Notes under the pieces: generated by a model
Told to the model about the DNA's origin: nothing
The model's database searches: none
What the model saw: only the letters and a program-made list of their open reading frames with translations
Shown here: positions 1 to 64,000 of the stretch, piece after piece
Layout of the letters: each line of letters opens with the position of its first letter
Position numbering within the stretch: the stretch's first letter is position 1
Origin: Blastocatellia bacterium
Lineage (GTDB): Bacteria > Acidobacteriota > Blastocatellia > UBA7656
Length of the DNA: 64,000 nucleotides
Direction of reading: 5' to 3'
NCBI GenBank assembly: GCA_035275065.1
Contig: DATENM010000014.1
Location: forward strand, 151,178 to 215,177
Translations under genes and position numbers: made by a program

Positions 1-240
1 ACCACTGCGCTCGGCCTCGACCACGTCAATGCCGGCCTCACTGAGCCGACGCAGATGCTCGTCACGGTGCGCCGGGTCAACGATGTGGAATGCTTTATGA
101 CCTTGCTCGAACCCTTCTTTCACAAAGGGTAGAAGAACCTGATATTCCTCATCCTTTTTATGAAAGAAGGCGCAGACATGTCGGGAGCGGTGGAGGTCAG
201 ACCCGGCCAACCGCACCGCTTCTTTTTGCTCGTCCATCAT
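1..240 (-). CDS. MEDS-domain (DcmR-like sensory) protein, N-terminal part; gene runs off the left edge
   Basis: Minus-strand translation from the ATG at 240: MMDEQKEAVRLAGSDLHRSRHVCAFFHKKDEEYQVLLPFVKEGFEQGHKAFHIVDPAHRDEHLRRLSEAGIDVVEAERSG, with no stop before position 1. The H-x-C-x-F-[FY] / EE / LLPF / EG pattern is what I recall for MEDS domains. AGGAGG lies 5' of the start (revcomp of 241-250). This ORF is not in the supplied ORF track because it lacks an in-window stop. Confidence 0.5.
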   Translation of the reverse strand, partial: MMDEQKEAVRLAGSDLHRSRHVCAFFHKKDEEYQVLLPFVKEGFEQGHKAFHIVDPAHRDEHLRRLSEAGIDVVEAERSG

Positions 241-677
241 GTTCCTCCTTTTATGATGACTGCTCGCAGGTAGCTTTCGAGACAGTCCCATGCCGCGCAA
301 ATATCTTGCCGATTTCTCAATTGACTATTTCATATCGGTGAGGATAGCAGGTACAGAAGCCCTCGACAAAAATAGTAGCTACAAACTCACAAGCGTTTCT
401 GTACTTTTATTCGTTTAACCGGGCTTCGTCAAGCAATAAAACTGAGGCGTACTATGCAGCGACGGACTCCTGCATCTCCCTATCAATTCAGACCAAAAAC
501 GCTTGTATTAACCGATCAAGACGCTTTGAACCTCGTTTGGGATTGCCCGTCTATTTGCTATACTATTGAACACAAGGGTTGAACTGTTCAATTTGGAGGT
601 CTGACCCAATGGCCGAGAATGAATAGGCCCTGCCCGATTAGGACTGTCGCGCATTTCTGATCTGAACTTGTGAAGAA

Positions 678-1655
678 TCAGTATGCCCCCTGCCTTTCAA
701 AAATTCGCCGCGGGTTTTCCACTAACATCTGATGCAACTGCTCGTCGGTGACGCCGCGCGCCTTGAGCGCCGGGATCACGTCGTTGTGAATGTGCAGATA
801 GTGCCAGTTCGGCAACACTACGGGCAGCGCCGCTTCCGGCAGCCAGTCATTGAAACAAGCGGCGTCGTGCGACAACACCATCTTGTCTGCATGACCCAGC
901 TCACACATTCGCGCCACGGTGTTGACGCGGTCTTCAAACGGCAGCAGCACGTCAATGCCGAAGCGATCCATGCCGATGTACGATCCCCTGGCGATCAGCT
1001 TCTCCAGGTAGTCTGTGTCGGTGGTGTCGCCCGAATGGCCGATGACGACGCGCGACAGGTCAACGCCTTCTTCTTCGAAGATGTGCTGCTGTTCGAGGCC
1101 GCGTTCGGTGTGCGCGTGAGTATGTGTTGAAATCGGCACGCCGGTTTGACGGTGCGCGTGGGCTACGGCGCGCAGCACGCGCTCGACGCCCGGCGTGACG
1201 CCTTGCTGATCGGTGGCGCATTTCAAGATCGCCGCGCGGACGCCGGTGCCGGCGATGCCTTCAGTGATGTCGCGCACAAACATGTCGGCCATGAACTCCG
1301 GGCCGCCAAGCTCTGTGCCCGGCCCTTGAAAGTGAAAGTACATCGGCACGTCGTTGTAGGTGTAGACGCCCGTGGCGACGATGATATTGAGATCGGTGGC
1401 GGCGGCGATGCGCTCGATGCGCGGGATGTAGCGCCCCAGGCCGATGACCGTGAGGTCAACGATTGAGTCCACGCCGCGCGCTTTCAACTCGTTAAGTCGG
1501 GCGATGGCATCGCTGACGCGCCGCTCTTCATCGCCCCAGCCTTCGGGATAATTCTGCATGATCTCCGCCGAGAGAATGAATACATGCTCATGCATCAGCG
1601 TGACGCCGAGACGCTCGGTGTCAACAGGGCCACGCACGGTGTTGACTTGTGGCAT
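678..1655 (-). CDS. Phosphotriesterase-related protein (PTE/aryldialkylphosphatase family, amidohydrolase superfamily)
   Basis: 325 aa with an N-terminal GVTLMHEH motif (HxH metal ligand), later HTHAH and a D...H motif, and overall length typical of PTE-family Php proteins. GGAGG lies upstream of the ATG. Confidence 0.8.
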   Translation of the reverse strand: MPQVNTVRGPVDTERLGVTLMHEHVFILSAEIMQNYPEGWGDEERRVSDAIARLNELKARGVDSIVDLTVIGLGRYIPRIERIAAATDLNIIVATGVYTYNDVPMYFHFQGPGTELGGPEFMADMFVRDITEGIAGTGVRAAILKCATDQQGVTPGVERVLRAVAHAHRQTGVPISTHTHAHTERGLEQQHIFEEEGVDLSRVVIGHSGDTTDTDYLEKLIARGSYIGMDRFGIDVLLPFEDRVNTVARMCELGHADKMVLSHDAACFNDWLPEAALPVVLPNWHYLHIHNDVIPALKARGVTDEQLHQMLVENPRRIFERQGAY

Positions 1656-1765
1656 ATCGCCTCCCAGGTGTGACGGTCAGAATAGCGCGATGAGTCTAAT
1701 CGTCGGCGGCGCGCGCGGCAAGCCGCAAGCTCTAACCGAGGATTCGTCAAAGGGAGTTTCGTGGT

Positions 1766-2350
1766 ATGATTGGCCCGCGAGGATCCATTATGACCACGAA
1801 AGTCGAGGCGACTATTGAAGATCTTTATCTCATCCCCGAACACGGCAAGGCCGAGCTTGTCGACGGAGAGATTATACGTATGTCACCCACAGGATTCTGG
1901 CCCAGTCGCGCCGGCGGCGAGGTCTATGCGAGCCTCCGCCAGCATGAGCATAAAACGAAATCAGGCTATGCAGTCCCTGATAATGCCGGCTTCATCGTGA
2001 ATCTACCGAACCGCAAGTCCTTCAGCCCCGACGCGGCGTGGTACACCGGCAAGCCGACACGGATGAGATTTCTCGAGGGGGCGCCCGTCTTTGCCGTCGA
2101 AGTTCGCAGCGAAGAGGACTATGGGCCAAAGGCTGAACGAAGGATGGAGACAAAGCGCCGGGATTATTTCGCCGCCGGCACACTCTGCGTGTGGGATGTT
2201 GATCTGCTCAGCCCCGACGTCATCAAATCTTATCATCACGATGATCCAGATAATCCGATCATCTTTCGCCGCGGCGATATGGCCGATGCCGGCGATGCCG
2301 TGCCGGGCTGGTCAATGCTGGTCGCTGATCTCTTGCCCGAAGACGAATAG
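1766..2350 (+). CDS. Uma2-family (DUF820) putative restriction-endonuclease-like protein
   Basis: 194 aa. The pattern E(L/Y)..G.I..MSP, with an acidic and Lys-containing core (FAVEVRSEED), is typical of the Uma2/DUF820 PD-(D/E)xK family. The alternative start is Met at 1790. Confidence 0.6.
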   Translation: MIGPRGSIMTTKVEATIEDLYLIPEHGKAELVDGEIIRMSPTGFWPSRAGGEVYASLRQHEHKTKSGYAVPDNAGFIVNLPNRKSFSPDAAWYTGKPTRMRFLEGAPVFAVEVRSEEDYGPKAERRMETKRRDYFAAGTLCVWDVDLLSPDVIKSYHHDDPDNPIIFRRGDMADAGDAVPGWSMLVADLLPEDE

Positions 2351-2397
2351 CGATGCGCCACTCTCCAGGTCGAACGCCGCCGACCCCGCCCGATTAA

Positions 2398-5184
2398 CTA
2401 GCTGCCTTTTTGTTTCACCATGAAAATCTGATTGCCGACGCGGATGCGGCCTTTGCGCGCCACGCCCGTTGAGTTCGGCGCGACCGTGTAGTTCACCACT
2501 CCATTGCCAATGCCCGGGCTGCCTGAGCTGATCGTGATCCAGTCAACATTCGGCGTAGCTTGCCAGGCGCAGTGCGCGGCGGTGAAAACGCTGAAGCTGA
2601 AGCTGCCGCCCGCCGCCGAACTTACACGGCTCACCGGCGAAAGCACATAATTGCAGTCCGGCATCCCCGCGTCTTGAATCACCGCATAGCTCTGCCCGGC
2701 AATGGTCAGGCTTCCCTGCCGCGGCGAGCCGGTGAAGTTCTCGCGCACCTCAAAATGGATAACGCTGCTGCCGCTGCCGCTGGTCGCCGAGGTCAGGATG
2801 ATCCAGGCGTCATTGCTCGCCGCCGCCCAGCCACAGCCCGCGCCGCACGTCAGCGCGACGCTGCCGCTGCCGCCGCTTTCTTTGAAGAAGCCGCCCGATG
2901 CCGCTAACTGATAGCCGCAACTGCTGCCGACGCGCAAGCCGTTGCCGAAGCTGGTCACCCAGATTTCCGCGGGGTTATAAGGATTGAAAAAGACGCGCTC
3001 CGGCTGGCGGAAGGGGTACGAGGTGACGGCGCTGAAGGTCGGCTGTGCGGCGCTAATGTTGTTGGAATACCACAGCCCGTTGGTTTCGGTCGTGAGATAC
3101 ATCTCATTCGGGTTGAGCGGATTGATGGACACCGAGCCGACACGGTCGAGGCTGTTGATCTTTGTCCATGACTGGCCGCGATTCGTCGTGCGGTACAGCC
3201 CGCCTAAACCGTTCGGCGGCCCGCCCCAGCCGCTATACACACAGACATACCATGTGCTCTGCGTCGCGTCGTTCGGATCGATGAGAATGTCTTTTGTCCA
3301 GTAACGCATCCCTGTGTCGCTGCGATCCAGCCAGGTCGCGCCGCCGTCGGTGCTGAGGAAGACGCCGGAGCTTGCAGTAAACGCGCCCGCCGAGTTGCGG
3401 CGGCCCGAATAGGTGCAGACGATGGCGCTGTCGTTCAGCACATAGACATTGAACGGGTGGCCTTCGGTGCGCGGCGGGCTGGCGAGCCTGGTCCACGTCG
3501 AAGCGCCGCCGTTTTGAATGTTGCTCGAAACGAAGATGCCGCCCTGCGTCGAATGAATGACGCTGGCGTACATGCGGCTGGCGTTCGTCGGGTCAATAGC
3601 GAGGCCGATGACCGGATGCGCAAAGTTGTGCAGCCGCTGCCAGGTCGCGCCTTTGTCTGTCGAGTAGAGTAGCTCACCGCTGCCGCCGTTGAGCGTTGAA
3701 TCCGTCAAGCGCGTGCTCTGATACATATCGTGAACCGACGACGTGCCGACATAGAGCGTGCCGGTCACGGGATGCTTCAGCGATTGATAGGTCGAGTTGT
3801 AGCCCTGGCCGCTGTAATTGAATGACCAGCCCGCGCCGCCATCTGTGCTGCGCGTCCCTTTGATGTCCGAGTAGGAAGCAAACAGGTTGCTGGCATCGCT
3901 CCAGGTCAGCCACCAGCAGGTGGTGTCTTCGAGGCCGACGCTGTGATACGTGTGCCCCTTGGGCGTGAGCTGGCCCGCGGGATTCTGGTCAGCCGGCGCG
4001 ACGTACATCTGTCGCCAGGTCGAGCCGCCATCGGTCGTCAGGTGCGCGAATCCCAGGTCTGTGTAGACGACGCGGTTGACATCCGTGGGCGCTACCGTGA
4101 AGCCGAGCGCCCCCGCGCCATAGCTCCAGTCGCGGTCGCCGCCGCGCCCCGACCAGCCGGTCGAGATGTTCTGATTGTTCGTCGTTAAAAAAACGCTCTG
4201 CCAGCTCGTGCCGGCGTTGGTCGTCTTGTAGATGATGGGGAACTCGTTCGCCTCCTGCTGTCCGGCAACGTAGGCCGCCGAGATGTTGCCGCGCGCCATC
4301 ACCACTAAGAATGGGTCGTCGCCCGTGGCGATGCCCGATGTCTTTAACGTCCAGTTGGCCTGCCCCCAGTCGAGCGCGTAGATGCCCGCATAACTCGCGT
4401 AAGAGCCTTCGGTGAACAATCCCGGATAAACATCTGTTGAGTTGAGCGTCACGGCAAAGAAGCGCGTCGTCGTGTTCTGCTTCGCGCCGGCAAACGAGAC
4501 GATGGCCTGTCCCGCGGGTATGCCGCCGACGCTTGCGAGCGCGAAGCTCGCGCCGCCGTTGGTTGACACGAGCAAGCCGAGATTGGTGCCGACATAGATA
4601 TTCGCGCCGTCAAAGAACGCGCCGGCGACAAAGCAGCCGTTGCCGCTTGCGGTCGTAAATTTCTGCGCGAAGCTCGCGCCGCCGTCGCTCGAAAAGTAAA
4701 CCGTCGAATAATCCGAGACCAGGACGCGGCTCGTCAGACTGTCGTCAACAAAGAGCGCATAGGCGCCGCCATCGGTCGGGTCGCTCACCAATTGATGCCA
4801 GGTCGCGCCGCCGTCTGTGCTGCGCGATGGCGTCGTCAGGTCGCCCGTGTAATCGAGCGCATAACGGATTGCCGGGTCGCTCGTGAAGCGCACCTGGGCT
4901 TCACGGTTGCCTTGAATCTGGCGAAAGTCAGTGACCGCCCACGACGCGCCCAGATCGGTCGAATGGAACTGCTCGCTCATGTCGCAGGCGAGATAGATTT
5001 CGTTAGCGTTGTATGGGCTGAAGATGGGCGCGAACAGCGCGCCGCCGCCGCCCGGCCCGCGTGGCGACCACAGTGCCGGCGGCTGCGCCTGCGCGGCGAT
5101 CACCGTGACGGCCAAGACGGCCAGCAGGAAAATGATTGAGCGGTGCGGTCGTAAATCCCCTCTTTGCATAAGCGGTTCCACCAT
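2398..5184 (-). CDS. Secreted BNR/Asp-box repeat protein (sialidase/GH74-like beta-propeller) with C-terminal Cys-containing beta-sandwich domains
   Basis: At least 8 Asp-box motifs (STDLGASW, STDGGATW, SSDGGASF, TTDGGSTW, STDGGAGW, STDKGATW, STDGGATW, TTNRGQSW). There is a signal-peptide-like N-terminus (RSIIFLLAVLAVTVIAAQAQ). The start is uncertain: Met at 5235, 5184 or 5166. Confidence 0.75.
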   Translation of the reverse strand: MVEPLMQRGDLRPHRSIIFLLAVLAVTVIAAQAQPPALWSPRGPGGGGALFAPIFSPYNANEIYLACDMSEQFHSTDLGASWAVTDFRQIQGNREAQVRFTSDPAIRYALDYTGDLTTPSRSTDGGATWHQLVSDPTDGGAYALFVDDSLTSRVLVSDYSTVYFSSDGGASFAQKFTTASGNGCFVAGAFFDGANIYVGTNLGLLVSTNGGASFALASVGGIPAGQAIVSFAGAKQNTTTRFFAVTLNSTDVYPGLFTEGSYASYAGIYALDWGQANWTLKTSGIATGDDPFLVVMARGNISAAYVAGQQEANEFPIIYKTTNAGTSWQSVFLTTNNQNISTGWSGRGGDRDWSYGAGALGFTVAPTDVNRVVYTDLGFAHLTTDGGSTWRQMYVAPADQNPAGQLTPKGHTYHSVGLEDTTCWWLTWSDASNLFASYSDIKGTRSTDGGAGWSFNYSGQGYNSTYQSLKHPVTGTLYVGTSSVHDMYQSTRLTDSTLNGGSGELLYSTDKGATWQRLHNFAHPVIGLAIDPTNASRMYASVIHSTQGGIFVSSNIQNGGASTWTRLASPPRTEGHPFNVYVLNDSAIVCTYSGRRNSAGAFTASSGVFLSTDGGATWLDRSDTGMRYWTKDILIDPNDATQSTWYVCVYSGWGGPPNGLGGLYRTTNRGQSWTKINSLDRVGSVSINPLNPNEMYLTTETNGLWYSNNISAAQPTFSAVTSYPFRQPERVFFNPYNPAEIWVTSFGNGLRVGSSCGYQLAASGGFFKESGGSGSVALTCGAGCGWAAASNDAWIILTSATSGSGSSVIHFEVRENFTGSPRQGSLTIAGQSYAVIQDAGMPDCNYVLSPVSRVSSAAGGSFSFSVFTAAHCAWQATPNVDWITISSGSPGIGNGVVNYTVAPNSTGVARKGRIRVGNQIFMVKQKGS

Positions 5185-5382
5185 GCGCAGTCTCGTTCCG
5201 AAGCAGGCAAAGCAACGCGCCTGCCACGATCTCAAGATTGTTTTCCAAAGCAGTTATGCCGCGTGAGGAGGGGCGAACTGACGAAATTTAGCTTAACAGA
5301 CGTAAACTTATGACACAAAGTGGAATCCAGGGACAAATATCATTTTCAGTAAGCTCAGAAAGGAGTGTGCGCGTAACCGGCA

Positions 5383-7356
5383 ATGAAGAGGCCGATCTAT
5401 AACATCAACCACACCACGACGAAGCGCGCCGATGTGGCGCTGCTTTTATTGATCGCACCGCTCGGCGCTGTAGCGCAGACCACGCCGCGTCAATCCGCCG
5501 CGCGCACGCCGCAAACGGCAAGCCCGCGCCCGACCGCTGCGCACACTGTCAAGACCGACCGCCGCGTCTATGCCGAGCCCGCGCCGCCGCCGCTGCCTGA
5601 AGCCGGCGGCACTTTCGTTGATCCGGTTTTCGGCACGACGCTGATTCGCGTCACCGATCAGCGTGACGGCAAGTTCGCCGAAACGCCTTACTCTTACTGG
5701 CCGACGTTCAACAAAGACTCGACGCGCCTCTACGTCAAGATCGATGACCAGGCGATCCTCTTCGGCTTCGACCCGGATAACTTCGGGGTGACGACGCGGC
5801 GCAAGCTGTTTCAACACCCGCTGCCCGAAGGCGGTTATCCGTGGGCCGACGATGTGATCTGGAGCGGCACGGATAATAATCTGGTCTATTGTCATTCGGG
5901 CCTGCGGCTCTACAGCTACAACGTCGTCATGAACAATTATGAGCTGGTGCATGATTTCGCCGGTCAGGTGCCGGGCGACACCATCTGGCAGATGAGCCGC
6001 TCGCTCGACGACGACACCTTCGCCTTTCACCTGAAAAGCTCGCGCAACGATTACAAGGTCGTCGGCTACGCGGCGTGGAAGCGCGGCACGAACGCGCTCT
6101 ACGCCATCAACGAGCCGCAGGTCAATGAAGTGCAGGTGGACAAGACGGGCCGTTATCTGGTCGTGACGATGGAGCTGCCCGACCCGCCGCCGCCACCGCC
6201 CGACAGCGGCATCGAAGTGCGCGTCGTCGATTTGCAGAGCAAACGGATCAGCGACCTCAAAGACGGCGGCCCGGACTTTGCGCCCGGCCATCACGATTGC
6301 GGGCGCGGCACGATCATCGGCGCAGACAACTGGAATAACCGTTACACCTTTCGCCAGCTTGCCAGTCCGCACCGCTTCAACACCGCCGTCGGCTTCGGCA
6401 CGGATTGGAGCTTGAGCGGCCATGTGTCGCTGCTCGCGGACGACGAAAACTGGGCGCTGGTCAGCACCTTCCTCGCCAACAAGCTGCCAAGCTCCGGGGT
6501 CTTCAAGAACGAATTGCTGCTGGTCGCGACTGACGGCTCGGGGCGCGTCCGGCGGCTGGCGCATCATCATTCGGTTTATCGCGACTACGCCGATTCGCCG
6601 CGCGCCAACCTGAGCCGCGACGGTCGCTTCGCCGCCTTCACGAGCAACTGGGGCTCGGCATCGCGCCGCGATGTCTTTGTCGTGCAGATTCCGCCGATGT
6701 CAGGGCGTGAGCAATATGAAACCACCGCGCCGCCGCCTGACACCCCGGCGAGCGCCGCGACGCGATTGCCCGCAAGCACCGCGCCCGCCCGCCCTGCCGC
6801 GCCGCGCCGCAATGTGGCCACTGTCACATCATCCGCCACGCCGGCAACCGCGAGCGAGACTCATTCGGGCGCGACACAGCCGGTGACATGGACAGGCTTA
6901 TTGAATTGCGCCGTCAAGGGCAGCGGTCTGGAAAAGACGACCGGCAGCGATAGCCTGGCTGATGCTGAAGCGCGCTCCGAGCAGCGCCTGTCAAGCGGCA
7001 ACGGCTACATCGAATTCACCGCGTCCGAGACCGACAAGACGCGCATGGTGGGGCTGACGCGCGACCCTTCGGAATTAAACTTTGCCAGCGTAGACTTCGC
7101 CATCAAGCTGACCGCCAAAGCGGTGGCCGAGATTCGCGAGAACAACGCCTATGCCGGCGAAACCCCATACGCCGCGGGCGACGTGTTTCGCATCGTCGTC
7201 GAAAACCACCAGGTGACCTACTACCAAAACGGCAAGCTCCTGTTCACCAGCCTGAACGCCGCCGCCGACACCCTCTTCGTCAAAGCGGTGCTCGTGCACC
7301 TCGGCGCGCGCGCCACGGACGTTCGCATCGCCATAGCGGGAAAGCCTGTCCCTTGA
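5383..7356 (+). CDS. Secreted TolB/PD40-like beta-propeller protein with Pro/Thr-rich linker and C-terminal lectin-like (LamG-like?) domain; paralog of the 1507-aa protein
   Basis: 657 aa with a signal-peptide-like N-terminus and PD40-like strings (LSRDGRFAAFTSNWGS...RRDVFVV, HHHSVYRDY). A PPPPPP and PT-rich linker follows. The C-terminal ~150 aa module (W.G..NC...YIEFTA...IDFAIKL...GDVFRIVVE...YYQNG) recurs in the 17086-21609 protein. Confidence 0.6.
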   Translation: MKRPIYNINHTTTKRADVALLLLIAPLGAVAQTTPRQSAARTPQTASPRPTAAHTVKTDRRVYAEPAPPPLPEAGGTFVDPVFGTTLIRVTDQRDGKFAETPYSYWPTFNKDSTRLYVKIDDQAILFGFDPDNFGVTTRRKLFQHPLPEGGYPWADDVIWSGTDNNLVYCHSGLRLYSYNVVMNNYELVHDFAGQVPGDTIWQMSRSLDDDTFAFHLKSSRNDYKVVGYAAWKRGTNALYAINEPQVNEVQVDKTGRYLVVTMELPDPPPPPPDSGIEVRVVDLQSKRISDLKDGGPDFAPGHHDCGRGTIIGADNWNNRYTFRQLASPHRFNTAVGFGTDWSLSGHVSLLADDENWALVSTFLANKLPSSGVFKNELLLVATDGSGRVRRLAHHHSVYRDYADSPRANLSRDGRFAAFTSNWGSASRRDVFVVQIPPMSGREQYETTAPPPDTPASAATRLPASTAPARPAAPRRNVATVTSSATPATASETHSGATQPVTWTGLLNCAVKGSGLEKTTGSDSLADAEARSEQRLSSGNGYIEFTASETDKTRMVGLTRDPSELNFASVDFAIKLTAKAVAEIRENNAYAGETPYAAGDVFRIVVENHQVTYYQNGKLLFTSLNAAADTLFVKAVLVHLGARATDVRIAIAGKPVP

Positions 7357-7570
7357 AATGGCCCGTCAGACACCGAGCAGTTTTCTTTCAACGCCTTTAC
7401 ACCTGTGCTATGCTACGCCCGCTTCAATGTGACGATCTTCTCAATGTGTGACCGTGCCAGGGGCCCGGTTTATTTTTGGTTTATCGTTTGTGCGAGTTGT
7501 CCGGGCGGGTTCAAGCCAATCGCTATTCACGCTGCTTGAGGCCAGACAATCGCATGAAGGAGGTTCTGCC

Positions 7571-9730
7571 ATGCACTTCAACATAAAGACTCTACTGGTT
7601 GTCGGACTCCTGACCGCGAACCTGCTCTATGCCGGTCCCAGAGTCCAGACAGGCTCCGAACAACAAAAAGACCAGAAGGTGGTGGTTAGCGGCGTCGAAG
7701 TTCCGGTTGATGTCATCGTTCGAGACAAGGCCGGGCGTCCGGTCAAGGGGCTGACGGCTGCCGACTTCGAAGTTTATGAAAACGGCGTGCTTCAGCCGAT
7801 CACCTCCGTCCGCCTGGTGACTCGTGAACTGGCCGAAGCCGAAACGGCAGCGAAAACCGCCACGCCATCTAAGCCGGTGAGCGGATCGCCGGCATCGAAT
7901 GATGTTTTAGCCGGGATGACCACGACGGCCCTGATTTTTGATCGCCTGACTCCCGAAGGCCGCCCGCGGGCGCGCGACGCGGCGTTGAACTACGTCAATG
8001 AAAACATGAAGTCGGGCAGTCGCATGGGCGTCTACATCACCGGCCTCGCGCTGCAAGTCCTGCAACCTCCGACGCAAGACGCGCAACTCGTCAAGGCGGC
8101 TGTCGAGCGCACAGGTGAAGTCAGCGGGGCCATTTACCAAACCAACATACAAGAGTCCCGGCAGGTGAGAGACCAACTGTCCGGCTTCGTCCAGGGCTAC
8201 AACCCGGCCGCCCGGCCCGAGGGCGACCCATTCTATCTGTCCAAAAAAGACATGCTGACGTTGCAGCTCCAACTGTCGGAAGGCTTCGAGGCGCTACAAC
8301 GCGAACAGCAGGGACATGCGACGATCAACGGCCTGACTGCGGTCGTCAATTCGCTGCGGGCCATTCCGGGCCGCAAGGCGGTGATTTTTTTCTCGGAGGG
8401 GATCGCGCTGCCGTCGAACGTCGAACCGTTTATGCGCGCGCTCATCAGCACGGCCAATGCCGCCAACGTCAGCATCTATACGATTGACGCGGCGGGGCTG
8501 CGCGTCGAAAGCGCCCAGACCGAGACGAAAAAGGAGATCGAATCGCGAAGCAACTTGCGCATGACTGAGCTGGCGACCAGCGCGGATCACACCGGGCCGA
8601 TGACGAAAGAGTTGGAGCGCAATGAAGATATTCTCAGGCTGGACCCGCGCAGCGGCCTCGGGCTACTGGCCGACCAGACGGGCGGCTTCCTGATTAATAA
8701 CACTAATGATTTCAAGGGCCGCATGGGCCGCATCGACGAAGAGCTGCGCACCTATTACATGTTGAGCTACGCGCCCAAAGACCAGGCGGCAAACGGGCAG
8801 TTCCGCCGCATCGAAGTGAAAGTGAAACGGTCAGGCGTGACGGTGCAGGCTCGCAAAGGTTATTACGCCATCAATTCGGTGTTCGACTCGCCGGTGCTCG
8901 AATATGAAACCCCTGCCTTAGCGATTGCCGCCAGCGGTCGCGGGCCAAAAGACCTGCCTGTCCGCTCGTCGGCGATGAGCTTCCCCGAAACGACGCGCAC
9001 CGGGCTGGTCACCGCTGTAGCCGAGGTTCCGATGCAAGCCCTCGCCATTCGCACGGATGAGAAAACGAAAACCTTTGCCACAGATTTCTCTGTCGTGATG
9101 ACCTTCAAGAGCGCCGCCAACGACACGGTGACAAAGATGAGCCACCATTATGCGTTGACCGGCCCAATGGCCAACCTTGCCGCCCTGCAAAAACAGGACA
9201 TCCAGTTTTACCGCGAGGGCGAGCTTGCGCCCGGTCGCTATCAGGTGCAGACGGTGGTTTACGATGCGTTGGCGAAAAAGGCAGGGGTTCTCGAAGGCAC
9301 CTTTGAAGTGCCGGCGGCCAGTGACACGGACCTCCGGCTCAGTGACATTGTGTTCATCAAGCGTACCGAGCGTTTGAATGCTGAGGAACAGAAGACCTTC
9401 AATCCGTTTCACGTTGGCGAATTGCTGGCCTACCCGAATCTCGGCGAGGTCGTGTCAAAGGCAAAGTCCAAGCAGTTATCCTTCTTCTTCACGGCGTATG
9501 TGCCCAAGGGAAGCAGCGCCCCGCCGAAGTTGATGCTTGAGTTGTCGCAACAGGGGCAGACGCTGGCGCAACTCCCCGCCGAGCTGCCGGCTGCCGACGC
9601 CACAGGCCGCATTCAATTCGCCGGCGGCTTGCCGTTGGAGAGCATCCCGCCTGGCACATACGACTTGAAAGCCATTGTCACGAGCGGCGGCAAGAGCGTC
9701 GCGCGCTCCGCCCGCTTAGTCATTGAATAG
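7571..9730 (+). CDS. VWA-domain protein of the VWFA-related Acidobacterial-domain family (TIGR03436-like)
   Basis: AAGGAGG lies 7 nt before the ATG at 7571, followed by signal-peptide-like LLVVGLLTANLLYAG. The N-terminal signature GVEVPVDVIVRDKAGRPVKGLTAADFEVYENG matches my recollection of the acidobacterial VWFA-related domain. A VWA-like region (ALIFDRL..., DxSxS-like) follows. Confidence 0.7.
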   Translation: MHFNIKTLLVVGLLTANLLYAGPRVQTGSEQQKDQKVVVSGVEVPVDVIVRDKAGRPVKGLTAADFEVYENGVLQPITSVRLVTRELAEAETAAKTATPSKPVSGSPASNDVLAGMTTTALIFDRLTPEGRPRARDAALNYVNENMKSGSRMGVYITGLALQVLQPPTQDAQLVKAAVERTGEVSGAIYQTNIQESRQVRDQLSGFVQGYNPAARPEGDPFYLSKKDMLTLQLQLSEGFEALQREQQGHATINGLTAVVNSLRAIPGRKAVIFFSEGIALPSNVEPFMRALISTANAANVSIYTIDAAGLRVESAQTETKKEIESRSNLRMTELATSADHTGPMTKELERNEDILRLDPRSGLGLLADQTGGFLINNTNDFKGRMGRIDEELRTYYMLSYAPKDQAANGQFRRIEVKVKRSGVTVQARKGYYAINSVFDSPVLEYETPALAIAASGRGPKDLPVRSSAMSFPETTRTGLVTAVAEVPMQALAIRTDEKTKTFATDFSVVMTFKSAANDTVTKMSHHYALTGPMANLAALQKQDIQFYREGELAPGRYQVQTVVYDALAKKAGVLEGTFEVPAASDTDLRLSDIVFIKRTERLNAEEQKTFNPFHVGELLAYPNLGEVVSKAKSKQLSFFFTAYVPKGSSAPPKLMLELSQQGQTLAQLPAELPAADATGRIQFAGGLPLESIPPGTYDLKAIVTSGGKSVARSARLVIE

Positions 9731-9751
9731 ACCCAGGCGGTAATCAAAGCC

Positions 9752-9825
9752 TTAACCGCCAAGACGCCAAGATCGCCAAGAGGACACAAAGCTCTTCTTG
9801 GCGATCTTGGCGTCTTGGCGGTTAA
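9752..9825. terminator. Long near-perfect palindrome (about 27-31 bp arms) downstream of the VWA gene; arms built from CGCCAAGA repeats
   Basis: ttaaccgccaagacgccaagatcgccaag(ag) ... (ctctt)cttggcgatcttggcgtcttggcggttaa. The loop is aggacacaaagc and aattctttc follows. Confidence 0.6.
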
Positions 9826-9891
9826 AATTCTTTCAAGCTCGGATAACGCTTCGCCGGGGTGCCGCGTCTTTATGGACGAGCGAGGCGGTGA

Positions 9892-10491
9892 ATGAGCGCA
9901 TTGGAGACGGCAGGCAAGGTATTGAGTCTGGCGAGTCTAATTCAACCCGCTGTGACGAGCGAGCCGGTCGCGTCTACGGAAGTCGCGCTGGTCGAAGCCG
10001 TGCGCGCCGGCGACCGCGAAGCCTTCGGGCGGCTCTATGCGCTGTACGCGCCGATGGTGCATGGCGTCTTGCTGGCGCGCGTGCCGTACCGCGACGTTGA
10101 CGATCTGGTTCAGGATGTTTTTCTGTCGGCGCTCAAACGTCTCGGCTCGCTGCGCGAAGCGGCGGCCTTCGGCGGCTGGCTGGCAATGATCGCGCGCAAC
10201 CGCGCCGTTGATTATTACCGCCGGGCGCACGAGACCGAAGAGTTGACAGACGAGATGCCGGTCACGAGCCACTGCGATACCGAAGCCGAGCACGAAGCGG
10301 CGCGCATGCTCGAAGTCGTGCGCGGCTTGCCCGAAGCCTATCGCGAAACGCTGGTCTTGCGACTGGTCGAAGGCATGACGGGGCCAGAGATTGCCGGGCG
10401 AACCGGCATGACACCGGCTTCGGTGCGCGTCAACCTGCATCGCGGCATGAAGTTGTTGCGCGAAAGGCTCGGTCTGGAGGAACGGGCATGA
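9892..10491 (+). CDS. ECF (sigma-70 family, RpoE-like) sigma factor
   Basis: Region 2-like (LVEAVRAGDREAFGRLYALYAPMVHGV...DDLVQDVFL...FGGWLAMIARNRAVDYYR) and region 4-like (PEAYRETLVLRLVEGMTGPEIAGRTGMTPASVRVNLHRGMKLLRE) segments. Its stop overlaps the next gene's ATG (ATGA at 10488-10491). Confidence 0.85.
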   Translation: MSALETAGKVLSLASLIQPAVTSEPVASTEVALVEAVRAGDREAFGRLYALYAPMVHGVLLARVPYRDVDDLVQDVFLSALKRLGSLREAAAFGGWLAMIARNRAVDYYRRAHETEELTDEMPVTSHCDTEAEHEAARMLEVVRGLPEAYRETLVLRLVEGMTGPEIAGRTGMTPASVRVNLHRGMKLLRERLGLEERA

Positions 10492-11342
10492 AAGACGATT
10501 ATTTGTGGGATGGGTCGGGCGAGCCTGACCCGGACATCGAAGAGATTGAGAAGGCGCTCGGCAGCCTGCGCTTTCAGGCCCGCCCGCTGGATGCGCGCAT
10601 CGAGCAACAGTTGAGCGCGCGCCGCCCGTTTTTTTGGCTCAAGTACGCCGCTGCCGCCGCGATACTCGTGATGGCTGTGGCCGCTGCGTGGCTGCTGCTC
10701 GCCCCCGGCAATCCGCCGCCGAGCGAGCTGCACGCCATCCTCAAGACGCCGGAAGCCGCGCCGCCGCCGCCAGGCCCAGTAATCAGTGACGCCGCGCCAG
10801 TCCATCCGCCGGTGACGGCTTCGGTTAATGCGCCGCCAGCCGGCAAGCGCAGTGCGGCTCCGGTTCATGTGCCAGATCATGTGAATGTCAGAAAGCATGC
10901 GCCGCAAGCAGAGCCCGATGTCATCCATCAACCGCCAACGAATGAGGCGGCCCCGGTCGCAAGCGAAGTGGCGATGGCTTCGCCCATCGCTAATCCGTTC
11001 GTTGATGCCGACACCGGTCGCCACATCGAGCGCGCGCAAATGCTGCTGCGCTCGTTCCGCAACAGCGAAGGGGGCAGCGCGTTCGATCTCGCTTACGAGC
11101 GGCAGAGCGCGCGGCGGTTGCTGGCTAACAACGTGCTGCTACGTCGCGCTGCCGAAGCTCGCGGCAACCTGCCGGTCGGCGATCTGCTCGGCAGCCTTGA
11201 ACCGTTCCTGCTCGACATCGCCAATCTGGCGGACGCACCGGTGCCCGACGACGTGCGCACGATCAAAGCGCGCATGGAGAAGAAAGAGATCATCACCGCC
11301 TTGCAGGTCTATGCGGCACCGACCCTCAGCCGGGCGTTTTAA
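10488..11342 (+). CDS. Putative membrane-anchored anti-sigma factor (single TM, Pro-rich periplasmic region)
   Basis: ATGA overlap with the sigma gene. The order is N-terminal cytoplasmic segment, TM (YAAAAAILVMAVAAAWLLLAP), Pro-rich stretch, then a C-terminal domain. There is no zinc-finger Cys/His. Confidence 0.6.
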   Translation: MKDDYLWDGSGEPDPDIEEIEKALGSLRFQARPLDARIEQQLSARRPFFWLKYAAAAAILVMAVAAAWLLLAPGNPPPSELHAILKTPEAAPPPPGPVISDAAPVHPPVTASVNAPPAGKRSAAPVHVPDHVNVRKHAPQAEPDVIHQPPTNEAAPVASEVAMASPIANPFVDADTGRHIERAQMLLRSFRNSEGGSAFDLAYERQSARRLLANNVLLRRAAEARGNLPVGDLLGSLEPFLLDIANLADAPVPDDVRTIKARMEKKEIITALQVYAAPTLSRAF

Positions 11343-11360
11343 TTCATCGAAGGAGCCATT

Positions 11361-12971
11361 ATGTTTCGCAATTATCTGAATCAGATCAGCCGCCGAGGCA
11401 CACGGACACGCAACCAGGAGAGCATTCCGACGCGGCGCTTTGCTGACGCCGCCCCGGCTTCACGCCGCATGGCGACCCGCCGCCCGAGCCTGGGCGCGCT
11501 CATTATGCTGGCGCTCGCCATCAACGGATTGTTTACGCTGGTCGGCATCATCCGCCCGGCGCGGGCTTACAATCAAGAGCTTGAGAAGCTCAACCGCTTC
11601 GTGCAGACCTCGAACGCTTCGAGCGACGAAGTGGCCATCTTCCGCCAGGGGCGCGACCTGATCGCCGACGAATCGTGGGAGAAGGCCGCCGAAAAGTTCG
11701 GCCAGTACATCGAGAGGTATCCGAAGGGCAAAGAGGTGGATGCGGCGCTCTACTGGCTCAGTTACGCGCAGGTCAAAGAAGAGAACTTTGACGCTGCCAA
11801 CCGCACGATTGCGCGCCTGATGTCGCAGTTCCCGAACTCGCGCTGGCGGCGCGACGCCGAAGCCTTGCGCTTGCAGACGCCGACGCGCCAGCCGGTCGGC
11901 AACATTGACAACATCGAAGGCGATGAGACCAAAGCTATCGCTTTGCAGAGCCTCTTCATGGGCAATCCCGAACAGGGCGCGGTGCAGGCAGCGATCATCC
12001 TGCGCAACCCGAACGCCAGCCGCCACCTGAAAGAGATGGCGGTCTCCTTGCTCGGCCAGCACCGCTCGGCACAGGGCAAAGAGATGCTGGTTGACATTGC
12101 GCGCACCAACACAGATTCGCACCTGCGCAAGACGGCGATCTTCTGGCTCGGCCAGACCGGCGACGAGAACGTCCTCGACCTCCTGAAAGAATTCACCGCC
12201 TCGCCGGATGAAGAGGTCAGCAAAGCGGCGATCTTCGCCATCTCGCAACACAGCAGCCCGCGCGCCGATGCCCTGCTCACAGAGATGGCGAAGTCGGGCG
12301 CGTCGCGGCGGCTGCGCGAAGAAGCCATCTTCTGGGTCAGCCAGCGCGACAATCCGAGCAATGACCAGTTGCTCATGCAAATCTTTGACGCCGACCCGGA
12401 CCCGCAGATTCGCAAGCGCGTCATCTTCGCGCTGACTCAGCGCCATTCGGATGCGGCGCGCGCCAAGCTCTTCGAGATCGCCCGCAGCGCCACTGACAAA
12501 GCGTCGCGCCAGGAAGCCATCTTCTGGGTCGGCCAGCGCGGCGGCGACCAGGCGGCGGACGAGCTGATCAGCCTCTACGACGGCGAGCGCGACACAGAGA
12601 TTCGCAAGAAGATCATCTTCTCGCTCTCGCAGATGAACAATCAGAAGGCGCGCGCCAAGCTCATGGATATCGTGCGCAGCAGCGACGATACCCAGGTGCG
12701 CGGCGAAACCGTCTTCTGGCTGGCGCAGACCGGCGGCGAAAATACGGTGGATTTTCTCGGCCAGCTCTACGACGCGGAAAAGACGATTGAGGTGAAGAAG
12801 AAGATCATCTTCTCGCTCACCCAGGCGCGGGATAAGAAGGCGGCGCTGCATAAGCTGATGGCCATCGTCAAATCTGACGCCGCGCCGGAACTGCGCAAGG
12901 AAGCGGTCTTCTGGATCGGCCAGAGCCGCGACCCGGAAGCCATCAAGTTTCTCGAAGACCTGCTGAAGTAA
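11361..12971 (+). CDS. Membrane-anchored HEAT-repeat protein with YbgF/TPR-like segment
   Basis: AAGGAG lies before the ATG, and there is a TM near residue 45. There are about 10 repeats of a signature [AV][IV]F[WAS][LIV][GST]Q...D... spaced ~31 aa apart, for example AIFWLGQTGDENVLDLL, EAIFWVSQRDNP and KIIFSLTQARDKK. The N-terminal region resembles YbgF/TPR (AALYWLSYAQVKEENFDAA). Confidence 0.65.
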   Translation: MFRNYLNQISRRGTRTRNQESIPTRRFADAAPASRRMATRRPSLGALIMLALAINGLFTLVGIIRPARAYNQELEKLNRFVQTSNASSDEVAIFRQGRDLIADESWEKAAEKFGQYIERYPKGKEVDAALYWLSYAQVKEENFDAANRTIARLMSQFPNSRWRRDAEALRLQTPTRQPVGNIDNIEGDETKAIALQSLFMGNPEQGAVQAAIILRNPNASRHLKEMAVSLLGQHRSAQGKEMLVDIARTNTDSHLRKTAIFWLGQTGDENVLDLLKEFTASPDEEVSKAAIFAISQHSSPRADALLTEMAKSGASRRLREEAIFWVSQRDNPSNDQLLMQIFDADPDPQIRKRVIFALTQRHSDAARAKLFEIARSATDKASRQEAIFWVGQRGGDQAADELISLYDGERDTEIRKKIIFSLSQMNNQKARAKLMDIVRSSDDTQVRGETVFWLAQTGGENTVDFLGQLYDAEKTIEVKKKIIFSLTQARDKKAALHKLMAIVKSDAAPELRKEAVFWIGQSRDPEAIKFLEDLLK

Positions 12972-12997
12972 CGTTTAATTCATTACCGCCGATGTGA

Positions 12998-13049
12998 CGC
13001 AAGCAGATCGCTTGCGCCGCACGGCCTGGCGCAAGCGATCCGCTTGCGC
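12998..13049. terminator. Two tandem GC hairpins after the HEAT gene
   Basis: cgcaagcagatcgcttgcg and gcgcaagcgatccgcttgcgc (9-bp perfect stem), followed by gtcaggaaaaattt. Confidence 0.5.
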
Positions 13050-13129
13050 GTCAGGAAAAATTTGTCTATGCACACTTGAATCTCGCGCCAGTGTGCCGCC
13101 GGGGTTCACGCCATCGAAAGGAGATCATC

Positions 13130-14296
13130 ATGAAAAAGATTCTTTACACCATCGCCCTGCTCTTCGTGGTCAGCCTGACGGTTGCCGATCACACTTACGC
13201 ACAGCGCGGCAACTTCACGCCGGTTGATGGCGCGAGCCTGCGCGGCAAGCTCGACAACGCCATCAGCCGTGGCCGCGCGGCGCAATCGCGCTTCTGGGCC
13301 GGTTATCAATTCGACGTGCGCCCGGGCGTCTGCGTCGATCTCGAGTTCAACAACGATCACGGCGGCAAAACCATCGTTAACGGCATCGTCTATCAGAAAG
13401 GCCAGCGCATCGAGACGCGCAACCTCGGCGTCTTCATGCAGTATGACGCCGCCGGCACGACGCTTGAGCGCGTCGAGCTGTACAACCTCGACCGCGAGCA
13501 TAGCTTCAGCGGCTACCCGGTCTACTGGATGGGCCGCGCCACCGCCGACGAAAGCCTGGCGCTGCTGCGCGGCATCGTTGACGGCAATAACTCGACGAAG
13601 ACCGCCGAGAATGCCGTGATCTCTATTGCCATGCATGACGACGCGCGCATCGAGGGGATCATCGAAGGCTTCGCGCGCAACTCGACTAACAACAAGGTGC
13701 GCCAGTCGGCCGTCTTCTGGATGGGCCAGTTGCCGGGCAGCCACCCCTATCTCGGCGAAGTCGTCCGCAACGAGCAGGAGAATACCGAGCTGCGCAAGCA
13801 GGCGGCCTTCTCGCTCGGCATCAGCAGCGACCCGCAGGCAATGACCACCTTGCAGAGCATCTATGGCACGATCAACAACCACGAGGTGAAGAAGCAGATT
13901 ATCTTCGCCGCCTTTGTCAATAAAGATAGGGATGGCGACGACGACCAGAAGCGAAGCGGCAGCGACGAGGGCACCAACTTTCTGATCCGCGTCGCCGAAA
14001 GCGACAGGGACAACGACCTGAAGAAGCAGGCGCTCTTCTGGGTCGGCCAGCGCGCCGGCCAGCGCTCGCTCGACGTGCTGGGCAAAACCGTCGAGAGCGA
14101 GGACGCCGACACAGACGTGCAGAAGCAGGCGGTCTTTGCCATCAGCCAGCGCCCGAGAGACGAAGCCGTGCCGCTGCTGATCAAGATCGCCAAAACCCAC
14201 GCCAAGCCTGAAGTGCGCAAGCAGGCGATGTTCTGGCTCGGCCAGACCGGCGACCCGCGCGCCCTTGAATTCTTTAAAGAAGTATTATCGAAGTAG
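13130..14296 (+). CDS. Secreted HEAT-repeat protein (paralogous repeat signature to 11361-12971)
   Basis: AAGGAG lies 6 nt before the ATG, followed by a signal peptide MKKILYTIALLFVVSLTVADHTYAQ. Repeats include SAVFWMGQ, QAAFSLGIS, QIIFAAFVN, QALFWVGQRAGQ, QAVFAISQRPRDEAVPLL and QAMFWLGQTGDPRALEFF. Confidence 0.65.
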   Translation: MKKILYTIALLFVVSLTVADHTYAQRGNFTPVDGASLRGKLDNAISRGRAAQSRFWAGYQFDVRPGVCVDLEFNNDHGGKTIVNGIVYQKGQRIETRNLGVFMQYDAAGTTLERVELYNLDREHSFSGYPVYWMGRATADESLALLRGIVDGNNSTKTAENAVISIAMHDDARIEGIIEGFARNSTNNKVRQSAVFWMGQLPGSHPYLGEVVRNEQENTELRKQAAFSLGISSDPQAMTTLQSIYGTINNHEVKKQIIFAAFVNKDRDGDDDQKRSGSDEGTNFLIRVAESDRDNDLKKQALFWVGQRAGQRSLDVLGKTVESEDADTDVQKQAVFAISQRPRDEAVPLLIKIAKTHAKPEVRKQAMFWLGQTGDPRALEFFKEVLSK

Positions 14297-14314
14297 GCAA
14301 GATAAGCACGCATG

Positions 14315-14369
14315 CGCCGAGACACGCAGGAGGCGCGGAATTTTCTCCGTGCCTCCTGCGTGTCTCGGC
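14315..14369. terminator. 23-bp-arm palindrome between convergent HEAT (+) and GH5 (-) genes (bidirectional terminator candidate)
   Basis: gccgagacacgcaggaggcgcgg aattttct ccgtgcctcctgcgtgtctcggc. Confidence 0.55.
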
Positions 14370-14379
14370 ATTCGTTTCG

Positions 14380-15978
14380 TTATTGCGGGTTGGGAAGCGG
14401 TCCCGTTGAGCCGCAGTTCGCCACGGCAAACGGCGCTTGCTGGATGGCGCACAGGAACGAATATTCTTTCTTGCTATTCGCCAGGCCGGTGTAGCCGTTG
14501 CCGAGCAGCCCGAAACTGTCTTCGGTGTTGAGCGACCAGTAAGTCCAGTTCAGGTACGACACAGGCACACCCGAATAGTTCCCCCCGCCGGTCACGTAGC
14601 TGCTCTGAATGAAGTTGACCATGTCGGTGAACCACTGGCCCTGCGAGCCCGCGCCCGCCGAGACGATGTCGGCGTCGGTCTTGCCCGTGCCGAACTCGCC
14701 GATCCACATCGGCGCTTGCGTATAGCCGCCGTGGCCGGTGTTGCCCCACGGGTAGGCCGTGTTGTTCGGGCCGACCGGGTTGACGCCGTTCGTCAAGTTG
14801 AGGTGCGCCCAGAACTTCTTCCAGATGTCGGCCAGGCTCGATGACGAGCAGCCGCTGAAGTAGCAGGTGCCGGCGTTGAACCACGGCTGCTGGTAAAGGC
14901 TCGGACCGTAGTCGTGCGCCGAGTAGACCACTTGATTATTCACCGCCGGGCCGAGGCCCGAAGCGCTGCCGCCGGCGTTCAAGACGATGGGCGCGCCGGG
15001 GTTGTTGGCATTGCCGTTGACGCCCAGCAGGTTGCCGCCATTCCAGTACCAATCATACGGCCCATTGGCCGGTGTCCCCGCGGCGGTCGGGAAGGTGCTG
15101 ACGCCTTCGACAAAGATGAGCGGGTAGTCCCAACCGTTTCTGAAGGCTTCGCCGAAGATGGTGTCGCCGCAACGCTCCGCCGCCAGCCGCCAGTCATGAC
15201 AACTCCCCGTCGCCACACAGGACGGCGTGAACGGATTCGGATTCGGGTTGGTCGCCGGCGAGATGCCGTCGCCGCTGCCCCAGGTCGCGCCACTCAGATA
15301 AGCCGTCCGCGAAGGGGTATGCGGTTCATTGCGCAGGTCATAACCCAACACAACGGGGAAGCCGTCCGAAGCCAGGTAATTGACAACGACCGTGTCGGTC
15401 GCGCCAAGCGTCTGCTTAATGCCGTGCGCCCACTGTTGGGCGCTCACCCAGTCGTTGATCCATTTCTGCTCGGTGTACGAGTTGCCGCCCGACGTGTAGT
15501 ACCACAGCCCATTGCCTTCGGCGGAGTTGCCGGCTTCGGAGCGGTGGTTGTCGAGGATCACATGCAGGCCGAGGGAGCCGGCGTAGTTGACGATCATGGC
15601 CAACACGTCGCGCACGTGCTTGCCCTTGCAGCTCGCGCAGGCGCTCGACGTGTTCGAGTTGGGGATGGGGTCGGTGTCCCACATCTCGTTCGAGAACGGG
15701 ATGCGGATGGTGTTATAGCCGTACTGCTTGATCTGATTAACGATGTACGCGTAATCCTGGGCGTAGAGGCCGTGCGCGGTCTTATCTCTGGTCTCGAAGC
15801 CGTACCAGTTGATGCCGGCAATAACGAACTGCCCGCCGGCGGGGTTGACGATCTTCGGCCCATTCGTAGACCAGCCAGCCGCTTTCACGGCTTCCGCCGA
15901 CTCGAACATCAGGAAACTGAGCATGAGCAAAGCGGCAACGCTTACGACGGTGCTCCTGATCTGCATAGTTTTCTCCAC
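14380..15978 (-). CDS. Glycoside hydrolase family 5 endoglucanase (cellulase-like), secreted
   Basis: Signal peptide (VVSVAALLMLSFLMFESAEA). GH5 hallmarks: YGYNTIRIPF, VILDNHR, the catalytic acid in LRNEPH (NEP motif) and the nucleophile in WIGEFGTG. Confidence 0.85.
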   Translation of the reverse strand: MEKTMQIRSTVVSVAALLMLSFLMFESAEAVKAAGWSTNGPKIVNPAGGQFVIAGINWYGFETRDKTAHGLYAQDYAYIVNQIKQYGYNTIRIPFSNEMWDTDPIPNSNTSSACASCKGKHVRDVLAMIVNYAGSLGLHVILDNHRSEAGNSAEGNGLWYYTSGGNSYTEQKWINDWVSAQQWAHGIKQTLGATDTVVVNYLASDGFPVVLGYDLRNEPHTPSRTAYLSGATWGSGDGISPATNPNPNPFTPSCVATGSCHDWRLAAERCGDTIFGEAFRNGWDYPLIFVEGVSTFPTAAGTPANGPYDWYWNGGNLLGVNGNANNPGAPIVLNAGGSASGLGPAVNNQVVYSAHDYGPSLYQQPWFNAGTCYFSGCSSSSLADIWKKFWAHLNLTNGVNPVGPNNTAYPWGNTGHGGYTQAPMWIGEFGTGKTDADIVSAGAGSQGQWFTDMVNFIQSSYVTGGGNYSGVPVSYLNWTYWSLNTEDSFGLLGNGYTGLANSKKEYSFLCAIQQAPFAVANCGSTGPLPNPQ

Positions 15979-16094
15979 GAGGTTAGAGTCTTGCTGCCAA
16001 AGGCGTCCACAAACTCGGCCATCCTACTGCTGCCGAGATAATAAATCAATGTAATGCCGGCCCCGGACATGCTCAGCTTGCGGCGGCCCGGCGC

Positions 16095-17018
16095 TTGATG
16101 GCGGGCGGCGTTTCTGGCATACAAGCATCAGCCATGAACGACGACTTGTCTTACTATCACGAGCTCATCAGCGACCTCATTAAACTGCCGCGAACGGCTG
16201 ACGAGTGGGCGGGCTACCGGCTGAGTGACGAGCAGGTCGCCTTCTACGAAACCAACGGTTATCTTGCGGGCGTTCGCATCCTGACAGACGGGCAGGTTGA
16301 AGTCTTGCGCCAGGAGCTTGTCACGCTGGTTGACCCGGCGCACCCACGGCATCAGCTGTTTTATGAATTCCACTCAAACGAATCCGCCGACCCTGACACG
16401 ACGCTCTTTCATGCCCTCGGCGCGTGGCGCATCGCGGCGGGCTTTCACGACGTGCTGTGGAATCCGGCATTCACCGTGCCGGCGGCGCAATTGCTGGGCG
16501 GCGCGGTGCGCTTCTGGCACGACCAGTTATTCTCGAAGCCGGCTTCGCACGGCGGCGTGGTCGCATGGCATCAGGATTATTCTTACTGGACGCGGACGCA
16601 GCCGCTGGCGCATCTGACCTGCTGGATCGGCCTCGACGACGCCACCCGCGACAATGGTTGTCTGCATTACATTCCCGGCAGCCACCTCTGGCCCGACCTG
16701 CCGGTCACCGGACTGGCCGGTAACATGGACGCCATTCAATCGGTGTTGACCGATGAGCAGCGCCGGCAGTTCAAGCCCGCCGCCATCGAATTAAAGAAAG
16801 GCGAAGCAGCGTTCCACCATCCACGCATGATTCACGGCTCGTTCGCCAACCTGAGCGACCGTCCGCGCCGCGCTACGGTCATCAACGTCTTCCGCGATGG
16901 CGTCCGGTCGGCCAGCAACGCGCCGCTGCTCGAAGGCGTGCCGGTGATTCCGAGCGGCGAGCCGATGGACGGCCAGTTCTTCCCGCTCCTGTTCGATCCT
17001 ACAGCCGTGGGCCAATAA
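16095..17018 (+). CDS. Phytanoyl-CoA dioxygenase (PhyH) family Fe(II)/2-oxoglutarate oxygenase
   Basis: FWHDQ...WHQDYSYW (HxD) ... HYIPGSH...HGSFAN. The alternative start is Met at 16134. Confidence 0.75.
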
Positions 17019-17020
17019 AA

Positions 17021-17085
17021 GGGCGGCGACCCTTGCGAGCCGCCGCCCCTGCATTGCGTCTTCGTTGAGAGAACCAGACGCAATC
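17021..17085. terminator. Two hairpins between convergent PhyH (+) and the giant gene (-)
   Basis: gggcggcg-acccttgcgag-ccgccgccc and gcattgcgtct-tcgttgagagaacc-agacgcaatc (9 bp perfect). Confidence 0.5.
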
Positions 17086-20000
17086 TTATGACGCCACTCG
17101 ACTGCGCCGGCGTTGCAACGCCATAACCCATCGTTTGTCGAAAGACTCAAACCCAACTTCCGCGCCTGACCAGACGGCCAGCCGCAGCGTCTCGGTTGAT
17201 TGTGGCGCTTCGCTTCTGGCCAGCGTGCCGGTCGTCGCCGCGATCAAGGCGTTGGCGATGGTGCCGCTCAACGGAATGAATGCCGCTTCGACGATCAGCG
17301 GATAGCTGACGGCGCGCGTGCTGCTGTAGAACGCTGTGCCGTTCTTGTAATACTTCACCACCCCGCCTTCGATGCTGATGCAGAAGACATCGCCGGTCGT
17401 ATAAGGCAACTCCCACTTGTAGACATTGGCTTCGCGCACTTCGGCGACGCCGTAATCCGTCAGCTTGATGGCGAAATCGATACCCGCGTAATCGGGCACC
17501 GCGGGGTTGCGGGCCAGTCCGCAGAACCGCAGCTTGTTGGTCTCTTGCGCGGTGAATTGCAGGTAGCCGTCGCCCGAGGCGAGCGATTGCTGCGAGCGCG
17601 CTCCGGCATCGGCGGAATCATCGCGCCCGCCGTTTTTCTGCAAGCTGTTGCCGCTGGCGGCGCAGTTGACCATGCCTGTCCAGACGACATTCTGCGGCGT
17701 GCCGCCGGTGCCGCCGCCACCGCCGCCACCGCCACCGCCGCCGCCACCGCCACCACCGCTACTGCTGCCAGCGCTCGGTGTGGTGAAGAGCATATCGCCG
17801 GAGGTCGCGAGGTTGCCCGCCGCGTCGCGTGATTTAACGCGGAAGTGGTAAGTGGTGTTTGCCGCAAGCCCGCTCAAGCTGGCGCTGTGCGAAGTCGCCT
17901 TCGTCGAGTTGAGCGCCGTGCTGCTGCCATAGCTCGCGGTCGCGCCATAATCAACCTGCGTGTCGCTCGCTTCATTGGTCGCCCAGTTAATCGTCGCCCC
18001 TGTGCCGGTGACGTTGGCGCCGCCAACCGCGCTGACGACCGGCGCGGTGGTGTCGCTGCCGCCACCGCCTGAAGCCGGCGGAATCTTGACGATGAAGACA
18101 TCGCGGCGCGACGTTGAGCCCCAGTTGCTCGTAAAGATGGCGAACTGGCCATCGCGGCTCAGGTCAGCACGCGGCGTGTCCCAATAATCACGATAGACCG
18201 AATGATGATGGGCGATACGGCGGACGCGCTGCGAGCCGTCGGTCGAAACCAGATACAGCTCGTTCTTAAACACGCCGCTGTTCGGCAGCGAGTTGGCGAG
18301 GAACATGCTGACTAGCAGCCAGCCTTCGTTATCGCCGAGGAACGAGATGTGATTGCTCTGGCTCCAGTCGTTAGCCCAGCTCAAGACGGTCGTGACTTGA
18401 TGCGGGTTGGCAAGCGGACGAATGTTCAGCGAGTTGTTCCAGTGATCGGAGCCAATGACTGTGCCCTGGCCGCAATCCTTGTGGCCCGGCGAAAAGTCTG
18501 GCGCGCCGTCCGTCAGGTTGACCACCTGCTTGGCTTGCAGGTTGATGACCTTGCCGTTGATGGCCGAGGCCGACGATTGATCGCCGGTCAGCACGTAGAG
18601 GTACTGGCCGCTCTTATCCACCTGCACTTCGTCAACGGCGGTGGTCTGCGCGGTGTAGAGGTTGTTCTGCGCTCGCTGCCATCCCATGTAACCGATGACA
18701 TTCCAGTTGGCATCCTTCAGCGTGAAACCGAAGGCGTTGTCGTCGAGCGACTTCGCCATCTGAAACAGGTTCGCGCCCGGCGCCTGACCGGCGAAGTCTT
18801 TGACTAGCGTGTAGCTGTTCGAGACGACGTTGTAGGCATAAAGCTTCATGCCCGAGTGGCAGTAGATGACATCCGCGTCGGTGCCGCTCCAGTTGATGTC
18901 ATCGTTCCACGGATAGCCGCCGCCCGGCATCGGCACCGCAAACAGGTTGCGCTTATTCGCGATGCGGAAGTTGACCGGGTCGAAGTCATAGAGCGTCGGG
19001 TTGCCGTTGTTGACGAAGACCACCAGCCGCGTACTGTTGCGGTTGAGGCTCGGCCAGTAAGAGTAGCTGTTGGTGTTCGAGCTGCCATCGCGCTCGTCTG
19101 TAACGCGCATGATGGTTGTGCCAAACACCGGGTCAACCAGGGTGCCGCCAGCCGCGGGCAGTGCCGGCGGCGCGGGCTCTGCATAGACGTTCTTATCCGT
19201 CTTGAGCGGGTCTGTGCCGGTGCTGCCACTGCCGCTGCTGCTGCTCGCGTTCGAGCCGGTCATGAAGGTCTGGTCGCCCGAGGTGACGAGGTTGCCCGCC
19301 GCATCACGCGATTTGACGCGGAAGTGATAGACCGCGCCCGCCAACAGACCCGTGAGGCTGGCGCTGTGCGCCGTCACCTGCGCTGAGTTGAGCGCCGTGC
19401 TGCTGCCATAACTGGCCGACGCGCCGTATTCAACCTGCGTGTCGCAGGCTTTGTCGGTCGTCCACGACACGGTCGCGCCACTCGTCGTCAGGCCGCCGGT
19501 CGAAATAACGGAGATGACCGGCGCGGTTGTGGTGCCGCCGCCACCGCCGCCGCCGCCGCCGGTTGAAGCCGCCGTCGTAAACGTGTAATCGCCCGAGGTG
19601 GCGAGATTGCTCGACGCATCACGCGATTTGACGCGGAAGTGATAAGTCGTGCTTGCCGCGAGCCCCGTGAGGCTGGCGCTGTGCGTCGTCGCCTTCGTTG
19701 AATTGAGCGCCGTGCTGCTGCCATACGCCGTCGTCGTGCCGTAGTCCGCCTGTGTGTCGCTGGCTTCGTCGGTCGTCCAGGTCACGGTCGCGGCGTTCGC
19801 GGTGATGCCGGAACTGGCGACGGCGCTGATAACCGGCGGTCTGGTGTCGCCGACAGATTTGACGGTAACGGTTGCGGTCGCTACGACTGGCGGCACGGCG
19901 GACAGCGTCGCTGTGACCGTGTAGGTTCCGGCGGTCGCCGGGGCGGTGTAGAGCCCGCGGTCGCTGATCGTGCCGCCGCTGGCTGACCAGTTCATGCCCA

Positions 20001-21609
20001 TGATCTGCGCGCTGGTGATGAGCGCCGCGAACTGCTGGCTCTGCCCGGCGTCGAGCACCGCGCTGGTCGGGCTGAGACTGACTACCGGGCTGAAGCCCGC
20101 GCCGGAAACCATCACGTTGTCTACAGACGACATGGTGTTGACCAGCGACGCCGTCACCAGCATTGGGTAGACGGGACGCGACTGGCTGGTATAAATCAGG
20201 TCGCCGTTTTTGTAGTAATGAACGGCGTTCGATTCGATGGCGATGCGAAAGACATTCTTCGGTTTGTATTTGACCTTGGCTTTGACGCTGCCGTTCTCGA
20301 TGACGAAAGCCTTGCGCGCGCTGTTCAGCTTGATCGCGAAGTTGATGTCGTCAACGGCGGTATGGATCGCATTGCTGTTGCTCAGGCCGCAGATGCGCTC
20401 CTTGTCGTTATCAATGGCGGTGAACTCAACGTAGGCATCGCCATTGGCGACGCTCTGCAAAGAGGTGGCGCTGGCGTCGTCGGCGTCGTTCTGGCCGGCG
20501 GTCTTCTGCACGCTATTGCCGTGCGCCGTGCTGTTGACGAGGTTCGTCCATTCCAGCGTTGAGGCGGCGGTCGGCGGCACCCCCGCGATGAAGACATCCT
20601 GACGCGCGCCGCTGCCGCTGCCGAAAAGCGCAAACCGCCCGTCGCGCGACAGCCGCTCGCGCGGCCAGGTGTTTGCCGCATCATTAGCGGTACTCAGCAC
20701 GTCACGCCCGCCGCTCTGCGCCGACACGGCCGCGCCGGCCTCAGGCTCAAGCTGTACCGCGTCGTGCGCGGATTCTGTCGCAAAGCGCCAGACGCGCGTC
20801 GTCGCGCCGTTGATGACCAGCGCTTCCGCCGATTCATTGAAACGAGCGTTTGTAAAATTCGCTACACCCGCCGCCGGGTCGCTCAGGTCGTAGGTATAGA
20901 GGTTGTCGCCGGTGCGATCCCAAACGATGACCGCCTGCCAGCCGCTCTGCCCGGCTTCGCGCCACGCGAAAGCGAAGCGGTCGTCGGCAGACGGCGACTT
21001 GCTCAAGCGCGCCGCTTCACCGCGCCCAAGCCGGGCGGAAAAGTCCTTGATGATCTGGCTGCGCCGGCTCACCGTGTCATAAGCGACAAGCCGCGCCGCG
21101 CCGTCCGCCGTGTCGAGGCCGAAGATCGTGTTGGCGTCGGCGGCTGACCACGCGAGCGTCTCGGCGGCCAGGCCCTGGCCGTCAAACAGCGGCCCTTCTT
21201 TCAAGAGATTCATCGATGCCGCGTCGAAGCGGTAGAGCGTCGCCACGCCATCGAGGTTGACGATGAAGCGTGTCCCGTCCGCGTTAAAACTGGTCGTTGA
21301 AATGACGCTTGCGGTAAGCGCGTCGTTCTCGTCGGTGACGCGCAGGACGCGGGTGTGGCGCAGGGCGTCTACGTAGACGCTGCCGGCGCGTGGCAGGATG
21401 GCTGCGTGGTTGTCGTTGCGGCGCGCGGCGCCGAAGATGACGGTCTGCTGCGCGATCATCAACACGATGATTGAGCAGACGCTGAAAGACTTGGATCTCA
21501 TACCCACCTCACTCTTCACTTGTGACCGGTTGCCGAATGAGGGCCGCAACACTGAAGTCGAGTTGTGTTTCTGGTCTATTGAGGGGCCAGTCGTCTGAAG
21601 CGCGGCCAA
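17086..21609 (-). CDS. Giant secreted multidomain protein: two TolB/PD40-like propellers, three fibronectin type III domains, repeated lectin-like (LamG-like?) modules, poly-Gly linkers
   Basis: 1507 aa. The probable start is MRSKSFSV (about 21498) with a signal-peptide-like h-region. Three FN3-like repeats carry the W.T...S.T.V.YG.T..YG......HS..L.GL...T.YHFRV signature. The propeller region (KTDKNVYAEPAPPALP...HHHSVYRDYWDTPRADLSRDGQFAIFTSNWGSTSRRDVFIVKIPP) is paralogous to 5383-7356. There are three copies of the ~150 aa W.G..NC...F.A.E.....CGL....IDFAIKL...GDVF.I..E...V.YYKNG module. Confidence 0.7.
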   Translation of the reverse strand: MAALQTTGPSIDQKHNSTSVLRPSFGNRSQVKSEVGMRSKSFSVCSIIVLMIAQQTVIFGAARRNDNHAAILPRAGSVYVDALRHTRVLRVTDENDALTASVISTTSFNADGTRFIVNLDGVATLYRFDAASMNLLKEGPLFDGQGLAAETLAWSAADANTIFGLDTADGAARLVAYDTVSRRSQIIKDFSARLGRGEAARLSKSPSADDRFAFAWREAGQSGWQAVIVWDRTGDNLYTYDLSDPAAGVANFTNARFNESAEALVINGATTRVWRFATESAHDAVQLEPEAGAAVSAQSGGRDVLSTANDAANTWPRERLSRDGRFALFGSGSGARQDVFIAGVPPTAASTLEWTNLVNSTAHGNSVQKTAGQNDADDASATSLQSVANGDAYVEFTAIDNDKERICGLSNSNAIHTAVDDINFAIKLNSARKAFVIENGSVKAKVKYKPKNVFRIAIESNAVHYYKNGDLIYTSQSRPVYPMLVTASLVNTMSSVDNVMVSGAGFSPVVSLSPTSAVLDAGQSQQFAALITSAQIMGMNWSASGGTISDRGLYTAPATAGTYTVTATLSAVPPVVATATVTVKSVGDTRPPVISAVASSGITANAATVTWTTDEASDTQADYGTTTAYGSSTALNSTKATTHSASLTGLAASTTYHFRVKSRDASSNLATSGDYTFTTAASTGGGGGGGGGTTTAPVISVISTGGLTTSGATVSWTTDKACDTQVEYGASASYGSSTALNSAQVTAHSASLTGLLAGAVYHFRVKSRDAAGNLVTSGDQTFMTGSNASSSSGSGSTGTDPLKTDKNVYAEPAPPALPAAGGTLVDPVFGTTIMRVTDERDGSSNTNSYSYWPSLNRNSTRLVVFVNNGNPTLYDFDPVNFRIANKRNLFAVPMPGGGYPWNDDINWSGTDADVIYCHSGMKLYAYNVVSNSYTLVKDFAGQAPGANLFQMAKSLDDNAFGFTLKDANWNVIGYMGWQRAQNNLYTAQTTAVDEVQVDKSGQYLYVLTGDQSSASAINGKVINLQAKQVVNLTDGAPDFSPGHKDCGQGTVIGSDHWNNSLNIRPLANPHQVTTVLSWANDWSQSNHISFLGDNEGWLLVSMFLANSLPNSGVFKNELYLVSTDGSQRVRRIAHHHSVYRDYWDTPRADLSRDGQFAIFTSNWGSTSRRDVFIVKIPPASGGGGSDTTAPVVSAVGGANVTGTGATINWATNEASDTQVDYGATASYGSSTALNSTKATSHSASLSGLAANTTYHFRVKSRDAAGNLATSGDMLFTTPSAGSSSGGGGGGGGGGGGGGGGTGGTPQNVVWTGMVNCAASGNSLQKNGGRDDSADAGARSQQSLASGDGYLQFTAQETNKLRFCGLARNPAVPDYAGIDFAIKLTDYGVAEVREANVYKWELPYTTGDVFCISIEGGVVKYYKNGTAFYSSTRAVSYPLIVEAAFIPLSGTIANALIAATTGTLARSEAPQSTETLRLAVWSGAEVGFESFDKRWVMALQRRRSRVAS

Positions 21610-22603
21610 TCGTCTCGCAGGGACTTGAGCCGTTGACCACCCGAGGGGCGGGTAGAGCTATCGCTTCAGTGTCCGCGCAAGGCGTGCGCGAACCGACAGT
21701 GAAAGACCTGTTGAAGCCGCTCGTGGCTTCTTGAAAACACAGTCTGTCGTGAGCGTGAGTAAAGGTGGTGAATGCGGAGGAGTCGTTCGCTGTTTCATCT
21801 CATAACCTCATCTTTATCGCCTGTCTGTCGTGGCCTGGGGCCGCTTTCCTACGCGGCCTCTCGTCGCCATGAGCGTTGCGATTTGGGATATTGCCCGACC
21901 ACAGTCGTGGCAAAACATCAGGGGACTTCCTGCGATGTGGAGTGAGATGAACTTCTAAGGAAGGAGCATCTCACTTCGGTAACCAGTCATCCTTCGGAAG
22001 TAAAAAGTAAAAAGTTAAAAGGAAAAAGTGGGAAGCCAGTGTGGCAGTTACTTTTGCCTTTCTACTTTTTACTTTTTACTTGTCAAAGGCCTTGGCTTTG
22101 CGACCCGGAATCACTTCCGGTGTGCCTTTATCGGTGAAACGACCGCGCCGGCTCATGCCGAGCCGAACGCGGATTTTGGCGGGATTCGTAACAGTTTGGG
22201 AAAGCACTTGCCATCGCAGTGTCGATGTCGAAGTGTGATGATCTTTACAAACTGTCCCGGCCCGCCAGATCAAAGATCGATGAATTGGTCGCTTATCAAC
22301 CTTCATGCGTTTTCGCGAATCTTGCCGCGAATACGATCAGGACGATATGGGGCCAATTACGCCGCTGGGTGAGCAAGCAGCGTTCCATCAGAATGGAGGC
22401 TCTGCATATATAAGGAAGGCGCGGCACGGGCAGCGCCTATGGCCTCTGAATTTTTTTCATAGCGACCGGTGGCGACGATGTAAATTCTTCCGACGCGGCG
22501 GCGGCGTCATTCAGGAATCCGGCGCGCATTGGTCATTTCAACCGAGCGAGAACTACCTGCACCGCCAGCGTCGCAGCGACGCCGAGAAGGGATTGAGGAG
22601 GAG

Positions 22604-24520
22604 ATGAAATCAGCGCTCGCCATCGTAACGCCCGACAACGCCGCGGCGCGGCCCGCGTCAGGCGATGAGGCACGCGATACGATCAAGCCCCTTCTGGCAA
22701 CAGACAAGTTCTCTGCCGTCAGCCTCACCGATTTCTCCCTGCTCGACGGCATCCTGGAAAAGTGGCAGGACCTGGCGGAGCAGTCGGTCGAGCGCAATCC
22801 GTTTTTTGAGCCTGAAATGTTACGGCCCGCGCTCGCGCGTTCCGGCGCAGGCGCTGACCTGCGCGTGGTGCTGATCTACGCCCCCAATCGCGCACGGCCC
22901 GCCGAGCCATTGCTGTGCGGCGTCTTTCCGCTGGTGCGTCGCCGGCATCAAGCGATGCCTTGCCGGGCGCTCAGTCTGTGGCTGTACGAAGGTTGCGAGC
23001 TGGGGACGCCGCTCGTCCGCGCCGCGCAAGCCGAGCCCACGATGGAAGCGTTCTTTGCGTGGCTCGCCGCCGCCGACCACAGCTGCGCATTGATGGAATT
23101 CAACCGCGTCAGCGGCGAAGGCGCGTTTCATCATCTGCTGGTTGACTACCTCGATCATAATGCCGTGCTGCACCACGCCAACGATTACTCTGGCTCGAGT
23201 GACGGAACGGGTGATCGGCTGCTGCGCGACGTAACGGTCGGCACAGGCGGCCAGCGCGGCGACCTGACGGTTTCGCTGCTGCCGCTGCGCCGCTGGCTCG
23301 GCCACCCGGGCAAGCGCGCCGTACAACCGCAACCCGGCAAGATGTTCGCGGTCGCCGTCGAAGACGCCGCGCAGCTTGAACAGTATGCCGATGATTGGGA
23401 AGCACTGGCCGAGTCGGTCGGCGAGCCCAACCCATTTTACGAGCGCTGGATGTTCGAGCCGGCGCTTGCCGCCTTTGGCAAAGAGCGGCGCTTGATCTTC
23501 GTTTTCATTTTCGCAGCCGACACGGACTCGTCTTCAGACCGGCCACGGCCCTGCGGCTTCTTCCCGCTCGACCTCGGCAAGCGTTACGATGGGCTGGGCA
23601 GGCCGCTGCCGCTGAAGACGATCAGCCTGTGGAAGCACAAGTACGGTTACCTCTGCACGCCGCTGGTGCGCGAGGGCTGCGCCGCTGAAACGATTGCAGC
23701 GTTTTTCGCGTGGCTCGACAGGTTCGCGCATGGCGCGGCGCTGATGGATTTTCGTTACCTTGCCGAAGGGCCGTTTCATCGGGCGCTGGTCGAATATCTG
23801 CATCACACGGAGCGCCCGCACTATCTGGCGCAATCCTTCACGCGGGCTTTGCTCAACAAGCGCACGGATGCGACCACTTATCTGCGCGAGGCGTTGTCGC
23901 GCGAGCATCGCAAAGACCTGCGTCGCAAAGAGCGGCGGCTTGCCGAGAGCGACACGATTGAATACGCGGCGATGGGGCCAGACGACGACCCGCGCGCCTG
24001 GATCGCCGAATACATGGCGGTCGAAGATATTAGCTGGAAAGGCAAGCAGAATTGCGCGCTCTCTAGCACACCGGGCGAGCGCGAGTTCTTTGAAGCCATC
24101 GCGCTTGCGGCCTTCGCGCGCGGCCGCCTGATGATGCTTTCATTGCGCGCCGCGGGCCGCGCCATCGCCTGCAAGTGCAATTTCATTGCCGGGCGCGGCG
24201 CTTATGCCTTCAAGATCGCCTACGACGAGGAGTTCGCCGCGGCGTCGCCGGGCGTCCTGCTCGAAATGGAAAACATTCGCCGCATGCATGCGAGCGCGGC
24301 GATGGAATGGATGGACTCGTGCGCCAACCCGCACAACGCCATGATTAATCGCCTGTGGCTCGACCGCCTGCCGGTGCAGAGCATCGCCGTCAGCCGCGGG
24401 CGGCGCGGGCGGCTCGCGGTGGCGCTGATGCCGCTGTTGAAGTGGGCCAACCGCCAGGTCTTTCGCCGCAACCTGTCGCGCCGCTCGCCGGCCCGCGCCA
24501 TTCAGATCATCGCGCGGTGA
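22604..24520 (+). CDS. CelD/BcsL-like GNAT acetyltransferase (FemAB superfamily) with a duplicated N-terminal half-domain
   Basis: GGAGGAG lies before the ATG at 22604. Two homologous ~200 aa segments (...NPFFEPEMLRPALA...LWLYEGCELGTPLV...AFFAWLAAADHSCALMEFNRVSGEGAFHHLLVDYL / ...NPFYERWMFEPALA...LWKHKYGYLCTPLVREG...AFFAWLDRFAHGAALMDFRYLAEGPFHRALVEYL) precede a C-terminal acetyltransferase-like region. Confidence 0.55.
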   Translation: MKSALAIVTPDNAAARPASGDEARDTIKPLLATDKFSAVSLTDFSLLDGILEKWQDLAEQSVERNPFFEPEMLRPALARSGAGADLRVVLIYAPNRARPAEPLLCGVFPLVRRRHQAMPCRALSLWLYEGCELGTPLVRAAQAEPTMEAFFAWLAAADHSCALMEFNRVSGEGAFHHLLVDYLDHNAVLHHANDYSGSSDGTGDRLLRDVTVGTGGQRGDLTVSLLPLRRWLGHPGKRAVQPQPGKMFAVAVEDAAQLEQYADDWEALAESVGEPNPFYERWMFEPALAAFGKERRLIFVFIFAADTDSSSDRPRPCGFFPLDLGKRYDGLGRPLPLKTISLWKHKYGYLCTPLVREGCAAETIAAFFAWLDRFAHGAALMDFRYLAEGPFHRALVEYLHHTERPHYLAQSFTRALLNKRTDATTYLREALSREHRKDLRRKERRLAESDTIEYAAMGPDDDPRAWIAEYMAVEDISWKGKQNCALSSTPGEREFFEAIALAAFARGRLMMLSLRAAGRAIACKCNFIAGRGAYAFKIAYDEEFAAASPGVLLEMENIRRMHASAAMEWMDSCANPHNAMINRLWLDRLPVQSIAVSRGRRGRLAVALMPLLKWANRQVFRRNLSRRSPARAIQIIAR

Positions 24521-24551
24521 ACCATAAGGCTTGATAAGTAGAGTGGAAGTG

Positions 24552-25481
24552 ATGACCTCAAGCAGCAGCTTCGCAATGATTCAACCGAAGGTTGGCGCAG
24601 GGTCGAGCCAGTCAGCGACCGCGCGGCTGGAGATCAAGGCTGACGACTTTCGCGCCGGCTTCAACCGCCAGCCGTTTCTGATCGGCCATCATCTGGCCGG
24701 CCATCCGCTATTCGAGCTGCCGCAATTGCTAGGGCTGGCCTGCCGTCTTCCCGAAGCCTGTGTCGCTTACAACGCCGGCAACATTGCGGTCGCCGAAGGT
24801 CTGTATAAAGGCCCGCGCACCGGCCTGTCGGTCGAAGAGACGATCCGCCGCATCGAAGATTGCCAGTCGTGGATGGTCTTAAAGCATGTCGAGATGGACG
24901 GCGAATACAACGCGCTGCTCGATCAATGCCTTGATGAAGTGCAAACGCACTCTGAGCCGTTAGCGCCAGGCATGCACAAGCGCGAAGGGTTCATCTTCAT
25001 CAGCTCGCCCGCCTCTGTGACGCCTTACCACCTTGACCCCGAATACAACTTCTTGTTGCAGATTCGCGGCAGCAAGTCTGTGCATATCTGGAGCCCCGAA
25101 GATCGCACGGTGTTGACTGACGAAGACCTCGAAGATTTCTACACGTCAGAGGCGCAGAACAATCTCAGGTTCAAGCCTGAGCATGAGCCCCGCGCTTTCG
25201 TCTTCGAGCTGACGCCGGGATGCGGCCTGCATTTTCCGGTGACCGCGCCGCACTGGGTCGAAAACGGCGGCGGCGTCTCTGTGTCGTTCAGCATCACGTT
25301 TCGGACGCCGGCGAGCGAGCGCCGCGCCATCGTTTATGGCGTCAACGCCGCGTTGCGCCGCCGCGGCTGGAAACCGAAACCCGTAGGCCGCTCCGCAATG
25401 CTCGACGCAATGAAGTATCACGCCGGGCGACTGGCGCGGCGATTCAAGCCCCTCAACAATCCCGCAACCGCGCGTCCCTGA
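24552..25481 (+). CDS. JmjC/cupin-like domain protein (putative Fe(II)/2OG hydroxylase)
   Basis: The HxD...H arrangement (YHLDPEYNFLLQIRGSKSVHIW ... HFPVTAPHWVENGG) is typical of cupin_8/JmjC. It sits 10-30 nt downstream of the GNAT gene and is probably co-transcribed. The alternative start is 24531. Confidence 0.55.
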   Translation: MTSSSSFAMIQPKVGAGSSQSATARLEIKADDFRAGFNRQPFLIGHHLAGHPLFELPQLLGLACRLPEACVAYNAGNIAVAEGLYKGPRTGLSVEETIRRIEDCQSWMVLKHVEMDGEYNALLDQCLDEVQTHSEPLAPGMHKREGFIFISSPASVTPYHLDPEYNFLLQIRGSKSVHIWSPEDRTVLTDEDLEDFYTSEAQNNLRFKPEHEPRAFVFELTPGCGLHFPVTAPHWVENGGGVSVSFSITFRTPASERRAIVYGVNAALRRRGWKPKPVGRSAMLDAMKYHAGRLARRFKPLNNPATARP

Positions 25482-25512
25482 ATCAAGTCATTCTTGCCTG
25501 CCGAATGATGCG

Positions 25513-25541
25513 TTGACAGCCGCTAGCCGCGTTGGTAAGCT
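25513..25541 (+). promoter_or_regulatory. Sigma-70-like promoter candidate for rpsU
   Basis: TTGACA (25513-25518), a 17-nt spacer, then TAAGCT (25536-25541). A small T-rich-loop hairpin gactcgg-tttttttat-cgagtc follows at 25557-25578 in the leader. Confidence 0.35.
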
Positions 25542-25632
25542 AAAAAGCTTGGAAGCGACTCGGTTTTTTTATCGAGTCATGTCTGTAGGCCAAAATAGAT
25601 TAAAACCCGCTATGAATTTTCGGAGGTATTGA

Positions 25633-25839
25633 GTGGCAAGAGTACAGGTTCACGATAACGAGAGTATTGAAAGCGCCATCCGTCGCTTCAAGCGCGCCGT
25701 CGCCCGCGAAGGCATTATCACCGACACCAAAAAGCACGCCTTTTATCTGAAACCGGGCGAGCGCCGCCGCCTGAAATCGCAGGTCGCCCGCCGCCGCGCT
25801 CGCAAGAGCATGCGCAAGCGCACCACCAGCGACGAATAA
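25633..25839 (+). CDS. rpsU: 30S ribosomal protein S21
   Basis: 68 aa, MARVQVHDNESIESAIRRFKRAVAREGIITDTKKHAFYLKPGERRRLKSQVARRRARKSMRK. It uses a GTG start with GGAGG 7 nt upstream. Confidence 0.9.
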   Translation: MARVQVHDNESIESAIRRFKRAVAREGIITDTKKHAFYLKPGERRRLKSQVARRRARKSMRKRTTSDE

Positions 25840-25845
25840 AGAATA

Positions 25846-25964
25846 GGAAGCAGGAGGCAGGAGGCAGGAGGCAGTTGCTGATCGCCAGGCATTATTTGCC
25901 TCTGGTCGTCGCGACAGTTTGCCTATCCTCTGGACTGCTTCCTGCCACCTGCTTCCTGCCTCCT
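25846..25964. repeat. Heptamer-arm palindromic element, (GCAGGAG)n / (CTCCTGC)n family, copy A
   Basis: The left arm is ggaagcaggaggcaggaggcaggaggcag and the right arm is ctgcttcctgccacctgcttcctgcctcct, with a loop of about 60 nt. It lies between convergent rpsU (+) and the HEAT gene (-). Confidence 0.8.
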
Positions 25965-25966
25965 AA

Positions 25967-26743
25967 TCATTGGTCCGGCGCGGCGCGCAAACGGCGCAGC
26001 GCCTCTTGCATCTGGCTTCGGGTTTCTTCTTCACGCTCACCGGTCACCGCGTCATTGAGCGCGCTCAAAGCGCGCTTGTCGCCGATGTCTGCCAGCGCCA
26101 GCGCCGCCGCCAGCTTCACCGTCCGCGACTCATCCTTAAGCAGCAGAATCAGCGATTCAACCGCCCGCCGGTCGTGCAGGTCGCCGAGCGCCGCTGCCGC
26201 CGTCGCGCGCACATCGGGCGCTGGCTCCCTGACTAAAAGCAACAGCGCCGGCACGGCGCGCTCATCCCGCAACGCGCCCAACCCCATCACCGCCGCCGCG
26301 CAGACGCTCGTGTTCGAGTCTTTCAAGGCGAGCATCAACGGCTCGACGGCGCGCTTGTCGCCCAACTGGCCCAGCACGCGGGCCGCGGCGCTACGCACAA
26401 AAGCCACCTCGTCTTTCAGCAGGGCCATCAGCGGCTCGACGGCGCGTTTGTCCGGCAAGCCGCCGAGCGCGTTGGCCGCCGCGGCGCGCACGCCGGCGTC
26501 CGTGTCTTTGAGCATAGCGATCAGCGGCTCGACGGCGCGCGCGTCTTCCATCTCGGCCAGCTTGTCAATGGCGTCGTGGCGGTCGGCTGCCGTCGCGCTC
26601 TTCAATCGCTGCACCTGCTTGGCGAAGTCATCGGGCTTCTGCGCCGCCGAAGCCGAGCCTTGAAGCGCGCCGCACCAGCCCGCCACCGGCAGCGCCAGGC
26701 CCAGCCCATAGACCACAATCATGATTTTCAGCTTCATCATCAT
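25967..26743 (-). CDS. Secreted PBS-lyase-type HEAT-repeat protein
   Basis: Start placed at ATGATGATG (26743), which overlaps the upstream gene's TGA (ATGA). There is a signal peptide MMMKLKIMIVVYGLGLALPVAGWCGA. Five or more repeats match the pattern in KRAVEPLMALLKDEVAFVRSAAARVLGQLGD. Confidence 0.7.
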   Translation of the reverse strand: MMMKLKIMIVVYGLGLALPVAGWCGALQGSASAAQKPDDFAKQVQRLKSATAADRHDAIDKLAEMEDARAVEPLIAMLKDTDAGVRAAAANALGGLPDKRAVEPLMALLKDEVAFVRSAAARVLGQLGDKRAVEPLMLALKDSNTSVCAAAVMGLGALRDERAVPALLLLVREPAPDVRATAAAALGDLHDRRAVESLILLLKDESRTVKLAAALALADIGDKRALSALNDAVTGEREEETRSQMQEALRRLRAAPDQ

Positions 26744-27123
26744 TGATCCCTGGCTATTAATTTGATTATCGAGATGCCCAGATTGACGGCCAGTGCGATG
26801 ATCGCGGCGACGAGGAGATAGACCGGCCCGCCAATGACCACCACCGCCCACTCTTCGATCTGCCACCGAAAAGTGAGCAAAAATACAAAGAGAAAAAGGG
26901 CCAGCGCCAGCACCGCCGCCGACAAAGTGGCGAGCTTGCCGGCGCTGCCGAGTTGCGCATACGTCGCCCAGGCGCGAATCAACGGGGCATAAATCCAGGC
27001 TAACCAGGAATCGCTTGCCCACTGACCGCCGGCAATCGCCCAGACCGCGCCGAAAACGTATAGCAGGCTCGCGGCCAGGACGCTTAAATTCAGAGCCAAC
27101 CGCAAGCGGGCCAGCCGCGCCAT
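26740..27123 (-). CDS. Small integral membrane protein (about 4 TM helices)
   Basis: 127 aa, hydrophobic throughout. Its stop overlaps the downstream HEAT gene's start. Confidence 0.5.
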   Translation of the reverse strand: MARLARLRLALNLSVLAASLLYVFGAVWAIAGGQWASDSWLAWIYAPLIRAWATYAQLGSAGKLATLSAAVLALALFLFVFLLTFRWQIEEWAVVVIGGPVYLLVAAIIALAVNLGISIIKLIARDQ

Positions 27124-27138
27124 CGGTGTTGACGACGG

Positions 27139-27318
27139 CTAACTGCCGAACATACCGCCGAGCTTATCACCCAGCCCGCCCGGCAGCTTGCCGAGCAGCG
27201 ATGACGCCTGCTCGGGATGCTCTTTGAAGAAGTTGAGCACCGTGTCTACAGACTGCTCGGCCTTCTGTTGATCCAAGCCTACCTTCGAAACCAGCAATGA
27301 TACCAGTTGTTCTTTCAT
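27139..27318 (-). CDS. Small hypothetical protein (59 aa), first gene of a 3-gene minus-strand operon
   Basis: MKEQLVSLLVSKVGLDQQKAEQSVDTVLNFFKEHPEQASSLLGKLPGGLGDKLGGMFGS. GGGGAG lies upstream, and the next gene starts 15 nt downstream. It is below the ORF-track length cutoff. Confidence 0.4.
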   Translation of the reverse strand: MKEQLVSLLVSKVGLDQQKAEQSVDTVLNFFKEHPEQASSLLGKLPGGLGDKLGGMFGS

Positions 27319-27371
27319 TATCTCCCCTTTAAAAAATCCTGCCGCCTCAAGGCGCGGCGCATCGTTTCGGC

Positions 27372-28544
27372 TTACACAATCTCTCTGAGAAAGCTGCGGC
27401 CCGCCTGCAACTCCAGGCCGAAGTTTTCGGCGACCGTCTGCCCCAGATCAGCAAGCGAGGCGCGTGTGCCTAGATTGACGCCGGCGCGAGCGCGGCGGCC
27501 CCAGCCCAGCACCGGCACATATTCGCGGGTGTGGTCGGTCGAAACATCGCCCGGGTCGCAGCCGTGATCCGCGGTTATTAAAAGCAAGTCGTCATCGCGC
27601 ATCGCCTGTTGAATCTCCGGCAATTGCGCGTCGAAGGCTTCGAGAGCGCGAGCGTAGCCTTCGACATCGTTGCGATGGCCGTAGAGCATATCGAAGTCAA
27701 CGAGATTGGTGAAGATCAAGCCGCGCGGCGTCGTCTGTAACGCCTTGAGCGTTTGCTCGACGCTGGCGTTGTTGTTGCCGGCTTTCAACTCTTCAGTCGT
27801 GCCGCGATGGCAGAAGATCGAGCCGATCTTGCCGACTGCCGCGACCGCCAGATCAGCCGCCTTTAAACGATCAAGCAAGGTGTCGGCGGGCGGATCGATA
27901 GCGTAATCCTGGCGCGCTTCGGTGCGGCGAAAGTCGCCCGGCGTGCCGATGAACGGGCGGGCAATGACGCGCCCAACTTCGTCTGCGCCGACGAGCAAGG
28001 CGCGGGCGATCTTGCACCACTCATAGAGCTGTTCGAGCGGCACCACCTCTTCGTGAGCGGCGATTTGAAAGACGCTGTCGGCTGAAGTGTAAACAATCGG
28101 GTGGCCTGTGCGGACGTGCTCCTCGCCCAGCTCCTTGATGATCTCGGTTCCCGACGCCGGCTTGTTGCCAATCACCGGGCGACCGATGGCGCGCTCGAAG
28201 GCTTCGATGATGTGCGGCGGAAAGCCGTGCGGGTAAGTCGGAAAGGGCCGGGCGGTGATGAGGCCGCCCATCTCCCAGTGGCCGGTCGTCGTGTCCTTGC
28301 CGCGCGAAGCGGTGGCGGCGCGGCCATAGATGCCTGTGGGGGTGGCGACCGGCTCGATGGGCAAGCGGCGGATGTTGCCGAGTCCCAGAGCTTGTAGATT
28401 CGGCACGCGCACGTCACGCGAACCGAGCGTATGGCCGAGCGTATCCGCCCCCAGATCGCCATAATCCGCGGCGTCGGGCATCTCGCCGATGCCACAGCTA
28501 TCCAGCACGATCAACACCACGCGATTGAAAGGTTGCTCAAGCAT
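27372..28544 (-). CDS. deoB: Phosphopentomutase
   Basis: The N-terminus [32 protein letters not shown] and overall length match DeoB. GGGGAG lies before the ATG. Confidence 0.85.
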
Positions 28545-28596
28545 CGATTCGCTCCCCTGCCTGCGATTCTATGCCGTCAGCCGATGCGACACAAGA

Positions 28597-28835
28597 GCAG
28601 GAAGTAGGAAGCAGGAGGCAGAAGGCAGGGAGCAGGAAGCAGTCCCGTCAGGGACGCCATGTTTATAGTGATAGATGACGAAAATGATGAAGCCCCGTAG
28701 GGGCGAAATGTTGACATCGCGCTCCTACGGAGCTTGCATCCTTTAGAGCGTCGGTGACTATACACATCGCGCTCCTAACGGAGCTTGCGGATCAACTGCC
28801 TCCTGCTTCCTGCCTCCTGCCTCCTGCTTTCTCGT
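28597..28835. repeat. Heptamer-arm palindromic element, (GCAGGAG)n family, copy B, with a ~150 bp structured core (MITE-like)
   Basis: The arms are gcaggaagtaggaagcaggaggcagaaggcagggagcaggaagcag and ctgcctcctgcttcctgcctcctgcctcctgctttctcg. The core contains repeated ...catcgcgctcctacggagcttg... units. The core is the reverse complement of the core of the element at 56457-56752. Confidence 0.8.
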
Positions 28836-30828
28836 TTCTCGCGCGCACGAGTTGGGTCACTGCCGTGTACAGCTCGTCGAGCGTGGCGCGGCGCTCTGCC
28901 GGCTGCTTGAAGCCGAGGGCCGTTAGCACCAGCTCATCAAGGCGGCGGCGGTCGAAGCGCCGCACTTCATCAAAGACCGAGCCAACAGGCCGGTCAGCCA
29001 TCTCGGTCAACGCCGCTTCGAGACGGCGTCGCAGCCCCGGCGGAATCGCTCGCGGGTCGGGAATCAACAACTGTGCGGCGACGGCGACATCGATATCGGC
29101 GATGGCCTGCGCGCCGGTCATCTGCCGGCAGGTCACTTCGGCGTAGTAGCGCGCCCAGGTCGAATTGAGCAGCGCCGCCAGCAACAGCTCCGAAACGCCC
29201 CGCCGCGGATAGACGCCATAGAGTTTCTTATCTTCAAAGACGCCGGCGCGATTCACCGCCACCAGCCAGCGCTCGCCGATCTTCGAGGGCAGGATGAGCG
29301 GCGCCGCCCGCCGGCTTCGCGTCACCGCGTACCAACGGTCGCGCGCCGCGCAGCTCGGGCGCAGATGATAGCCGGCGCGCTCGCCGCTGCGAATATAGGC
29401 GAGCGCCCGCGTGCCGCGCAGCTCATCTGCCGCCAACGCACAGTTGAAAAACAAGCGCCGCGAGCTGACCTCTGTAAGCCAGATCGCCGGAATCTCTTTC
29501 AACGAAAAGATCACCGGCACAAGAAAGCGCGCCTCAAGCTGATGACGAGCGCCCGCGGCATCTTGAACTTCGATGATCGAACGATCTGTAGCCTTCGCCA
29601 CTTTTCGCGCCCGATGGTTGGTCGGCGCGGCGATATCGCGCACCGGCTTGAGGTAGAAGAACTCATTCGCGCCGGTCGTCAGCCCGCGCCGCACCCGCGC
29701 GATGTCGTCTAAGGCCAGCAGCGCGCCTTGAGCCTTTTGCGCTCCCCCAGGTTTTTTCAGGTAGAAGAAATCGTTGGCGCCGGTCTTCACACCGAAACGG
29801 ACTTGCGCCAGTTCCGCCAGCCGGAGCAGCCGCGCGCCGCCGCGTTCGAGGATGCGAAAGAAAACATCATCGGCGCGCAGGTACTTGCCCCAGCCGTTCG
29901 CCGCGCTACTCGCGCGCGGGCCCGCATCCGTGTCGGTCAGCGCCCCCTGGCTAACCATGCGGAGGCGATAAGCGGCGGTGGTCGTCGCCACGTCGGCGCG
30001 CTCAATGGCGTGGGCAAACGCCTGCGTTGCGACAATGGAGTTCTGCCGTTTGTTCAAGATCGCGACGAGCGGCTGATTGAGTTGAACGAAGCGAACCGTG
30101 TTCGCGGCGCGCTGCTCGGCGTCCGGCTCGCGCTCAAGCACGGTGATGCTGGTGTTGACCGAAGCGTCAACGAAAAAGCTCTCCGCCGTTGACTCGATCA
30201 CCGCGATGACGCGGAAGTTATCGAGCAAGAAACGGCGCAGCGCCGCGCCGTAGCCGGCGTCGAGCCAGCTACTCGCCGTCAGAAAGACCAGCCTGCCGCC
30301 AGCTCTCAGGAAACGAATCGCCCGCGCGAAAAAGTAAACGTAAATATCCGAGCGGCCTGACCAGCGCGGCCAGATCACTTCGGGCGCAGATTGCCGATCA
30401 CTCAACAACCGGCGCTCGATGCGTCGCTTGTCGGGTGCGCCCATCACTTCCTGGCGAATGTAAGGCGGATTGCCGATGACCGCGTCGCAGCATTCCGGCA
30501 AACGCAACCTGTCGCTGAGTGGCGCGCCCGGCTCAAGGTCGAAGAAATCGGCCCGCGCCACCCGCGCGCCGGTCGCCGCCGCAAGCATGACCGCCTGCGC
30601 CGAGCGATCAATGCCGAAGACCCCGCGGGCAAGCTCGTGCGGCGACGCTTTCGTTGCAAGCTGCCGCTTGGCGTTGATGGCTTCCGCAAGCAAGCGCCCG
30701 TCGCCGCACGCCGGGTCAAAGACCCGATCAGCCGCCGAGCGCACGGCAAACGCCGCCAGCAGCCGCGCCACCTCGACCGGCGTGTAGTGTTGTCCGTAGC
30801 GGTGCCGCTCGTCTCTTGCCTTCGCCAT
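28792..30828 (-). CDS. N6-adenine DNA methyltransferase, Eco57I/TaqI-like (gamma-class, DPPY-type NPPY motif) with C-terminal target-recognition-like region
   Basis: GQHYTP...VFDPACGDGRLL (motif I) and VIGNPPYI (motif IV). A C-terminal region carries duplicated GVKTGANDFFYLKKP / GLTTGANEFFYLKPV motifs. No restriction endonuclease gene is adjacent. The last 12 codons (KAGGRRQEAGGS) are encoded by the heptamer-repeat arm of element B. Confidence 0.8.
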   Translation of the reverse strand: MAKARDERHRYGQHYTPVEVARLLAAFAVRSAADRVFDPACGDGRLLAEAINAKRQLATKASPHELARGVFGIDRSAQAVMLAAATGARVARADFFDLEPGAPLSDRLRLPECCDAVIGNPPYIRQEVMGAPDKRRIERRLLSDRQSAPEVIWPRWSGRSDIYVYFFARAIRFLRAGGRLVFLTASSWLDAGYGAALRRFLLDNFRVIAVIESTAESFFVDASVNTSITVLEREPDAEQRAANTVRFVQLNQPLVAILNKRQNSIVATQAFAHAIERADVATTTAAYRLRMVSQGALTDTDAGPRASSAANGWGKYLRADDVFFRILERGGARLLRLAELAQVRFGVKTGANDFFYLKKPGGAQKAQGALLALDDIARVRRGLTTGANEFFYLKPVRDIAAPTNHRARKVAKATDRSIIEVQDAAGARHQLEARFLVPVIFSLKEIPAIWLTEVSSRRLFFNCALAADELRGTRALAYIRSGERAGYHLRPSCAARDRWYAVTRSRRAAPLILPSKIGERWLVAVNRAGVFEDKKLYGVYPRRGVSELLLAALLNSTWARYYAEVTCRQMTGAQAIADIDVAVAAQLLIPDPRAIPPGLRRRLEAALTEMADRPVGSVFDEVRRFDRRRLDELVLTALGFKQPAERRATLDELYTAVTQLVRARNEKAGGRRQEAGGS

Positions 30829-30918
30829 CGTTATCCATCTTGCTGCGCGCCGCGCCGGTATCTACAATCAATTGAGGGATGACCGCCGGCGGTCTTAAGA
30901 GTAGCAACTGAAAAGCTG

Positions 30919-31947
30919 ATGACGAAAGACGCCATTCTAAACGAGCTGGAGAAACAGCCCTTCGTGCCGCACCCGCGGCTAAAGAACGGCCACGCGCAGA
31001 CGCTCGCCGGGGCGCTCATCCGTCGCCGCTTCAAGCGGGTGATCGAGAATTGCGAAGAGCGGCTTTTTGACATCGCGCCGGGCGGCCAGGTGCTCGGCCA
31101 CTGCTCGTGGCAGGCAGACCGCACCATTCGTCCGACGCTCGTGCTGGCCCACGGCATGGAAGGCTCGACCGAATCTCGCTATATGCTCGGCACCGCGGAA
31201 AAGGCTTTGGAAGCCGGTTTCAACGTCATCCGCATGAACGTCCGCAACTGCGGCGGCACAGAACACCTGACGCCGACGCTCTATCACGCGGGGCTGACCG
31301 AAGACCTCAAACAGATCATCAGTGAGCTGAGCGAGCGCGATGGCCTGAGCGAGATTTATCTTGCGGGCTTCTCGCTCGGCGGCAACATGGTGTTGAAGCT
31401 GGCGGGCGAATACGCCACCACTGCGCCGGCGGCGCTGCGCGGCGTCATCGCCGTATCGCCTTCGATAGACCTCGCCGCTTGCGCCGATGCCATCGAGATG
31501 CGCTCGAACCTGATCTATCATTTCAAATTCATCACCAGCCTGCGCAACCGCCTGCGCCGCAAAGCGCGGCTCTTTCCCGACCGCTACGACGCCTCGCGGC
31601 TGCGCGGCGTCTGGACGATTCGCCGCTTCGACGATTTGATTACCGCGCCGCACATGGGCTTTCAAAACGTCGCCAACTATTACGAGCGTGCCAGCGCCCT
31701 GCCCTTCGTTGAGCGCATCAGTGTGCCGACGCTGATCGTCAGCGCCAAGGATGACCCCTTCATCCCCTTCGCGCCGTTCGAGCGCCCCGAAGTCACCGCC
31801 AACCCCAACGTCGCGTTGATCGCCCCGGCGCATGGCGGCCACGTCGGCTTCGTCTCCGCCAACGGCGAAGGCGAGGGCCGCTTCTGGGCCGAAGCAACCA
31901 TCGTCAACTTTGCCCGGCTCATCAACGAAGGCCGCCGATCACGCTAA
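30919..31947 (+). CDS. Alpha/beta hydrolase, YheT/ABHD-like
   Basis: GFSLGGN (GxSxG nucleophile) and HG...G oxyanion region, with architecture typical of COG0429-type hydrolases. A terminator hairpin ttgtggga-aagcgca-tcccacaa follows. Confidence 0.7.
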   Translation: MTKDAILNELEKQPFVPHPRLKNGHAQTLAGALIRRRFKRVIENCEERLFDIAPGGQVLGHCSWQADRTIRPTLVLAHGMEGSTESRYMLGTAEKALEAGFNVIRMNVRNCGGTEHLTPTLYHAGLTEDLKQIISELSERDGLSEIYLAGFSLGGNMVLKLAGEYATTAPAALRGVIAVSPSIDLAACADAIEMRSNLIYHFKFITSLRNRLRRKARLFPDRYDASRLRGVWTIRRFDDLITAPHMGFQNVANYYERASALPFVERISVPTLIVSAKDDPFIPFAPFERPEVTANPNVALIAPAHGGHVGFVSANGEGEGRFWAEATIVNFARLINEGRRSR

Positions 31948-32240
31948 GCTCAACAACTCAAACCATCTTAACCTAAGCGGTTGTGGGAAAGCGCATCCCA
32001 CAAGCGAACAGGGAGCAGAGGCCGGGGCCGGAGGCCAGGGGCCTGTAGAAGTCGCACCCGGCGAGTCGCAATGGCCTCGGCTGATCAACCAGCGCGTGAA
32101 GTAACTTGTCTGAAACCTGGGGTTAAACAAATTAGCCGCGCGTTTGCAACCTTTCCTTCCTTCAGACCACTGACCATTACCCGCTGGCCCCTGCCCGCGT
32201 GGCACGCCGCTTGGCTATGTCTAGCGGAGTTTTACGAGCA

Positions 32241-33851
32241 ATGATGAATGTAGCTACAAGTGAAGAAGCGCGGCGCTGGCGGGCGCTGATTGCCGACGAC
32301 CAACCCGATGTGCTGGAAGCCCTGCGCCTGCTGCTGAAAGGCGAAGGCTTTCAGACCGACGCCGTGATGTCGCCGGCGGAAGTGATCGAAGCGTTGCAGG
32401 CGCATAATTACGATCTGCTGCTGATGGATTTGAATTATGCGCGTGACACGACCTCCGGGCAGGAAGGGTTAGACTTGCTGAACGCCGTGCGCGCGCTCGA
32501 CGACACCCTGCCCATCGTCGTGATGACGGCGTGGGGCAGTATCGAGCTGACGGTCGAAGCCATGCGGCGCGGCGTCCGCGATTTCGTCTTGAAGCCCTGG
32601 GAGAATGCGCGGCTGGTCAACACGCTGCGCGCCCAGGTCGAAGCCGGTCGCGCCCTGCGCCACAAAGAACATCTGAAGACCGAGCGCCGCCTGATCGCCC
32701 AGATCGTCCTCGAAGCCACCGACCAGCGCACCATGCTAGAGCTGATCGCCGGGCGTATTAGCCATGCGCTCGAACGCGCCACGGCGATCTTCACGCGCGC
32801 GCCACGCGACCATGGCTTTATGCGCGCCGCGGCTGCCGGAGACGCCAACGGGCTGGAGCACCTGGCCGGCATGGCCAACCGCGAATGGCATTTCGACGGC
32901 AGCCATCCGCTCAACCTCGCGGGCGTTGCGTTCGATGAAGCGCTGGCGGCGTATTCTTCTACTGAGCCGCCCGCTTTGATCGTGCCCGTCAAAGTCAATA
33001 ATGAAATTGTCGGCTTGCTCGGCGTCGTCGGCAAGCATGCGAATGACGGCTTTGACGCCGACGACATGAAATTTCTCGACGCCGCAGCAGAGCAGATCGC
33101 TTCGGGCATCAGTAACTTTCACCTCAAGAGCCAGGAGCGCGAGCTGGCCGAAGCGCGCTTGATTCAAGAGCGGCTGCTGCCGAAAGCGATCCCGCAGATC
33201 GAGGGCTGCGAGATCGCCGCCGCCTGGCGACCGGCGCGCACCGTGTCGGGCGATTATTTCGACGTGCTGAAGTTTGACGAGCGCTGCGCGGCAGTCTGTA
33301 TCGCCGACGTCAGCGGCAAGGGAATGCCGGCGGCGCTGCTGATGTCGAATGTGCAGGCGGCGGTCAAAGCCTTTGCCACGGGCGACCTCGCGCCCGCCGC
33401 CATCTGCGAGAAGCTGAATCGCGTCGTCGGCGGCAACATCGCTGACGACCGCTTTATCACTTTCTTTTATGGCTTGCTCGACACCGCGCGCAAGACGTTC
33501 ACTTATGCCAACGCCGGCCATTGTCAGCCGATGCTGGTGCGCGCCGCCGGTGACGTGCTGCGCCTCGACAAAGGCGGATTGATGCTCGGGCCGTTCCCCG
33601 GCTTGCCGTTTGAACAGGGCAAGATTCAGTTACAGGCGGGCGACCGCTTGTTGCTCTTTACCGATGGCATCACGGAAGCCGACAACGGCTGCAACGAAGA
33701 GTTTGACGAGGCCCGGCTGACTGACATCCTGATTAACAACCGCGCGTTTGCCGCTGCCCGCTTAGAGGAAGTCGTGATGGAGAAGGTGATGGAATTCTGT
33801 AAGGGCGATTTTCATGACGACGCGACGTTGCTGGTTCTAAGCTTTGACTGA
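32241..33851 (+). CDS. Response regulator with receiver, GAF and PP2C (SpoIIE-type) Ser/Thr phosphatase domains
   Basis: The receiver domain (ALIADDQPDVLEAL...LLLMDLNY...PIVVMTAWGS...DFVLKPW) is followed by a GAF-like middle region and a PP2C region (SGDYFDV...ADVSGKGMPAALLMS...FTDGITEA). The start is uncertain: GTG at 32199, ATG at 32217 or 32241. Confidence 0.8.
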   Translation: MMNVATSEEARRWRALIADDQPDVLEALRLLLKGEGFQTDAVMSPAEVIEALQAHNYDLLLMDLNYARDTTSGQEGLDLLNAVRALDDTLPIVVMTAWGSIELTVEAMRRGVRDFVLKPWENARLVNTLRAQVEAGRALRHKEHLKTERRLIAQIVLEATDQRTMLELIAGRISHALERATAIFTRAPRDHGFMRAAAAGDANGLEHLAGMANREWHFDGSHPLNLAGVAFDEALAAYSSTEPPALIVPVKVNNEIVGLLGVVGKHANDGFDADDMKFLDAAAEQIASGISNFHLKSQERELAEARLIQERLLPKAIPQIEGCEIAAAWRPARTVSGDYFDVLKFDERCAAVCIADVSGKGMPAALLMSNVQAAVKAFATGDLAPAAICEKLNRVVGGNIADDRFITFFYGLLDTARKTFTYANAGHCQPMLVRAAGDVLRLDKGGLMLGPFPGLPFEQGKIQLQAGDRLLLFTDGITEADNGCNEEFDEARLTDILINNRAFAAARLEEVVMEKVMEFCKGDFHDDATLLVLSFD

Positions 33852-33853
33852 GA

Positions 33854-33960
33854 GTGACAAGTGACAAGTGACAAGTGACAAGAGCGTGTCGGTGTTGCTA
33901 CTACGCTCTCCCACTCATTACTCATCACTCATCACCTCTTGTCACTTGTCACTTGTCACT
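33854..33960. repeat. Heptamer-arm palindromic element, (GTGACAA)4 / (TTGTCAC)3 family
   Basis: gtgacaagtgacaagtgacaagtgacaag ... cttgtcacttgtcacttgtcact. The loop itself contains (ACTCATC/T)3. It lies between the response-regulator stop and the first ADOP RBS (cggagag). Confidence 0.8.
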
Positions 33961-33972
33961 CGGAGAGTCCCT

Positions 33973-36420
33973 ATGCTGACCACCTGGCAAGACATCAAGT
34001 ACGCCGCGCGCATGTGGCGCGCCCGCCCCGGCTTTGCGCTCGCGGCGGTCCTGTCGCTGGCACTCGGCATTGGCGCAAGCACGGTCATCTTTTCCATCGT
34101 TGACGGCGTGCTGCTGCGCCCGCTGCCCTACCCCGCGCCCGAACGCCTGGTGCAGCTCAAAGAGGTGAGCGAGCGCGGCAAGCAGAGCAACGTCACCGAG
34201 CCGAACTTCAAAGATGTGCGCGCCGCCAATCACACGCTCGACGCGGTGGCCGCGTATGGCGGCGGCGTCATGACGGTCACCGGCGGCACCGAGCCTGTGC
34301 GCGCCGGCACCTATGCGGTCACCGAAGATTTCTTCAAAGCGCTCGGCGTGCAGCCGGTGGTCGGGCGCGTCTTCACCGCCGAAGAGAGCAAGGCGGGCGG
34401 CGTCGCCGTCGTTAGCTATGGCTTCTGGCAGCGGCTGCTGGGCGCGCGAAGCAACCTCGACGGCGAGCGGCTCAACCTTCTGGACCAGAGCTTCGCGGTC
34501 GTCGGCGTCATGCCGCCGGGCTTCCAGTACCCCGGCGACGCCGAGGTCTGGGTGCCGAGCGTCATCTTCCCGCCCAACACGTCGCGCACGGCTCACAACT
34601 GGCAAGTGATTGGCCGCCTGCGCGCCGACACCTCGCTCGAACAGGCGAGCGCCGACGTGAGCAGCATTGTCCGGCAATTCAAAGCGCAGTACGGCAACGA
34701 CGTTGACGCCGTCGACATGGCGCTCGTGCCGCTGCGCGATTATCTGGTCGGCAGCACACGGCCCGTCTTGCTGGTGATGCTGGCGGCGGTCGGATTTCTG
34801 TTGCTGATTGCCTGTGCCAACGTCGCCAATATGCTGCTGGCGCAGGCGACGGCGCGCTATAAAGAGTTCGCCATCCGGCGGGCGCTCGGCGCGAGCCGCT
34901 TCCGCCTGGCGCGGCAATTCGTCACCGAAAGCGCGCTGCTGGCGGTGGTGGCTGGCGGCGTCGGTGTGCTGCTCGCCTTCTGGGGGCTTGATGCGCTGTT
35001 GAGCTTGAATCAAGCAGCCCTGCCGCGCGCCGGCGAGATCAATGTCAACGCCAGAGTCCTCGGCTTTACGCTCGTCCTGGCTTTTGTCGTCGCCATCATT
35101 GTCGGCCTCGTGCCGGTGCTGCGGTTTTCGGGCACAGACCTGCACACAGGCTTGAAAGAAGCGGGGCGCGGTTCGTCGGCACACGCCGCGACCAACCGTT
35201 TGCGTAATGGGCTGGTGATCGCGCAAGTCGCCTTGACGCTCATCTTGCTGACCGGCGCGGGCTTGCTTGCGAAGAGCTTCATGCGCGTCTTGCAGATCGA
35301 TCCGGGCTTCCGCCCCGACCGCACAGTGGCCATGGACATCTCGCTGCAATCATCCGACCCGCAGCAGGTGGCGCAGTTTCACGAGCAGTTGCTTGAGCGC
35401 GTCAGCCGGATTCCCGGCGTCACGGCTGCCGGCGGCGTCAGCAACCTGCCGATGACCGGCGGCGGCCCCGATGGCCTGTTCCTGATCGTCAACAGCGCCG
35501 ACCCCAGTGAAGCCGAGTTGAAGGACTTCAAGTATTACAAGGCGCTGGCGCAGAACCCGCTGACCCGCAAAGGCAGCGCCGAGTACCGCGTGGCGAGCGC
35601 CGATTATTTCGCGGCGATGGGCATCCCGCTCGTCAGCGGGCGCACCTTCAACGCGGCGGACACGGCGAACACCGACCACGTCGCCGTCATCAGCCAGTCG
35701 CTGGCCAAGCAGTACTTCGCCGACGAAGACCCGATTGGTAAGCGCATACAGTACGGCAATATGGACGGCGACTTGCACACGCTGCACGTCGTCGGCGTCG
35801 TCGGCGACGTGCGCGATTATGGGCTTGCCAGTAACGTCAAGCCGACGGTCTACGCCAACTACTTGCAGCGCCCGCGCAAGGCTGCCGACTTCACGGTCGT
35901 GACGCGCGGCGAGGTGGCCCCGGCGGCGCTGATCGCCAGTCTGCGTGGCACCGTTGAGGAGCTGAGCCATGACGTGCCGATGAGGTTCCGCACCGTCGAG
36001 CAAATCTTCTCTTCATCGCTGAACGACCGCCGTTTCAATCTGGTAATTCTCGGCGTCTTTGCCGTCGTCGCGTTGCTGCTGGCCGTGACCGGCATCTACG
36101 GCGTGATGAGCTATGCCGTAACCCAGCGCACGCAAGAGATCGGCATCCGCATGGCGTTAGGCGCGACGGTTACAGACATTCTGAAGATGACCATCTGGCG
36201 CGGCTTCAAGCTGGTCGTAGCGGGCCTCGCCGTGGGCATTGCCGGGGCGCTGGCGCTGACGCGTTTGTTATCGAGCTTACTTTTCAACATCAGCGCCACC
36301 GACCCGCTGACGTTCGCCGTGGTTTCGCTGTTGCTGGCCGCCGTGGCGCTCGCGGCGTGCTACATCCCTGCGCGCCGCGCCACCCGCGTAGACCCGATGA
36401 TCGCGCTCAGATACGAGTAG
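33973..36420 (+). CDS. ADOP-family MacB-like permease (MacB_PCD + 2x FtsX), paralog 1
   Basis: N-terminus [41 protein letters not shown], followed by two FtsX-like 4-TM blocks. The C-terminus ends ...[20 protein letters not shown]. Confidence 0.85.
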   Translation: MLTTWQDIKYAARMWRARPGFALAAVLSLALGIGASTVIFSIVDGVLLRPLPYPAPERLVQLKEVSERGKQSNVTEPNFKDVRAANHTLDAVAAYGGGVMTVTGGTEPVRAGTYAVTEDFFKALGVQPVVGRVFTAEESKAGGVAVVSYGFWQRLLGARSNLDGERLNLLDQSFAVVGVMPPGFQYPGDAEVWVPSVIFPPNTSRTAHNWQVIGRLRADTSLEQASADVSSIVRQFKAQYGNDVDAVDMALVPLRDYLVGSTRPVLLVMLAAVGFLLLIACANVANMLLAQATARYKEFAIRRALGASRFRLARQFVTESALLAVVAGGVGVLLAFWGLDALLSLNQAALPRAGEINVNARVLGFTLVLAFVVAIIVGLVPVLRFSGTDLHTGLKEAGRGSSAHAATNRLRNGLVIAQVALTLILLTGAGLLAKSFMRVLQIDPGFRPDRTVAMDISLQSSDPQQVAQFHEQLLERVSRIPGVTAAGGVSNLPMTGGGPDGLFLIVNSADPSEAELKDFKYYKALAQNPLTRKGSAEYRVASADYFAAMGIPLVSGRTFNAADTANTDHVAVISQSLAKQYFADEDPIGKRIQYGNMDGDLHTLHVVGVVGDVRDYGLASNVKPTVYANYLQRPRKAADFTVVTRGEVAPAALIASLRGTVEELSHDVPMRFRTVEQIFSSSLNDRRFNLVILGVFAVVALLLAVTGIYGVMSYAVTQRTQEIGIRMALGATVTDILKMTIWRGFKLVVAGLAVGIAGALALTRLLSSLLFNISATDPLTFAVVSLLLAAVALAACYIPARRATRVDPMIALRYE

Positions 36421-36524
36421 GTTTCTGGTTAGGGAAAGCGCCAGGGATGACAACCAGGAACCGCCAGCGGGCGAAGCCCATCTCCCGCTAAGGGAACCAG
36501 AAACCGCAAACCGGAGGTTTGCTG

Positions 36525-38948
36525 ATGCTCCAAGATGTTCGCTATGCCATTCGCGTGTTGTTGAAAAAGCCGGGGTTCACCTTTGTCGCCGTGCTGACGC
36601 TGGCGCTTGGCATCGGCGCGAATGCCGCCATCTTTACGGCGGTCGATGCGGCGCTGCTGCGTCCCTTCCCTTACAAAGACCCGGCGGCGCTCGTTCACAT
36701 CTGGGAGACCAGCCCGCAAAGCGAGTTCAGCGAACACGAAGCCGCTTACCCGGATTATCTCGACTGGCGGGCGCAATCAACCGCCTTTGAAGAGATGGCC
36801 GGTTATAACGCCGGCATGGCGCTCTTCTCCGGCATGGGCCAGCCGGAGCGCATTCAATCGGCGCGCGTCACATCGAGCTTCTTTCCGATGCTGGGCGCAC
36901 AGGCCAGTCTCGGTCGCACCTTCCGCGACGGCGAAGACCTGCCGGGCGCAGCGCGCCTCGCCGTGCTCAGTCACGGCTTCTGGCAGCGGCGCTTTGGCGG
37001 CGACCCCAAGATCATCGGCCAGCACATCACGCTCAACGCCGAGAGCTACGAGATCATTGGCGTGATGCCGCCGGGCTTTCACTTCGCCAAAGCCGGCAGC
37101 CCCGATGTCTGGCGACCGCTTCAGCCGCTGCCCTTTCAAGTGGCGCGGCGCAATCTTTTCTGGCTCAACGTCATCGGGCGGCTCAAGTCGGGCGTTACTC
37201 AGGAGCAGGCACAACAGGACCTGGCCGCCATCGTCACGAACATCGAGCGGCAGTACAGCAACTCGCACACCGGCGAAGGCATTCGCATCGCTTCATTGCG
37301 CGACGACATCGTCGGCAACCTTAAACCGCTGTTGCTCGTGCTGCTCGGCGCGGTCGGCTTTGTACTGCTGATCGCCTGTGCCAACGTCGCCAACCTGATG
37401 CTGGCGCGCGGCGCGGCGCGGCGCAAAGAGATGGCCATCCGGCTGGCGATGGGCGCAAGCCGGGCCCAGCTCGTCCGCCAGTTGCTGACCGAAAGCCTGA
37501 TGCTGTCGCTCGCAGGCGGCGCGCTCGGGTTGCTGATCGCGCAATGGATCATCGCCCTGTTGCTGGCCGGCATCCCGGCCTCGCTGATGCTCTACATGCC
37601 TTACCTGGCGACGCTCGCCGTAGACCTCAAAGCGCTCGGCTTTACCTTCGCCATCGCGACGCTGACCGGCGTGCTGTTCGGCTTAGCGCCGGCGCTGCAA
37701 GCGTCGAAGGCGGATCTGAGTGACGCGCTCAAGGAAGGCCGCACGCCGAGCGGCGCCATACGTGTTCGCATGCGCAACCTGCTCGTCGTCTCGGAAGTCG
37801 CGCTGGCGATGATGCTGCTGATTGGCGCGGGCTTGATGATGAAGAGTTTCTTCCGCCTGCTCAACGTCGATCCCGGCTTCCGCACAGACAAGCTGCTGAC
37901 CTTGCAGGTCGGTCTACCCGAAGACAAGTACGCCGACGAAACGCGCCCGCCGGTATTCTTCAAGCAGATGCTCGCCAACCTCGAACGCCTGCCGGGCGTC
38001 AGCGGCGCGGCGACGACAGACATCCTGCCGCTCGCCGGCGGCGGCAACACCGCGTCGTTTTATATCGCAGGCCGGCCCGCGCCGCCGCCCGGCGAGATGG
38101 TGGAAGCCAACGTCCGCACCGTGAGCGAGAAGTATTTCAGTGTGATCGGCCTGCCGCTCGTCGAGGGGCGCTTCTTCACCGAGCACGACAACAAGAACGC
38201 GCCGACGGCTTTGATCATCAACCGCACGCTGGCCGAGCGAGTGTTTCCGCGGCAGAGCGCCGTCGGTCAGCAGGTCATCTTCGGCTTTGATTCGCAACGG
38301 CAGCCGCGTGAGATCGTCGGCGTCGTCGGCGACGAAAACGTCACCGCGCTCGATGCCCGCGTCACGCCGGTCATCTATTTCAACTATGCGCAGGACGGCG
38401 GCACCTATAACGCCGTCGTGGTACGCACGTCGAACGACCCTGCGAGCTTGATCGGCGCGGCGCGCGACGAAATCCGCGCCCTCGAACCCGACGCAGCCAT
38501 CTTCAATGAAAAGCCGATGACCGGGCTGATTGCCGACGCGCCTTCGACTTTCTTTCGCCGCTACCCGGCGTTGTTGATCGGCGCTTTTGCCGCGGTCGCC
38601 GTGCTGCTGGCGATGATCGGCATCTACGGCGTGCTGTCGTATGCGGTGACCCAGCGCACGCATGAGATCGGCGTCCGCATGGCGCTCGGCGCGCAGCGCC
38701 GCGACGTCTTGCGGCTGATCGCCGGGCAGAGCTTGCGCCTGGCGCTCACAGGCATCGCGCTCGGGCTCGGCGGCGCGTTTGCTTTGACGCGCTTGCTTGC
38801 GAGCTTGCTTTACGGCGTCAGCGCCACCGACCCGCTGACCTTCGCGGCGACGGCGCTGCTGCTGGCAGGAGTGGCTCTGGCAGCCGGTTTCGTGCCGGCC
38901 CGCCGCGCCACTCGCGTTGATCCGATGATTGCTTTGAGATACGAATAA
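36525..38948 (+). CDS. ADOP-family permease, paralog 2
   Basis: GGAGG lies 7 nt before the ATG. N-terminus [37 protein letters not shown]; C-terminus [19 protein letters not shown]. Confidence 0.85.
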
Positions 38949-39064
38949 GGGGAACGAGAGGCCAGGGACTGGGGGCTAGAGCCAGAAGAACAGCTGCGAT
39001 ACTAGTCGTCTCATGGTGACTTCGGGCATTAGCCTCTAGTCGCTGGCCGCTACTGGAGATACTG

Positions 39065-41592
<2,528 letters not shown>

Positions 41593-41599
41593 AGGGTTT

Positions 41600-44164
41600 A
41601 TGCTGCAAGACCTGCGTTACGGGCTGCGAATGATTCGCAAAGCGCCCGGCTTTACAGCCATCGCCGTGCTATCGCTGGCGCTCGGCATCGGCGCGAACAC
41701 GGCCTTGTTCAGCGTCGTTGACGCGATGCTGTTGAAGAAACTGCCGGTCAAAGAGCCTGAGCGGCTGGCGCTCCTTCAGGCGCAGTGGGGGAAGAATTTC
41801 AGCCCCGGCAGTTACAGCGGCAGCAACCAGCGCGACCCGGATACGGGTCTGACCGTCGGCACCTCTTTCCCTTTTCAAACCTATCAGCATTTGCGCGAGC
41901 AGGAGAGCGCCTTGTCCGAAGTCTTCGCCTTCTCGGATATGAGCTTCAATGTGAACGCCGACGGACAGGCCGAGGTCGCCTATGGCCAGGTGGTGTCAGG
42001 CAATTACTTTGAAGGGCTCGGCGTGCCGCCGCTCATCGGTCGCACGATCAGCGACGAAGACGACCGCGCCGGCGCCAGCCCCGTGGCGGTCATCAGCTAT
42101 CGCTACTGGCAGCGGCGCTTCAGCGGCGACCCGGCGGTCATCGACCGCCAGATCGACCTCAACAACATCGCTTTCACCATCGTCGGCGTTACCCCGGCAG
42201 GCTTCGATGGGACAGCGCAGGTCGGCTATTCCCTGGACGTCACCATTCCGCTTGCCTGGGAAGCCCAGATCACCCCTGAGCGTTCGAACATGAAGAATCA
42301 GGTGTGGTGGCTGCGCTTGATGGGGCGGCTGAAACCCGGCGCGACCTTCGAGCAGGCGCGCGCCGACCTGGAGACAGCCTTTACACAATCGGTGCTTGAG
42401 CATCGCCAGGCATATCAAGCGCAGCGGGTGGCCGAGGGGCGGCCGGCGGCCAAGCCGCTGGCCCCGGAAGATTATCCGCGCCTCGCGGTGGTCTCCGGCA
42501 GCCAGGGCGAGATGAACCTGCGGCAGTTCTACGCCAAGTCGCTTTACTTACTTTTGGGCGTTGTCGGCCTGGTGTTGCTGGTCGCCTGCGCCAACGTCGC
42601 CAATCTGCTGCTTGCCCGCGCCACGTCAAGGCAGAAAGAGATCGCCGTGCGGTTGGCGATGGGCGCGGGGCGCGGGCGACTCGTCCGTCAACTGCTGACT
42701 GAAAGCGTCCTGCTGGCGGTGATCGCCGGGGCGCTCGGCGTCTTGCTGGCCATGTGGATCAAGGACGGCTTGCTGGCCGTGAGCGATTGGGGCAGAGGGA
42801 TGAATGCTCTCAACCCGGCGCTCGACCTGCGCGTGCTCGGCTTCACGTTCCTGTTGTCGTTGCTGACCGGGCTGCTCTTCGGCATCGCGCCGGCCTGGCG
42901 CTCGACGCGGGTTGACCTGACGCCGGCGCTCAAAGACAGCGGCAGGGGTTCGAGCGCCGCGTCGCGTTCGTGGCTAAGCAAATCTTTGATCGTCGCACAG
43001 GTAGCCGTATCGCTGTTGTTGTTGATCGGCGCCGGCCTGCTGCTGCGCACTCTGCTCAACCTGCAAAAGGTCGAAGCCGGATTCAATCAACAGAACCTCT
43101 TGCTCTTCCGCATTGATCCCGGCCTGATCGGCTACAAAGCCGAGCGCCTGACGACGCTCTACAAAGACTTGTCCGAGCATATCGAAGCGGTGCCCGGCGT
43201 GCGCATCGCGACCTTCTCGCGCGTGCCGCTGCTGTCGCAAAGCATGAGCAGCCGCTCGGTAACGCTGCCGGGCGTCGCGCCGCCTGCGGAGGGCGAGCGC
43301 AGCCCGACTGACAACATCTACGTGCATACCGTGCGCGAAAACTTTCTCGAAGCCATGCAGATCCCCTTGCTCGCCGGTCGCAGCTTCACGGCGCATGACG
43401 ACACCACGGCGCCACGGGTCGCCATCGTCAATCAGACTTTCGCGAACCTTTGCTTCCCGGACGAAAGTCCCATCGGCAAACGCTTCGGCTTCGACCCGCG
43501 CAAGCCCGCGGAGATCGAGATCATCGGCCTCGCCCGCGATGCCAAATACGCCCGCCAGCGCGATGACATTCCGCCGACGATCTACGTCTCCTGGCAACAG
43601 GAGCTGCGCACCCTCAGCAGCGCCACCTTCGAGGTGCGCACCGTCGGCGAGCCGACGGCCACGGTCGCCGCCATTCGCCAGGCCGTGAGCGAGGTGGATG
43701 GCAACCTGCCGATCCATGACGTCAAGACGCAGGTTGAACAGTCCGAGCAGACGCTGGCGCAGGAGCGGCTGTTTGCGAAGCTGCTGACGATCTTCGGGCT
43801 GCTGGCGCAACAGCTCGCGGCCATCGGGTTGTATGGCGTGATGGCGTATGGCGTGGCACAGCGCCGGCACGAGATCGGTATCCGCATGGCACTGGGCGCG
43901 ACTTCGAGCGACGTGCTGAAGATGATCCTGCGGCAAGGCATGGGGTTGACGCTCGCGGGCATCGCGCTCGGCATCGTCAGCGCTTACGTGCTGACGAAAT
44001 ACTTGCAGAGCCTGACCAGCATGTTATACGGCGTGCGCGCCGCCGACCCGCTGACTTTCGCGGCAGTTGCCGTGTTGCTGGGGCTGGTGGCATTCGCCGC
44101 CTGTTACATCCCTGCGCGCCGTGCTACCCGCGTTGACCCAATGGTGGCGCTGCGATACGAATGA
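41600..44164 (+). CDS. ADOP-family permease, paralog 4
   Basis: N-terminus [23 protein letters not shown]...; C-terminus ...[17 protein letters not shown]. Confidence 0.85.
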
Positions 44165-44165
44165 T

Positions 44166-44278
44166 CCAATTGCGGATTGCGGATTGGCGAACTTGTTCCT
44201 GAGTTTCATTTGATATTTGCGCCGTTAAGCTCTGAAGAAATCCGGGTTCCAGAATCCGCAATCCGCAATCCGCAATCG
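44166..44278. repeat. Heptamer-arm palindromic element, (GATTGCG)n / (CGCAATC)n family, copy 1
   Basis: ccaattgcggattgcggattggcg ... cagaatccgcaatccgcaatccgcaatcg. The loop shares cttgttcctgagtttcatttga and ttctgaaga.aatccg.ggttccag with the copy at 55421-55553. Confidence 0.8.
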
Positions 44279-44291
44279 AGAGAGGTGACGA

Positions 44292-46691
44292 ATGCAAACG
44301 ATGCTGCAAGACCTGCGATATGGGGCGCGCATGCTGCGCAAGAAGCCGGGCTTTACGCTGGTGGCGATCATTACACTGGCGCTTGGCATCGGCGCGAACA
44401 CGGCGATCTTCACGGTGATCTACGCGGTGCTGTTGCGTCCGCTGCCGTTTAACGAGCCCGACCGCGTGGTCTGGATGTGGGGCGCGGTGCGCGACCGCGT
44501 CAGCCGTGCCAGCGTCTCGCCGCTCGACTTCCTCGATTACCGCGCCCGCAATCAGAGCTTCGACGAATTCGCCGCCTCGATTTCGATTCCCATTTCATTC
44601 AACCTGACGGGCAGCGGCGAGCCCGAACGCCTGAGCGGCGCGGTGGTGACGACGAATTATTTCGCCGCGCTCGGCGTCAACCCGATGCTGGGGCGGGCCT
44701 TCATCAGCGAAGAAGAACAGGCGGGCCACGACCGCGTCATCATTCTCAGCCACGGCTTGTGGCAAAGGCGTTTCGGCGCCGACCCGGCGATCATTGATCG
44801 TACCCTCACCCTCGACGGCCAGAGCCTCACGGTCATCGGCGTTATGCCGCCGAAGATACGCTTCCCATACGACGCCGACCTGTGGCGGCCTATGAGCTTC
44901 GATGCGGCTCCCGAAATGAAGCAGCGACGCGCGCACTTCTTGCGTCCCCTCGGGCGGCTCAAGGCGGGCGTCACCGTGCAGCAGGCGCAGGCCGAGATAG
45001 ACACCATCGCCGGTCAATTAGAAGCGCAATACCCGGAGACCAATACCAAGTGGTCGATGTTGCTGGTGCCGCTTCAAGAGCGCATCGTTGGCGACATTCG
45101 TCCGACGCTCTGGGTGCTGCTCGGCGCGGTCGCCTTCGTGCTGCTGATCGCTTGTAGCAACGTGGCGAACCTGCTGCTGGCGCGCGCCTCGTCGCGCCAG
45201 AGAGAGATTGCCATCCGCCTGGCTATGGGCGCGAGTCGCTGGCGCATCGTCCGGCAGATGCTGACTGAGAGTCTCGTACTTGCGTTCGCCGGCGGCGTGC
45301 TTGGCATCTTGCTGGCGTGGTGGGGCGTTGACATTCTGCTCAGCTTCAGCGACGCGAGCATCCCGCGGGCCGCCGAGATCGGCGTTAACGCGACCGTGCT
45401 CGTCTTCACGCTGGCCGTTTCACTGATCACCGGCACCCTCTTCGGGTTGGTGCCTGCGTTGGGGGCCTCGCGGCCTGACCTGCACGACACGCTCAAAGAG
45501 GGCAGCCGCAGCGTCAGCGGCGCGCGCCACCGATTGCGCAGCCTGCTGGTGATTGCCGAAAGCGCCCTGGCGGTAGTGCTGCTGATCGGCGCCGGCTTGC
45601 TGATTAAGAGCTTCGTCAAGCTGCAACAGGTCGGCCCCGGCTTTGAAGCGGAGCACGTCTTGACGATGCGCCTCGACCTGCCGCGCAGCAAGTCCGCCGA
45701 GCAGGTGGCAGATTTCTATGACCAGCTACAACAGCGCGTCGCGGGGCTGGCCGGCGTCGAAGCGGTCGGCATGGTGTCAGAGCTGCCTTTGACCGGCCAG
45801 CCCAATGACGCGCCGTTCGCTATCGAAGGGCGCACCCTCGAAGCTCCCGACCAGAGGCCCAACGCCGATTTCCGCCGCGTCAATCACGACTACTTCCGGG
45901 CCTTGCGCATCCCGCTGCTCAAGGGGCGACAGTTCACCGAGCAAGAAGCGCGTCAGGGCGCGGGCGTGGCGATCATCAGTGAGCGGCTGGCGCAGCAGTA
46001 CTTCCCCGATGAAGAACCGCTAGGCAAGTATCTAGCGTTTGACTTCAACAAGCAGCTGCGATTTGAAATCGTCGGCATCGTCGGCGACGTGCGCCATCGG
46101 GCGCTGGCGCAAGACACCTACCCGGCGTTGTACGTGCCGTCGCTTTCGATCCCGTGGACGAATCTGGTCATCCGCTCGGCGAATGATCCGGCAAACCTTG
46201 CCGCCGCCGTGCGCAAAGAGGTCGGCGCGCTCGATGCGCAGCAACCGATTGCGGCGATCAAGCCGATGGCGCAATGGCTCTCGGAATCGGTCGCGCAGCC
46301 GCGCTTCCGCACCCTCTTGCTCGGTGTCTTTGCGGCCATCGCGCTGCTGCTTTCGGTGATCGGCATCTACGGCGTGATGAGTTATGTGGTCGCGCAGCGG
46401 ACACGCGAGGTCGGCATTCGCATGGCGCTCGGCGCCAGCCGCCGCGACGTGCTGAGACTGGTCGTCGGACAGGGTATGAAGCTGGCGATTGCGGGCGTCG
46501 CCCTCGGCCTGGGGGCCGCCTATGGCCTGACGCGATTGCTGGCGAGCCTGCTCTACGAAGTGAGCGCCACAGACCCCGCGACCTTTATCGCCATCGCCTT
46601 GCTGCTGGCAGGAGTGGCTCTGGCAGCCTGTTTCGTGCCGGCTCGCCGCGCCACGAAGGTAGACCCGATGGTGGCGCTGCGCTACGAATAG
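44292..46691 (+). CDS. ADOP-family permease, paralog 5
   Basis: N-terminus [26 protein letters not shown]...; C-terminus ...[17 protein letters not shown]. Confidence 0.85.
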   Translation: MQTMLQDLRYGARMLRKKPGFTLVAIITLALGIGANTAIFTVIYAVLLRPLPFNEPDRVVWMWGAVRDRVSRASVSPLDFLDYRARNQSFDEFAASISIPISFNLTGSGEPERLSGAVVTTNYFAALGVNPMLGRAFISEEEQAGHDRVIILSHGLWQRRFGADPAIIDRTLTLDGQSLTVIGVMPPKIRFPYDADLWRPMSFDAAPEMKQRRAHFLRPLGRLKAGVTVQQAQAEIDTIAGQLEAQYPETNTKWSMLLVPLQERIVGDIRPTLWVLLGAVAFVLLIACSNVANLLLARASSRQREIAIRLAMGASRWRIVRQMLTESLVLAFAGGVLGILLAWWGVDILLSFSDASIPRAAEIGVNATVLVFTLAVSLITGTLFGLVPALGASRPDLHDTLKEGSRSVSGARHRLRSLLVIAESALAVVLLIGAGLLIKSFVKLQQVGPGFEAEHVLTMRLDLPRSKSAEQVADFYDQLQQRVAGLAGVEAVGMVSELPLTGQPNDAPFAIEGRTLEAPDQRPNADFRRVNHDYFRALRIPLLKGRQFTEQEARQGAGVAIISERLAQQYFPDEEPLGKYLAFDFNKQLRFEIVGIVGDVRHRALAQDTYPALYVPSLSIPWTNLVIRSANDPANLAAAVRKEVGALDAQQPIAAIKPMAQWLSESVAQPRFRTLLLGVFAAIALLLSVIGIYGVMSYVVAQRTREVGIRMALGASRRDVLRLVVGQGMKLAIAGVALGLGAAYGLTRLLASLLYEVSATDPATFIAIALLLAGVALAACFVPARRATKVDPMVALRYE

Positions 46692-46806
46692 AAGTCAGGA
46701 GTCAGGAGTCAGAAGTCAGAATAAAAGCGGCGGCGGACAAGCGTACTCGCTGCCGCCGACTTCCCTTTCCATTCCGACTCCTGACTCCTGACTCCTGGCT
46801 CCCTGG
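46691..46806. repeat. (GGAGTCA)n palindromic element, copy 2
   Basis: gaagtcaggagtcaggagtcagaagtcagaat-aaaagcggcggcgg...ccgacttccctttccattc-cgactcctgactcctgactcctggctccctgg, then GGAGG and the ATG at 46814. Confidence 0.8.
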
Positions 46807-46813
46807 AGGATTT

Positions 46814-49222
46814 ATGCAAACACTGCTGCAAGACATTCGCTACGGGGCGCGCATGCTGATGCGCAACCCGACCTTCACCGCCGTCGCGGTCGTCGCCCTG
46901 GCTTTAGGTATCGGCGCCAACGCGGCGATCTTCTCGGTCGTCAACGCCGTGTTGCTCCGTCCGCTGCCCTATGCGGAGCCGGATCGCTTGATGATGATCC
47001 GCGAGACCAAGTTGCCGCAGTTCCCCGAATTCTCTGTCGCGCCCGGCAACTTTCTCGAATGGCAGAAACAGAACACCGTCTTCGAGCGCCTGGTGGCAAT
47101 CAACAGTAGCGCCTTCAACCTGATCGGCGCGGGCGAGCCTGAGCGGCTGCAAGGGCAGCGCGTCAGCGACGGTTTCTTCGCTATGCTCGGCGCCAAGCCG
47201 GCGCTCGGTCGTGACTTTCTCGCCGAAGAAGACCAGCCCGGACACAACCAGGTCGTGATCATCAGTCATGGCTTATGGCAGCGGCGCTTCGGCGGCGACC
47301 CGAATGTCCTGGGCCAGGCCATCACGCTCAATGGATTGAGCTACACCATCATCGGCGTGATGCCGCCGGACTTTCGCTATGGTGGTCAGACGACTGAGTT
47401 GTGGACGCCTGTGGGGTTCACCGCCGATCAAGCGCAGCAGCACGGCGCGCATTATATCGGCGTCGTCGGGCGGCTCAAGCCGGGTGTCACGGTCGAGCAG
47501 GCGCGCACCGAGATGGTCGCCATCGCCGCACGGCTGTCCGAACAATTTCCCGGCCCGCTCACGGGTTGGAGCGTCAGGGTTGAGCCGATGCTCGACTACA
47601 CCGTCCGCAGCATCAAGCTGGCGCTCTATGTATTGTTGGGCGCGGTCGGCTTCGTCCTGTTGATCGCCTGCGCCAACGTCGCCAACTTGCTGATGGCGCG
47701 CGCCACCTCGCGGCAGAAAGAGATCGCCGTGCGCACAGCGCTTGGCGCGAGCCGCTGGCGCATCGTCCGCCAGTTGCTGACCGAAAGCGTGCTGCTCGCC
47801 GTGATCGGCGGCGTGATCGGCATGGTGCTCGCCGTCTGGGGCAAAGACCTGCTGCTGTCGCTTGCGCCCGAAGACCTGCCGCGCGTGCGCGACGCGGCGC
47901 TCGACGGCTGGGTGCTCGCCTTCACCGGCGGCATCACGCTGCTGACCGGCTTGATCTTCGGAGTGGTGCCGGCGTTGCAAGCGTCAAAGCCGAACCTCAA
48001 CGAGACGTTGAAAGACGCCGGGCGCGGCTCAACCGAAGGCGGTCACCGCCACTTGATTCGCAGCCTGCTGGTCATCCTTGAAGTCGCGACGGCGCTGGTG
48101 CTGCTGGTCGGCGCGGGCTTACTGATCAAGAGCTTTCTGCGCTTGCAGAATGTCGACCCCGGTTTCAATCCCGACAACGCCTTGATGGTGAAGATCGCGC
48201 TGCCGGGCAAGAAATACAACGAGCCGGATCAGCAGGCCGCTTTCTATAATCAGCTGCTCGAAAAAGTTTCGCAGTTGCCCGGCGTCGAGGCCGCCGGCGC
48301 GGCGGTCGTCCTGCCGCTCGACAACGACTTCCTGCTCGGCTTCGAGATCGAAGGCCGCCCGCCGCTGCCCGCCGATCAGGATCAGAGCACGAACTACTAC
48401 TCGGTGACGCCAGGTTACTTTAAAGCGATGGGCATCCCGCTGCGCCGTGGGCGACTGTTCGACGACCGCGACCGCAAGAACGCGACGCGCGTCATCATCA
48501 TCAACGAGGAGATGGCGCGACGACTCTTCCCCGACGAAGACCCGCTCGGCAAGCGCATCCATGTGACGATGGGCGAGAAGCTTTATCGTGAAGTCGTCGG
48601 CGTCGTCGGCGACGTCAAGCAGAATGGGTTGGATCAGAAGACGCCGCTTGAAACCTACGAGCCGTTCGCGCAACAGCCGTTCTCATCAATGTCGCTGGTC
48701 GTCCGCGCCGCCGGCGACCCGACCGCGTTGAGCAATGCCATTCGCGGTGAAGTATTGAGCATTGACAAAGACCAGCCGGTCTCAAGCATCAAGCCGCTCA
48801 CCGAACTGGTGCGCTCGTCCATCGCGCAGCAGCGTTTCGCGATGTTGTTGCTGGGCGTCTTTGCGGCGGTGGCGATGTTGTTGGCGGTGGTCGGTATTTA
48901 TGGCGTGATGTCGTATTCGGTGACGCAACGCACGCACGAGATCGGCATCCGCATGGCCCTGGGCGCGAGTCCGCGCAACGTGCTGCGGCTGGTCGTCGGG
49001 CACGGGATGCGGCTGGCATTGATCGGCGTGGCGCTCGGATTGAGCATCGCCTTCCTGGTGACGCGCATCATGGCGAGCTTGCTATTCGGCGTCAGCGCCA
49101 CCGACCTGATGACCTTCACCGTCTTTTCCGTATCGTTGACCGCCGTGGCGCTGGTCGCCTGCCTGGTGCCGGCTCGCCGCGCCTTGAAGGTAGACCCGAT
49201 GGTGGCGCTGCGCTACGAATAG
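46814..49222 (+). CDS. ADOP-family permease, paralog 6
   Basis: True start [26 protein letters not shown], with GGAGG 5 nt upstream. The ORF-track N-terminal extension to 46274 runs through the intergenic palindrome and the 3' end of paralog 5 and is rejected. Confidence 0.85.
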   Translation: MQTLLQDIRYGARMLMRNPTFTAVAVVALALGIGANAAIFSVVNAVLLRPLPYAEPDRLMMIRETKLPQFPEFSVAPGNFLEWQKQNTVFERLVAINSSAFNLIGAGEPERLQGQRVSDGFFAMLGAKPALGRDFLAEEDQPGHNQVVIISHGLWQRRFGGDPNVLGQAITLNGLSYTIIGVMPPDFRYGGQTTELWTPVGFTADQAQQHGAHYIGVVGRLKPGVTVEQARTEMVAIAARLSEQFPGPLTGWSVRVEPMLDYTVRSIKLALYVLLGAVGFVLLIACANVANLLMARATSRQKEIAVRTALGASRWRIVRQLLTESVLLAVIGGVIGMVLAVWGKDLLLSLAPEDLPRVRDAALDGWVLAFTGGITLLTGLIFGVVPALQASKPNLNETLKDAGRGSTEGGHRHLIRSLLVILEVATALVLLVGAGLLIKSFLRLQNVDPGFNPDNALMVKIALPGKKYNEPDQQAAFYNQLLEKVSQLPGVEAAGAAVVLPLDNDFLLGFEIEGRPPLPADQDQSTNYYSVTPGYFKAMGIPLRRGRLFDDRDRKNATRVIIINEEMARRLFPDEDPLGKRIHVTMGEKLYREVVGVVGDVKQNGLDQKTPLETYEPFAQQPFSSMSLVVRAAGDPTALSNAIRGEVLSIDKDQPVSSIKPLTELVRSSIAQQRFAMLLLGVFAAVAMLLAVVGIYGVMSYSVTQRTHEIGIRMALGASPRNVLRLVVGHGMRLALIGVALGLSIAFLVTRIMASLLFGVSATDLMTFTVFSVSLTAVALVACLVPARRALKVDPMVALRYE

Positions 49223-49307
49223 AAGTCAGGAGCCAGGAGTCAGAAGTCAGAATAAAAGCGGCGGCGATAGCCGACTTCCCTTTCCATTCTGACTCCTGAC
49301 TCCCTGG
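49222..49307. repeat. (GGAGTCA)n palindromic element, copy 3
   Basis: gaagtcaggagccaggagtcagaagtcagaataaaagcggcggcgatagccgacttccctttccattctgactcctgactccctgg. Confidence 0.8.
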
Positions 49308-49314
49308 AGGATTT

Positions 49315-51774
49315 ATGCAAACACTGCTGCAAGACATTCGCTACGGTGTGCGCGTGCTGCTGAAGGGACGCACGGTGACCTTCGTCGCCATCGTCGCGCT
49401 GGCGTTGGGGATCGGCGCCAATACGGCCATCTTCTCGGTCGTCAACGCGCTGCTGTTTCGTAGCCTGCCTTACCAAAACCCTGAGCGCCTGGTGATGATC
49501 TGGGAGACCAACTCCGAAGTGCAGATCGGCTTCGACCTGCTGCCGGTCTCGAACGCCGCCTTCGCCGACTGGCACAATCAAGCGCAGTCGTTTGAAGCCG
49601 TCTCGGTGCTCGATTCGCAGCGCTATGCCTTCACCGGCGCGGGCCAGCCCGAGCGCATTGGCGGCGTTTCGACGTCGGCCAGCTTCTTCGACGTGATGGG
49701 CGTGTCGCCGATGCTGGGCCGCGCCTACACCGAAGACGAAGACCGCCCCGGCGCTAATAAAGTCGCGGTCATCAGCTACGCGCTATGGCAGAGCCGTTTC
49801 GGCGGTGACAAGGAAATCTGCGGTAGGACGATGCAGCTCGACGGCAGCAATTACACGATCCTCGGTGTGATGCCGCAAGGTTTTCAGTTCCCCCGCGCCA
49901 CCGATTTGCCGTCGCTCTTTCAATTGCCGCCGCAAACCGAGCTGTGGACGCCCGCCGGGATGAGCGACAAACAGCTGGCGAATCGCGGCAGCCATAACAA
50001 AGCAGTGATCGCGCGGTTGAAGGCCGGCGTCGGTCCCGAGCAAGCGCAATCAGAGTTAGACGCCATCACCAGTCGCAACCTTCAGCAGTTCCCCGAATCG
50101 CAGGGCTGGGGGTCGCGCCTCATGCCGCTGAAGGAACAGCTCGTCGGCGGCCTGCGCCTCGCGCTGTTGATCCTGCTCGGCGCGGTCGGCCTCGTCCTCT
50201 TGATCGCCTGCGCCAACGTCGCCAACCTCTTGCTCGCCCGCGCCGCATCAAGGCAGAAAGAGATGGCCGTGCGCACGGCATTGGGCGCCAGCCGTGCCCG
50301 CCTCGTCCGCCAATTGTTGACCGAGAGCGTGCTGCTGGCCATCGTCGGCGGCGGCATCGCCGTGCTGCTGGCGGTCTGGGGCATTGACCTGTTGCTGGCG
50401 GTCAGCCCCGCCGGCATCCCGCGCAAATATGAGATTCGGCTCGACGGCGCGGCACTCGCGTTTACCTTCACTGTCGCCTTGATTACCGGTGTGCTGTTCG
50501 GGCTGGCGCCGGCGTTTCAGGTCTCGCGCTTCAATCTGAACGAGACCTTGAAAGAAGGGGCGCGCGGCTCGACCGGCAGCCGCAACCGCGTCCGCAGCCT
50601 GCTGGTCGTCTCAGAGGTGGCGCTGTCACTCGTCCTGCTGATCGGCGCGGGCTTGCTGATTCGCAGCTTCGCGCACCTGATGAGCACCGACCCCGGATTC
50701 AATCCGCGCAACGTTGCGGCGATGAACCTCTCGGCCTCGTCATCACAATACGACGCAACCGCCAGGCAGGTGCGCTTCTTCAAGCAGGTGCTTGAGAAGG
50801 TCAGGGCGATTCCCGGCGTCGTCGCGGCGGGCGCGGTGTCGGAGCTGCCGCTGGGCGGCGCTGAAGAGATTGACCAATTCACCGTCGAAGGCGCGCCGCC
50901 GCCAAAGACCTTGAACGACACGCCGCTCGCCGACTATCGCTTCATTGATGCAGACTACTTAAAGACGCTGGAGATTCCCCTGGTTGCGGGCCGCGCTTTC
51001 ACCGAATACGACAACGAAACCGCGCCGCAGGTGGTCATCATCGGCGAGACCCTGGCGCGGCGTTACTTCGGCGACCAGCCCGCCGTCGGCAAGCGATTGA
51101 AAGCCGGCGCGCTCGAAGACGAAGCGCCGTGGGCAACGATTGTCGGCGTCGTCAAAGACATCAAGCACACGGGGCTCGACGCCGACATTCGACCGCAGCT
51201 CTACTTCCCTTACCAACAGAAACTCTGGGGGAGGATGGTCATCGTCGCGCGCTCGACGACTGACGCGGCGGGCCTCTTCCCGGCAATGCGCGAAGCCGTC
51301 TGGGCGGTGGATAAAGATCAGCCCATCACCAGCCTGCGGACCATGACCGATTTCTTGAGCGATTCGGTGTCGCAGCAACGCTTCAACGCCGCGCTGCTGG
51401 CGGCCTTCGCCGTGCTGGCGCTGATCCTCGCGTCGGTGGGCATCTACGGCGTGATGAGCTATTCGGTGACGCAGCGCACGCACGAGCTAGGCATCCGCAT
51501 GGCGCTCGGCGCAAAGCCGCGGGATGTATTTCGGATGGTGGTCATGGAAGGCATGCGGTTGGCGATGGCGGGCGTCGGCGTCGGCATCGGTCTGGCGGGA
51601 GCATTTGCGGCGACACGCGTGATGGCCAGCCTGTTGTTCGGCGTCAGCGCCACCGACCCATTGACCTTCGCGCTGATTTCACTGATCCTGACAGGAGTGG
51701 CTCTGGCGGCCTGTTTCGTGCCCGCACGCCGCGCCACTCGCGTAGACCCGATGATCGCACTCAGGTATGAGTAG
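49315..51774 (+). CDS. ADOP-family permease, paralog 7
   Basis: N-terminus [27 protein letters not shown]...; C-terminus ...[17 protein letters not shown]. Confidence 0.85.
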
Positions 51775-51796
51775 CGCGCTTTCTAGGAGGCTCGTT

Positions 51797-52957
51797 ATGA
51801 TGAGCGACACGACAACGCATCGCCGCGCCCGCCTGGCGCTGGGCCTCGTGACCGTCGCCCTGCTCATGGGCTGGGCAAGCGGGCGCGCCGGCGCCCAGGC
51901 CGACAAGCCAGCCGAGCAGATGAGCAAGAACATCCAGGTGTTCAAGGGGCTGCCCGCTTCGCAGCTCATGACCGTCATGCAATTCATGCGGGCGTCGCTC
52001 GGCGTCCGCTGCGATTACTGCCACATCGCCGAGAACGGCAAGTACTGGATGGACGACAAGCCCGCCAAGCAGACGGCGCGGCGCATGATTCAGATGGTCC
52101 GCGAGATCAACCGGGCCAACTTCGATGGCCGGGCTGTCGTCACATGTAATTCTTGCCACAGGGGGCAGACGACGCCGGTGGCGGTGCCAGACATCAGCCA
52201 GGGGGCATTCGCCAACACCACGCGGGCCGACCCCGGTCCCGCACGGCCTTCGCCGCTGCCGACCGTGGAGGCGCTGCTCGGCAAATACCGCCAGGCCCTT
52301 GCCGGCAAGGCGGCGGTTGAGAGCATCCAGACGCGGGTCAGCAAGATCACCTGGATGAGGCCGAAGCTCGTGAACGTCGGCACGCCGAGCGCGGCGTCGA
52401 TTCCGCGCGCCGAGCCCTGGGCGATGGAGCTTTATCAGAAGGCCCCGGACAAGTATCTCGCGGTAATCACGTCGCCGAACGGCGTGATCTACCAGGGCTT
52501 CAACGGCACCACCGGCTGGATCAAGACGCCCGAGGGGCAGCGCGAGCTGAACGCCCAGGAGTTGGCCCGCGTGCGCCGCCTGGCCGATCTGTTCAGCGGC
52601 TTGCGGCTGCGGGAGCAATTCGCCAGTGTGGCCGTGACCGGCAAGCAGAGCATCGACGGGCGCGACACCTACGTAGTCGAGGCGGTGGCCGCCGACGGGC
52701 ACGGCGAGAAGTTTTTCTTCGACGCCCGGACCGGCCTGCTGCGGCGACGGCTCGTGCTGACCCCGGCCCCGTTCGGCCAGGACCCCGAGCAGACCGACTA
52801 CGAGGATTACCGCGAAGTCGGCGGCGTCAGGCTGCCGTTCAACGTCGTCTTCTCCTATCTGGACGACAACCACTATGGCACGGCACGCCGGTACACCGAG
52901 GTCAAACACAACCTTCCGTTGGACGACGCTCAGTTCGACCCACCAGTCAGGAAATAA
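51797..52957 (+). CDS. Periplasmic c-type cytochrome (two CxxCH motifs; PRC-type cytochrome-c-like N-domain) fused to a C-terminal beta-rich, possibly LolA-like domain
   Basis: AGGAGG lies 6 nt before the ATG at 51797. An in-frame alternative ATG at 51767 would overlap the paralog-7 stop. There is a signal peptide (RRARLALGLVTVALLMGWASGRAGAQA). The heme motifs are CDYCH and CNSCH. The NIQVFKGLPASQLMTVMQFMRASLGVRCDYCH string matches my recollection of the photosynthetic-reaction-centre cytochrome-c family signature. Confidence 0.6.
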   Translation: MMSDTTTHRRARLALGLVTVALLMGWASGRAGAQADKPAEQMSKNIQVFKGLPASQLMTVMQFMRASLGVRCDYCHIAENGKYWMDDKPAKQTARRMIQMVREINRANFDGRAVVTCNSCHRGQTTPVAVPDISQGAFANTTRADPGPARPSPLPTVEALLGKYRQALAGKAAVESIQTRVSKITWMRPKLVNVGTPSAASIPRAEPWAMELYQKAPDKYLAVITSPNGVIYQGFNGTTGWIKTPEGQRELNAQELARVRRLADLFSGLRLREQFASVAVTGKQSIDGRDTYVVEAVAADGHGEKFFFDARTGLLRRRLVLTPAPFGQDPEQTDYEDYREVGGVRLPFNVVFSYLDDNHYGTARRYTEVKHNLPLDDAQFDPPVRK

Positions 52958-52974
52958 GGAGGCTAGATCACGTC

Positions 52975-55422
52975 ATGGATAACTTATGGAAAGACCTGCG
53001 CTATGGAATGCGCATGCTGATGAACAAGCCGGGCTTCGCCGCGGTGGCGATCATTACGCTGGCGTTGGGGATCGGCGCCAACACGGCGATCTTCTCCGTC
53101 GTCAACGCCGTGCTGTTGCAGCCGCTGCCGTACCGCGAGCCGGACAAGCTGGTGCGCGTCTACACAGAGTTCCCGACCATGGGGCTGCGGAAGTTCTGGA
53201 TGTCTGTGCCCGAGTTCACCGACATCCGCAACGAAGCGCAGTCGTGGGAGAGCCTCGGTGCCTGGTCGAGCGGCGGCGTCAACGTCGCCAGCGCCAGCGA
53301 GCCGATCCGCGTCACCTCGGCCTCGATCACGCGCGGGCTGATTGACGTGCTCGGCGTGCAGCCGGCCATGGGCCGCAACTTCACCGAAGAAGAGGACCGC
53401 AGGGGCGGGCCGCGCGCCGCGTTGATCGCCGACGGCCTGTGGCGCAGCGCTTTCGGCGCAGACCCCGACATTATCGGTAAAGAGATTCAGATCAACGCCC
53501 AGCCGTACACGGTCATCGGCGTCATGCCGCGCAGCTTCAACTTCCCTGCCGGCAGCAACGACCCGGCGCAGGTCTGGGTGTCGTTCCAGTTCGACCCGAC
53601 CACCCCCGGCAACCGCGCCGGCCACTTCTTGAACGTCATTGGCCGGCTCAAGCCCGACGCCACGCTCGACCAGGCGCGCTCCGAGTTGAGCTCGCTGATG
53701 GCCGGCTGGCGGCAAGAGAACCGCGCCCGCCACCTGATGAATGCCGAGAACCACCCGGTGCTGATGTTCCCGCTGCACGAAGACGTCGTCGGCGCGGCGC
53801 GGCCCGCCGTCTTGATGCTGTTGGGCGCGGTGGCGTTCGTCTTGTTGATCGCCTGCGTCAACGTCGCCAACCTGTTGCTGGCGCGGGCCGAGGCGCGACG
53901 CCGCGAGTTCGCCATCCGCCTGGCGATGGGCGCTGGCCGCACGCGCCTGCTGCGCCAGTTCCTCGCCGAAGGGCTGATCCTCGTCGTGCTCGGCGCAGGG
54001 GCCGGCTTGATCCTCGGCAAGCTCGGACTCAGCCTGGTGATCGCTGCGGCGCCCGACAGCGTGCCGCGCACTAGCGAGATCAGCATCAACCTGCCGGTGC
54101 TGGCTTTCACGCTGGGGCTATCGGTGCTGTCGGTGCTGGTTTTTGCCATGGCGCCGCTGGTGCAGATGCGCGAGCGCGACCTGGCGACCTGGCTGCACGG
54201 CTCGGGCAAGGGCTCAGGCAGCGGCGGCCAGCGTTTGCGCAAGGCGCTGGTGATCGCCGAGATTGCCCTGGCCGTCGTGCCGATGATCGGCTCGGGGCTG
54301 ATGGTGCGGGCCTTCTGGAAGCTGCGTCAGGTTGACATGGGGTTCGAGCCGCGCGGCGTCATCGCCTTCAACCTGGCGCTGCCGCGAAGCCGCTACCAGA
54401 ACCCCGACCTGCTGAAGTTCGGCGAGACGCTCGAAACCAAGCTGACAGCGCTGCCGGGCGTCCAGGCCGCGGCCATCGCCGGCGAGTTGCCGCCCGTCCG
54501 CCCCATAGACGCCAACGACACACAGATCGAAGGCTTCCAGCCGACGCCGGACGGCCCGGCGCAGAACGTCGACTTCTGGAACATCATCGGCAAGGATTAC
54601 TTTAAGGCGATGGGGATTCGCACCATCGAGGGCCGCACCTTCGAGCCGATGGACATGGGCGACAAGGCGCAGAAGGTCGTGGTTATCAACCAGGCGCTGG
54701 CGCGGCGCTTCTGGCCCGGTGAGAGCCCCATCGGACGGCGTCTCAACCCCCAGGTCGCTGCCGAGCCGACGTGGTTCACCATCGTCGGCATCGTCGAAGA
54801 CACCAAGAATCTGGGCACGGACAAGCCGGCGGGCACAGAGCTTTACATCCTCGAACACCAGACGGTCGAGTTCGGAATCAACAGCGTCAAGAGCTTCGTC
54901 GTGCGCACAGATGGCACGCCGGGCGCGACCATGTCGGGCATCCGCTCGGCGGTCGCCGAGATGGACCCGAGCATTCCGATCTACAGCATGAAGACCATGG
55001 GCGATATCGTCGGCGATTCGCTGGTCAAGCCGCGTTTCCTGTCGCTGCTGCTCGGGGCGTTTTCGCTGATCGCCATCGCGCTGGCGGCCATCGGCATCTA
55101 CGGCGTCATGGCCTACGCGGTGACGCAGCGCACGCAAGAGATCGGCTTGCGCGTGGCGCTCGGGGCGACGACGCGCAACGTGCTGGGGATGGTGCTGGGC
55201 CAGGGCTTGAGGATGACGGTGATCGGCCTGGCGGTGGGCCTGGGCGGCGCCTTCTTCCTGACGCGGGTGATGGCCAGCCTGCTGTTTGAAGTCAGCACCA
55301 CTGACCCGCTGACCTTCGTGGTGGTCGGGGTGGGGCTTACGGCGGTCGGCTTGCTGGCCTGCTTCGTTCCGGCACGCCGCGCCGCCCGCGTTGACCCGAT
55401 GATCGCGCTCAGATACGAATGA
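52975..55422 (+). CDS. ADOP-family permease, paralog 8
   Basis: AAGGAGG lies before the ATG. N-terminus MDNLWKDLRYGMRMLMNKPGFAAVAII...; C-terminus ...[17 protein letters not shown]. Confidence 0.85.
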   Translation: MDNLWKDLRYGMRMLMNKPGFAAVAIITLALGIGANTAIFSVVNAVLLQPLPYREPDKLVRVYTEFPTMGLRKFWMSVPEFTDIRNEAQSWESLGAWSSGGVNVASASEPIRVTSASITRGLIDVLGVQPAMGRNFTEEEDRRGGPRAALIADGLWRSAFGADPDIIGKEIQINAQPYTVIGVMPRSFNFPAGSNDPAQVWVSFQFDPTTPGNRAGHFLNVIGRLKPDATLDQARSELSSLMAGWRQENRARHLMNAENHPVLMFPLHEDVVGAARPAVLMLLGAVAFVLLIACVNVANLLLARAEARRREFAIRLAMGAGRTRLLRQFLAEGLILVVLGAGAGLILGKLGLSLVIAAAPDSVPRTSEISINLPVLAFTLGLSVLSVLVFAMAPLVQMRERDLATWLHGSGKGSGSGGQRLRKALVIAEIALAVVPMIGSGLMVRAFWKLRQVDMGFEPRGVIAFNLALPRSRYQNPDLLKFGETLETKLTALPGVQAAAIAGELPPVRPIDANDTQIEGFQPTPDGPAQNVDFWNIIGKDYFKAMGIRTIEGRTFEPMDMGDKAQKVVVINQALARRFWPGESPIGRRLNPQVAAEPTWFTIVGIVEDTKNLGTDKPAGTELYILEHQTVEFGINSVKSFVVRTDGTPGATMSGIRSAVAEMDPSIPIYSMKTMGDIVGDSLVKPRFLSLLLGAFSLIAIALAAIGIYGVMAYAVTQRTQEIGLRVALGATTRNVLGMVLGQGLRMTVIGLAVGLGGAFFLTRVMASLLFEVSTTDPLTFVVVGVGLTAVGLLACFVPARRAARVDPMIALRYE

Positions 55423-55553
55423 TTCGAATGCGGATTGCGGATTGCGGATTGCGGATTATCGAGCTTGTTCCTGAGTTTCATTTGAACCCTCGCAGGCTCA
55501 AGTTCTGAAGAGAATCCGCGGTTCCAGAATCCGCAATCCGCAATCCGCAATTC
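55421..55553. repeat. (GATTGCG)n palindromic element, copy 2
   Basis: gattcgaatgcggattgcggattgcggattgcggatt ... cagaatccgcaatccgcaatccgcaattc, then AAGGAG and the ATG at 55566. Confidence 0.8.
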
Positions 55554-55565
55554 AAGGAGATAATT

Positions 55566-56456
55566 ATGCTTTTAACGATCTGCATGCTCTTTTTCGGCTT
55601 CTCGCCATCCGCTTCAACCGATGAATGGTCGAGAAGCTATCAGGTACAAGGCACGCCGAAAGTCCACGTCGAAACCGGCGACGCGAACATTCATGTGACG
55701 GTCGGCGAAGGCCGCACGGTCGCCGCCCGCATTACGACCGAAGGCTGGAAGATCGGCGGCGACGGCATCACGATCAGCGACCACCAGACCGGCGATCAGG
55801 TCGAGATCGAGGTGCGCTTCCCACGCCATATGTTTCACATCGACCTGGGCCACAGGCGCGTCGATATCGAGATCAAGGTGCCGCGCGAGGCCAGCCTCGA
55901 CCTGCACACAGGCGATGGCAACGTGGATGCGCAGGGCGTGCGCGGGTCAATCGTCTTGCGCAGCGGCGACGGCAACCTCAACCTATCGAACCTGGACGGA
56001 ACACTGCGCGCCGAGACCGGCGATGGCAACATCGATATGCGCGACGTTCGTGGCGACCTGACCCTGCACACCGGCGACGGGCGAATCGATGTGAGCGGCA
56101 TAGACGGCTCGTTGCGCGCTGAAACCGGCGACGGGCGCATCCACGTCAATGGGCGCTTTGACCTGCTCGATGTGAAGACCGGCGACGGCGGCATCAACGC
56201 CGAAGCGCTCGACGGCTCGAAGCTGGACGCCAACTGGCGGTTGAGCAGCGGCGATGGTGATTTGACGGTGCGCGTGCCAGCGACAATGGCTGCCGATGTC
56301 GAATTACACACCAGCGACGGGCACATTGATCTGGCGATGCCGGTCACGGTCATGGGCCGCACGGGAACACGCGAGCTGCACGGACGCATCAACGGCGGCG
56401 GCAAATTGCTCTCGTTGAGAACCGGCGATGGCTCGATCCGCCTGGAGCAGAAGTAA
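55566..56456 (+). CDS. DUF4097-type beta-helix repeat protein (LiaG/putative adhesin-like)
   Basis: Signal-like N-terminus. There are about 12 tandem ~19-21 aa repeats, for example TGDGNIDMRDVRGDLTLH-TGDGRIDVSGIDGSLRAE. Confidence 0.7.
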   Translation: MLLTICMLFFGFSPSASTDEWSRSYQVQGTPKVHVETGDANIHVTVGEGRTVAARITTEGWKIGGDGITISDHQTGDQVEIEVRFPRHMFHIDLGHRRVDIEIKVPREASLDLHTGDGNVDAQGVRGSIVLRSGDGNLNLSNLDGTLRAETGDGNIDMRDVRGDLTLHTGDGRIDVSGIDGSLRAETGDGRIHVNGRFDLLDVKTGDGGINAEALDGSKLDANWRLSSGDGDLTVRVPATMAADVELHTSDGHIDLAMPVTVMGRTGTRELHGRINGGGKLLSLRTGDGSIRLEQK

Positions 56457-56752
56457 GCAGGAGGCAGGAGGCAGGAGGCAGGAGGCAGTGCGTCGCCAAG
56501 CTCCGTAGGAGCGTGATGTTTATAGAGCGTGTCTGAAAAGACAGCTCCGTTAGGAGCGTGATGTTTATAGTCACCGGGTCGGTGTATTCATCAAGCTCCG
56601 TAGGAGCGCAATGTCAACATTCCGCCCCTACGGAGCTTGTTTCTTTTTTATGCCTGTAACTATTAACATCGCGTCCCTACGGGACTCTCTCCTGCCTCCT
56701 GCTTCCTGCCTCCTGCTTCCTGCCTCCTGCCTCCTGCTCTCTCCCCGCCCGC
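56457..56752. repeat. Heptamer-arm palindromic element, (GCAGGAG)n family, copy C, with a ~200 bp core that is the reverse complement of copy B's core
   Basis: The arms are gcaggaggcaggaggcaggaggcaggaggcag and ctcctgcctcctgcttcctgcctcctgcttcctgcctcctgcctcctgctctctcc. The core has 4 repeats of agctccgt(t)aggagcg[tc][ga]atgt. For example, C aatgttgacattgcgctcctacggagcttg (revcomp) aligns with B aaatgttgacatcgcgctcctacggagcttg. Confidence 0.8.
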
Positions 56753-56922
56753 TTTTGGGAAGCGCAATCCCGCAATCGGACAAGCGCCCGCCGCGCGCTT
56801 TCCGCAGTCCGCCTGCAAGTCTTAGCCCTTCAGCGTTTATTGCCACGCCATCTGCGGCACACCGATTGAACATCGAGGCGGGATTATTTCTTCTTCCAGC
56901 TCTGCACTGAGGAGACAAGACC

Positions 56923-59322
56923 ATGGCCACGCTCTGGCAAGACCTGCGCTATGCCACACGCATGTTGCTGAAAAGTCCCACCTACACGGCGGTTGCTATT
57001 CTGGCTCTGGCCTTAGGCATCGGGGCGAATACCGCCATCTTTTCAGTCGTCAACGCGCTGTTGCTGCGCCCACTGCCTTACATCGATTCCGAGCGCCTCG
57101 TGCTTGTCGAATCGGCCAACCAAAAGGCCGGCGCGCAGCCGCTCGGCGGCGTTTCGCCCGCGGACTTCTGGGACTTCCAGGAGCAGAGCGAAAGCTTCGA
57201 GCAACTGGTCGCCATGTCGGGCGGCGGCTTCAGCCTGACCGGTGTTGAAAACCCCGAATCGTTCCCCGGCGCGCGCGTCTCGACCAACTTCTTCGACGCG
57301 CTGCACGCCCGCCCGCTGCTGGGCCGCACCTTTCGCCCCGAAGATGGCTTCGTCAAGGCCGACGACACCATCATCCTCAGTTACCGTCTGTGGCAGGAAC
57401 GTTTCGGCGGCGACCCGAACGTCATCGGCACGACGCTTGGCGACACCGGCACGACGGTCATCGGCGTGATGCCGCCCGACTTTAAGTATCCCGGCTTCGC
57501 GCAGGTGTGGATTCCGCTGTCAAAAGATTCCGGCGAGATGCACAACCGCAGCAACCGCTACTTCGGCGTGATGGGCATGCTCAAGCCTGGGCAGACGCTT
57601 TCGGCGGCGCAGACCGAGTTGCAGACCATCGCCGGCCGACTCGAAGCGCAATACCCCGACAACGACAAAGAGATCACCGCAAAGTTGACGCTGTTTCGCA
57701 AATGGGTGGTGCGTGACGTGCAGGCGTCGCTGTGGATTCTGATGGGCGCGGTGACATTGATCCTGCTGATCGCCTGCGCCAACGTCGCTAATCTCTTGCT
57801 CGCCCGCGCCGCTTCAAGGCGTAAAGAGCTGGCGATTCGTTTCGCGTTGGGCGCGAGCCGCTGGCGCGTGATGCAGCAATTGCTGGCCGAGAGCCTGTTG
57901 CTGGCGCTGATCGGCGGCGCTGCCGGATTGCTGCTGGCGCTGTGGGGCGTAGACGCGCTGATGGGCTTGATGCCGGCAAGCTGGAACAACCTGAAGCTGC
58001 AAGACAAGGTCGGCATCGATCTGCTGGTGCTGGCCTTCACGCTGGCGACGACGCTGGTGACCGGCATCGCGCTTGGCCTGATCCCGGCGTGGCAGGCGTC
58101 GCGGCCCGACGTCAACGAATGGCTGAAGGAAGCCGGGCGCGGCTCGGAGGGCGTACGCCACCGCCGCACGCGGAATGTATTTGTCGTTACAGAGATCGCC
58201 CTTGCCCTGGTGGTGCTGATCGGCGCCGGGCTGCTGATTAACAGCTTCCTAAGACTGCAACGCAACGACCTCGGCTTCAACCCGCGCGGCCTGATGAACC
58301 TGAGCTTTGCGATGCCTTTCAATCGCTACCCGGATGACGCAGCGCGGTCGCGCTTCATCAAGCGCGTGCTTGACGAAGCGACCGCCGCGCCGGGCGTCGA
58401 AGCGGTGGCGGCGACCAGCGGCAACGTCTTCCCGTTTCTCTTTTTCAGCTTTAGCATCGTCGGCCAGCCGCAAGCAGTCGAGCAGGAAGGACTCTACGAC
58501 GCCATCAGCCCGAATTATTTCCGCGTCATCGGCGCTGAGATGACGGCGGGCCGCGAGTTCAACGACCACGACGACCAGCGCGCCCCTGCCGTGGCGATCA
58601 TCAACGAGTCGCTCCGTCGGCAATACTTCGCCGACAGCGAGCCGCTCGGCCAGCGCATCACGGTCAACTTCCTCGGACGGCCGCAGATGCGCGAGATTGT
58701 CGGCGTCGTCCGCGACTTCAATCAGGGCGAGCCGGGCAAGGTCACGCCGCAGGTCTTCGTCTGTTACCTGCAACAGCCGTGGCTGTCGGCTTCATTGCTG
58801 GTGCGCTCGGCGGGTGATACGGAAGCGACGCGCAAGTCTGTGCAAAGCGCCATCTGGGCCGTAGACAAAACGCAGCCGGCGCGCCGCCCAGACATGGCCG
58901 AGACCGTGTTAAACACGGCGCTCGGCGAGCCGCGTCTCTACACCTTGCTGCTCGGCAGCTTCGCGGCGCTGGCGCTGGTGCTCGCCGCGGTCGGCATCTA
59001 TGGCGTGATGAGCTACTCGGTGGCACAGCGCACGCAAGAGATCGGCATCCGCATGGCGCTCGGCGCAAGTCCCGGCAAGGTGCTGCGGATGATCGTCGGC
59101 CAGGGCATGACGCTGATCGTCGCCGGCATCACCTTCGGCCTGATCGGGGCATTCGTGCTGACGCGGCTGCTGGCGAGCCTGCTGTTTCGCATCAGCGCCA
59201 CCGATCCGCTGACCTACGCGGCGGTTATTCTCTTGCTGGCGCTGGTGGCGCTCGCCGCCTGTTACATCCCGGCACGGCGGGCGACGAAGGTTGATCCGAT
59301 GATCGCGCTGCGTTACGAGTAG
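56923..59322 (+). CDS. ADOP-family permease, paralog 9
   Basis: N-terminus MATLWQDLRYATRMLLKSPTYTAVAIL...; C-terminus ...[17 protein letters not shown]. Confidence 0.85.
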   Translation: MATLWQDLRYATRMLLKSPTYTAVAILALALGIGANTAIFSVVNALLLRPLPYIDSERLVLVESANQKAGAQPLGGVSPADFWDFQEQSESFEQLVAMSGGGFSLTGVENPESFPGARVSTNFFDALHARPLLGRTFRPEDGFVKADDTIILSYRLWQERFGGDPNVIGTTLGDTGTTVIGVMPPDFKYPGFAQVWIPLSKDSGEMHNRSNRYFGVMGMLKPGQTLSAAQTELQTIAGRLEAQYPDNDKEITAKLTLFRKWVVRDVQASLWILMGAVTLILLIACANVANLLLARAASRRKELAIRFALGASRWRVMQQLLAESLLLALIGGAAGLLLALWGVDALMGLMPASWNNLKLQDKVGIDLLVLAFTLATTLVTGIALGLIPAWQASRPDVNEWLKEAGRGSEGVRHRRTRNVFVVTEIALALVVLIGAGLLINSFLRLQRNDLGFNPRGLMNLSFAMPFNRYPDDAARSRFIKRVLDEATAAPGVEAVAATSGNVFPFLFFSFSIVGQPQAVEQEGLYDAISPNYFRVIGAEMTAGREFNDHDDQRAPAVAIINESLRRQYFADSEPLGQRITVNFLGRPQMREIVGVVRDFNQGEPGKVTPQVFVCYLQQPWLSASLLVRSAGDTEATRKSVQSAIWAVDKTQPARRPDMAETVLNTALGEPRLYTLLLGSFAALALVLAAVGIYGVMSYSVAQRTQEIGIRMALGASPGKVLRMIVGQGMTLIVAGITFGLIGAFVLTRLLASLLFRISATDPLTYAAVILLLALVALAACYIPARRATKVDPMIALRYE

Positions 59323-59451
59323 AAGTCAGGAGTCAGGAGTCAGGAGTCAGAATGGAAAAGGAAGAGGAGTCTCAAAGGTAGAATAAAAGCGGCGGCGAAG
59401 CCGACTCCCCTTTTCATTCTGTCTTCTGACTTCTGACTCCTGACTCCCTGG
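59322..59451. repeat. (GGAGTCA)n palindromic element, copy 4
   Basis: gaagtcaggagtcaggagtcaggagtcagaat...aataaaagcggcggcgaagccgactcc...attctgtcttctgacttctgactcctgactccctgg, then GGAGG and the ATG at 59459. Confidence 0.8.
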
Positions 59452-59458
59452 AGGTTTT

Positions 59459-61855
<2,397 letters not shown>

Positions 61856-61862
61856 GGGACTT

Positions 61863-64000
61863 ATGCAAACACTGCTGCAAGATGTGCGGTATGGCTGGCG
61901 GATGCTGCTGAAGCGGCCCGGCTTCACGTTCGTTGCCGTCCTCACGCTGGCTTTAGGCATCGGCGCGAACACCGCCATCTTCAGCGTCGTTTATGGCGTC
62001 TTGCTGCGCCCGCTGCCCTTCGCTCATCAGGAAAGCCTGATCGTCGCCTGGAAGAAAGACACGACCGCCACCGCGCCTTTCGTCGAGCTGTCGCCCGCCG
62101 AATTCAAAGACTGGCAGGCCGCGAGCCAGAGCTTTGCTGAGATGGCGGCGATGCCGACGACGGCCTACGGTTACGGCTACGTGCTGACCGGCGGCGATGA
62201 AGCCGTACAGCTCGAAAGCTCAAAGGTGACGGGCGGCTTCTTTTCACTGCTCGGCGCGCAACCGGCGCTTGGCCGCGTCCTCGACGAAAACGACGATCAG
62301 GTGAATGCGCCGAAAGTCGCCGTGCTGAGCGACCGGCTATGGCGCACGACCTTCAACGCTGACCCGGAGATCATCGGGCGCACACTGACGCTCACAGGCC
62401 AGGGCTTCACGGTCGTCGGCGTCATGCCGCCGCAATTTGAATTCCCCCGCGGCGTTGACCTATGGGTGCCGCTGACGGCGACGATGAACCCGCGCGTCTG
62501 GCAAAATCGCGGCGCGATCTTCTTGCAAGCCGTCGGCAGGCTGAAGCCCGGCGTCACTCGCGAGCAAGCCGAAGCCGAGTTGAACACAGTCATCGCAAGC
62601 ATTGCCGAACAACACCCGGAGACCGCTGCCGCGGGCCATCGCGTCGTCATCACGCCGCTGGCTGAGCATCTCTTCGGCGACGCCCGTCCGGCGCTCTGGC
62701 TGCTGCTGGCCGCCACCGCGCTGTTGCTGCTAATCGCCTCGGCCAACATCGCCAACCTGCTGCTGGCGCGCGCGACTTCGCGGCGTCGGGAGTTCGCCTT
62801 GCGCACCGCGCTCGGGGCCAGCCGCTGGCAGATTATTCGGCAACTATTGACTGAGAGCCTGGTGCTTGCGGTCATCGGTGGCGGGCTCGGCTTGCTGCTG
62901 GCGCACTGGCTGGTTGACCTGCTCATCCAGGTCGCCCCCGCCGACGTGCCGCGCATCAACGAAGTCCGTCTCAGTTTGCCGGCGCTCGCCTTCAGTGCTC
63001 TTGTCACGCTGTCGGCAAGCCTGATGTTCGGACTGATCCCGGCGCTCGCGGCTTCCAGGCTCAACCTCAGCGAGACGCTCAACGAAGGTAGCTCCAGGCT
63101 ATCGGGCGACCGCGCCGGCAAGCGGCTGCGCCAGTCGCTGATCGTTGCCGAAATCGCCATCACCATGGTGCTGCTGGCGGGCGCGGCGCTCATCCTGCGC
63201 AGTTTCATGAACCTCAGCCGCGTTGATCTCGGCCTTGAGCCGCGCAACGTTCTGACCATGCAGTTGCGGCTGACCGGCGCGCGCTATGGCAAGCCCGAGG
63301 CGCGGCGCGAGTTCTTCAGCCGGCTGGTCGAGCGGCTCGAAAGCCAGCCCGGCGTCGTTGCTGCCGGCGGCGTGTTGATCCGCCCGCTCGAAGGCACGGT
63401 CGGCTGGGAGATGGATTACGCGCTCGAAGGCCAACCGCTGGACGAAGCGCGGCGCAACACCGTGGCAAACTTTGAAGTCGTCACGCCGCATTACTTCCGT
63501 GCCATGAATATCGCCATCAAGGCCGGGCGGGAATTTGCCGAACAGGACAGGGCCGACACCGAGCGCGTCGTCATCGTCAGCGAAAGTATGGCCAGGCAAC
63601 TCTTCGGGTCTGCCGAGGCGGCGGTGGGCAAACGCATCAAGCTTGAGCCGGCGTCGGCGGACGAGCCTTTGCGCACCATCGTCGCGGTTGCCGGTGACGT
63701 GCGTTACCGCGAGCTGCGCGACGTGCGTTGGGATGTTTATGTGCCGCATGCGCAGAGCGCGGTCACGCTCAACCATTTCGCCGTGCGCACGGCGACCGAG
63801 GCGACGGCCTTTCTGCCTGTCGTGCGGCGCGAAGTCGCGGCGCTCGACGCCACTCAAGCCATCGCCGGCGTCGCGACCGTCGAGCAACTGCTGGCCACGA
63901 ATCTGTCGCGCCCGCGGTTCAGCGCCTTGTTGTTGAACTGCTTGGCGGGGCTCGCCCTGCTGCTTGCAGGCGTCGGCATCTATGGCGTCGTCGCTTATTC
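61863..64000 (+). CDS. ADOP-family permease, paralog 11 (3' end beyond the window)
   Basis: The ATG at 61863 is 7 nt after the paralog-10 stop. N-terminus [50 protein letters not shown]. The reading frame is open to position 64000 and includes the first FtsX block (...[45 protein letters not shown]...). It is absent from the ORF track because it has no in-window stop. Confidence 0.8.

Follow-up and report, generated by a model that had tools for sequence, protein, structure and literature searches.

The 64-kb stretch analysed here, called the window below, comes from a Blastocatellia (Acidobacteriota) MAG, that is, from a soil acidobacterium, and carries a series of paralogous ADOP permease genes among other loci. 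Using TRF and a separate scan, we detected twelve intergenic palindromes with tandem-repeat arms in this window, eleven built of heptamers and one of 8-mers, besides two degenerate hairpins (H1 and H2) that occupy equivalent slots (Table 1). Every site listed in a preliminary description of this DNA was recovered by both searches at its position, each array together with its reverse-complement partner; the (ACTCATC)3 run in the loop of the element at 33854 and the non-heptamer hairpin placed at 36421-36503, between ADOP paralogs 1 and 2, are also real. The estimate of at least 11 sites had overlooked one palindrome (E2), and H2 proved to be a degenerate heptamer palindrome too, while the loops, put at 35-200 nt, correspond to inter-arm gaps of 8 to 217 nt.

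These structures are far from chance, given that 20 period-7 arrays were observed in the window and 0.02 were expected from Markov-1 random sequences. RNA folding gave z-scores from -3.1 to -14.1, and none of 200 shuffles folded as well as the elements. The heptamer units are GGAGTCA (four copies), GCAGGAG (three), GATTGCG (two), GTGACAA and AAGTAAA, none of which contains a G3 tract, and a search of the whole 64 kb against Rfam at gathering score returned no match.

Table 1. Palindromic elements (E) and degenerate hairpins (H) of the window; a dot in brackets stands in place of a strand.
Element	Coordinates	Composition	Arrays	Properties	Context
E1	9752..9825 (.)	octamer palindrome (CGCCAAGA)3 / (TCTTGGCG)3	9757/9796	33-bp stem, 8-nt loop; z -14.1	between VWA-domain gene and ECF sigma gene; starts 21 nt past stop codon
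E2	21998..22081 (.)	(AAGTAAA)n / (TTTACTT)n palindrome		z -6.6	gene-poor 900-nt region; no adjacent gene in ORF list
E3	25841..25968 (.)	(GCAGGAG)n / (CTCCTGC)n palindrome	25845/25935	z -8.0	convergent genes; 1 nt past stop of ribosomal protein S21 (identity derived from syntenic loci)
E4	28596..28841 (.)	(GCAGGAR)n palindrome	28596/28796	153-nt loop holding REP/REPIN-like units	right arm codes for C-terminal tail of methyltransferase gene 28792-30828(-)
E5	33852..33961 (.)	(GTGACAA)4 / (TTGTCAC)3 palindrome	33853/33938	arms 100% complementary; unpaired (ACTCATC)3 run in loop, 33912-33935	between response-regulator phosphatase gene and ADOP1
H1	36422..36505 (.)	hairpin GGTTTCTGGTT...AACCAGAAACC		GTTTCTG, ~1.5 units	ADOP1>ADOP2 slot
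H2	38957..39051 (.)	degenerate heptamer palindrome, CYAGRGR units			ADOP2>ADOP3 slot
E6	41508..41592 (.)	(GGAGTCA)4 / (TGACTYC)n palindrome	41508/41572	2-nt overlap with TAG stop; other end at Shine-Dalgarno sequence	ADOP3>ADOP4 slot
E7	44165..44281 (.)	(GATTGCG)n / (CGCAATC)n palindrome	44169/44253		ADOP4>ADOP5 slot
E8	46690..46806 (.)	(GGAGTCA)n / (TGACTCC)n palindrome	46690/46776		ADOP5>ADOP6 slot
E9	49221..49307 (.)	(GGAGTCA)n / (TGACTCC)n palindrome	49221/49289		ADOP6>ADOP7 slot
E10	55426..55553 (.)	(GATTGCG)4 / (CGCAATC)3 palindrome	55429/55528		between ADOP8 and LiaG-like gene
E11	56452..56742 (.)	(GCAGGAG)4.6 / (CTCCTGC)7 palindrome	56457/56689	200-nt loop with REP/REPIN-like units	
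E12	59320..59450 (.)	(GGAGTCA)n / (TGACTYC)n palindrome	59324/59417		ADOP9>ADOP10 slot

The elements are located at gene 3' ends. In the ADOP array, at the S21 site and at the response-regulator site they begin -5 to +8 nt from the stop codon, which lies within the outermost, degenerate unit, and a stop-proximal position was found in other phyla as well. A start within 0-5 nt of a stop had been ascribed to every copy, and adjacency to a stop does hold at these sites but not for the elements at 9752, 21998 and 28596; likewise, the elements of the ADOP array do end at the Shine-Dalgarno sequence of the next gene, the distance being corrected to 7-13 nt before the ATG. By slot type, the counts were 38 co-directional, 8 convergent and 1 divergent, and some hairpin was present in about 80% of the 3'-end slots, compared with one of four genomes at the divergent slot. 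In four genomes the C-terminal tail of a methyltransferase is encoded by an element arm. As in intrinsic terminators, the hairpin follows directly after the stop codon, and its symmetric form fits convergent genes; unlike them, the elements have no U-tract, their stems are 3-5 times longer, their loops reach 217 nt and many copies lie within an apparent operon, against the next Shine-Dalgarno sequence. A canonical terminator (hairpin plus T-run) was called at none of the elements, and the totals called were near shuffle expectation.

In a sample of 875 kb of acidobacterial ADOP loci, inverted pairing was specific to period 7, with 34 pairs of this period and 3, 2, 1, 0 and 0 pairs of periods 5, 6, 8, 9 and 10, respectively. 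The pairs are also polar: G exceeds C in the 5'-side arm of 35 out of 41 unit classes and C exceeds G in only one (35 of the 36 skewed classes being G-first), the architecture and polarity being common to the 41 classes. All 11 heptamer elements of the window consist of convergent opposite-strand arrays with the G-rich array first, and the octamer element E1 is the sole one with more C than G in its 5' arm. The G-first polarity is present in convergent slots too, whereas ordinary hairpins of the same loci lack it and unpaired arrays have no strand bias. This pattern, including the unpolarised ordinary hairpins, speaks for scars of break repair, in which both 3' ends of a break in a spacer or at a hairpin tip would be extended with the same G-rich heptamer by reiterative, telomere-addition-like synthesis and joined through filler DNA, leaving a head-to-head, G-first palindrome. 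Conserved arms around unrelated loops and unequal arm lengths also agree with such scars, as does the report that the 70-75 inverted cases per Xanthomonas genome, each made of two opposite-strand arrays with the G-rich one first, are all convergent (PMC4692102). We nevertheless regard this origin as very improbable, because the required enzyme is neither known nor found, many unit classes per genome disfavour a single template, the unpaired arrays show no strand bias and the polarity is reversed in the octamer element.

Comparison of five related Blastocatellia genomes, about 80-90% identical, indicated a rapid turnover of the elements. Where the flanking genes are about 76-90% identical, an orthologous junction may hold another unit class, a palindrome that is built of 10-mers or lacks repeats, half an element or nothing, the empty sites spanning 10-25 nt. 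At least 14 unrelated units occur among these closely related genomes, units are swapped at orthologous sites, and the loops of orthologous elements having common arms are unlike each other. A few classes dominate each genome (GATTGCC with six copies in L124, GGCAAAA with four in L125), and in L147 the two arms are homogenised for different variants.

Copying was also evident. The four GGAGTCA copies of the window align through the loop and the flanking ADOP gene ends, as do both GATTGCG copies, and two GCAGGAG copies, E4 and E11, are one dispersed composite of 250-290 nt in unrelated contexts, E11 being homologous to E4 in inverted orientation. The remaining same-class copies of the window have paralogous flanks. 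In L121, two near-identical GGCAAAA elements flank ADOP2, the flanking genes being only 40-45% identical, and its nearest relative L125 has a single GGCAAAA element and no ADOP2. The earlier proposal of a common generating process instead of simple descent is supported by the differing classes at orthologous slots and by 41 classes sharing one architecture and polarity, but the same-class copies of the window (GGAGTCA, GATTGCG and E4/E11) are related by descent.

The dominance of few classes in each genome, the E4/E11 composite and the REP/REPIN-like units within loops could reflect MITE- or REPIN-like mobile elements with heptamer arrays as terminal inverted repeats, inserted by a genome-encoded transposase next to stop codons or into existing hairpins. 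Moreover, more than 120 loci from at least 10 phyla contain the 21-mer (GGAGTCA)3, as against some 0.3 that simple arithmetic predicts by chance. Mobility of this kind seems unlikely, given that target-site duplications flank none of the 12 copies when the sequence is read directly, despite their inverted arms; neither a transposase (RAYT included) nor a reverse transcriptase was found in the 64 kb; orthologous elements with common arms have different loops; the flanks of most same-class copies are homologous; and 41 unrelated unit classes would require equally many element families. The elements do resemble REP, BIME and REPIN sequences in being fast-evolving intergenic palindromes placed directly after stop codons where the neighbouring genes are co-transcribed or convergent. 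However, a REP or REPIN is one conserved imperfect palindrome of 20-40 nt per genome, its arms not being tandem repeats, which carries a GTAG or CGTC tag and is mobilised by RAYT, whereas the stems found here measure 30-50 bp and have many sequences. A REP, BIME or ERIC identity was rejected; the arms consist of tandem repeats in many different sequences, and REP-like sequence is limited to the nested units (GCTCCGTAGGAGC...) in the loops of E4 and E11.

Contrary to the preliminary description, which could not assign the elements to a described family, the architecture is already known elsewhere and is not a new kind, although its mechanism is explained in none of the reports concerned. In Xanthomonas, Rehm et al. 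(2015, PMC4692102) found convergent inverted heptamer arrays near stop codons; these repeats are transcribed and located at or over stop codons. As with the Xanthomonas GGGAATC repeats, which are intergenic tandem heptamers typically of about four units, there is a strong stop-codon bias with occasional ORF overlap, and length and sequence differ between close species (PMC4692102); arrays of at least two units, in a convergent G-first pair at a stop codon, are found in both. On the other hand, Xanthomonas has one G-quadruplex-prone unit, while the window has many non-G4 units in one genome, with no GGGAATC-like G-quadruplex unit among its five heptamer units, and 83% of the Xanthomonas repeats keep their position between species (PMC4692102), while here the unit class is swapped at orthologous slots.

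For Geobacter metallireducens, Aklujkar et al. (2009, PMC2700814) reported paired tandem sites of 7-9-mers, in classes 1-3. As in the window, 3-5 tandem units are accompanied by an opposite-strand copy at variable distance, and one genome has several classes; one of the Geobacter copies lies inside an operon, between proB and proA. The unit of class 3, MTYCTGA (CTCCTGA/CTTCTGA), equals the 3'-arm unit of the GGAGTCA class of the window; the host, however, belongs to another phylum, and its class 1 sites show an association with IS insertions (PMC2700814). These sites were interpreted, as a hypothesis only, as IHF/HU 'global regulator' sites (PMC2700814). By analogy, the elements might be bound at the DNA level by a nucleoid or regulatory protein of this type, or by one that recognises single-stranded heptamers. 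This reading is improbable, even though the architecture and one identical unit were so annotated in G. metallireducens, a heptamer-repeat-binding partner was postulated in Nostoc (bioRxiv 10.1101/2022.06.06.494920) and a polar binder could account for the strand polarity. Recognition of a specific sequence is hard to square with at least 14 units and their replacement at orthologous sites; repeats of 7 bp do not stay in phase with the DNA helix, and the divergent, promoter-containing slots are nearly devoid of elements.

The STRR sequences of heterocystous cyanobacteria are likewise intergenic, dispersed tandem heptanucleotides of several classes, some forming hairpins, and (GGAGTCA)n is common among cyanobacterial genomes. 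The STRR units that Mazel et al. recorded in 1990 in these organisms were reportedly CCCCAGT, TTGGTCA and CAACAGT, and membership in STRR proper was rejected given that the host here is a member of the Blastocatellia with other units. Unlike those of the window, the arrays in the cyanobacterial loci sampled are mostly unpaired direct runs, in low-GC hosts, and STRR often lie upstream of start codons (PMC4679880). For the STRR hairpins, such as that between hupS and hupL, transcript stabilisation or translational coupling was proposed (PMC2670836). Relative to all these systems, we report as new the turnover at orthologous slots, the specificity for period 7, the G-first polarity and the 3'-end placement without a canonical terminator.

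Regarding their origin, we give about an even chance to the elements being microsatellite palindromes, formed through slippage and inverted duplication, which spread from one paralogous junction to another and are kept as self-contained 3'-end or intercistronic hairpins. Each is a pair of convergent inverted heptanucleotide microsatellites, a G-rich array followed by a variable spacer and the C-rich complement, and a register-slippery hairpin of 30-50 bp can thus form in the DNA or the RNA. The arrays would lengthen and shorten by slippage in 7-nt steps, with the arms homogenising separately; consistent with this, copies differ by multiples of 7 (the right arm of E9 is 14 nt, or 2 units, shorter than that of E8) and arms are unequal (4.6 and 7 units in E11). 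The palindrome itself would result from inverted duplication of an array, which we infer to occur by template switching, no intermediates having been seen. Spread among the ADOP permease junctions may rely on duplication, or on gene conversion that makes use of the conserved gene ends, and at least one class would be dispersed as the 250-290-nt composite. Loops would be replaced, and entered by palindromic repeats of other kinds, and a sequence divergence of about 10-20% would suffice for whole elements to be lost or replaced. Arrays would stop growing where they reach constrained sequence, which at one end is the stop codon and at the other the Shine-Dalgarno sequence. Only part of this model of origin and dynamics has been demonstrated, and the G-first polarity and the 7-nt unit size are left unaccounted for by it.

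Alternatively, the elements could be a pure mutational by-product, with a lineage-specific 7-nt slippage bias and palindrome-forming template switching filling neutral DNA with functionless hairpins, seen only where they are harmless, that is, at 3' ends and folding on themselves. Rapid turnover with empty slots, the divergence of the arms from each other, the invasion of an unconstrained C-terminal tail by arrays and a wobble signal that is not strand-specific (45 sense and 35 antisense wobbles, which do not significantly indicate that selection acts on the sense strand at the RNA level) all point in this direction, as does the over-representation of heptamers across bacteria (Mrazek 2007, in the summary given by PMC4679880). 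We consider a by-product less probable, because the frequency of hairpins at 3'-end slots so exceeds that at the divergent slot, a neutral, strand-symmetric process does not predict strict G-first polarity, and Xanthomonas transcripts start or stop inside repeats more often than in controls (PMC4692102).

If the elements are instead retained hairpins, their most likely function, as judged from sequence, would be that of a REP-like 3'-end or intercistronic RNA hairpin. REPs protect mRNA 3' ends, as in E. coli malEFG. An element would be transcribed with its flanking genes, assuming co-transcription of the ADOP genes, and would fold on itself, looping out the inserted 90-290 nt so that the next ribosome-binding site would stay beside the stop codon. 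Possible roles include a barrier to 3' exonucleases, a substrate for RNase III and a signal that pauses or attenuates transcription with no U-tract involved. Because orthologous slots can be empty, no single copy is needed, and an element is probably dispensable at any one site. H1, with its short stretch of GTTTCTG, may be the remnant of a heptamer element; in L152 this unit forms a full heptamer class.

All arrays listed in the preliminary description were recovered by Tandem Repeats Finder and by an independent scan, each with a reverse-complement partner, the partner array lying 8-217 nt downstream of the first. One palindrome, (AAGTAAA)n, had been overlooked, and a hairpin between 38957 and 39051 proved to be a degenerate heptamer palindrome. 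The elements are heptamer microsatellites in convergent inverted arrays. Period 7 accounts for 17 of the 30 short-period arrays of the window, all 17 being intergenic, and at a slightly looser threshold 20 period-7 arrays were observed against 0.02 expected from Markov-1 random sequences. RNA folding, which had been proposed as a check, gave stems of 30-50 bp with z-scores of -3.1 to -14.1 and, for the short elements, energies of -41 to -75 kcal/mol; none of 200 shuffles folded as well, and the best fold has a low frequency in the ensemble because many alternative registers are available. The arrays extend as far as the stop codon on one side and the Shine-Dalgarno sequence on the other: in the array of ADOP permease paralogues the distance from stop to element is -5 to +8 nt and that from element to ATG 7-13 nt, so the adjacency originally claimed holds there, but not for the elements at 9752 and 21998. 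Once transcribed, an element would fold on itself, so that the ribosome-binding site of the following gene would stay next to the stop codon. The AAGTAAA palindrome is contained in a stretch of 900 nt between divergent genes that lacks a convincing ORF and might encode an RNA.

Positions and arm units of heptamer palindromes and neighbouring features in the window and in other acidobacterial loci
Feature	Window	L121	L122	L123	L125	Other loci
Non-repeat hairpin	14316-14369					
Stretch between divergent genes	21610-22528					
AAGTAAA palindrome	21998-22081					
Eco57I-like methyltransferase gene	28792-30828, minus strand					
Arm-encoded 3' end of this gene	28792-28841					
Hairpin AAGCGGTTGTGGGAAAGCGCATCCCACAAGCGAACAG	31976-32012					
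Ten ADOP paralogues	33973-61855					
Degenerate heptamer palindrome	38957-39051					
Nested CAAGCTCCGTAGGAGCG-type repeats	28690-28790; 56497-56680			17420-17965		
Inverted doublet of nested repeat	56592-56639					
GGCAAAA palindromes		11411-11559; 13993-14141			9770-10010	
GATTGCC loops						L124 4725-17980
CTTTGCG-type long palindromes						L124 2158-2260; L136 2662-2749
Slot after S21	GCAGGAG	CAGTGRY		CAGTGRY		
Slot metalloenzyme / methyltransferase	GCAGGAR	GCAGGAR	GATGAAT	GGCTAGR		
Slot abhydrolase > regulator	GGCCGGG-type arrays	GATTTTG	GGCCGGG-type arrays	GATTCAG	GGCCGGG-type arrays	
Slot regulator > ADOP1	GTGACAA	GTGACAA	GTAG-tagged perfect palindrome and TTGTCAC remnants	empty, 10 nt	7175-7300, palindrome with tandem 10-mer arms GATSAACACC / GGTGTTSATC	
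Slot ADOP3 > ADOP4	GGAGTCA		GACGCGG	empty, 14 nt	TAGAGGT	

A response-regulator phosphatase of the window has 100% identity with a protein from a Blastocatellia MAG, encoded on a 382-kb contig. The gene content of the window is acidobacterial, including an acidobacterial VWA-domain protein and ten ADOP-family permease paralogues. The latter are co-directional, with ~35-51% identity to one another, and the only other genes in their row code for a c-type cytochrome and a LiaG-like protein; no promoters of the sigma-70 type were called between them. The four GGAGTCA copies in this array can be aligned with one another across the loop and on into the conserved termini of the ADOP genes on either side, as can the two GATTGCG copies, the differences being 7- or 14-nt indels and central deletions. 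Since same-class copies align into the gene ends, they are related by descent within the ADOP array, via duplication or gene conversion. Spread by MITE-like mobility would be a less probable alternative: the surroundings of the GCAGGAG copies at 28596 and 56457 are unrelated, yet the two copies are homologous over their full length once one is reverse-complemented, and both are therefore oriented alike relative to the local genes. No target-site duplication was seen by eye at any copy, and no transposase or reverse transcriptase gene is encoded in the 64 kb.

Element loops also take up other repeats. The loops of two heptamer palindromes hold a second family with a unit of approximately CAAGCTCCGTAGGAGCG(y)rATGT(ttatag), present as singlets and inverted doublets and resembling GTAG-type REP/REPIN-like sequences. 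Such units occur in L123 too, where many copies adjoin (CAGTGGY)n arrays.

Orthologous gene junctions were compared with three syntenic contigs found via response-regulator homologues (L121, L122 and L123) and with a fourth from a metagenome scan (L125), whose flanking genes are ~76-90% identical and for which ADOP orthology was checked. Element density in the window and these relatives is ~1 per 5 kb, with many unit classes. As indicated in the table, the position of the slots is conserved but their content is not, and wherever two genomes have the same arm class the loops are unrelated; a half element in L122 consists of a left arm and part of a loop. Elements change in length by 7 nt at a time, are copied from one paralogous junction to another and are quickly replaced. 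At the junction between the regulator and ADOP1, L121 has heptamers and L125 10-mers, between flanking genes of ~88-90% nucleotide identity.

The elements may also affect the genes beside them. Two near-identical GGCAAAA palindromes stand one on each side of ADOP2 in L121, although the genes next to them are only 40-45% identical, and L125, the nearest relative of L121, has a single GGCAAAA element and lacks ADOP2. This difference would fit recombination between the two copies and suggests that paralogues are lost or gained through the elements in this way; judging from these comparisons, the elements appear to be remodelling a large array of paralogous transporter genes. The methyltransferase gene ends in all four related genomes with 7-20 codons that belong to a heptamer arm, each tail being different (AGGRRQEAGGS*, SGSRKQEAGGSQENRAASIL*, AGGRVRK* and QRLEAGG*); elements can also alter protein C-termini.

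The distribution of these repeats extends well beyond the window. The exact 21-mer (GGAGTCA)3 was found at more than 120 loci in at least 10 phyla, against ~0.3 expected by chance according to our own arithmetic. Cyanobacteria make up the majority of these loci among the matches listed, mostly with unpaired arrays, and the arrays are often paired in Acidobacteriota, Phycisphaerae, Gemmatimonadota and Chloroflexota. In a class-agnostic sample of 80 ADOP loci from metagenomes, 875 kb altogether, 34 inverted pairs and 51 unpaired arrays had period 7, and periods 5, 6, 8, 9 and 10 gave 3, 2, 1, 0 and 0 inverted pairs, these two large samples having been ascertained via one heptamer and one gene family, respectively. 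According to gene calls that are crude in the fetched loci, 38 pairs occupy co-directional, 8 convergent and 1 divergent slots, and in other phyla as well pairs are often a few nucleotides from stop codons. GATTGCN palindromes were found again at ADOP junctions of distant relatives, with loops conserved within, not between, genomes, and with the TGA stop forming part of the first, degenerate unit. The GATTGCC loops of L124, another acidobacterial locus, have a common motif of CTTTGCG-containing 9-10-mers, and this motif also builds separate long palindromes there and in L136.

Counted by unit class, because pairs within one genome are not independent, the 5' arm has more G than C in 35 classes, more C than G in one, and equal numbers in five (75 pairs, 41 classes; binomial p ~1e-9). 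This G-first rule is true of co-directional and convergent slots and of several phyla. The 5'-arm units contain 33% G, 29% A, 26% T and 11% C, the skew being a depletion of C, not a purine or keto skew. A general rule for hairpins, such as avoidance of Rho, was rejected, since ordinary perfect intergenic hairpins of the same loci are G-first in 21 cases and C-first in 13, and those inside ORFs in 10 and 9; only the heptamer palindromes have the strict inward polarity. Among unpaired arrays downstream of genes there is no bias for either strand (14 versus 11), the skew of the octamer element is opposite to that of the heptamer elements, and the C-rich arm is longer in 37 cases versus 22, a marginal difference. 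Deamination of C to T on exposed strands was also rejected, A and T being about equal in the 5' arm (84 versus 76). Provision of stop codons in three frames was discarded because several units are stop-less in both arms, and mimicry of Shine-Dalgarno sequences applies to only 2 of the ~14 classes of the Blastocatellia set.

The palindromes would arise by inverted duplication of an array; that they are scars of break repair is much less probable. By eye, variant units are only partly mirrored between arms in L121 and not at all in L124 or in L147, a further acidobacterial locus. It is also conceivable, but in our judgement very improbable, that the heptamer-specific polarity and the unrelated loops between conserved arms were left behind by a DNA transaction not yet described: the same G-rich 7-nt repeat would be reiteratively synthesised on each of the two 3' ends at a break or an opened hairpin, and the ends would then be joined. 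If that were true, the elements would be bacterial analogues of head-to-head telomere fusions, and the over-representation of heptamer repeats in bacterial genomes, known since 2007 (Mrazek 2007, as summarised in PMC4679880), would have an enzymatic cause.

The elements fail the defining tests of REP/REPIN sequences, MITEs, intrinsic terminators and any Rfam family, and Rfam gave no match in the window. The architecture, which the preliminary description did not place in a described repeat family, has already been reported. In Xanthomonas, as in the window, pairs adjoin the stop codon, and Rehm et al. described the 70-75 inverted pairs per genome as convergent (PMC4692102). G. metallireducens has paired tandem 7-9-mers of three classes, one with a unit found in the window (PMC2700814), and the STRR hairpins of cyanobacteria have the same architecture (PMC2670836). 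We therefore regard the elements as repeats of a known kind, here in a new phylum and with many unit classes. The window and its relatives constitute an unusually dense and diverse natural experiment on heptamer repeats, in which period-7-specific inverted pairing, the G-first rule and the replacement of whole elements between closely related genomes at gene junctions that stay fixed are now testable.

The likeliest reading is that an element acts as a REP-like 3'-end or intercistronic hairpin, serving as exonuclease barrier, RNase III substrate or pause site. In Xanthomonas such repeats are transcribed, and starts or ends of transcripts fall within them more often than within controls (PMC4692102); transcript stabilisation has been proposed for the STRR hairpins (PMC2670836). 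Should mRNA 3' ends be set, or cistrons decoupled, by the hairpins, these would represent a major unannotated layer of gene-expression architecture in Acidobacteriota. Less probably, they could be a neutral by-product or, with still lower probability, protein-binding arrays; the paired repeats of G. metallireducens were called IHF/HU sites without a test (PMC2700814). The literature searched yielded no function for such heptamer repeats. No canonical terminators were called at any element, consensus terminator matches in the 40 kb of the window scanned barely exceeded shuffle expectation, and a promoter scan returned nothing at the elements. As a sign of sense-strand RNA selection, G·U versus A·C mismatches (45 versus 35) were not significant, by a method biased towards the folded strand, and the two arms of an element can become homogeneous for different variants. 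There is thus no evident sign of strong selection at the RNA level for perfect pairing, and youth and common origin are a better explanation of the near-perfect stems.

Other hairpins also lie in the window. Hairpin AAGCGGTTGTGGGAAAGCGCATCCCACAAGCGAACAG, just 3' of the abhydrolase gene and without an Rfam match, is conserved in sequence in all four genomes compared (window, L121, L122 and L123), whereas the heptamer arrays beside it are not. A 24-bp non-repeat hairpin, 96% complementary and followed by a weakly T-rich stretch, separates two convergent genes, for a HEAT-repeat protein and a GH5 cellulase-like protein; it may terminate transcription in both directions.

Follow-up and report, generated by a model that had tools for sequence, protein, structure and literature searches.

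A probable Y1-transposon-derived hairpin module nested within heptamer-repeat hairpins of a Blastocatellia genome

Two nested and independent layers most probably make up each of the repeat elements A and B in the window, by which we mean the whole 64,000-nucleotide stretch of DNA from a Blastocatellia bacterium analysed here. The inner layer is a REPIN- or MITE-like module of a Y1 transposon, and it lies in the loop of an unrelated hairpin with heptamer-repeat arms; we give this reading a probability of about 80%. As judged by comparison with related loci, the 142–143-nt inner module corresponds to two transposon ends of ~70–80 nt joined together, the Y1 gene presumably having been lost. As a transposon remnant within an unrelated hairpin it adds to types of bacterial repeat that are already known, and it is not an RNA gene. 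The original prediction had taken arms and core together, as either a MITE-like element or a small structured RNA. Its observations are confirmed in part, and its interpretation is partly supported.

In both elements inverted (GCAGGAG)n / (CTCCTGC)n arms enclose ~27-nt units, four in A and five in B (Table 1). The arms are found where they were predicted, with 28 matches to GCAGGAGGCAGGAG (up to two mismatches) in the window against 0.73 expected. The whole of element A folds into a single hairpin (–141.5 kcal/mol, z = –12.95), and the fold of element B has –171.7 kcal/mol (z = –16.05). The proximal arm of A falls within the 3′ end of an N6-methylase ORF (28792..30828, minus strand), whose TGA stop codon (28792–28794) lies in the linker between that arm and the module, and within the module the tails of f and r meet at ATGTCAACAT. 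Both unit clusters are intergenic. The flanking genes are on the minus strand at A and on the plus strand at B, so that with respect to local transcription both modules point the same way; the opposite orientation described earlier is true of the chromosome only.

The two cores had been called near-identical over ~200 bp. The reverse complement of A (28640–28795) is only 80.5% identical to B over 149 nt, and the block that they share extends to ~145–150 nt. Alignment in the same orientation also scores well (106, versus 167 for the reverse complement) because the module is itself a quasi-palindrome. The peptide MSTFRPYGA, said to begin an ORF in each element, is present in both ORFs, but in A it is internal and the listed ORF starts at an upstream GTG. 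The result explains recurrent spurious ‘hypothetical proteins’ (MSTFRPYGA...) in the genomes of soil bacteria. The third element (25846–25962) has the arms as described; between its loop and the cores no similarity could be detected (scores no higher than the shuffle means).

Table 1. Positions of the heptamer arms, units and modules in the window
Feature	Position	Strand	Description
Unit-free GCAGGAG-armed hairpin	25845..25962	+	Between rpsU stop (25837–25839) and stop of convergent HEAT-repeat gene
Element A arm, distal by transcription	28597..28641	–	Degenerate heptamer array, minus strand CTTCCTG/CTCCCTG...; pairs with 28796–28829
Element A core	28642..28784	–	143-nt four-hairpin module
Element A units, minus-strand order	F 28757–28784, f 28707–28733, r 28692–28718, R 28642–28669		Spacings 50/41/51
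Element A arm, proximal by transcription	28796..28829	–	(GCAGGAG)n on minus strand
Element B left arm	56454..56488	+	DUF4097 gene stop TAA, then directly (GCAGGAG)4 GCAG
Element B additional complete F unit, upstream of module	56500..56526	+	Cluster signature FFfrR
Element B core	56544..56685	+	142-nt F f r R module
Element B units	F 56544–56571, f 56595–56621, r 56609–56636, R 56659–56685	+	Spacings 51/41/49
Element B right arm	56689..56738	+	(CTCCTGC/CTTCCTG) x7; pairs with 56457–56488

The unit consists of a 5-bp hairpin, GCTCC-GTA-GGAGC, followed by a 13-nt tail, G-NN-AT-N-TTT-R-TAG. The sequence GCTCCGTAGGAGCGYRATGT (up to three mismatches) occurs five times in the window, solely within A and B, where 0.01 occurrences are expected. 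A scan of the window for hairpin plus tail finds four units in A, four in B and none elsewhere; the fifth unit of B (r) has a mismatched stem and was recovered by other unit searches. B therefore carries one unit more than A, and the view of the core as a modular array of hairpin units is upheld. The units are organized as a four-hairpin module, F f r R, of fixed geometry, with ~50 nt from F to f and likewise from r to R. Among the matches listed, the unit pattern was found in more than 120 stretches from many phyla, and FfrR was the most frequent cluster signature, accompanied by many partial clusters. At least 35 copies are strict FfrR modules, from Acidobacteriota, Verrucomicrobiota, Bacteroidota, Poribacteria and other groups, and on the strength of these matches the module family spans many bacterial phyla. 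The 35 strict modules are 136–193 nt long, a range that includes those of the window; the F-to-f distance is 48–54 nt and the r-to-R distance 48–53 nt in 34 of them (70 nt in L093). The spacers separating the units are poorly conserved.

The hairpin of the unit is under selection as a structure, its 5-bp stem being kept by compensatory changes. When sites are anchored on the tail alone a perfect 5-bp stem is found at 218 of 255, compared with none in a shifted control, and 53 of the 218 have compensatory stem variants. Across an alignment of 25 modules pairing holds in 98.6% of cells, and in 36 cells both sides have changed, a number reached by none of 500 shuffles; slid controls gave at most four.

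The units are tied to a transposase by the genes that they surround in other genomes. In 12 loci units flank the gene for an IS200-like Y1 (HUH) transposase of 151–159 amino acids, although the full F f-gene-r R arrangement is not present in all. Using tblastn, the gene was detected in nine of 120 loci that had been found via the DNA pattern, among the matches listed. Six of the nine have F first, then f directly against the start codon, the gene, r directly against the stop codon, and R last; for the remaining three at least one of the four units was undetected or differently oriented. Loci with the gene belong to Verrucomicrobiota, Bacteroidota, an Acidimicrobiia MAG and other groups; none of the nine is acidobacterial. 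In the reverse test Y1 homologues were picked by protein similarity alone, and units were then sought at their loci. At those of P0073, F lies at –44, while f overlaps the start codon and r the stop codon, and the ends form an inverted repeat of ~80 nt with 81% identity; L190 (P0116) has r only, and L191 (P0098) F plus f only. All 12 proteins contain an HUH motif ([DN]HxH), WQ and Y[A-Z]{3}Q[A-Z]{2}HH, and they are 52–74% identical across phyla. The signature DHxH, WQ, YIxNQxxHH is that described for class 1, subclass 1.2 (PMC6006769). The L003 protein scores 80.8 bits against Pfam Y1_Tnp PF01797 (cutoff 23) and 59.2 bits against NCBIfam IS200 NF033573 (cutoff 55); with REP_Tyr_transpos NF047646 it reaches 32.3 bits against a cutoff of 80, below membership of the RAYT/TnpA-REP clade. 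Neither the 64-kb window nor the neighbouring 9.3 kb of the 382-kb source contig contains a Y1 transposase gene. Since the same units bracket a subclass 1.2 Y1 gene, the cores of the window are most probably gene-less miniature derivatives, REPIN- or MITE-like.

The proposal that the core derives from a non-autonomous mobile element is thus borne out, though its ends are not those proposed. It is the F+f and r+R halves that form the true inverted ends, and where a transposase recognizing GCAGGAG had been anticipated, the enzyme found is flanked by hairpin units. Like a MITE, the module is small and non-coding, with terminal inverted repeats common to the gene-bearing form. A search for target-site duplications found no direct repeats of at least 4 nt at the ends of the arms, and at the module ends none apart from matches inside hairpins. 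Target-site duplication is not expected for the Y1/HUH class of enzyme. A MITE having the heptamer arms as its termini was rejected, as arms and core do not always travel together.

Indeed, the arms are a separate intergenic hairpin typical of this Blastocatellia lineage. Tandem 7-bp repeats form hairpins between genes at 11 places in the window, with five different heptamers and each beginning at a stop codon, and nine of these have arms without a core. The hairpin at 25845..25962 is the unoccupied form of the A/B type, as the original prediction had proposed. Among the matches listed, no heptamer array adjoins any of the 78 unit clusters outside Acidobacteria; of the 37 clusters in Acidobacteria six have one beside them and 31 do not. 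Modules are accompanied by quite different heptamers in L110, L004, L022 and L174. About 4% of the bases of the window are no more than 80 nt away from an array, and arrays and modules are both confined to intergenic DNA; a preference of the module for hairpin loops is not statistically secure. Heptamer-repeat hairpins are known from cyanobacteria and Xanthomonas, and they are pervasive in Blastocatellia too, anchored at stop codons and with arms that evolve in concert. Small mobile repeats nested within heptamer arrays were reportedly described by Elhai et al. in 2008.

Comparison with relatives shows that the structure and position of the heptamer hairpin are conserved, while its sequence turns over fast and in concert on both arms. 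Orthologous sites have different heptamers and are mostly unit-free. At the rpsU site several relatives (rpsU 93–99% identical) have CAGTT-type or other heptamers, and the hairpin at 55426 is wholly replaced in L122 despite coding flanks that are 95–98% identical. In L122, whose flanks are 91–98% identical, F, F and f are missing and the arms are GCAGTAG/CTACTGC. The module itself comes and goes. There is none at A's site in L175 and L178, nor in most orthologues of B's site, and at A's site in L174 a homologous module is inverted relative to the flanking genes. The modules of A and L174 are ~81% identical (the flanking gene 87.6%), and A's module appears, from this comparison, to have descended vertically after the divergence from L174. 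With A and B only ~80% alike in addition, there is no sign of recent transposition here.

Could arms and core nevertheless be one mobile element, the heptamer arrays serving as terminal repeats, or one cassette spread by recombination or gene conversion? Hairpins with GCAGGAG arms do follow three unrelated genes (rpsU, the methylase and DUF4097) within 31 kb, and the exchange of heptamers at the rpsU site together with the replacement at 55426 indicates that hairpin cassettes do get exchanged. We nonetheless consider a single element very improbable, given the lack of duplications at the arm ends, a third member that has the arms in common with A and B and not the loop, the arm-free modules outside Acidobacteria, and the variety of heptamers around modules; moreover the conserved inverted ends beside the transposase gene are the hairpin units themselves. 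Less still can be said for a small structured RNA gene or cis-regulatory RNA with nested hairpins selected at the RNA level, which we regard as highly improbable. The long hairpins are very stable, the unit hairpins covary, both modules are oriented alike relative to their genes, and the elements are almost certainly co-transcribed with their neighbours. Yet covariation supports recognition of a DNA hairpin equally well, the spacers between units are not conserved, and an RNA gene would hardly be inverted in L174, absent from other relatives, or arranged in inverted orientation around a transposase gene. An Rfam 15 search of the whole window gave no family at gathering score. Identity with Acido-Lenti-1 was rejected: its gathering score is 37, and the units reach 12.3 and 13.5 bits, through a match to one hairpin only.

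The units might instead be cis-sites of a domesticated host Y1 nuclease, used in processing single-stranded DNA hairpins or in structuring the genome, so that the modules are useful and not selfish. The enzymes keep 52–74% identity between phyla and the unit is nearly unchanged base for base, although part of this unit conservation is a product of locus selection, the genome scan having demanded a GCTCC/GGAGC unit. Published subclass 1.2 genes have a low copy number, 1.7, and no IS properties (PMC6006769), and A's module has persisted across the ~12% divergence of the window and L174 lineages. Against this, the differences in presence and in unit number between close relatives look neutral. 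We know of no host phenotype or conserved genomic position, and consider domestication very unlikely.

Returning to the two-layer reading, a transposase encoded elsewhere in the genome might act in the manner of IS608 TnpA and the TnpA-REP of E. coli, binding the hairpins on single-stranded DNA, and cutting and rejoining the DNA beside them. This would move, duplicate or delete units without target-site duplication. The arms would form a stable intercistronic or 3′-end stem in the transcript. Were the hairpin extruded in DNA, its loop would present single-stranded DNA and so offer a favourable landing site for the module, and recombination between the arms could flip the interior. A bolder version is doubtful but deserves mention: subclass 1.2 Y1 as the core of a pan-bacterial system of REP-like sites, a domesticated single-stranded DNA hairpin nuclease that in Blastocatellia may preferentially use the extruded loops of stop-anchored heptamer hairpins for landing or processing. 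Four-hairpin modules that are near base-identical across phyla would suggest such a nuclease, and not an ordinary insertion sequence. The notion that the enzyme also renews the heptamer arrays is disfavoured by the absence of arrays beside modules in other phyla.

How do these elements relate to known systems? The separation of arms from core prevents misannotation of the compound structure as a single MITE or sRNA. The arms resemble the STRR of cyanobacteria and the heptamer repeats of Xanthomonas and Nostoc (PMC2670836, PMC4692102), which are intergenic tandem 7-bp repeats capable of forming hairpins between co-transcribed genes. Roles in transcript stability or translational coupling have been proposed for these, and they differ in length and sequence between close relatives (PMC2670836, PMC4692102). 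Unlike STRR, the arrays here belong to an acidobacterial (Blastocatellia) host, are regularly paired as inverted arms and anchored at stop codons, and employ many different heptamers in one genome. Acido-Lenti-1 (Rfam RF01687), which also occurs in Acidobacteria, resembles the unit in its 3′ half (CUA, ~8 nt and C, leading into a 5-bp hairpin whose loop has 3 nt), but has an extra 8-bp 5′ hairpin and a different sequence.

The module has much in common with REP/BIME sequences and TnpA-REP (RAYT), REPINs and REPtrons (PMC3333891, PMC3479197, PMC8266576). Inverted hairpin repeats flank a Y1/HUH gene, in the related loci and not in the window; the repeats are scattered through intergenic DNA, in inverted pairs and in clusters, right after stop codons, and there are no target-site duplications. 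However, the partner protein has the class 1 Y---Q--HH motif and not the class 2 RAYT motif. In canonical REPs a long palindrome is immediately preceded by a GTAG foot, whereas the unit here has a stem of only 5 bp and, 3′ of it, a conserved tail of 13 nt that ends with (G/A)TAG. Furthermore, each end has two hairpins ~50 nt apart, and the unit is common to many phyla. TIRtrons (Di Nocera et al. 2013, PMC3733652) similarly comprise tyrosine-transposase (TIRYT) genes with terminal inverted repeats, some of them double palindromic. Their repeats are also found elsewhere in the genome, single, dimeric or grouped, in hosts that include Acidobacteria (PMC3733652). At the level of the conserved TIRYT motif, GGGGWSAS (PMC3733652), the unit does not match.

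Like IS200/IS605 the system has a Y1 transposase, subterminal hairpins, no target-site duplication and a miniature form produced by gene loss. IS200/IS605 elements have asymmetric ends whose hairpins both lie on one strand, and they lack an inverted repeat; the present ends are ~80-nt inverted repeats with units in opposite orientation. The protein resembles TnpA-Y1 subclass 1.2 (PMC6006769), with a DH[IV]H-type HUH, WQ, a YIKNQKEHH-type tyrosine motif and a length of ~148–155 amino acids. Quentin et al. (2018, PMC6006769) described this subclass, mainly from Cyanobacteria and Bacteroidetes, as being without REP sequences or IS200-type terminal hairpins. The genes here differ in being bracketed by F f ... 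r R units, and in coming from the hosts given above. A cognate repeat family can thus be assigned to a subclass described in the literature as repeat-free, and the F, f, r and R units provide defined DNA substrates with which the function of the subclass 1.2 enzyme can be tested.

The core shared by elements A and B, the two heptamer-armed elements of the window, is a new member of the REP-, REPIN- or TIRtron-like family associated with Y1 transposases. A and B have a common anatomy, in which a GCAGGAG array on one side and the complementary CTCCTGC array on the other enclose a short linker and then a cluster of ~27-nt units. The arm arrays far exceed chance occurrence, a two-repeat heptamer probe giving 28 matches against 0.73 expected. 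Each unit has a 5-bp hairpin, GCTCC-GTA/GTTA-GGAGC (variants GTCCC/GGGAC and GCCCC/GGGGC), followed by G-NN-AT-G-T.... There are four units in A, five in B and none elsewhere in the 64 kb. The heptamer arms and modular core of the original prediction are therefore borne out, but the near-identity of the cores is not, the best alignment of the interiors having 80.5% identity over 149 nt and B having one unit more than A. This best alignment is with the reverse complement, so the cores do lie in opposite orientation; the same-strand alignment also scores well, because the interior is itself a quasi-palindrome. Given the strands of the flanking genes, the modules share their orientation relative to local transcription. 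As a single strand each whole element folds into one long hairpin, at -141.5 kcal/mol for A (z = -13) and -171.7 kcal/mol for B (z = -16). A and B are old copies.

Positions in the window of elements A and B and of the inverted heptamer-array hairpins
Feature	Position	Flanking genes
Element A	~28597-28829	minus strand
Element B	56454-56738	plus strand
Heptamer hairpin 1	21998-22083	
Heptamer hairpin 2	25845-25962	
Heptamer hairpin 3	28597-28829	
Heptamer hairpin 4	33852-33962	
Heptamer hairpin 5	41507-41590	
Heptamer hairpin 6	44165-44280	
Heptamer hairpin 7	46690-46802	
Heptamer hairpin 8	49222-49305	
Heptamer hairpin 9	55426-55553	
Heptamer hairpin 10	56455-56738	
Heptamer hairpin 11	59321-59447	

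How general is the module? The pattern GCTCC-N3-4-GGAGCG-NN-AT-N-TTT-R-TAG was scanned in one genome per species, giving at least 120 stretches. Hosts among the matches listed include Pyrinomonadaceae, Blastocatellia and other Acidobacteriota, together with Verrucomicrobiota, Flavobacterium, Algoriphagus, Saprospiraceae, Desulfobacterota, Planctomycetota, Poribacteria, Ignavibacteria and others. The commonest arrangement among these matches is F f r R, in which one pair of units faces an inverted pair; the full tail G-NN-AT-N-TTT-R-TAG is a feature of the outer units (F and R), the tail of the inner units (f and r) being divergent. At least 35 modules are strictly of this form, with lengths of 136-193 nt. 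Among those listed, 34 of 35 have spacings of 48-54 nt from F to f and 48-53 nt from r to R, the exception (L093) having 70 nt for both. The module of A is 143 nt long (spacings 50/41/51) and that of B 142 nt (51/41/49). In an alignment of 25 modules the hairpins and tails are conserved and the spacers are not.

We have shown that the unit hairpin is maintained as a structure, under structural selection. In the module alignment 98.6% of cells are paired, a value biased upward because module selection demanded at least four of five pairs. The 36 double-change cells were matched by none of 500 shuffles, and slid controls gave 4 or fewer. Anchoring on the tail only is free of that selection bias; it finds a perfect 5-bp stem at 218 of 255 sites, against 0 in the shifted control, with compensatory stem variants in 53 of the 218. 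The conservation of the unit across phyla is partly a result of how loci were selected. A unit scan of viral contigs gave no matches, and a full-text literature search for the unit sequence found no paper. Five F units lie head-to-tail with a 50-nt period in a Flavobacterium MAG (L057, 611-830).

The connection with transposases is seen in locus L003, where a 155-aa ORF is bracketed by units. Its protein matches Pfam Y1_Tnp (80.8 bits) and the NCBIfam IS200/IS605 model (59.2 bits, cutoff 55), and scores 32 bits with the RAYT model, under the cutoff of 80. Homologues (tblastn, 52-74% identity) occur in nine of 120 loci among the matches listed. Six of the nine have the order F, ~24 nt, f (at the start codon), gene, r (at the stop codon), R; the remaining three (L021, L044 and L046) each have at least one of the four units undetected or otherwise oriented. 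In the reverse test, homologues were picked out of at least 8000 clusters with protein similarity as the sole criterion, and their contigs then examined. In the loci of homologue P0073, F lies at -44, f overlaps the start codon and r the stop codon, and in P0073's own locus the ends form an ~80-nt inverted repeat; L190 (homologue P0116) has r only, and L191 (P0098) F and f only. The HUH motif ([DN]HxH), WQ and Y[A-Z]{3}Q[A-Z]{2}HH are present in 12 of 12 proteins. This set is the signature of TnpA-Y1 subclass 1.2 in Quentin et al. 2018 (PMC6006769), described there as low-copy, without IS200-type end hairpins and without REP sequences. Since the same F f and r R units bracket Y1 genes, the window module corresponds to both ends joined, with the gene gone; five gene-less modules of this type lie beside an intact gene in L074. 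Thus the module is shown to be the paired ends of a Y1-transposase unit. No Y1 transposase gene was found in the window by tblastn, nor in adjacent source-contig DNA (~73 kb in total). The L074 modules (5426-6623, Acidimicrobiia MAG) adjoin the Y1 gene in tandem with a period of ~213 nt, and the upstream gene has its 3′ end duplicated there.

The arms are independent of the module. There are 11 inverted heptamer-array hairpins in the window, built from five heptamers (GCAGGAG, TCAGGAG, AGTGACA, TGCGGAT and AAGTAAA), and nine of them lack units. Each starts within ~6 nt of the upstream stop codon and usually ends just ahead of the next gene's ribosome-binding site, 8 of the 11 ending ~10 nt before the start codon. 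Locus L110 has the same compound form, a module in a hairpin, with (CAGGAGA)n arms. The loop of the AGTGACA-armed hairpin holds a second, unpaired heptamer array (ACTCATT/ACTCATC, 33913-33940). Heptamer hairpins also separate most of ~ten tandem ORFs of ~800 aa (~33970-61855), which have N-termini ([11 protein letters not shown]...) as well as C-termini (...RYE*) in common; the one profiled (56923..59322) matches MacB_PCD plus FtsX. The N6-methylase ORF 28792..30828 (minus strand; C-terminus ...EKAGGRRQEAGGS) runs through the (GCAGGAG)n arm and ends at a TGA in the linker (28792-28829 for arm and stop together), so that one arm of A is translated; its orthologues vary in length among relatives (630-682 aa).

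Units are gained, lost and inverted between relatives, as shown at orthologous sites reached via flanking proteins, with several comparisons resting on metagenome assemblies. At site B, downstream of a DUF4097 gene, ~11 of 19 relatives (64-99% amino-acid identity) have unit-free hairpins built from other heptamers (TGTCCTT, TGCCGAT, GGTTTCT, GGTTCGG and others). The closest relative here is the metagenome contig L122, with flanks 91-98% identical; there the linker on the left persists, as does the R unit, and F, F and f are missing. All its repeats, in both arms, read GCAGTAG/CTACTGC rather than GCAGGAG/CTCCTGC (1500-1660 versus window 56457-56738), a concerted, compensatory change. In the same contig (~490-600) the neighbouring TGCGGAT hairpin (window 55423-55553) is wholly replaced by one of GGGACTA type, from stop codon to ribosome-binding site. 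At the rpsU site, CAGTTNN, GTTCCTG or other heptamers occur in contigs whose rpsU is 93-99% identical; the loop there is apparently inverted between L170 and L166, with weak support (17/23 nt). At site A in L174, where the flanking gene is 87.6% identical, a homologous module lies reversed with respect to the flanking genes, the A module (28642-28784) giving 134 versus 116 identities with L174 ~7930-8100 in the two orientations; a differing array, (CTGACCA)n, is present on one side only. At this site L175 has a GCTAGGG-type hairpin with no module, and L178 a minimal hairpin. The hairpin interiors flip between relatives.

By analogy with IS608 TnpA and E. coli TnpA-REP (PMC3597680, PMC3333891, PMC3479197), a Y1 enzyme acting in trans would bind the hairpins on single-stranded DNA, and could cut and rejoin beside them without creating duplications; the cleavage site would probably be carried or guided by the conserved tail. 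Extruded heptamer hairpins may offer single-stranded loops as landing sites, a loop preference that is not statistically established, and recombination between the arms could flip the interior.

The original prediction offered a MITE-like element or a small RNA gene. A mobile derivative of REP-, REPIN- or TIRtron-like kind is supported; a MITE bounded by heptamer repeats is not. Target-site duplications, proposed as its mark, were looked for at the arm ends and module ends of A and B, and none flanks either. Heptamer arrays were rejected as a general companion of the module, since among the matches listed they adjoin 6 of the 37 unit clusters from Acidobacteria and none of the 78 from other phyla. 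The third element (25845-25962) was rejected as a decayed module; no similarity of its loop to the module was detected, in keeping with the loop having been called unrelated. Nor is the core an sRNA gene. The common orientation of A and B relative to transcription was dropped as evidence for an RNA role, the L174 orthologue being inverted. The ORFs 28577-28765 (minus strand) and 56611-56910 (plus strand) do both contain MSTFRPYGA, encoded in each element where the two central units meet (the f/r junction), and both then read on across the heptamer arm; as annotations they are almost certainly artefacts to which the repeat has given rise. Rfam at the gathering threshold gave nothing in the whole window, and permissive scans gave only miRNA-precursor-like matches (long hairpins of a generic kind) and a partial match to Acido-Lenti-1, the latter dropped after comparison with a true member in L101.

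Literature searches for REP/RAYT in Acidobacteria, and for work following up subclass 1.2, yielded PMC6006769 and PMC3733652 and nothing more. The arms are hairpins of STRR-like kind, and for their phylum we found no published account of inverted heptamer-array hairpins. Transcript stabilization or translational coupling has been suggested for the 7-bp STRR hairpins of cyanobacteria (PMC2670836), and the heptamer repeats of Xanthomonas and Nostoc show slippage-driven variability between close relatives (PMC4692102). The true Acido-Lenti-1 (RF01687) in L101 lies at 4525-4571 and scores 40.2 bits. In its 3′ half, CUA is followed by ~8 nt, a C and a hairpin of 5 bp with 3 nt in the loop, an architecture like that of the repeat unit of the window; this 'sRNA' motif of Rfam, too, might be a REP-type DNA repeat.
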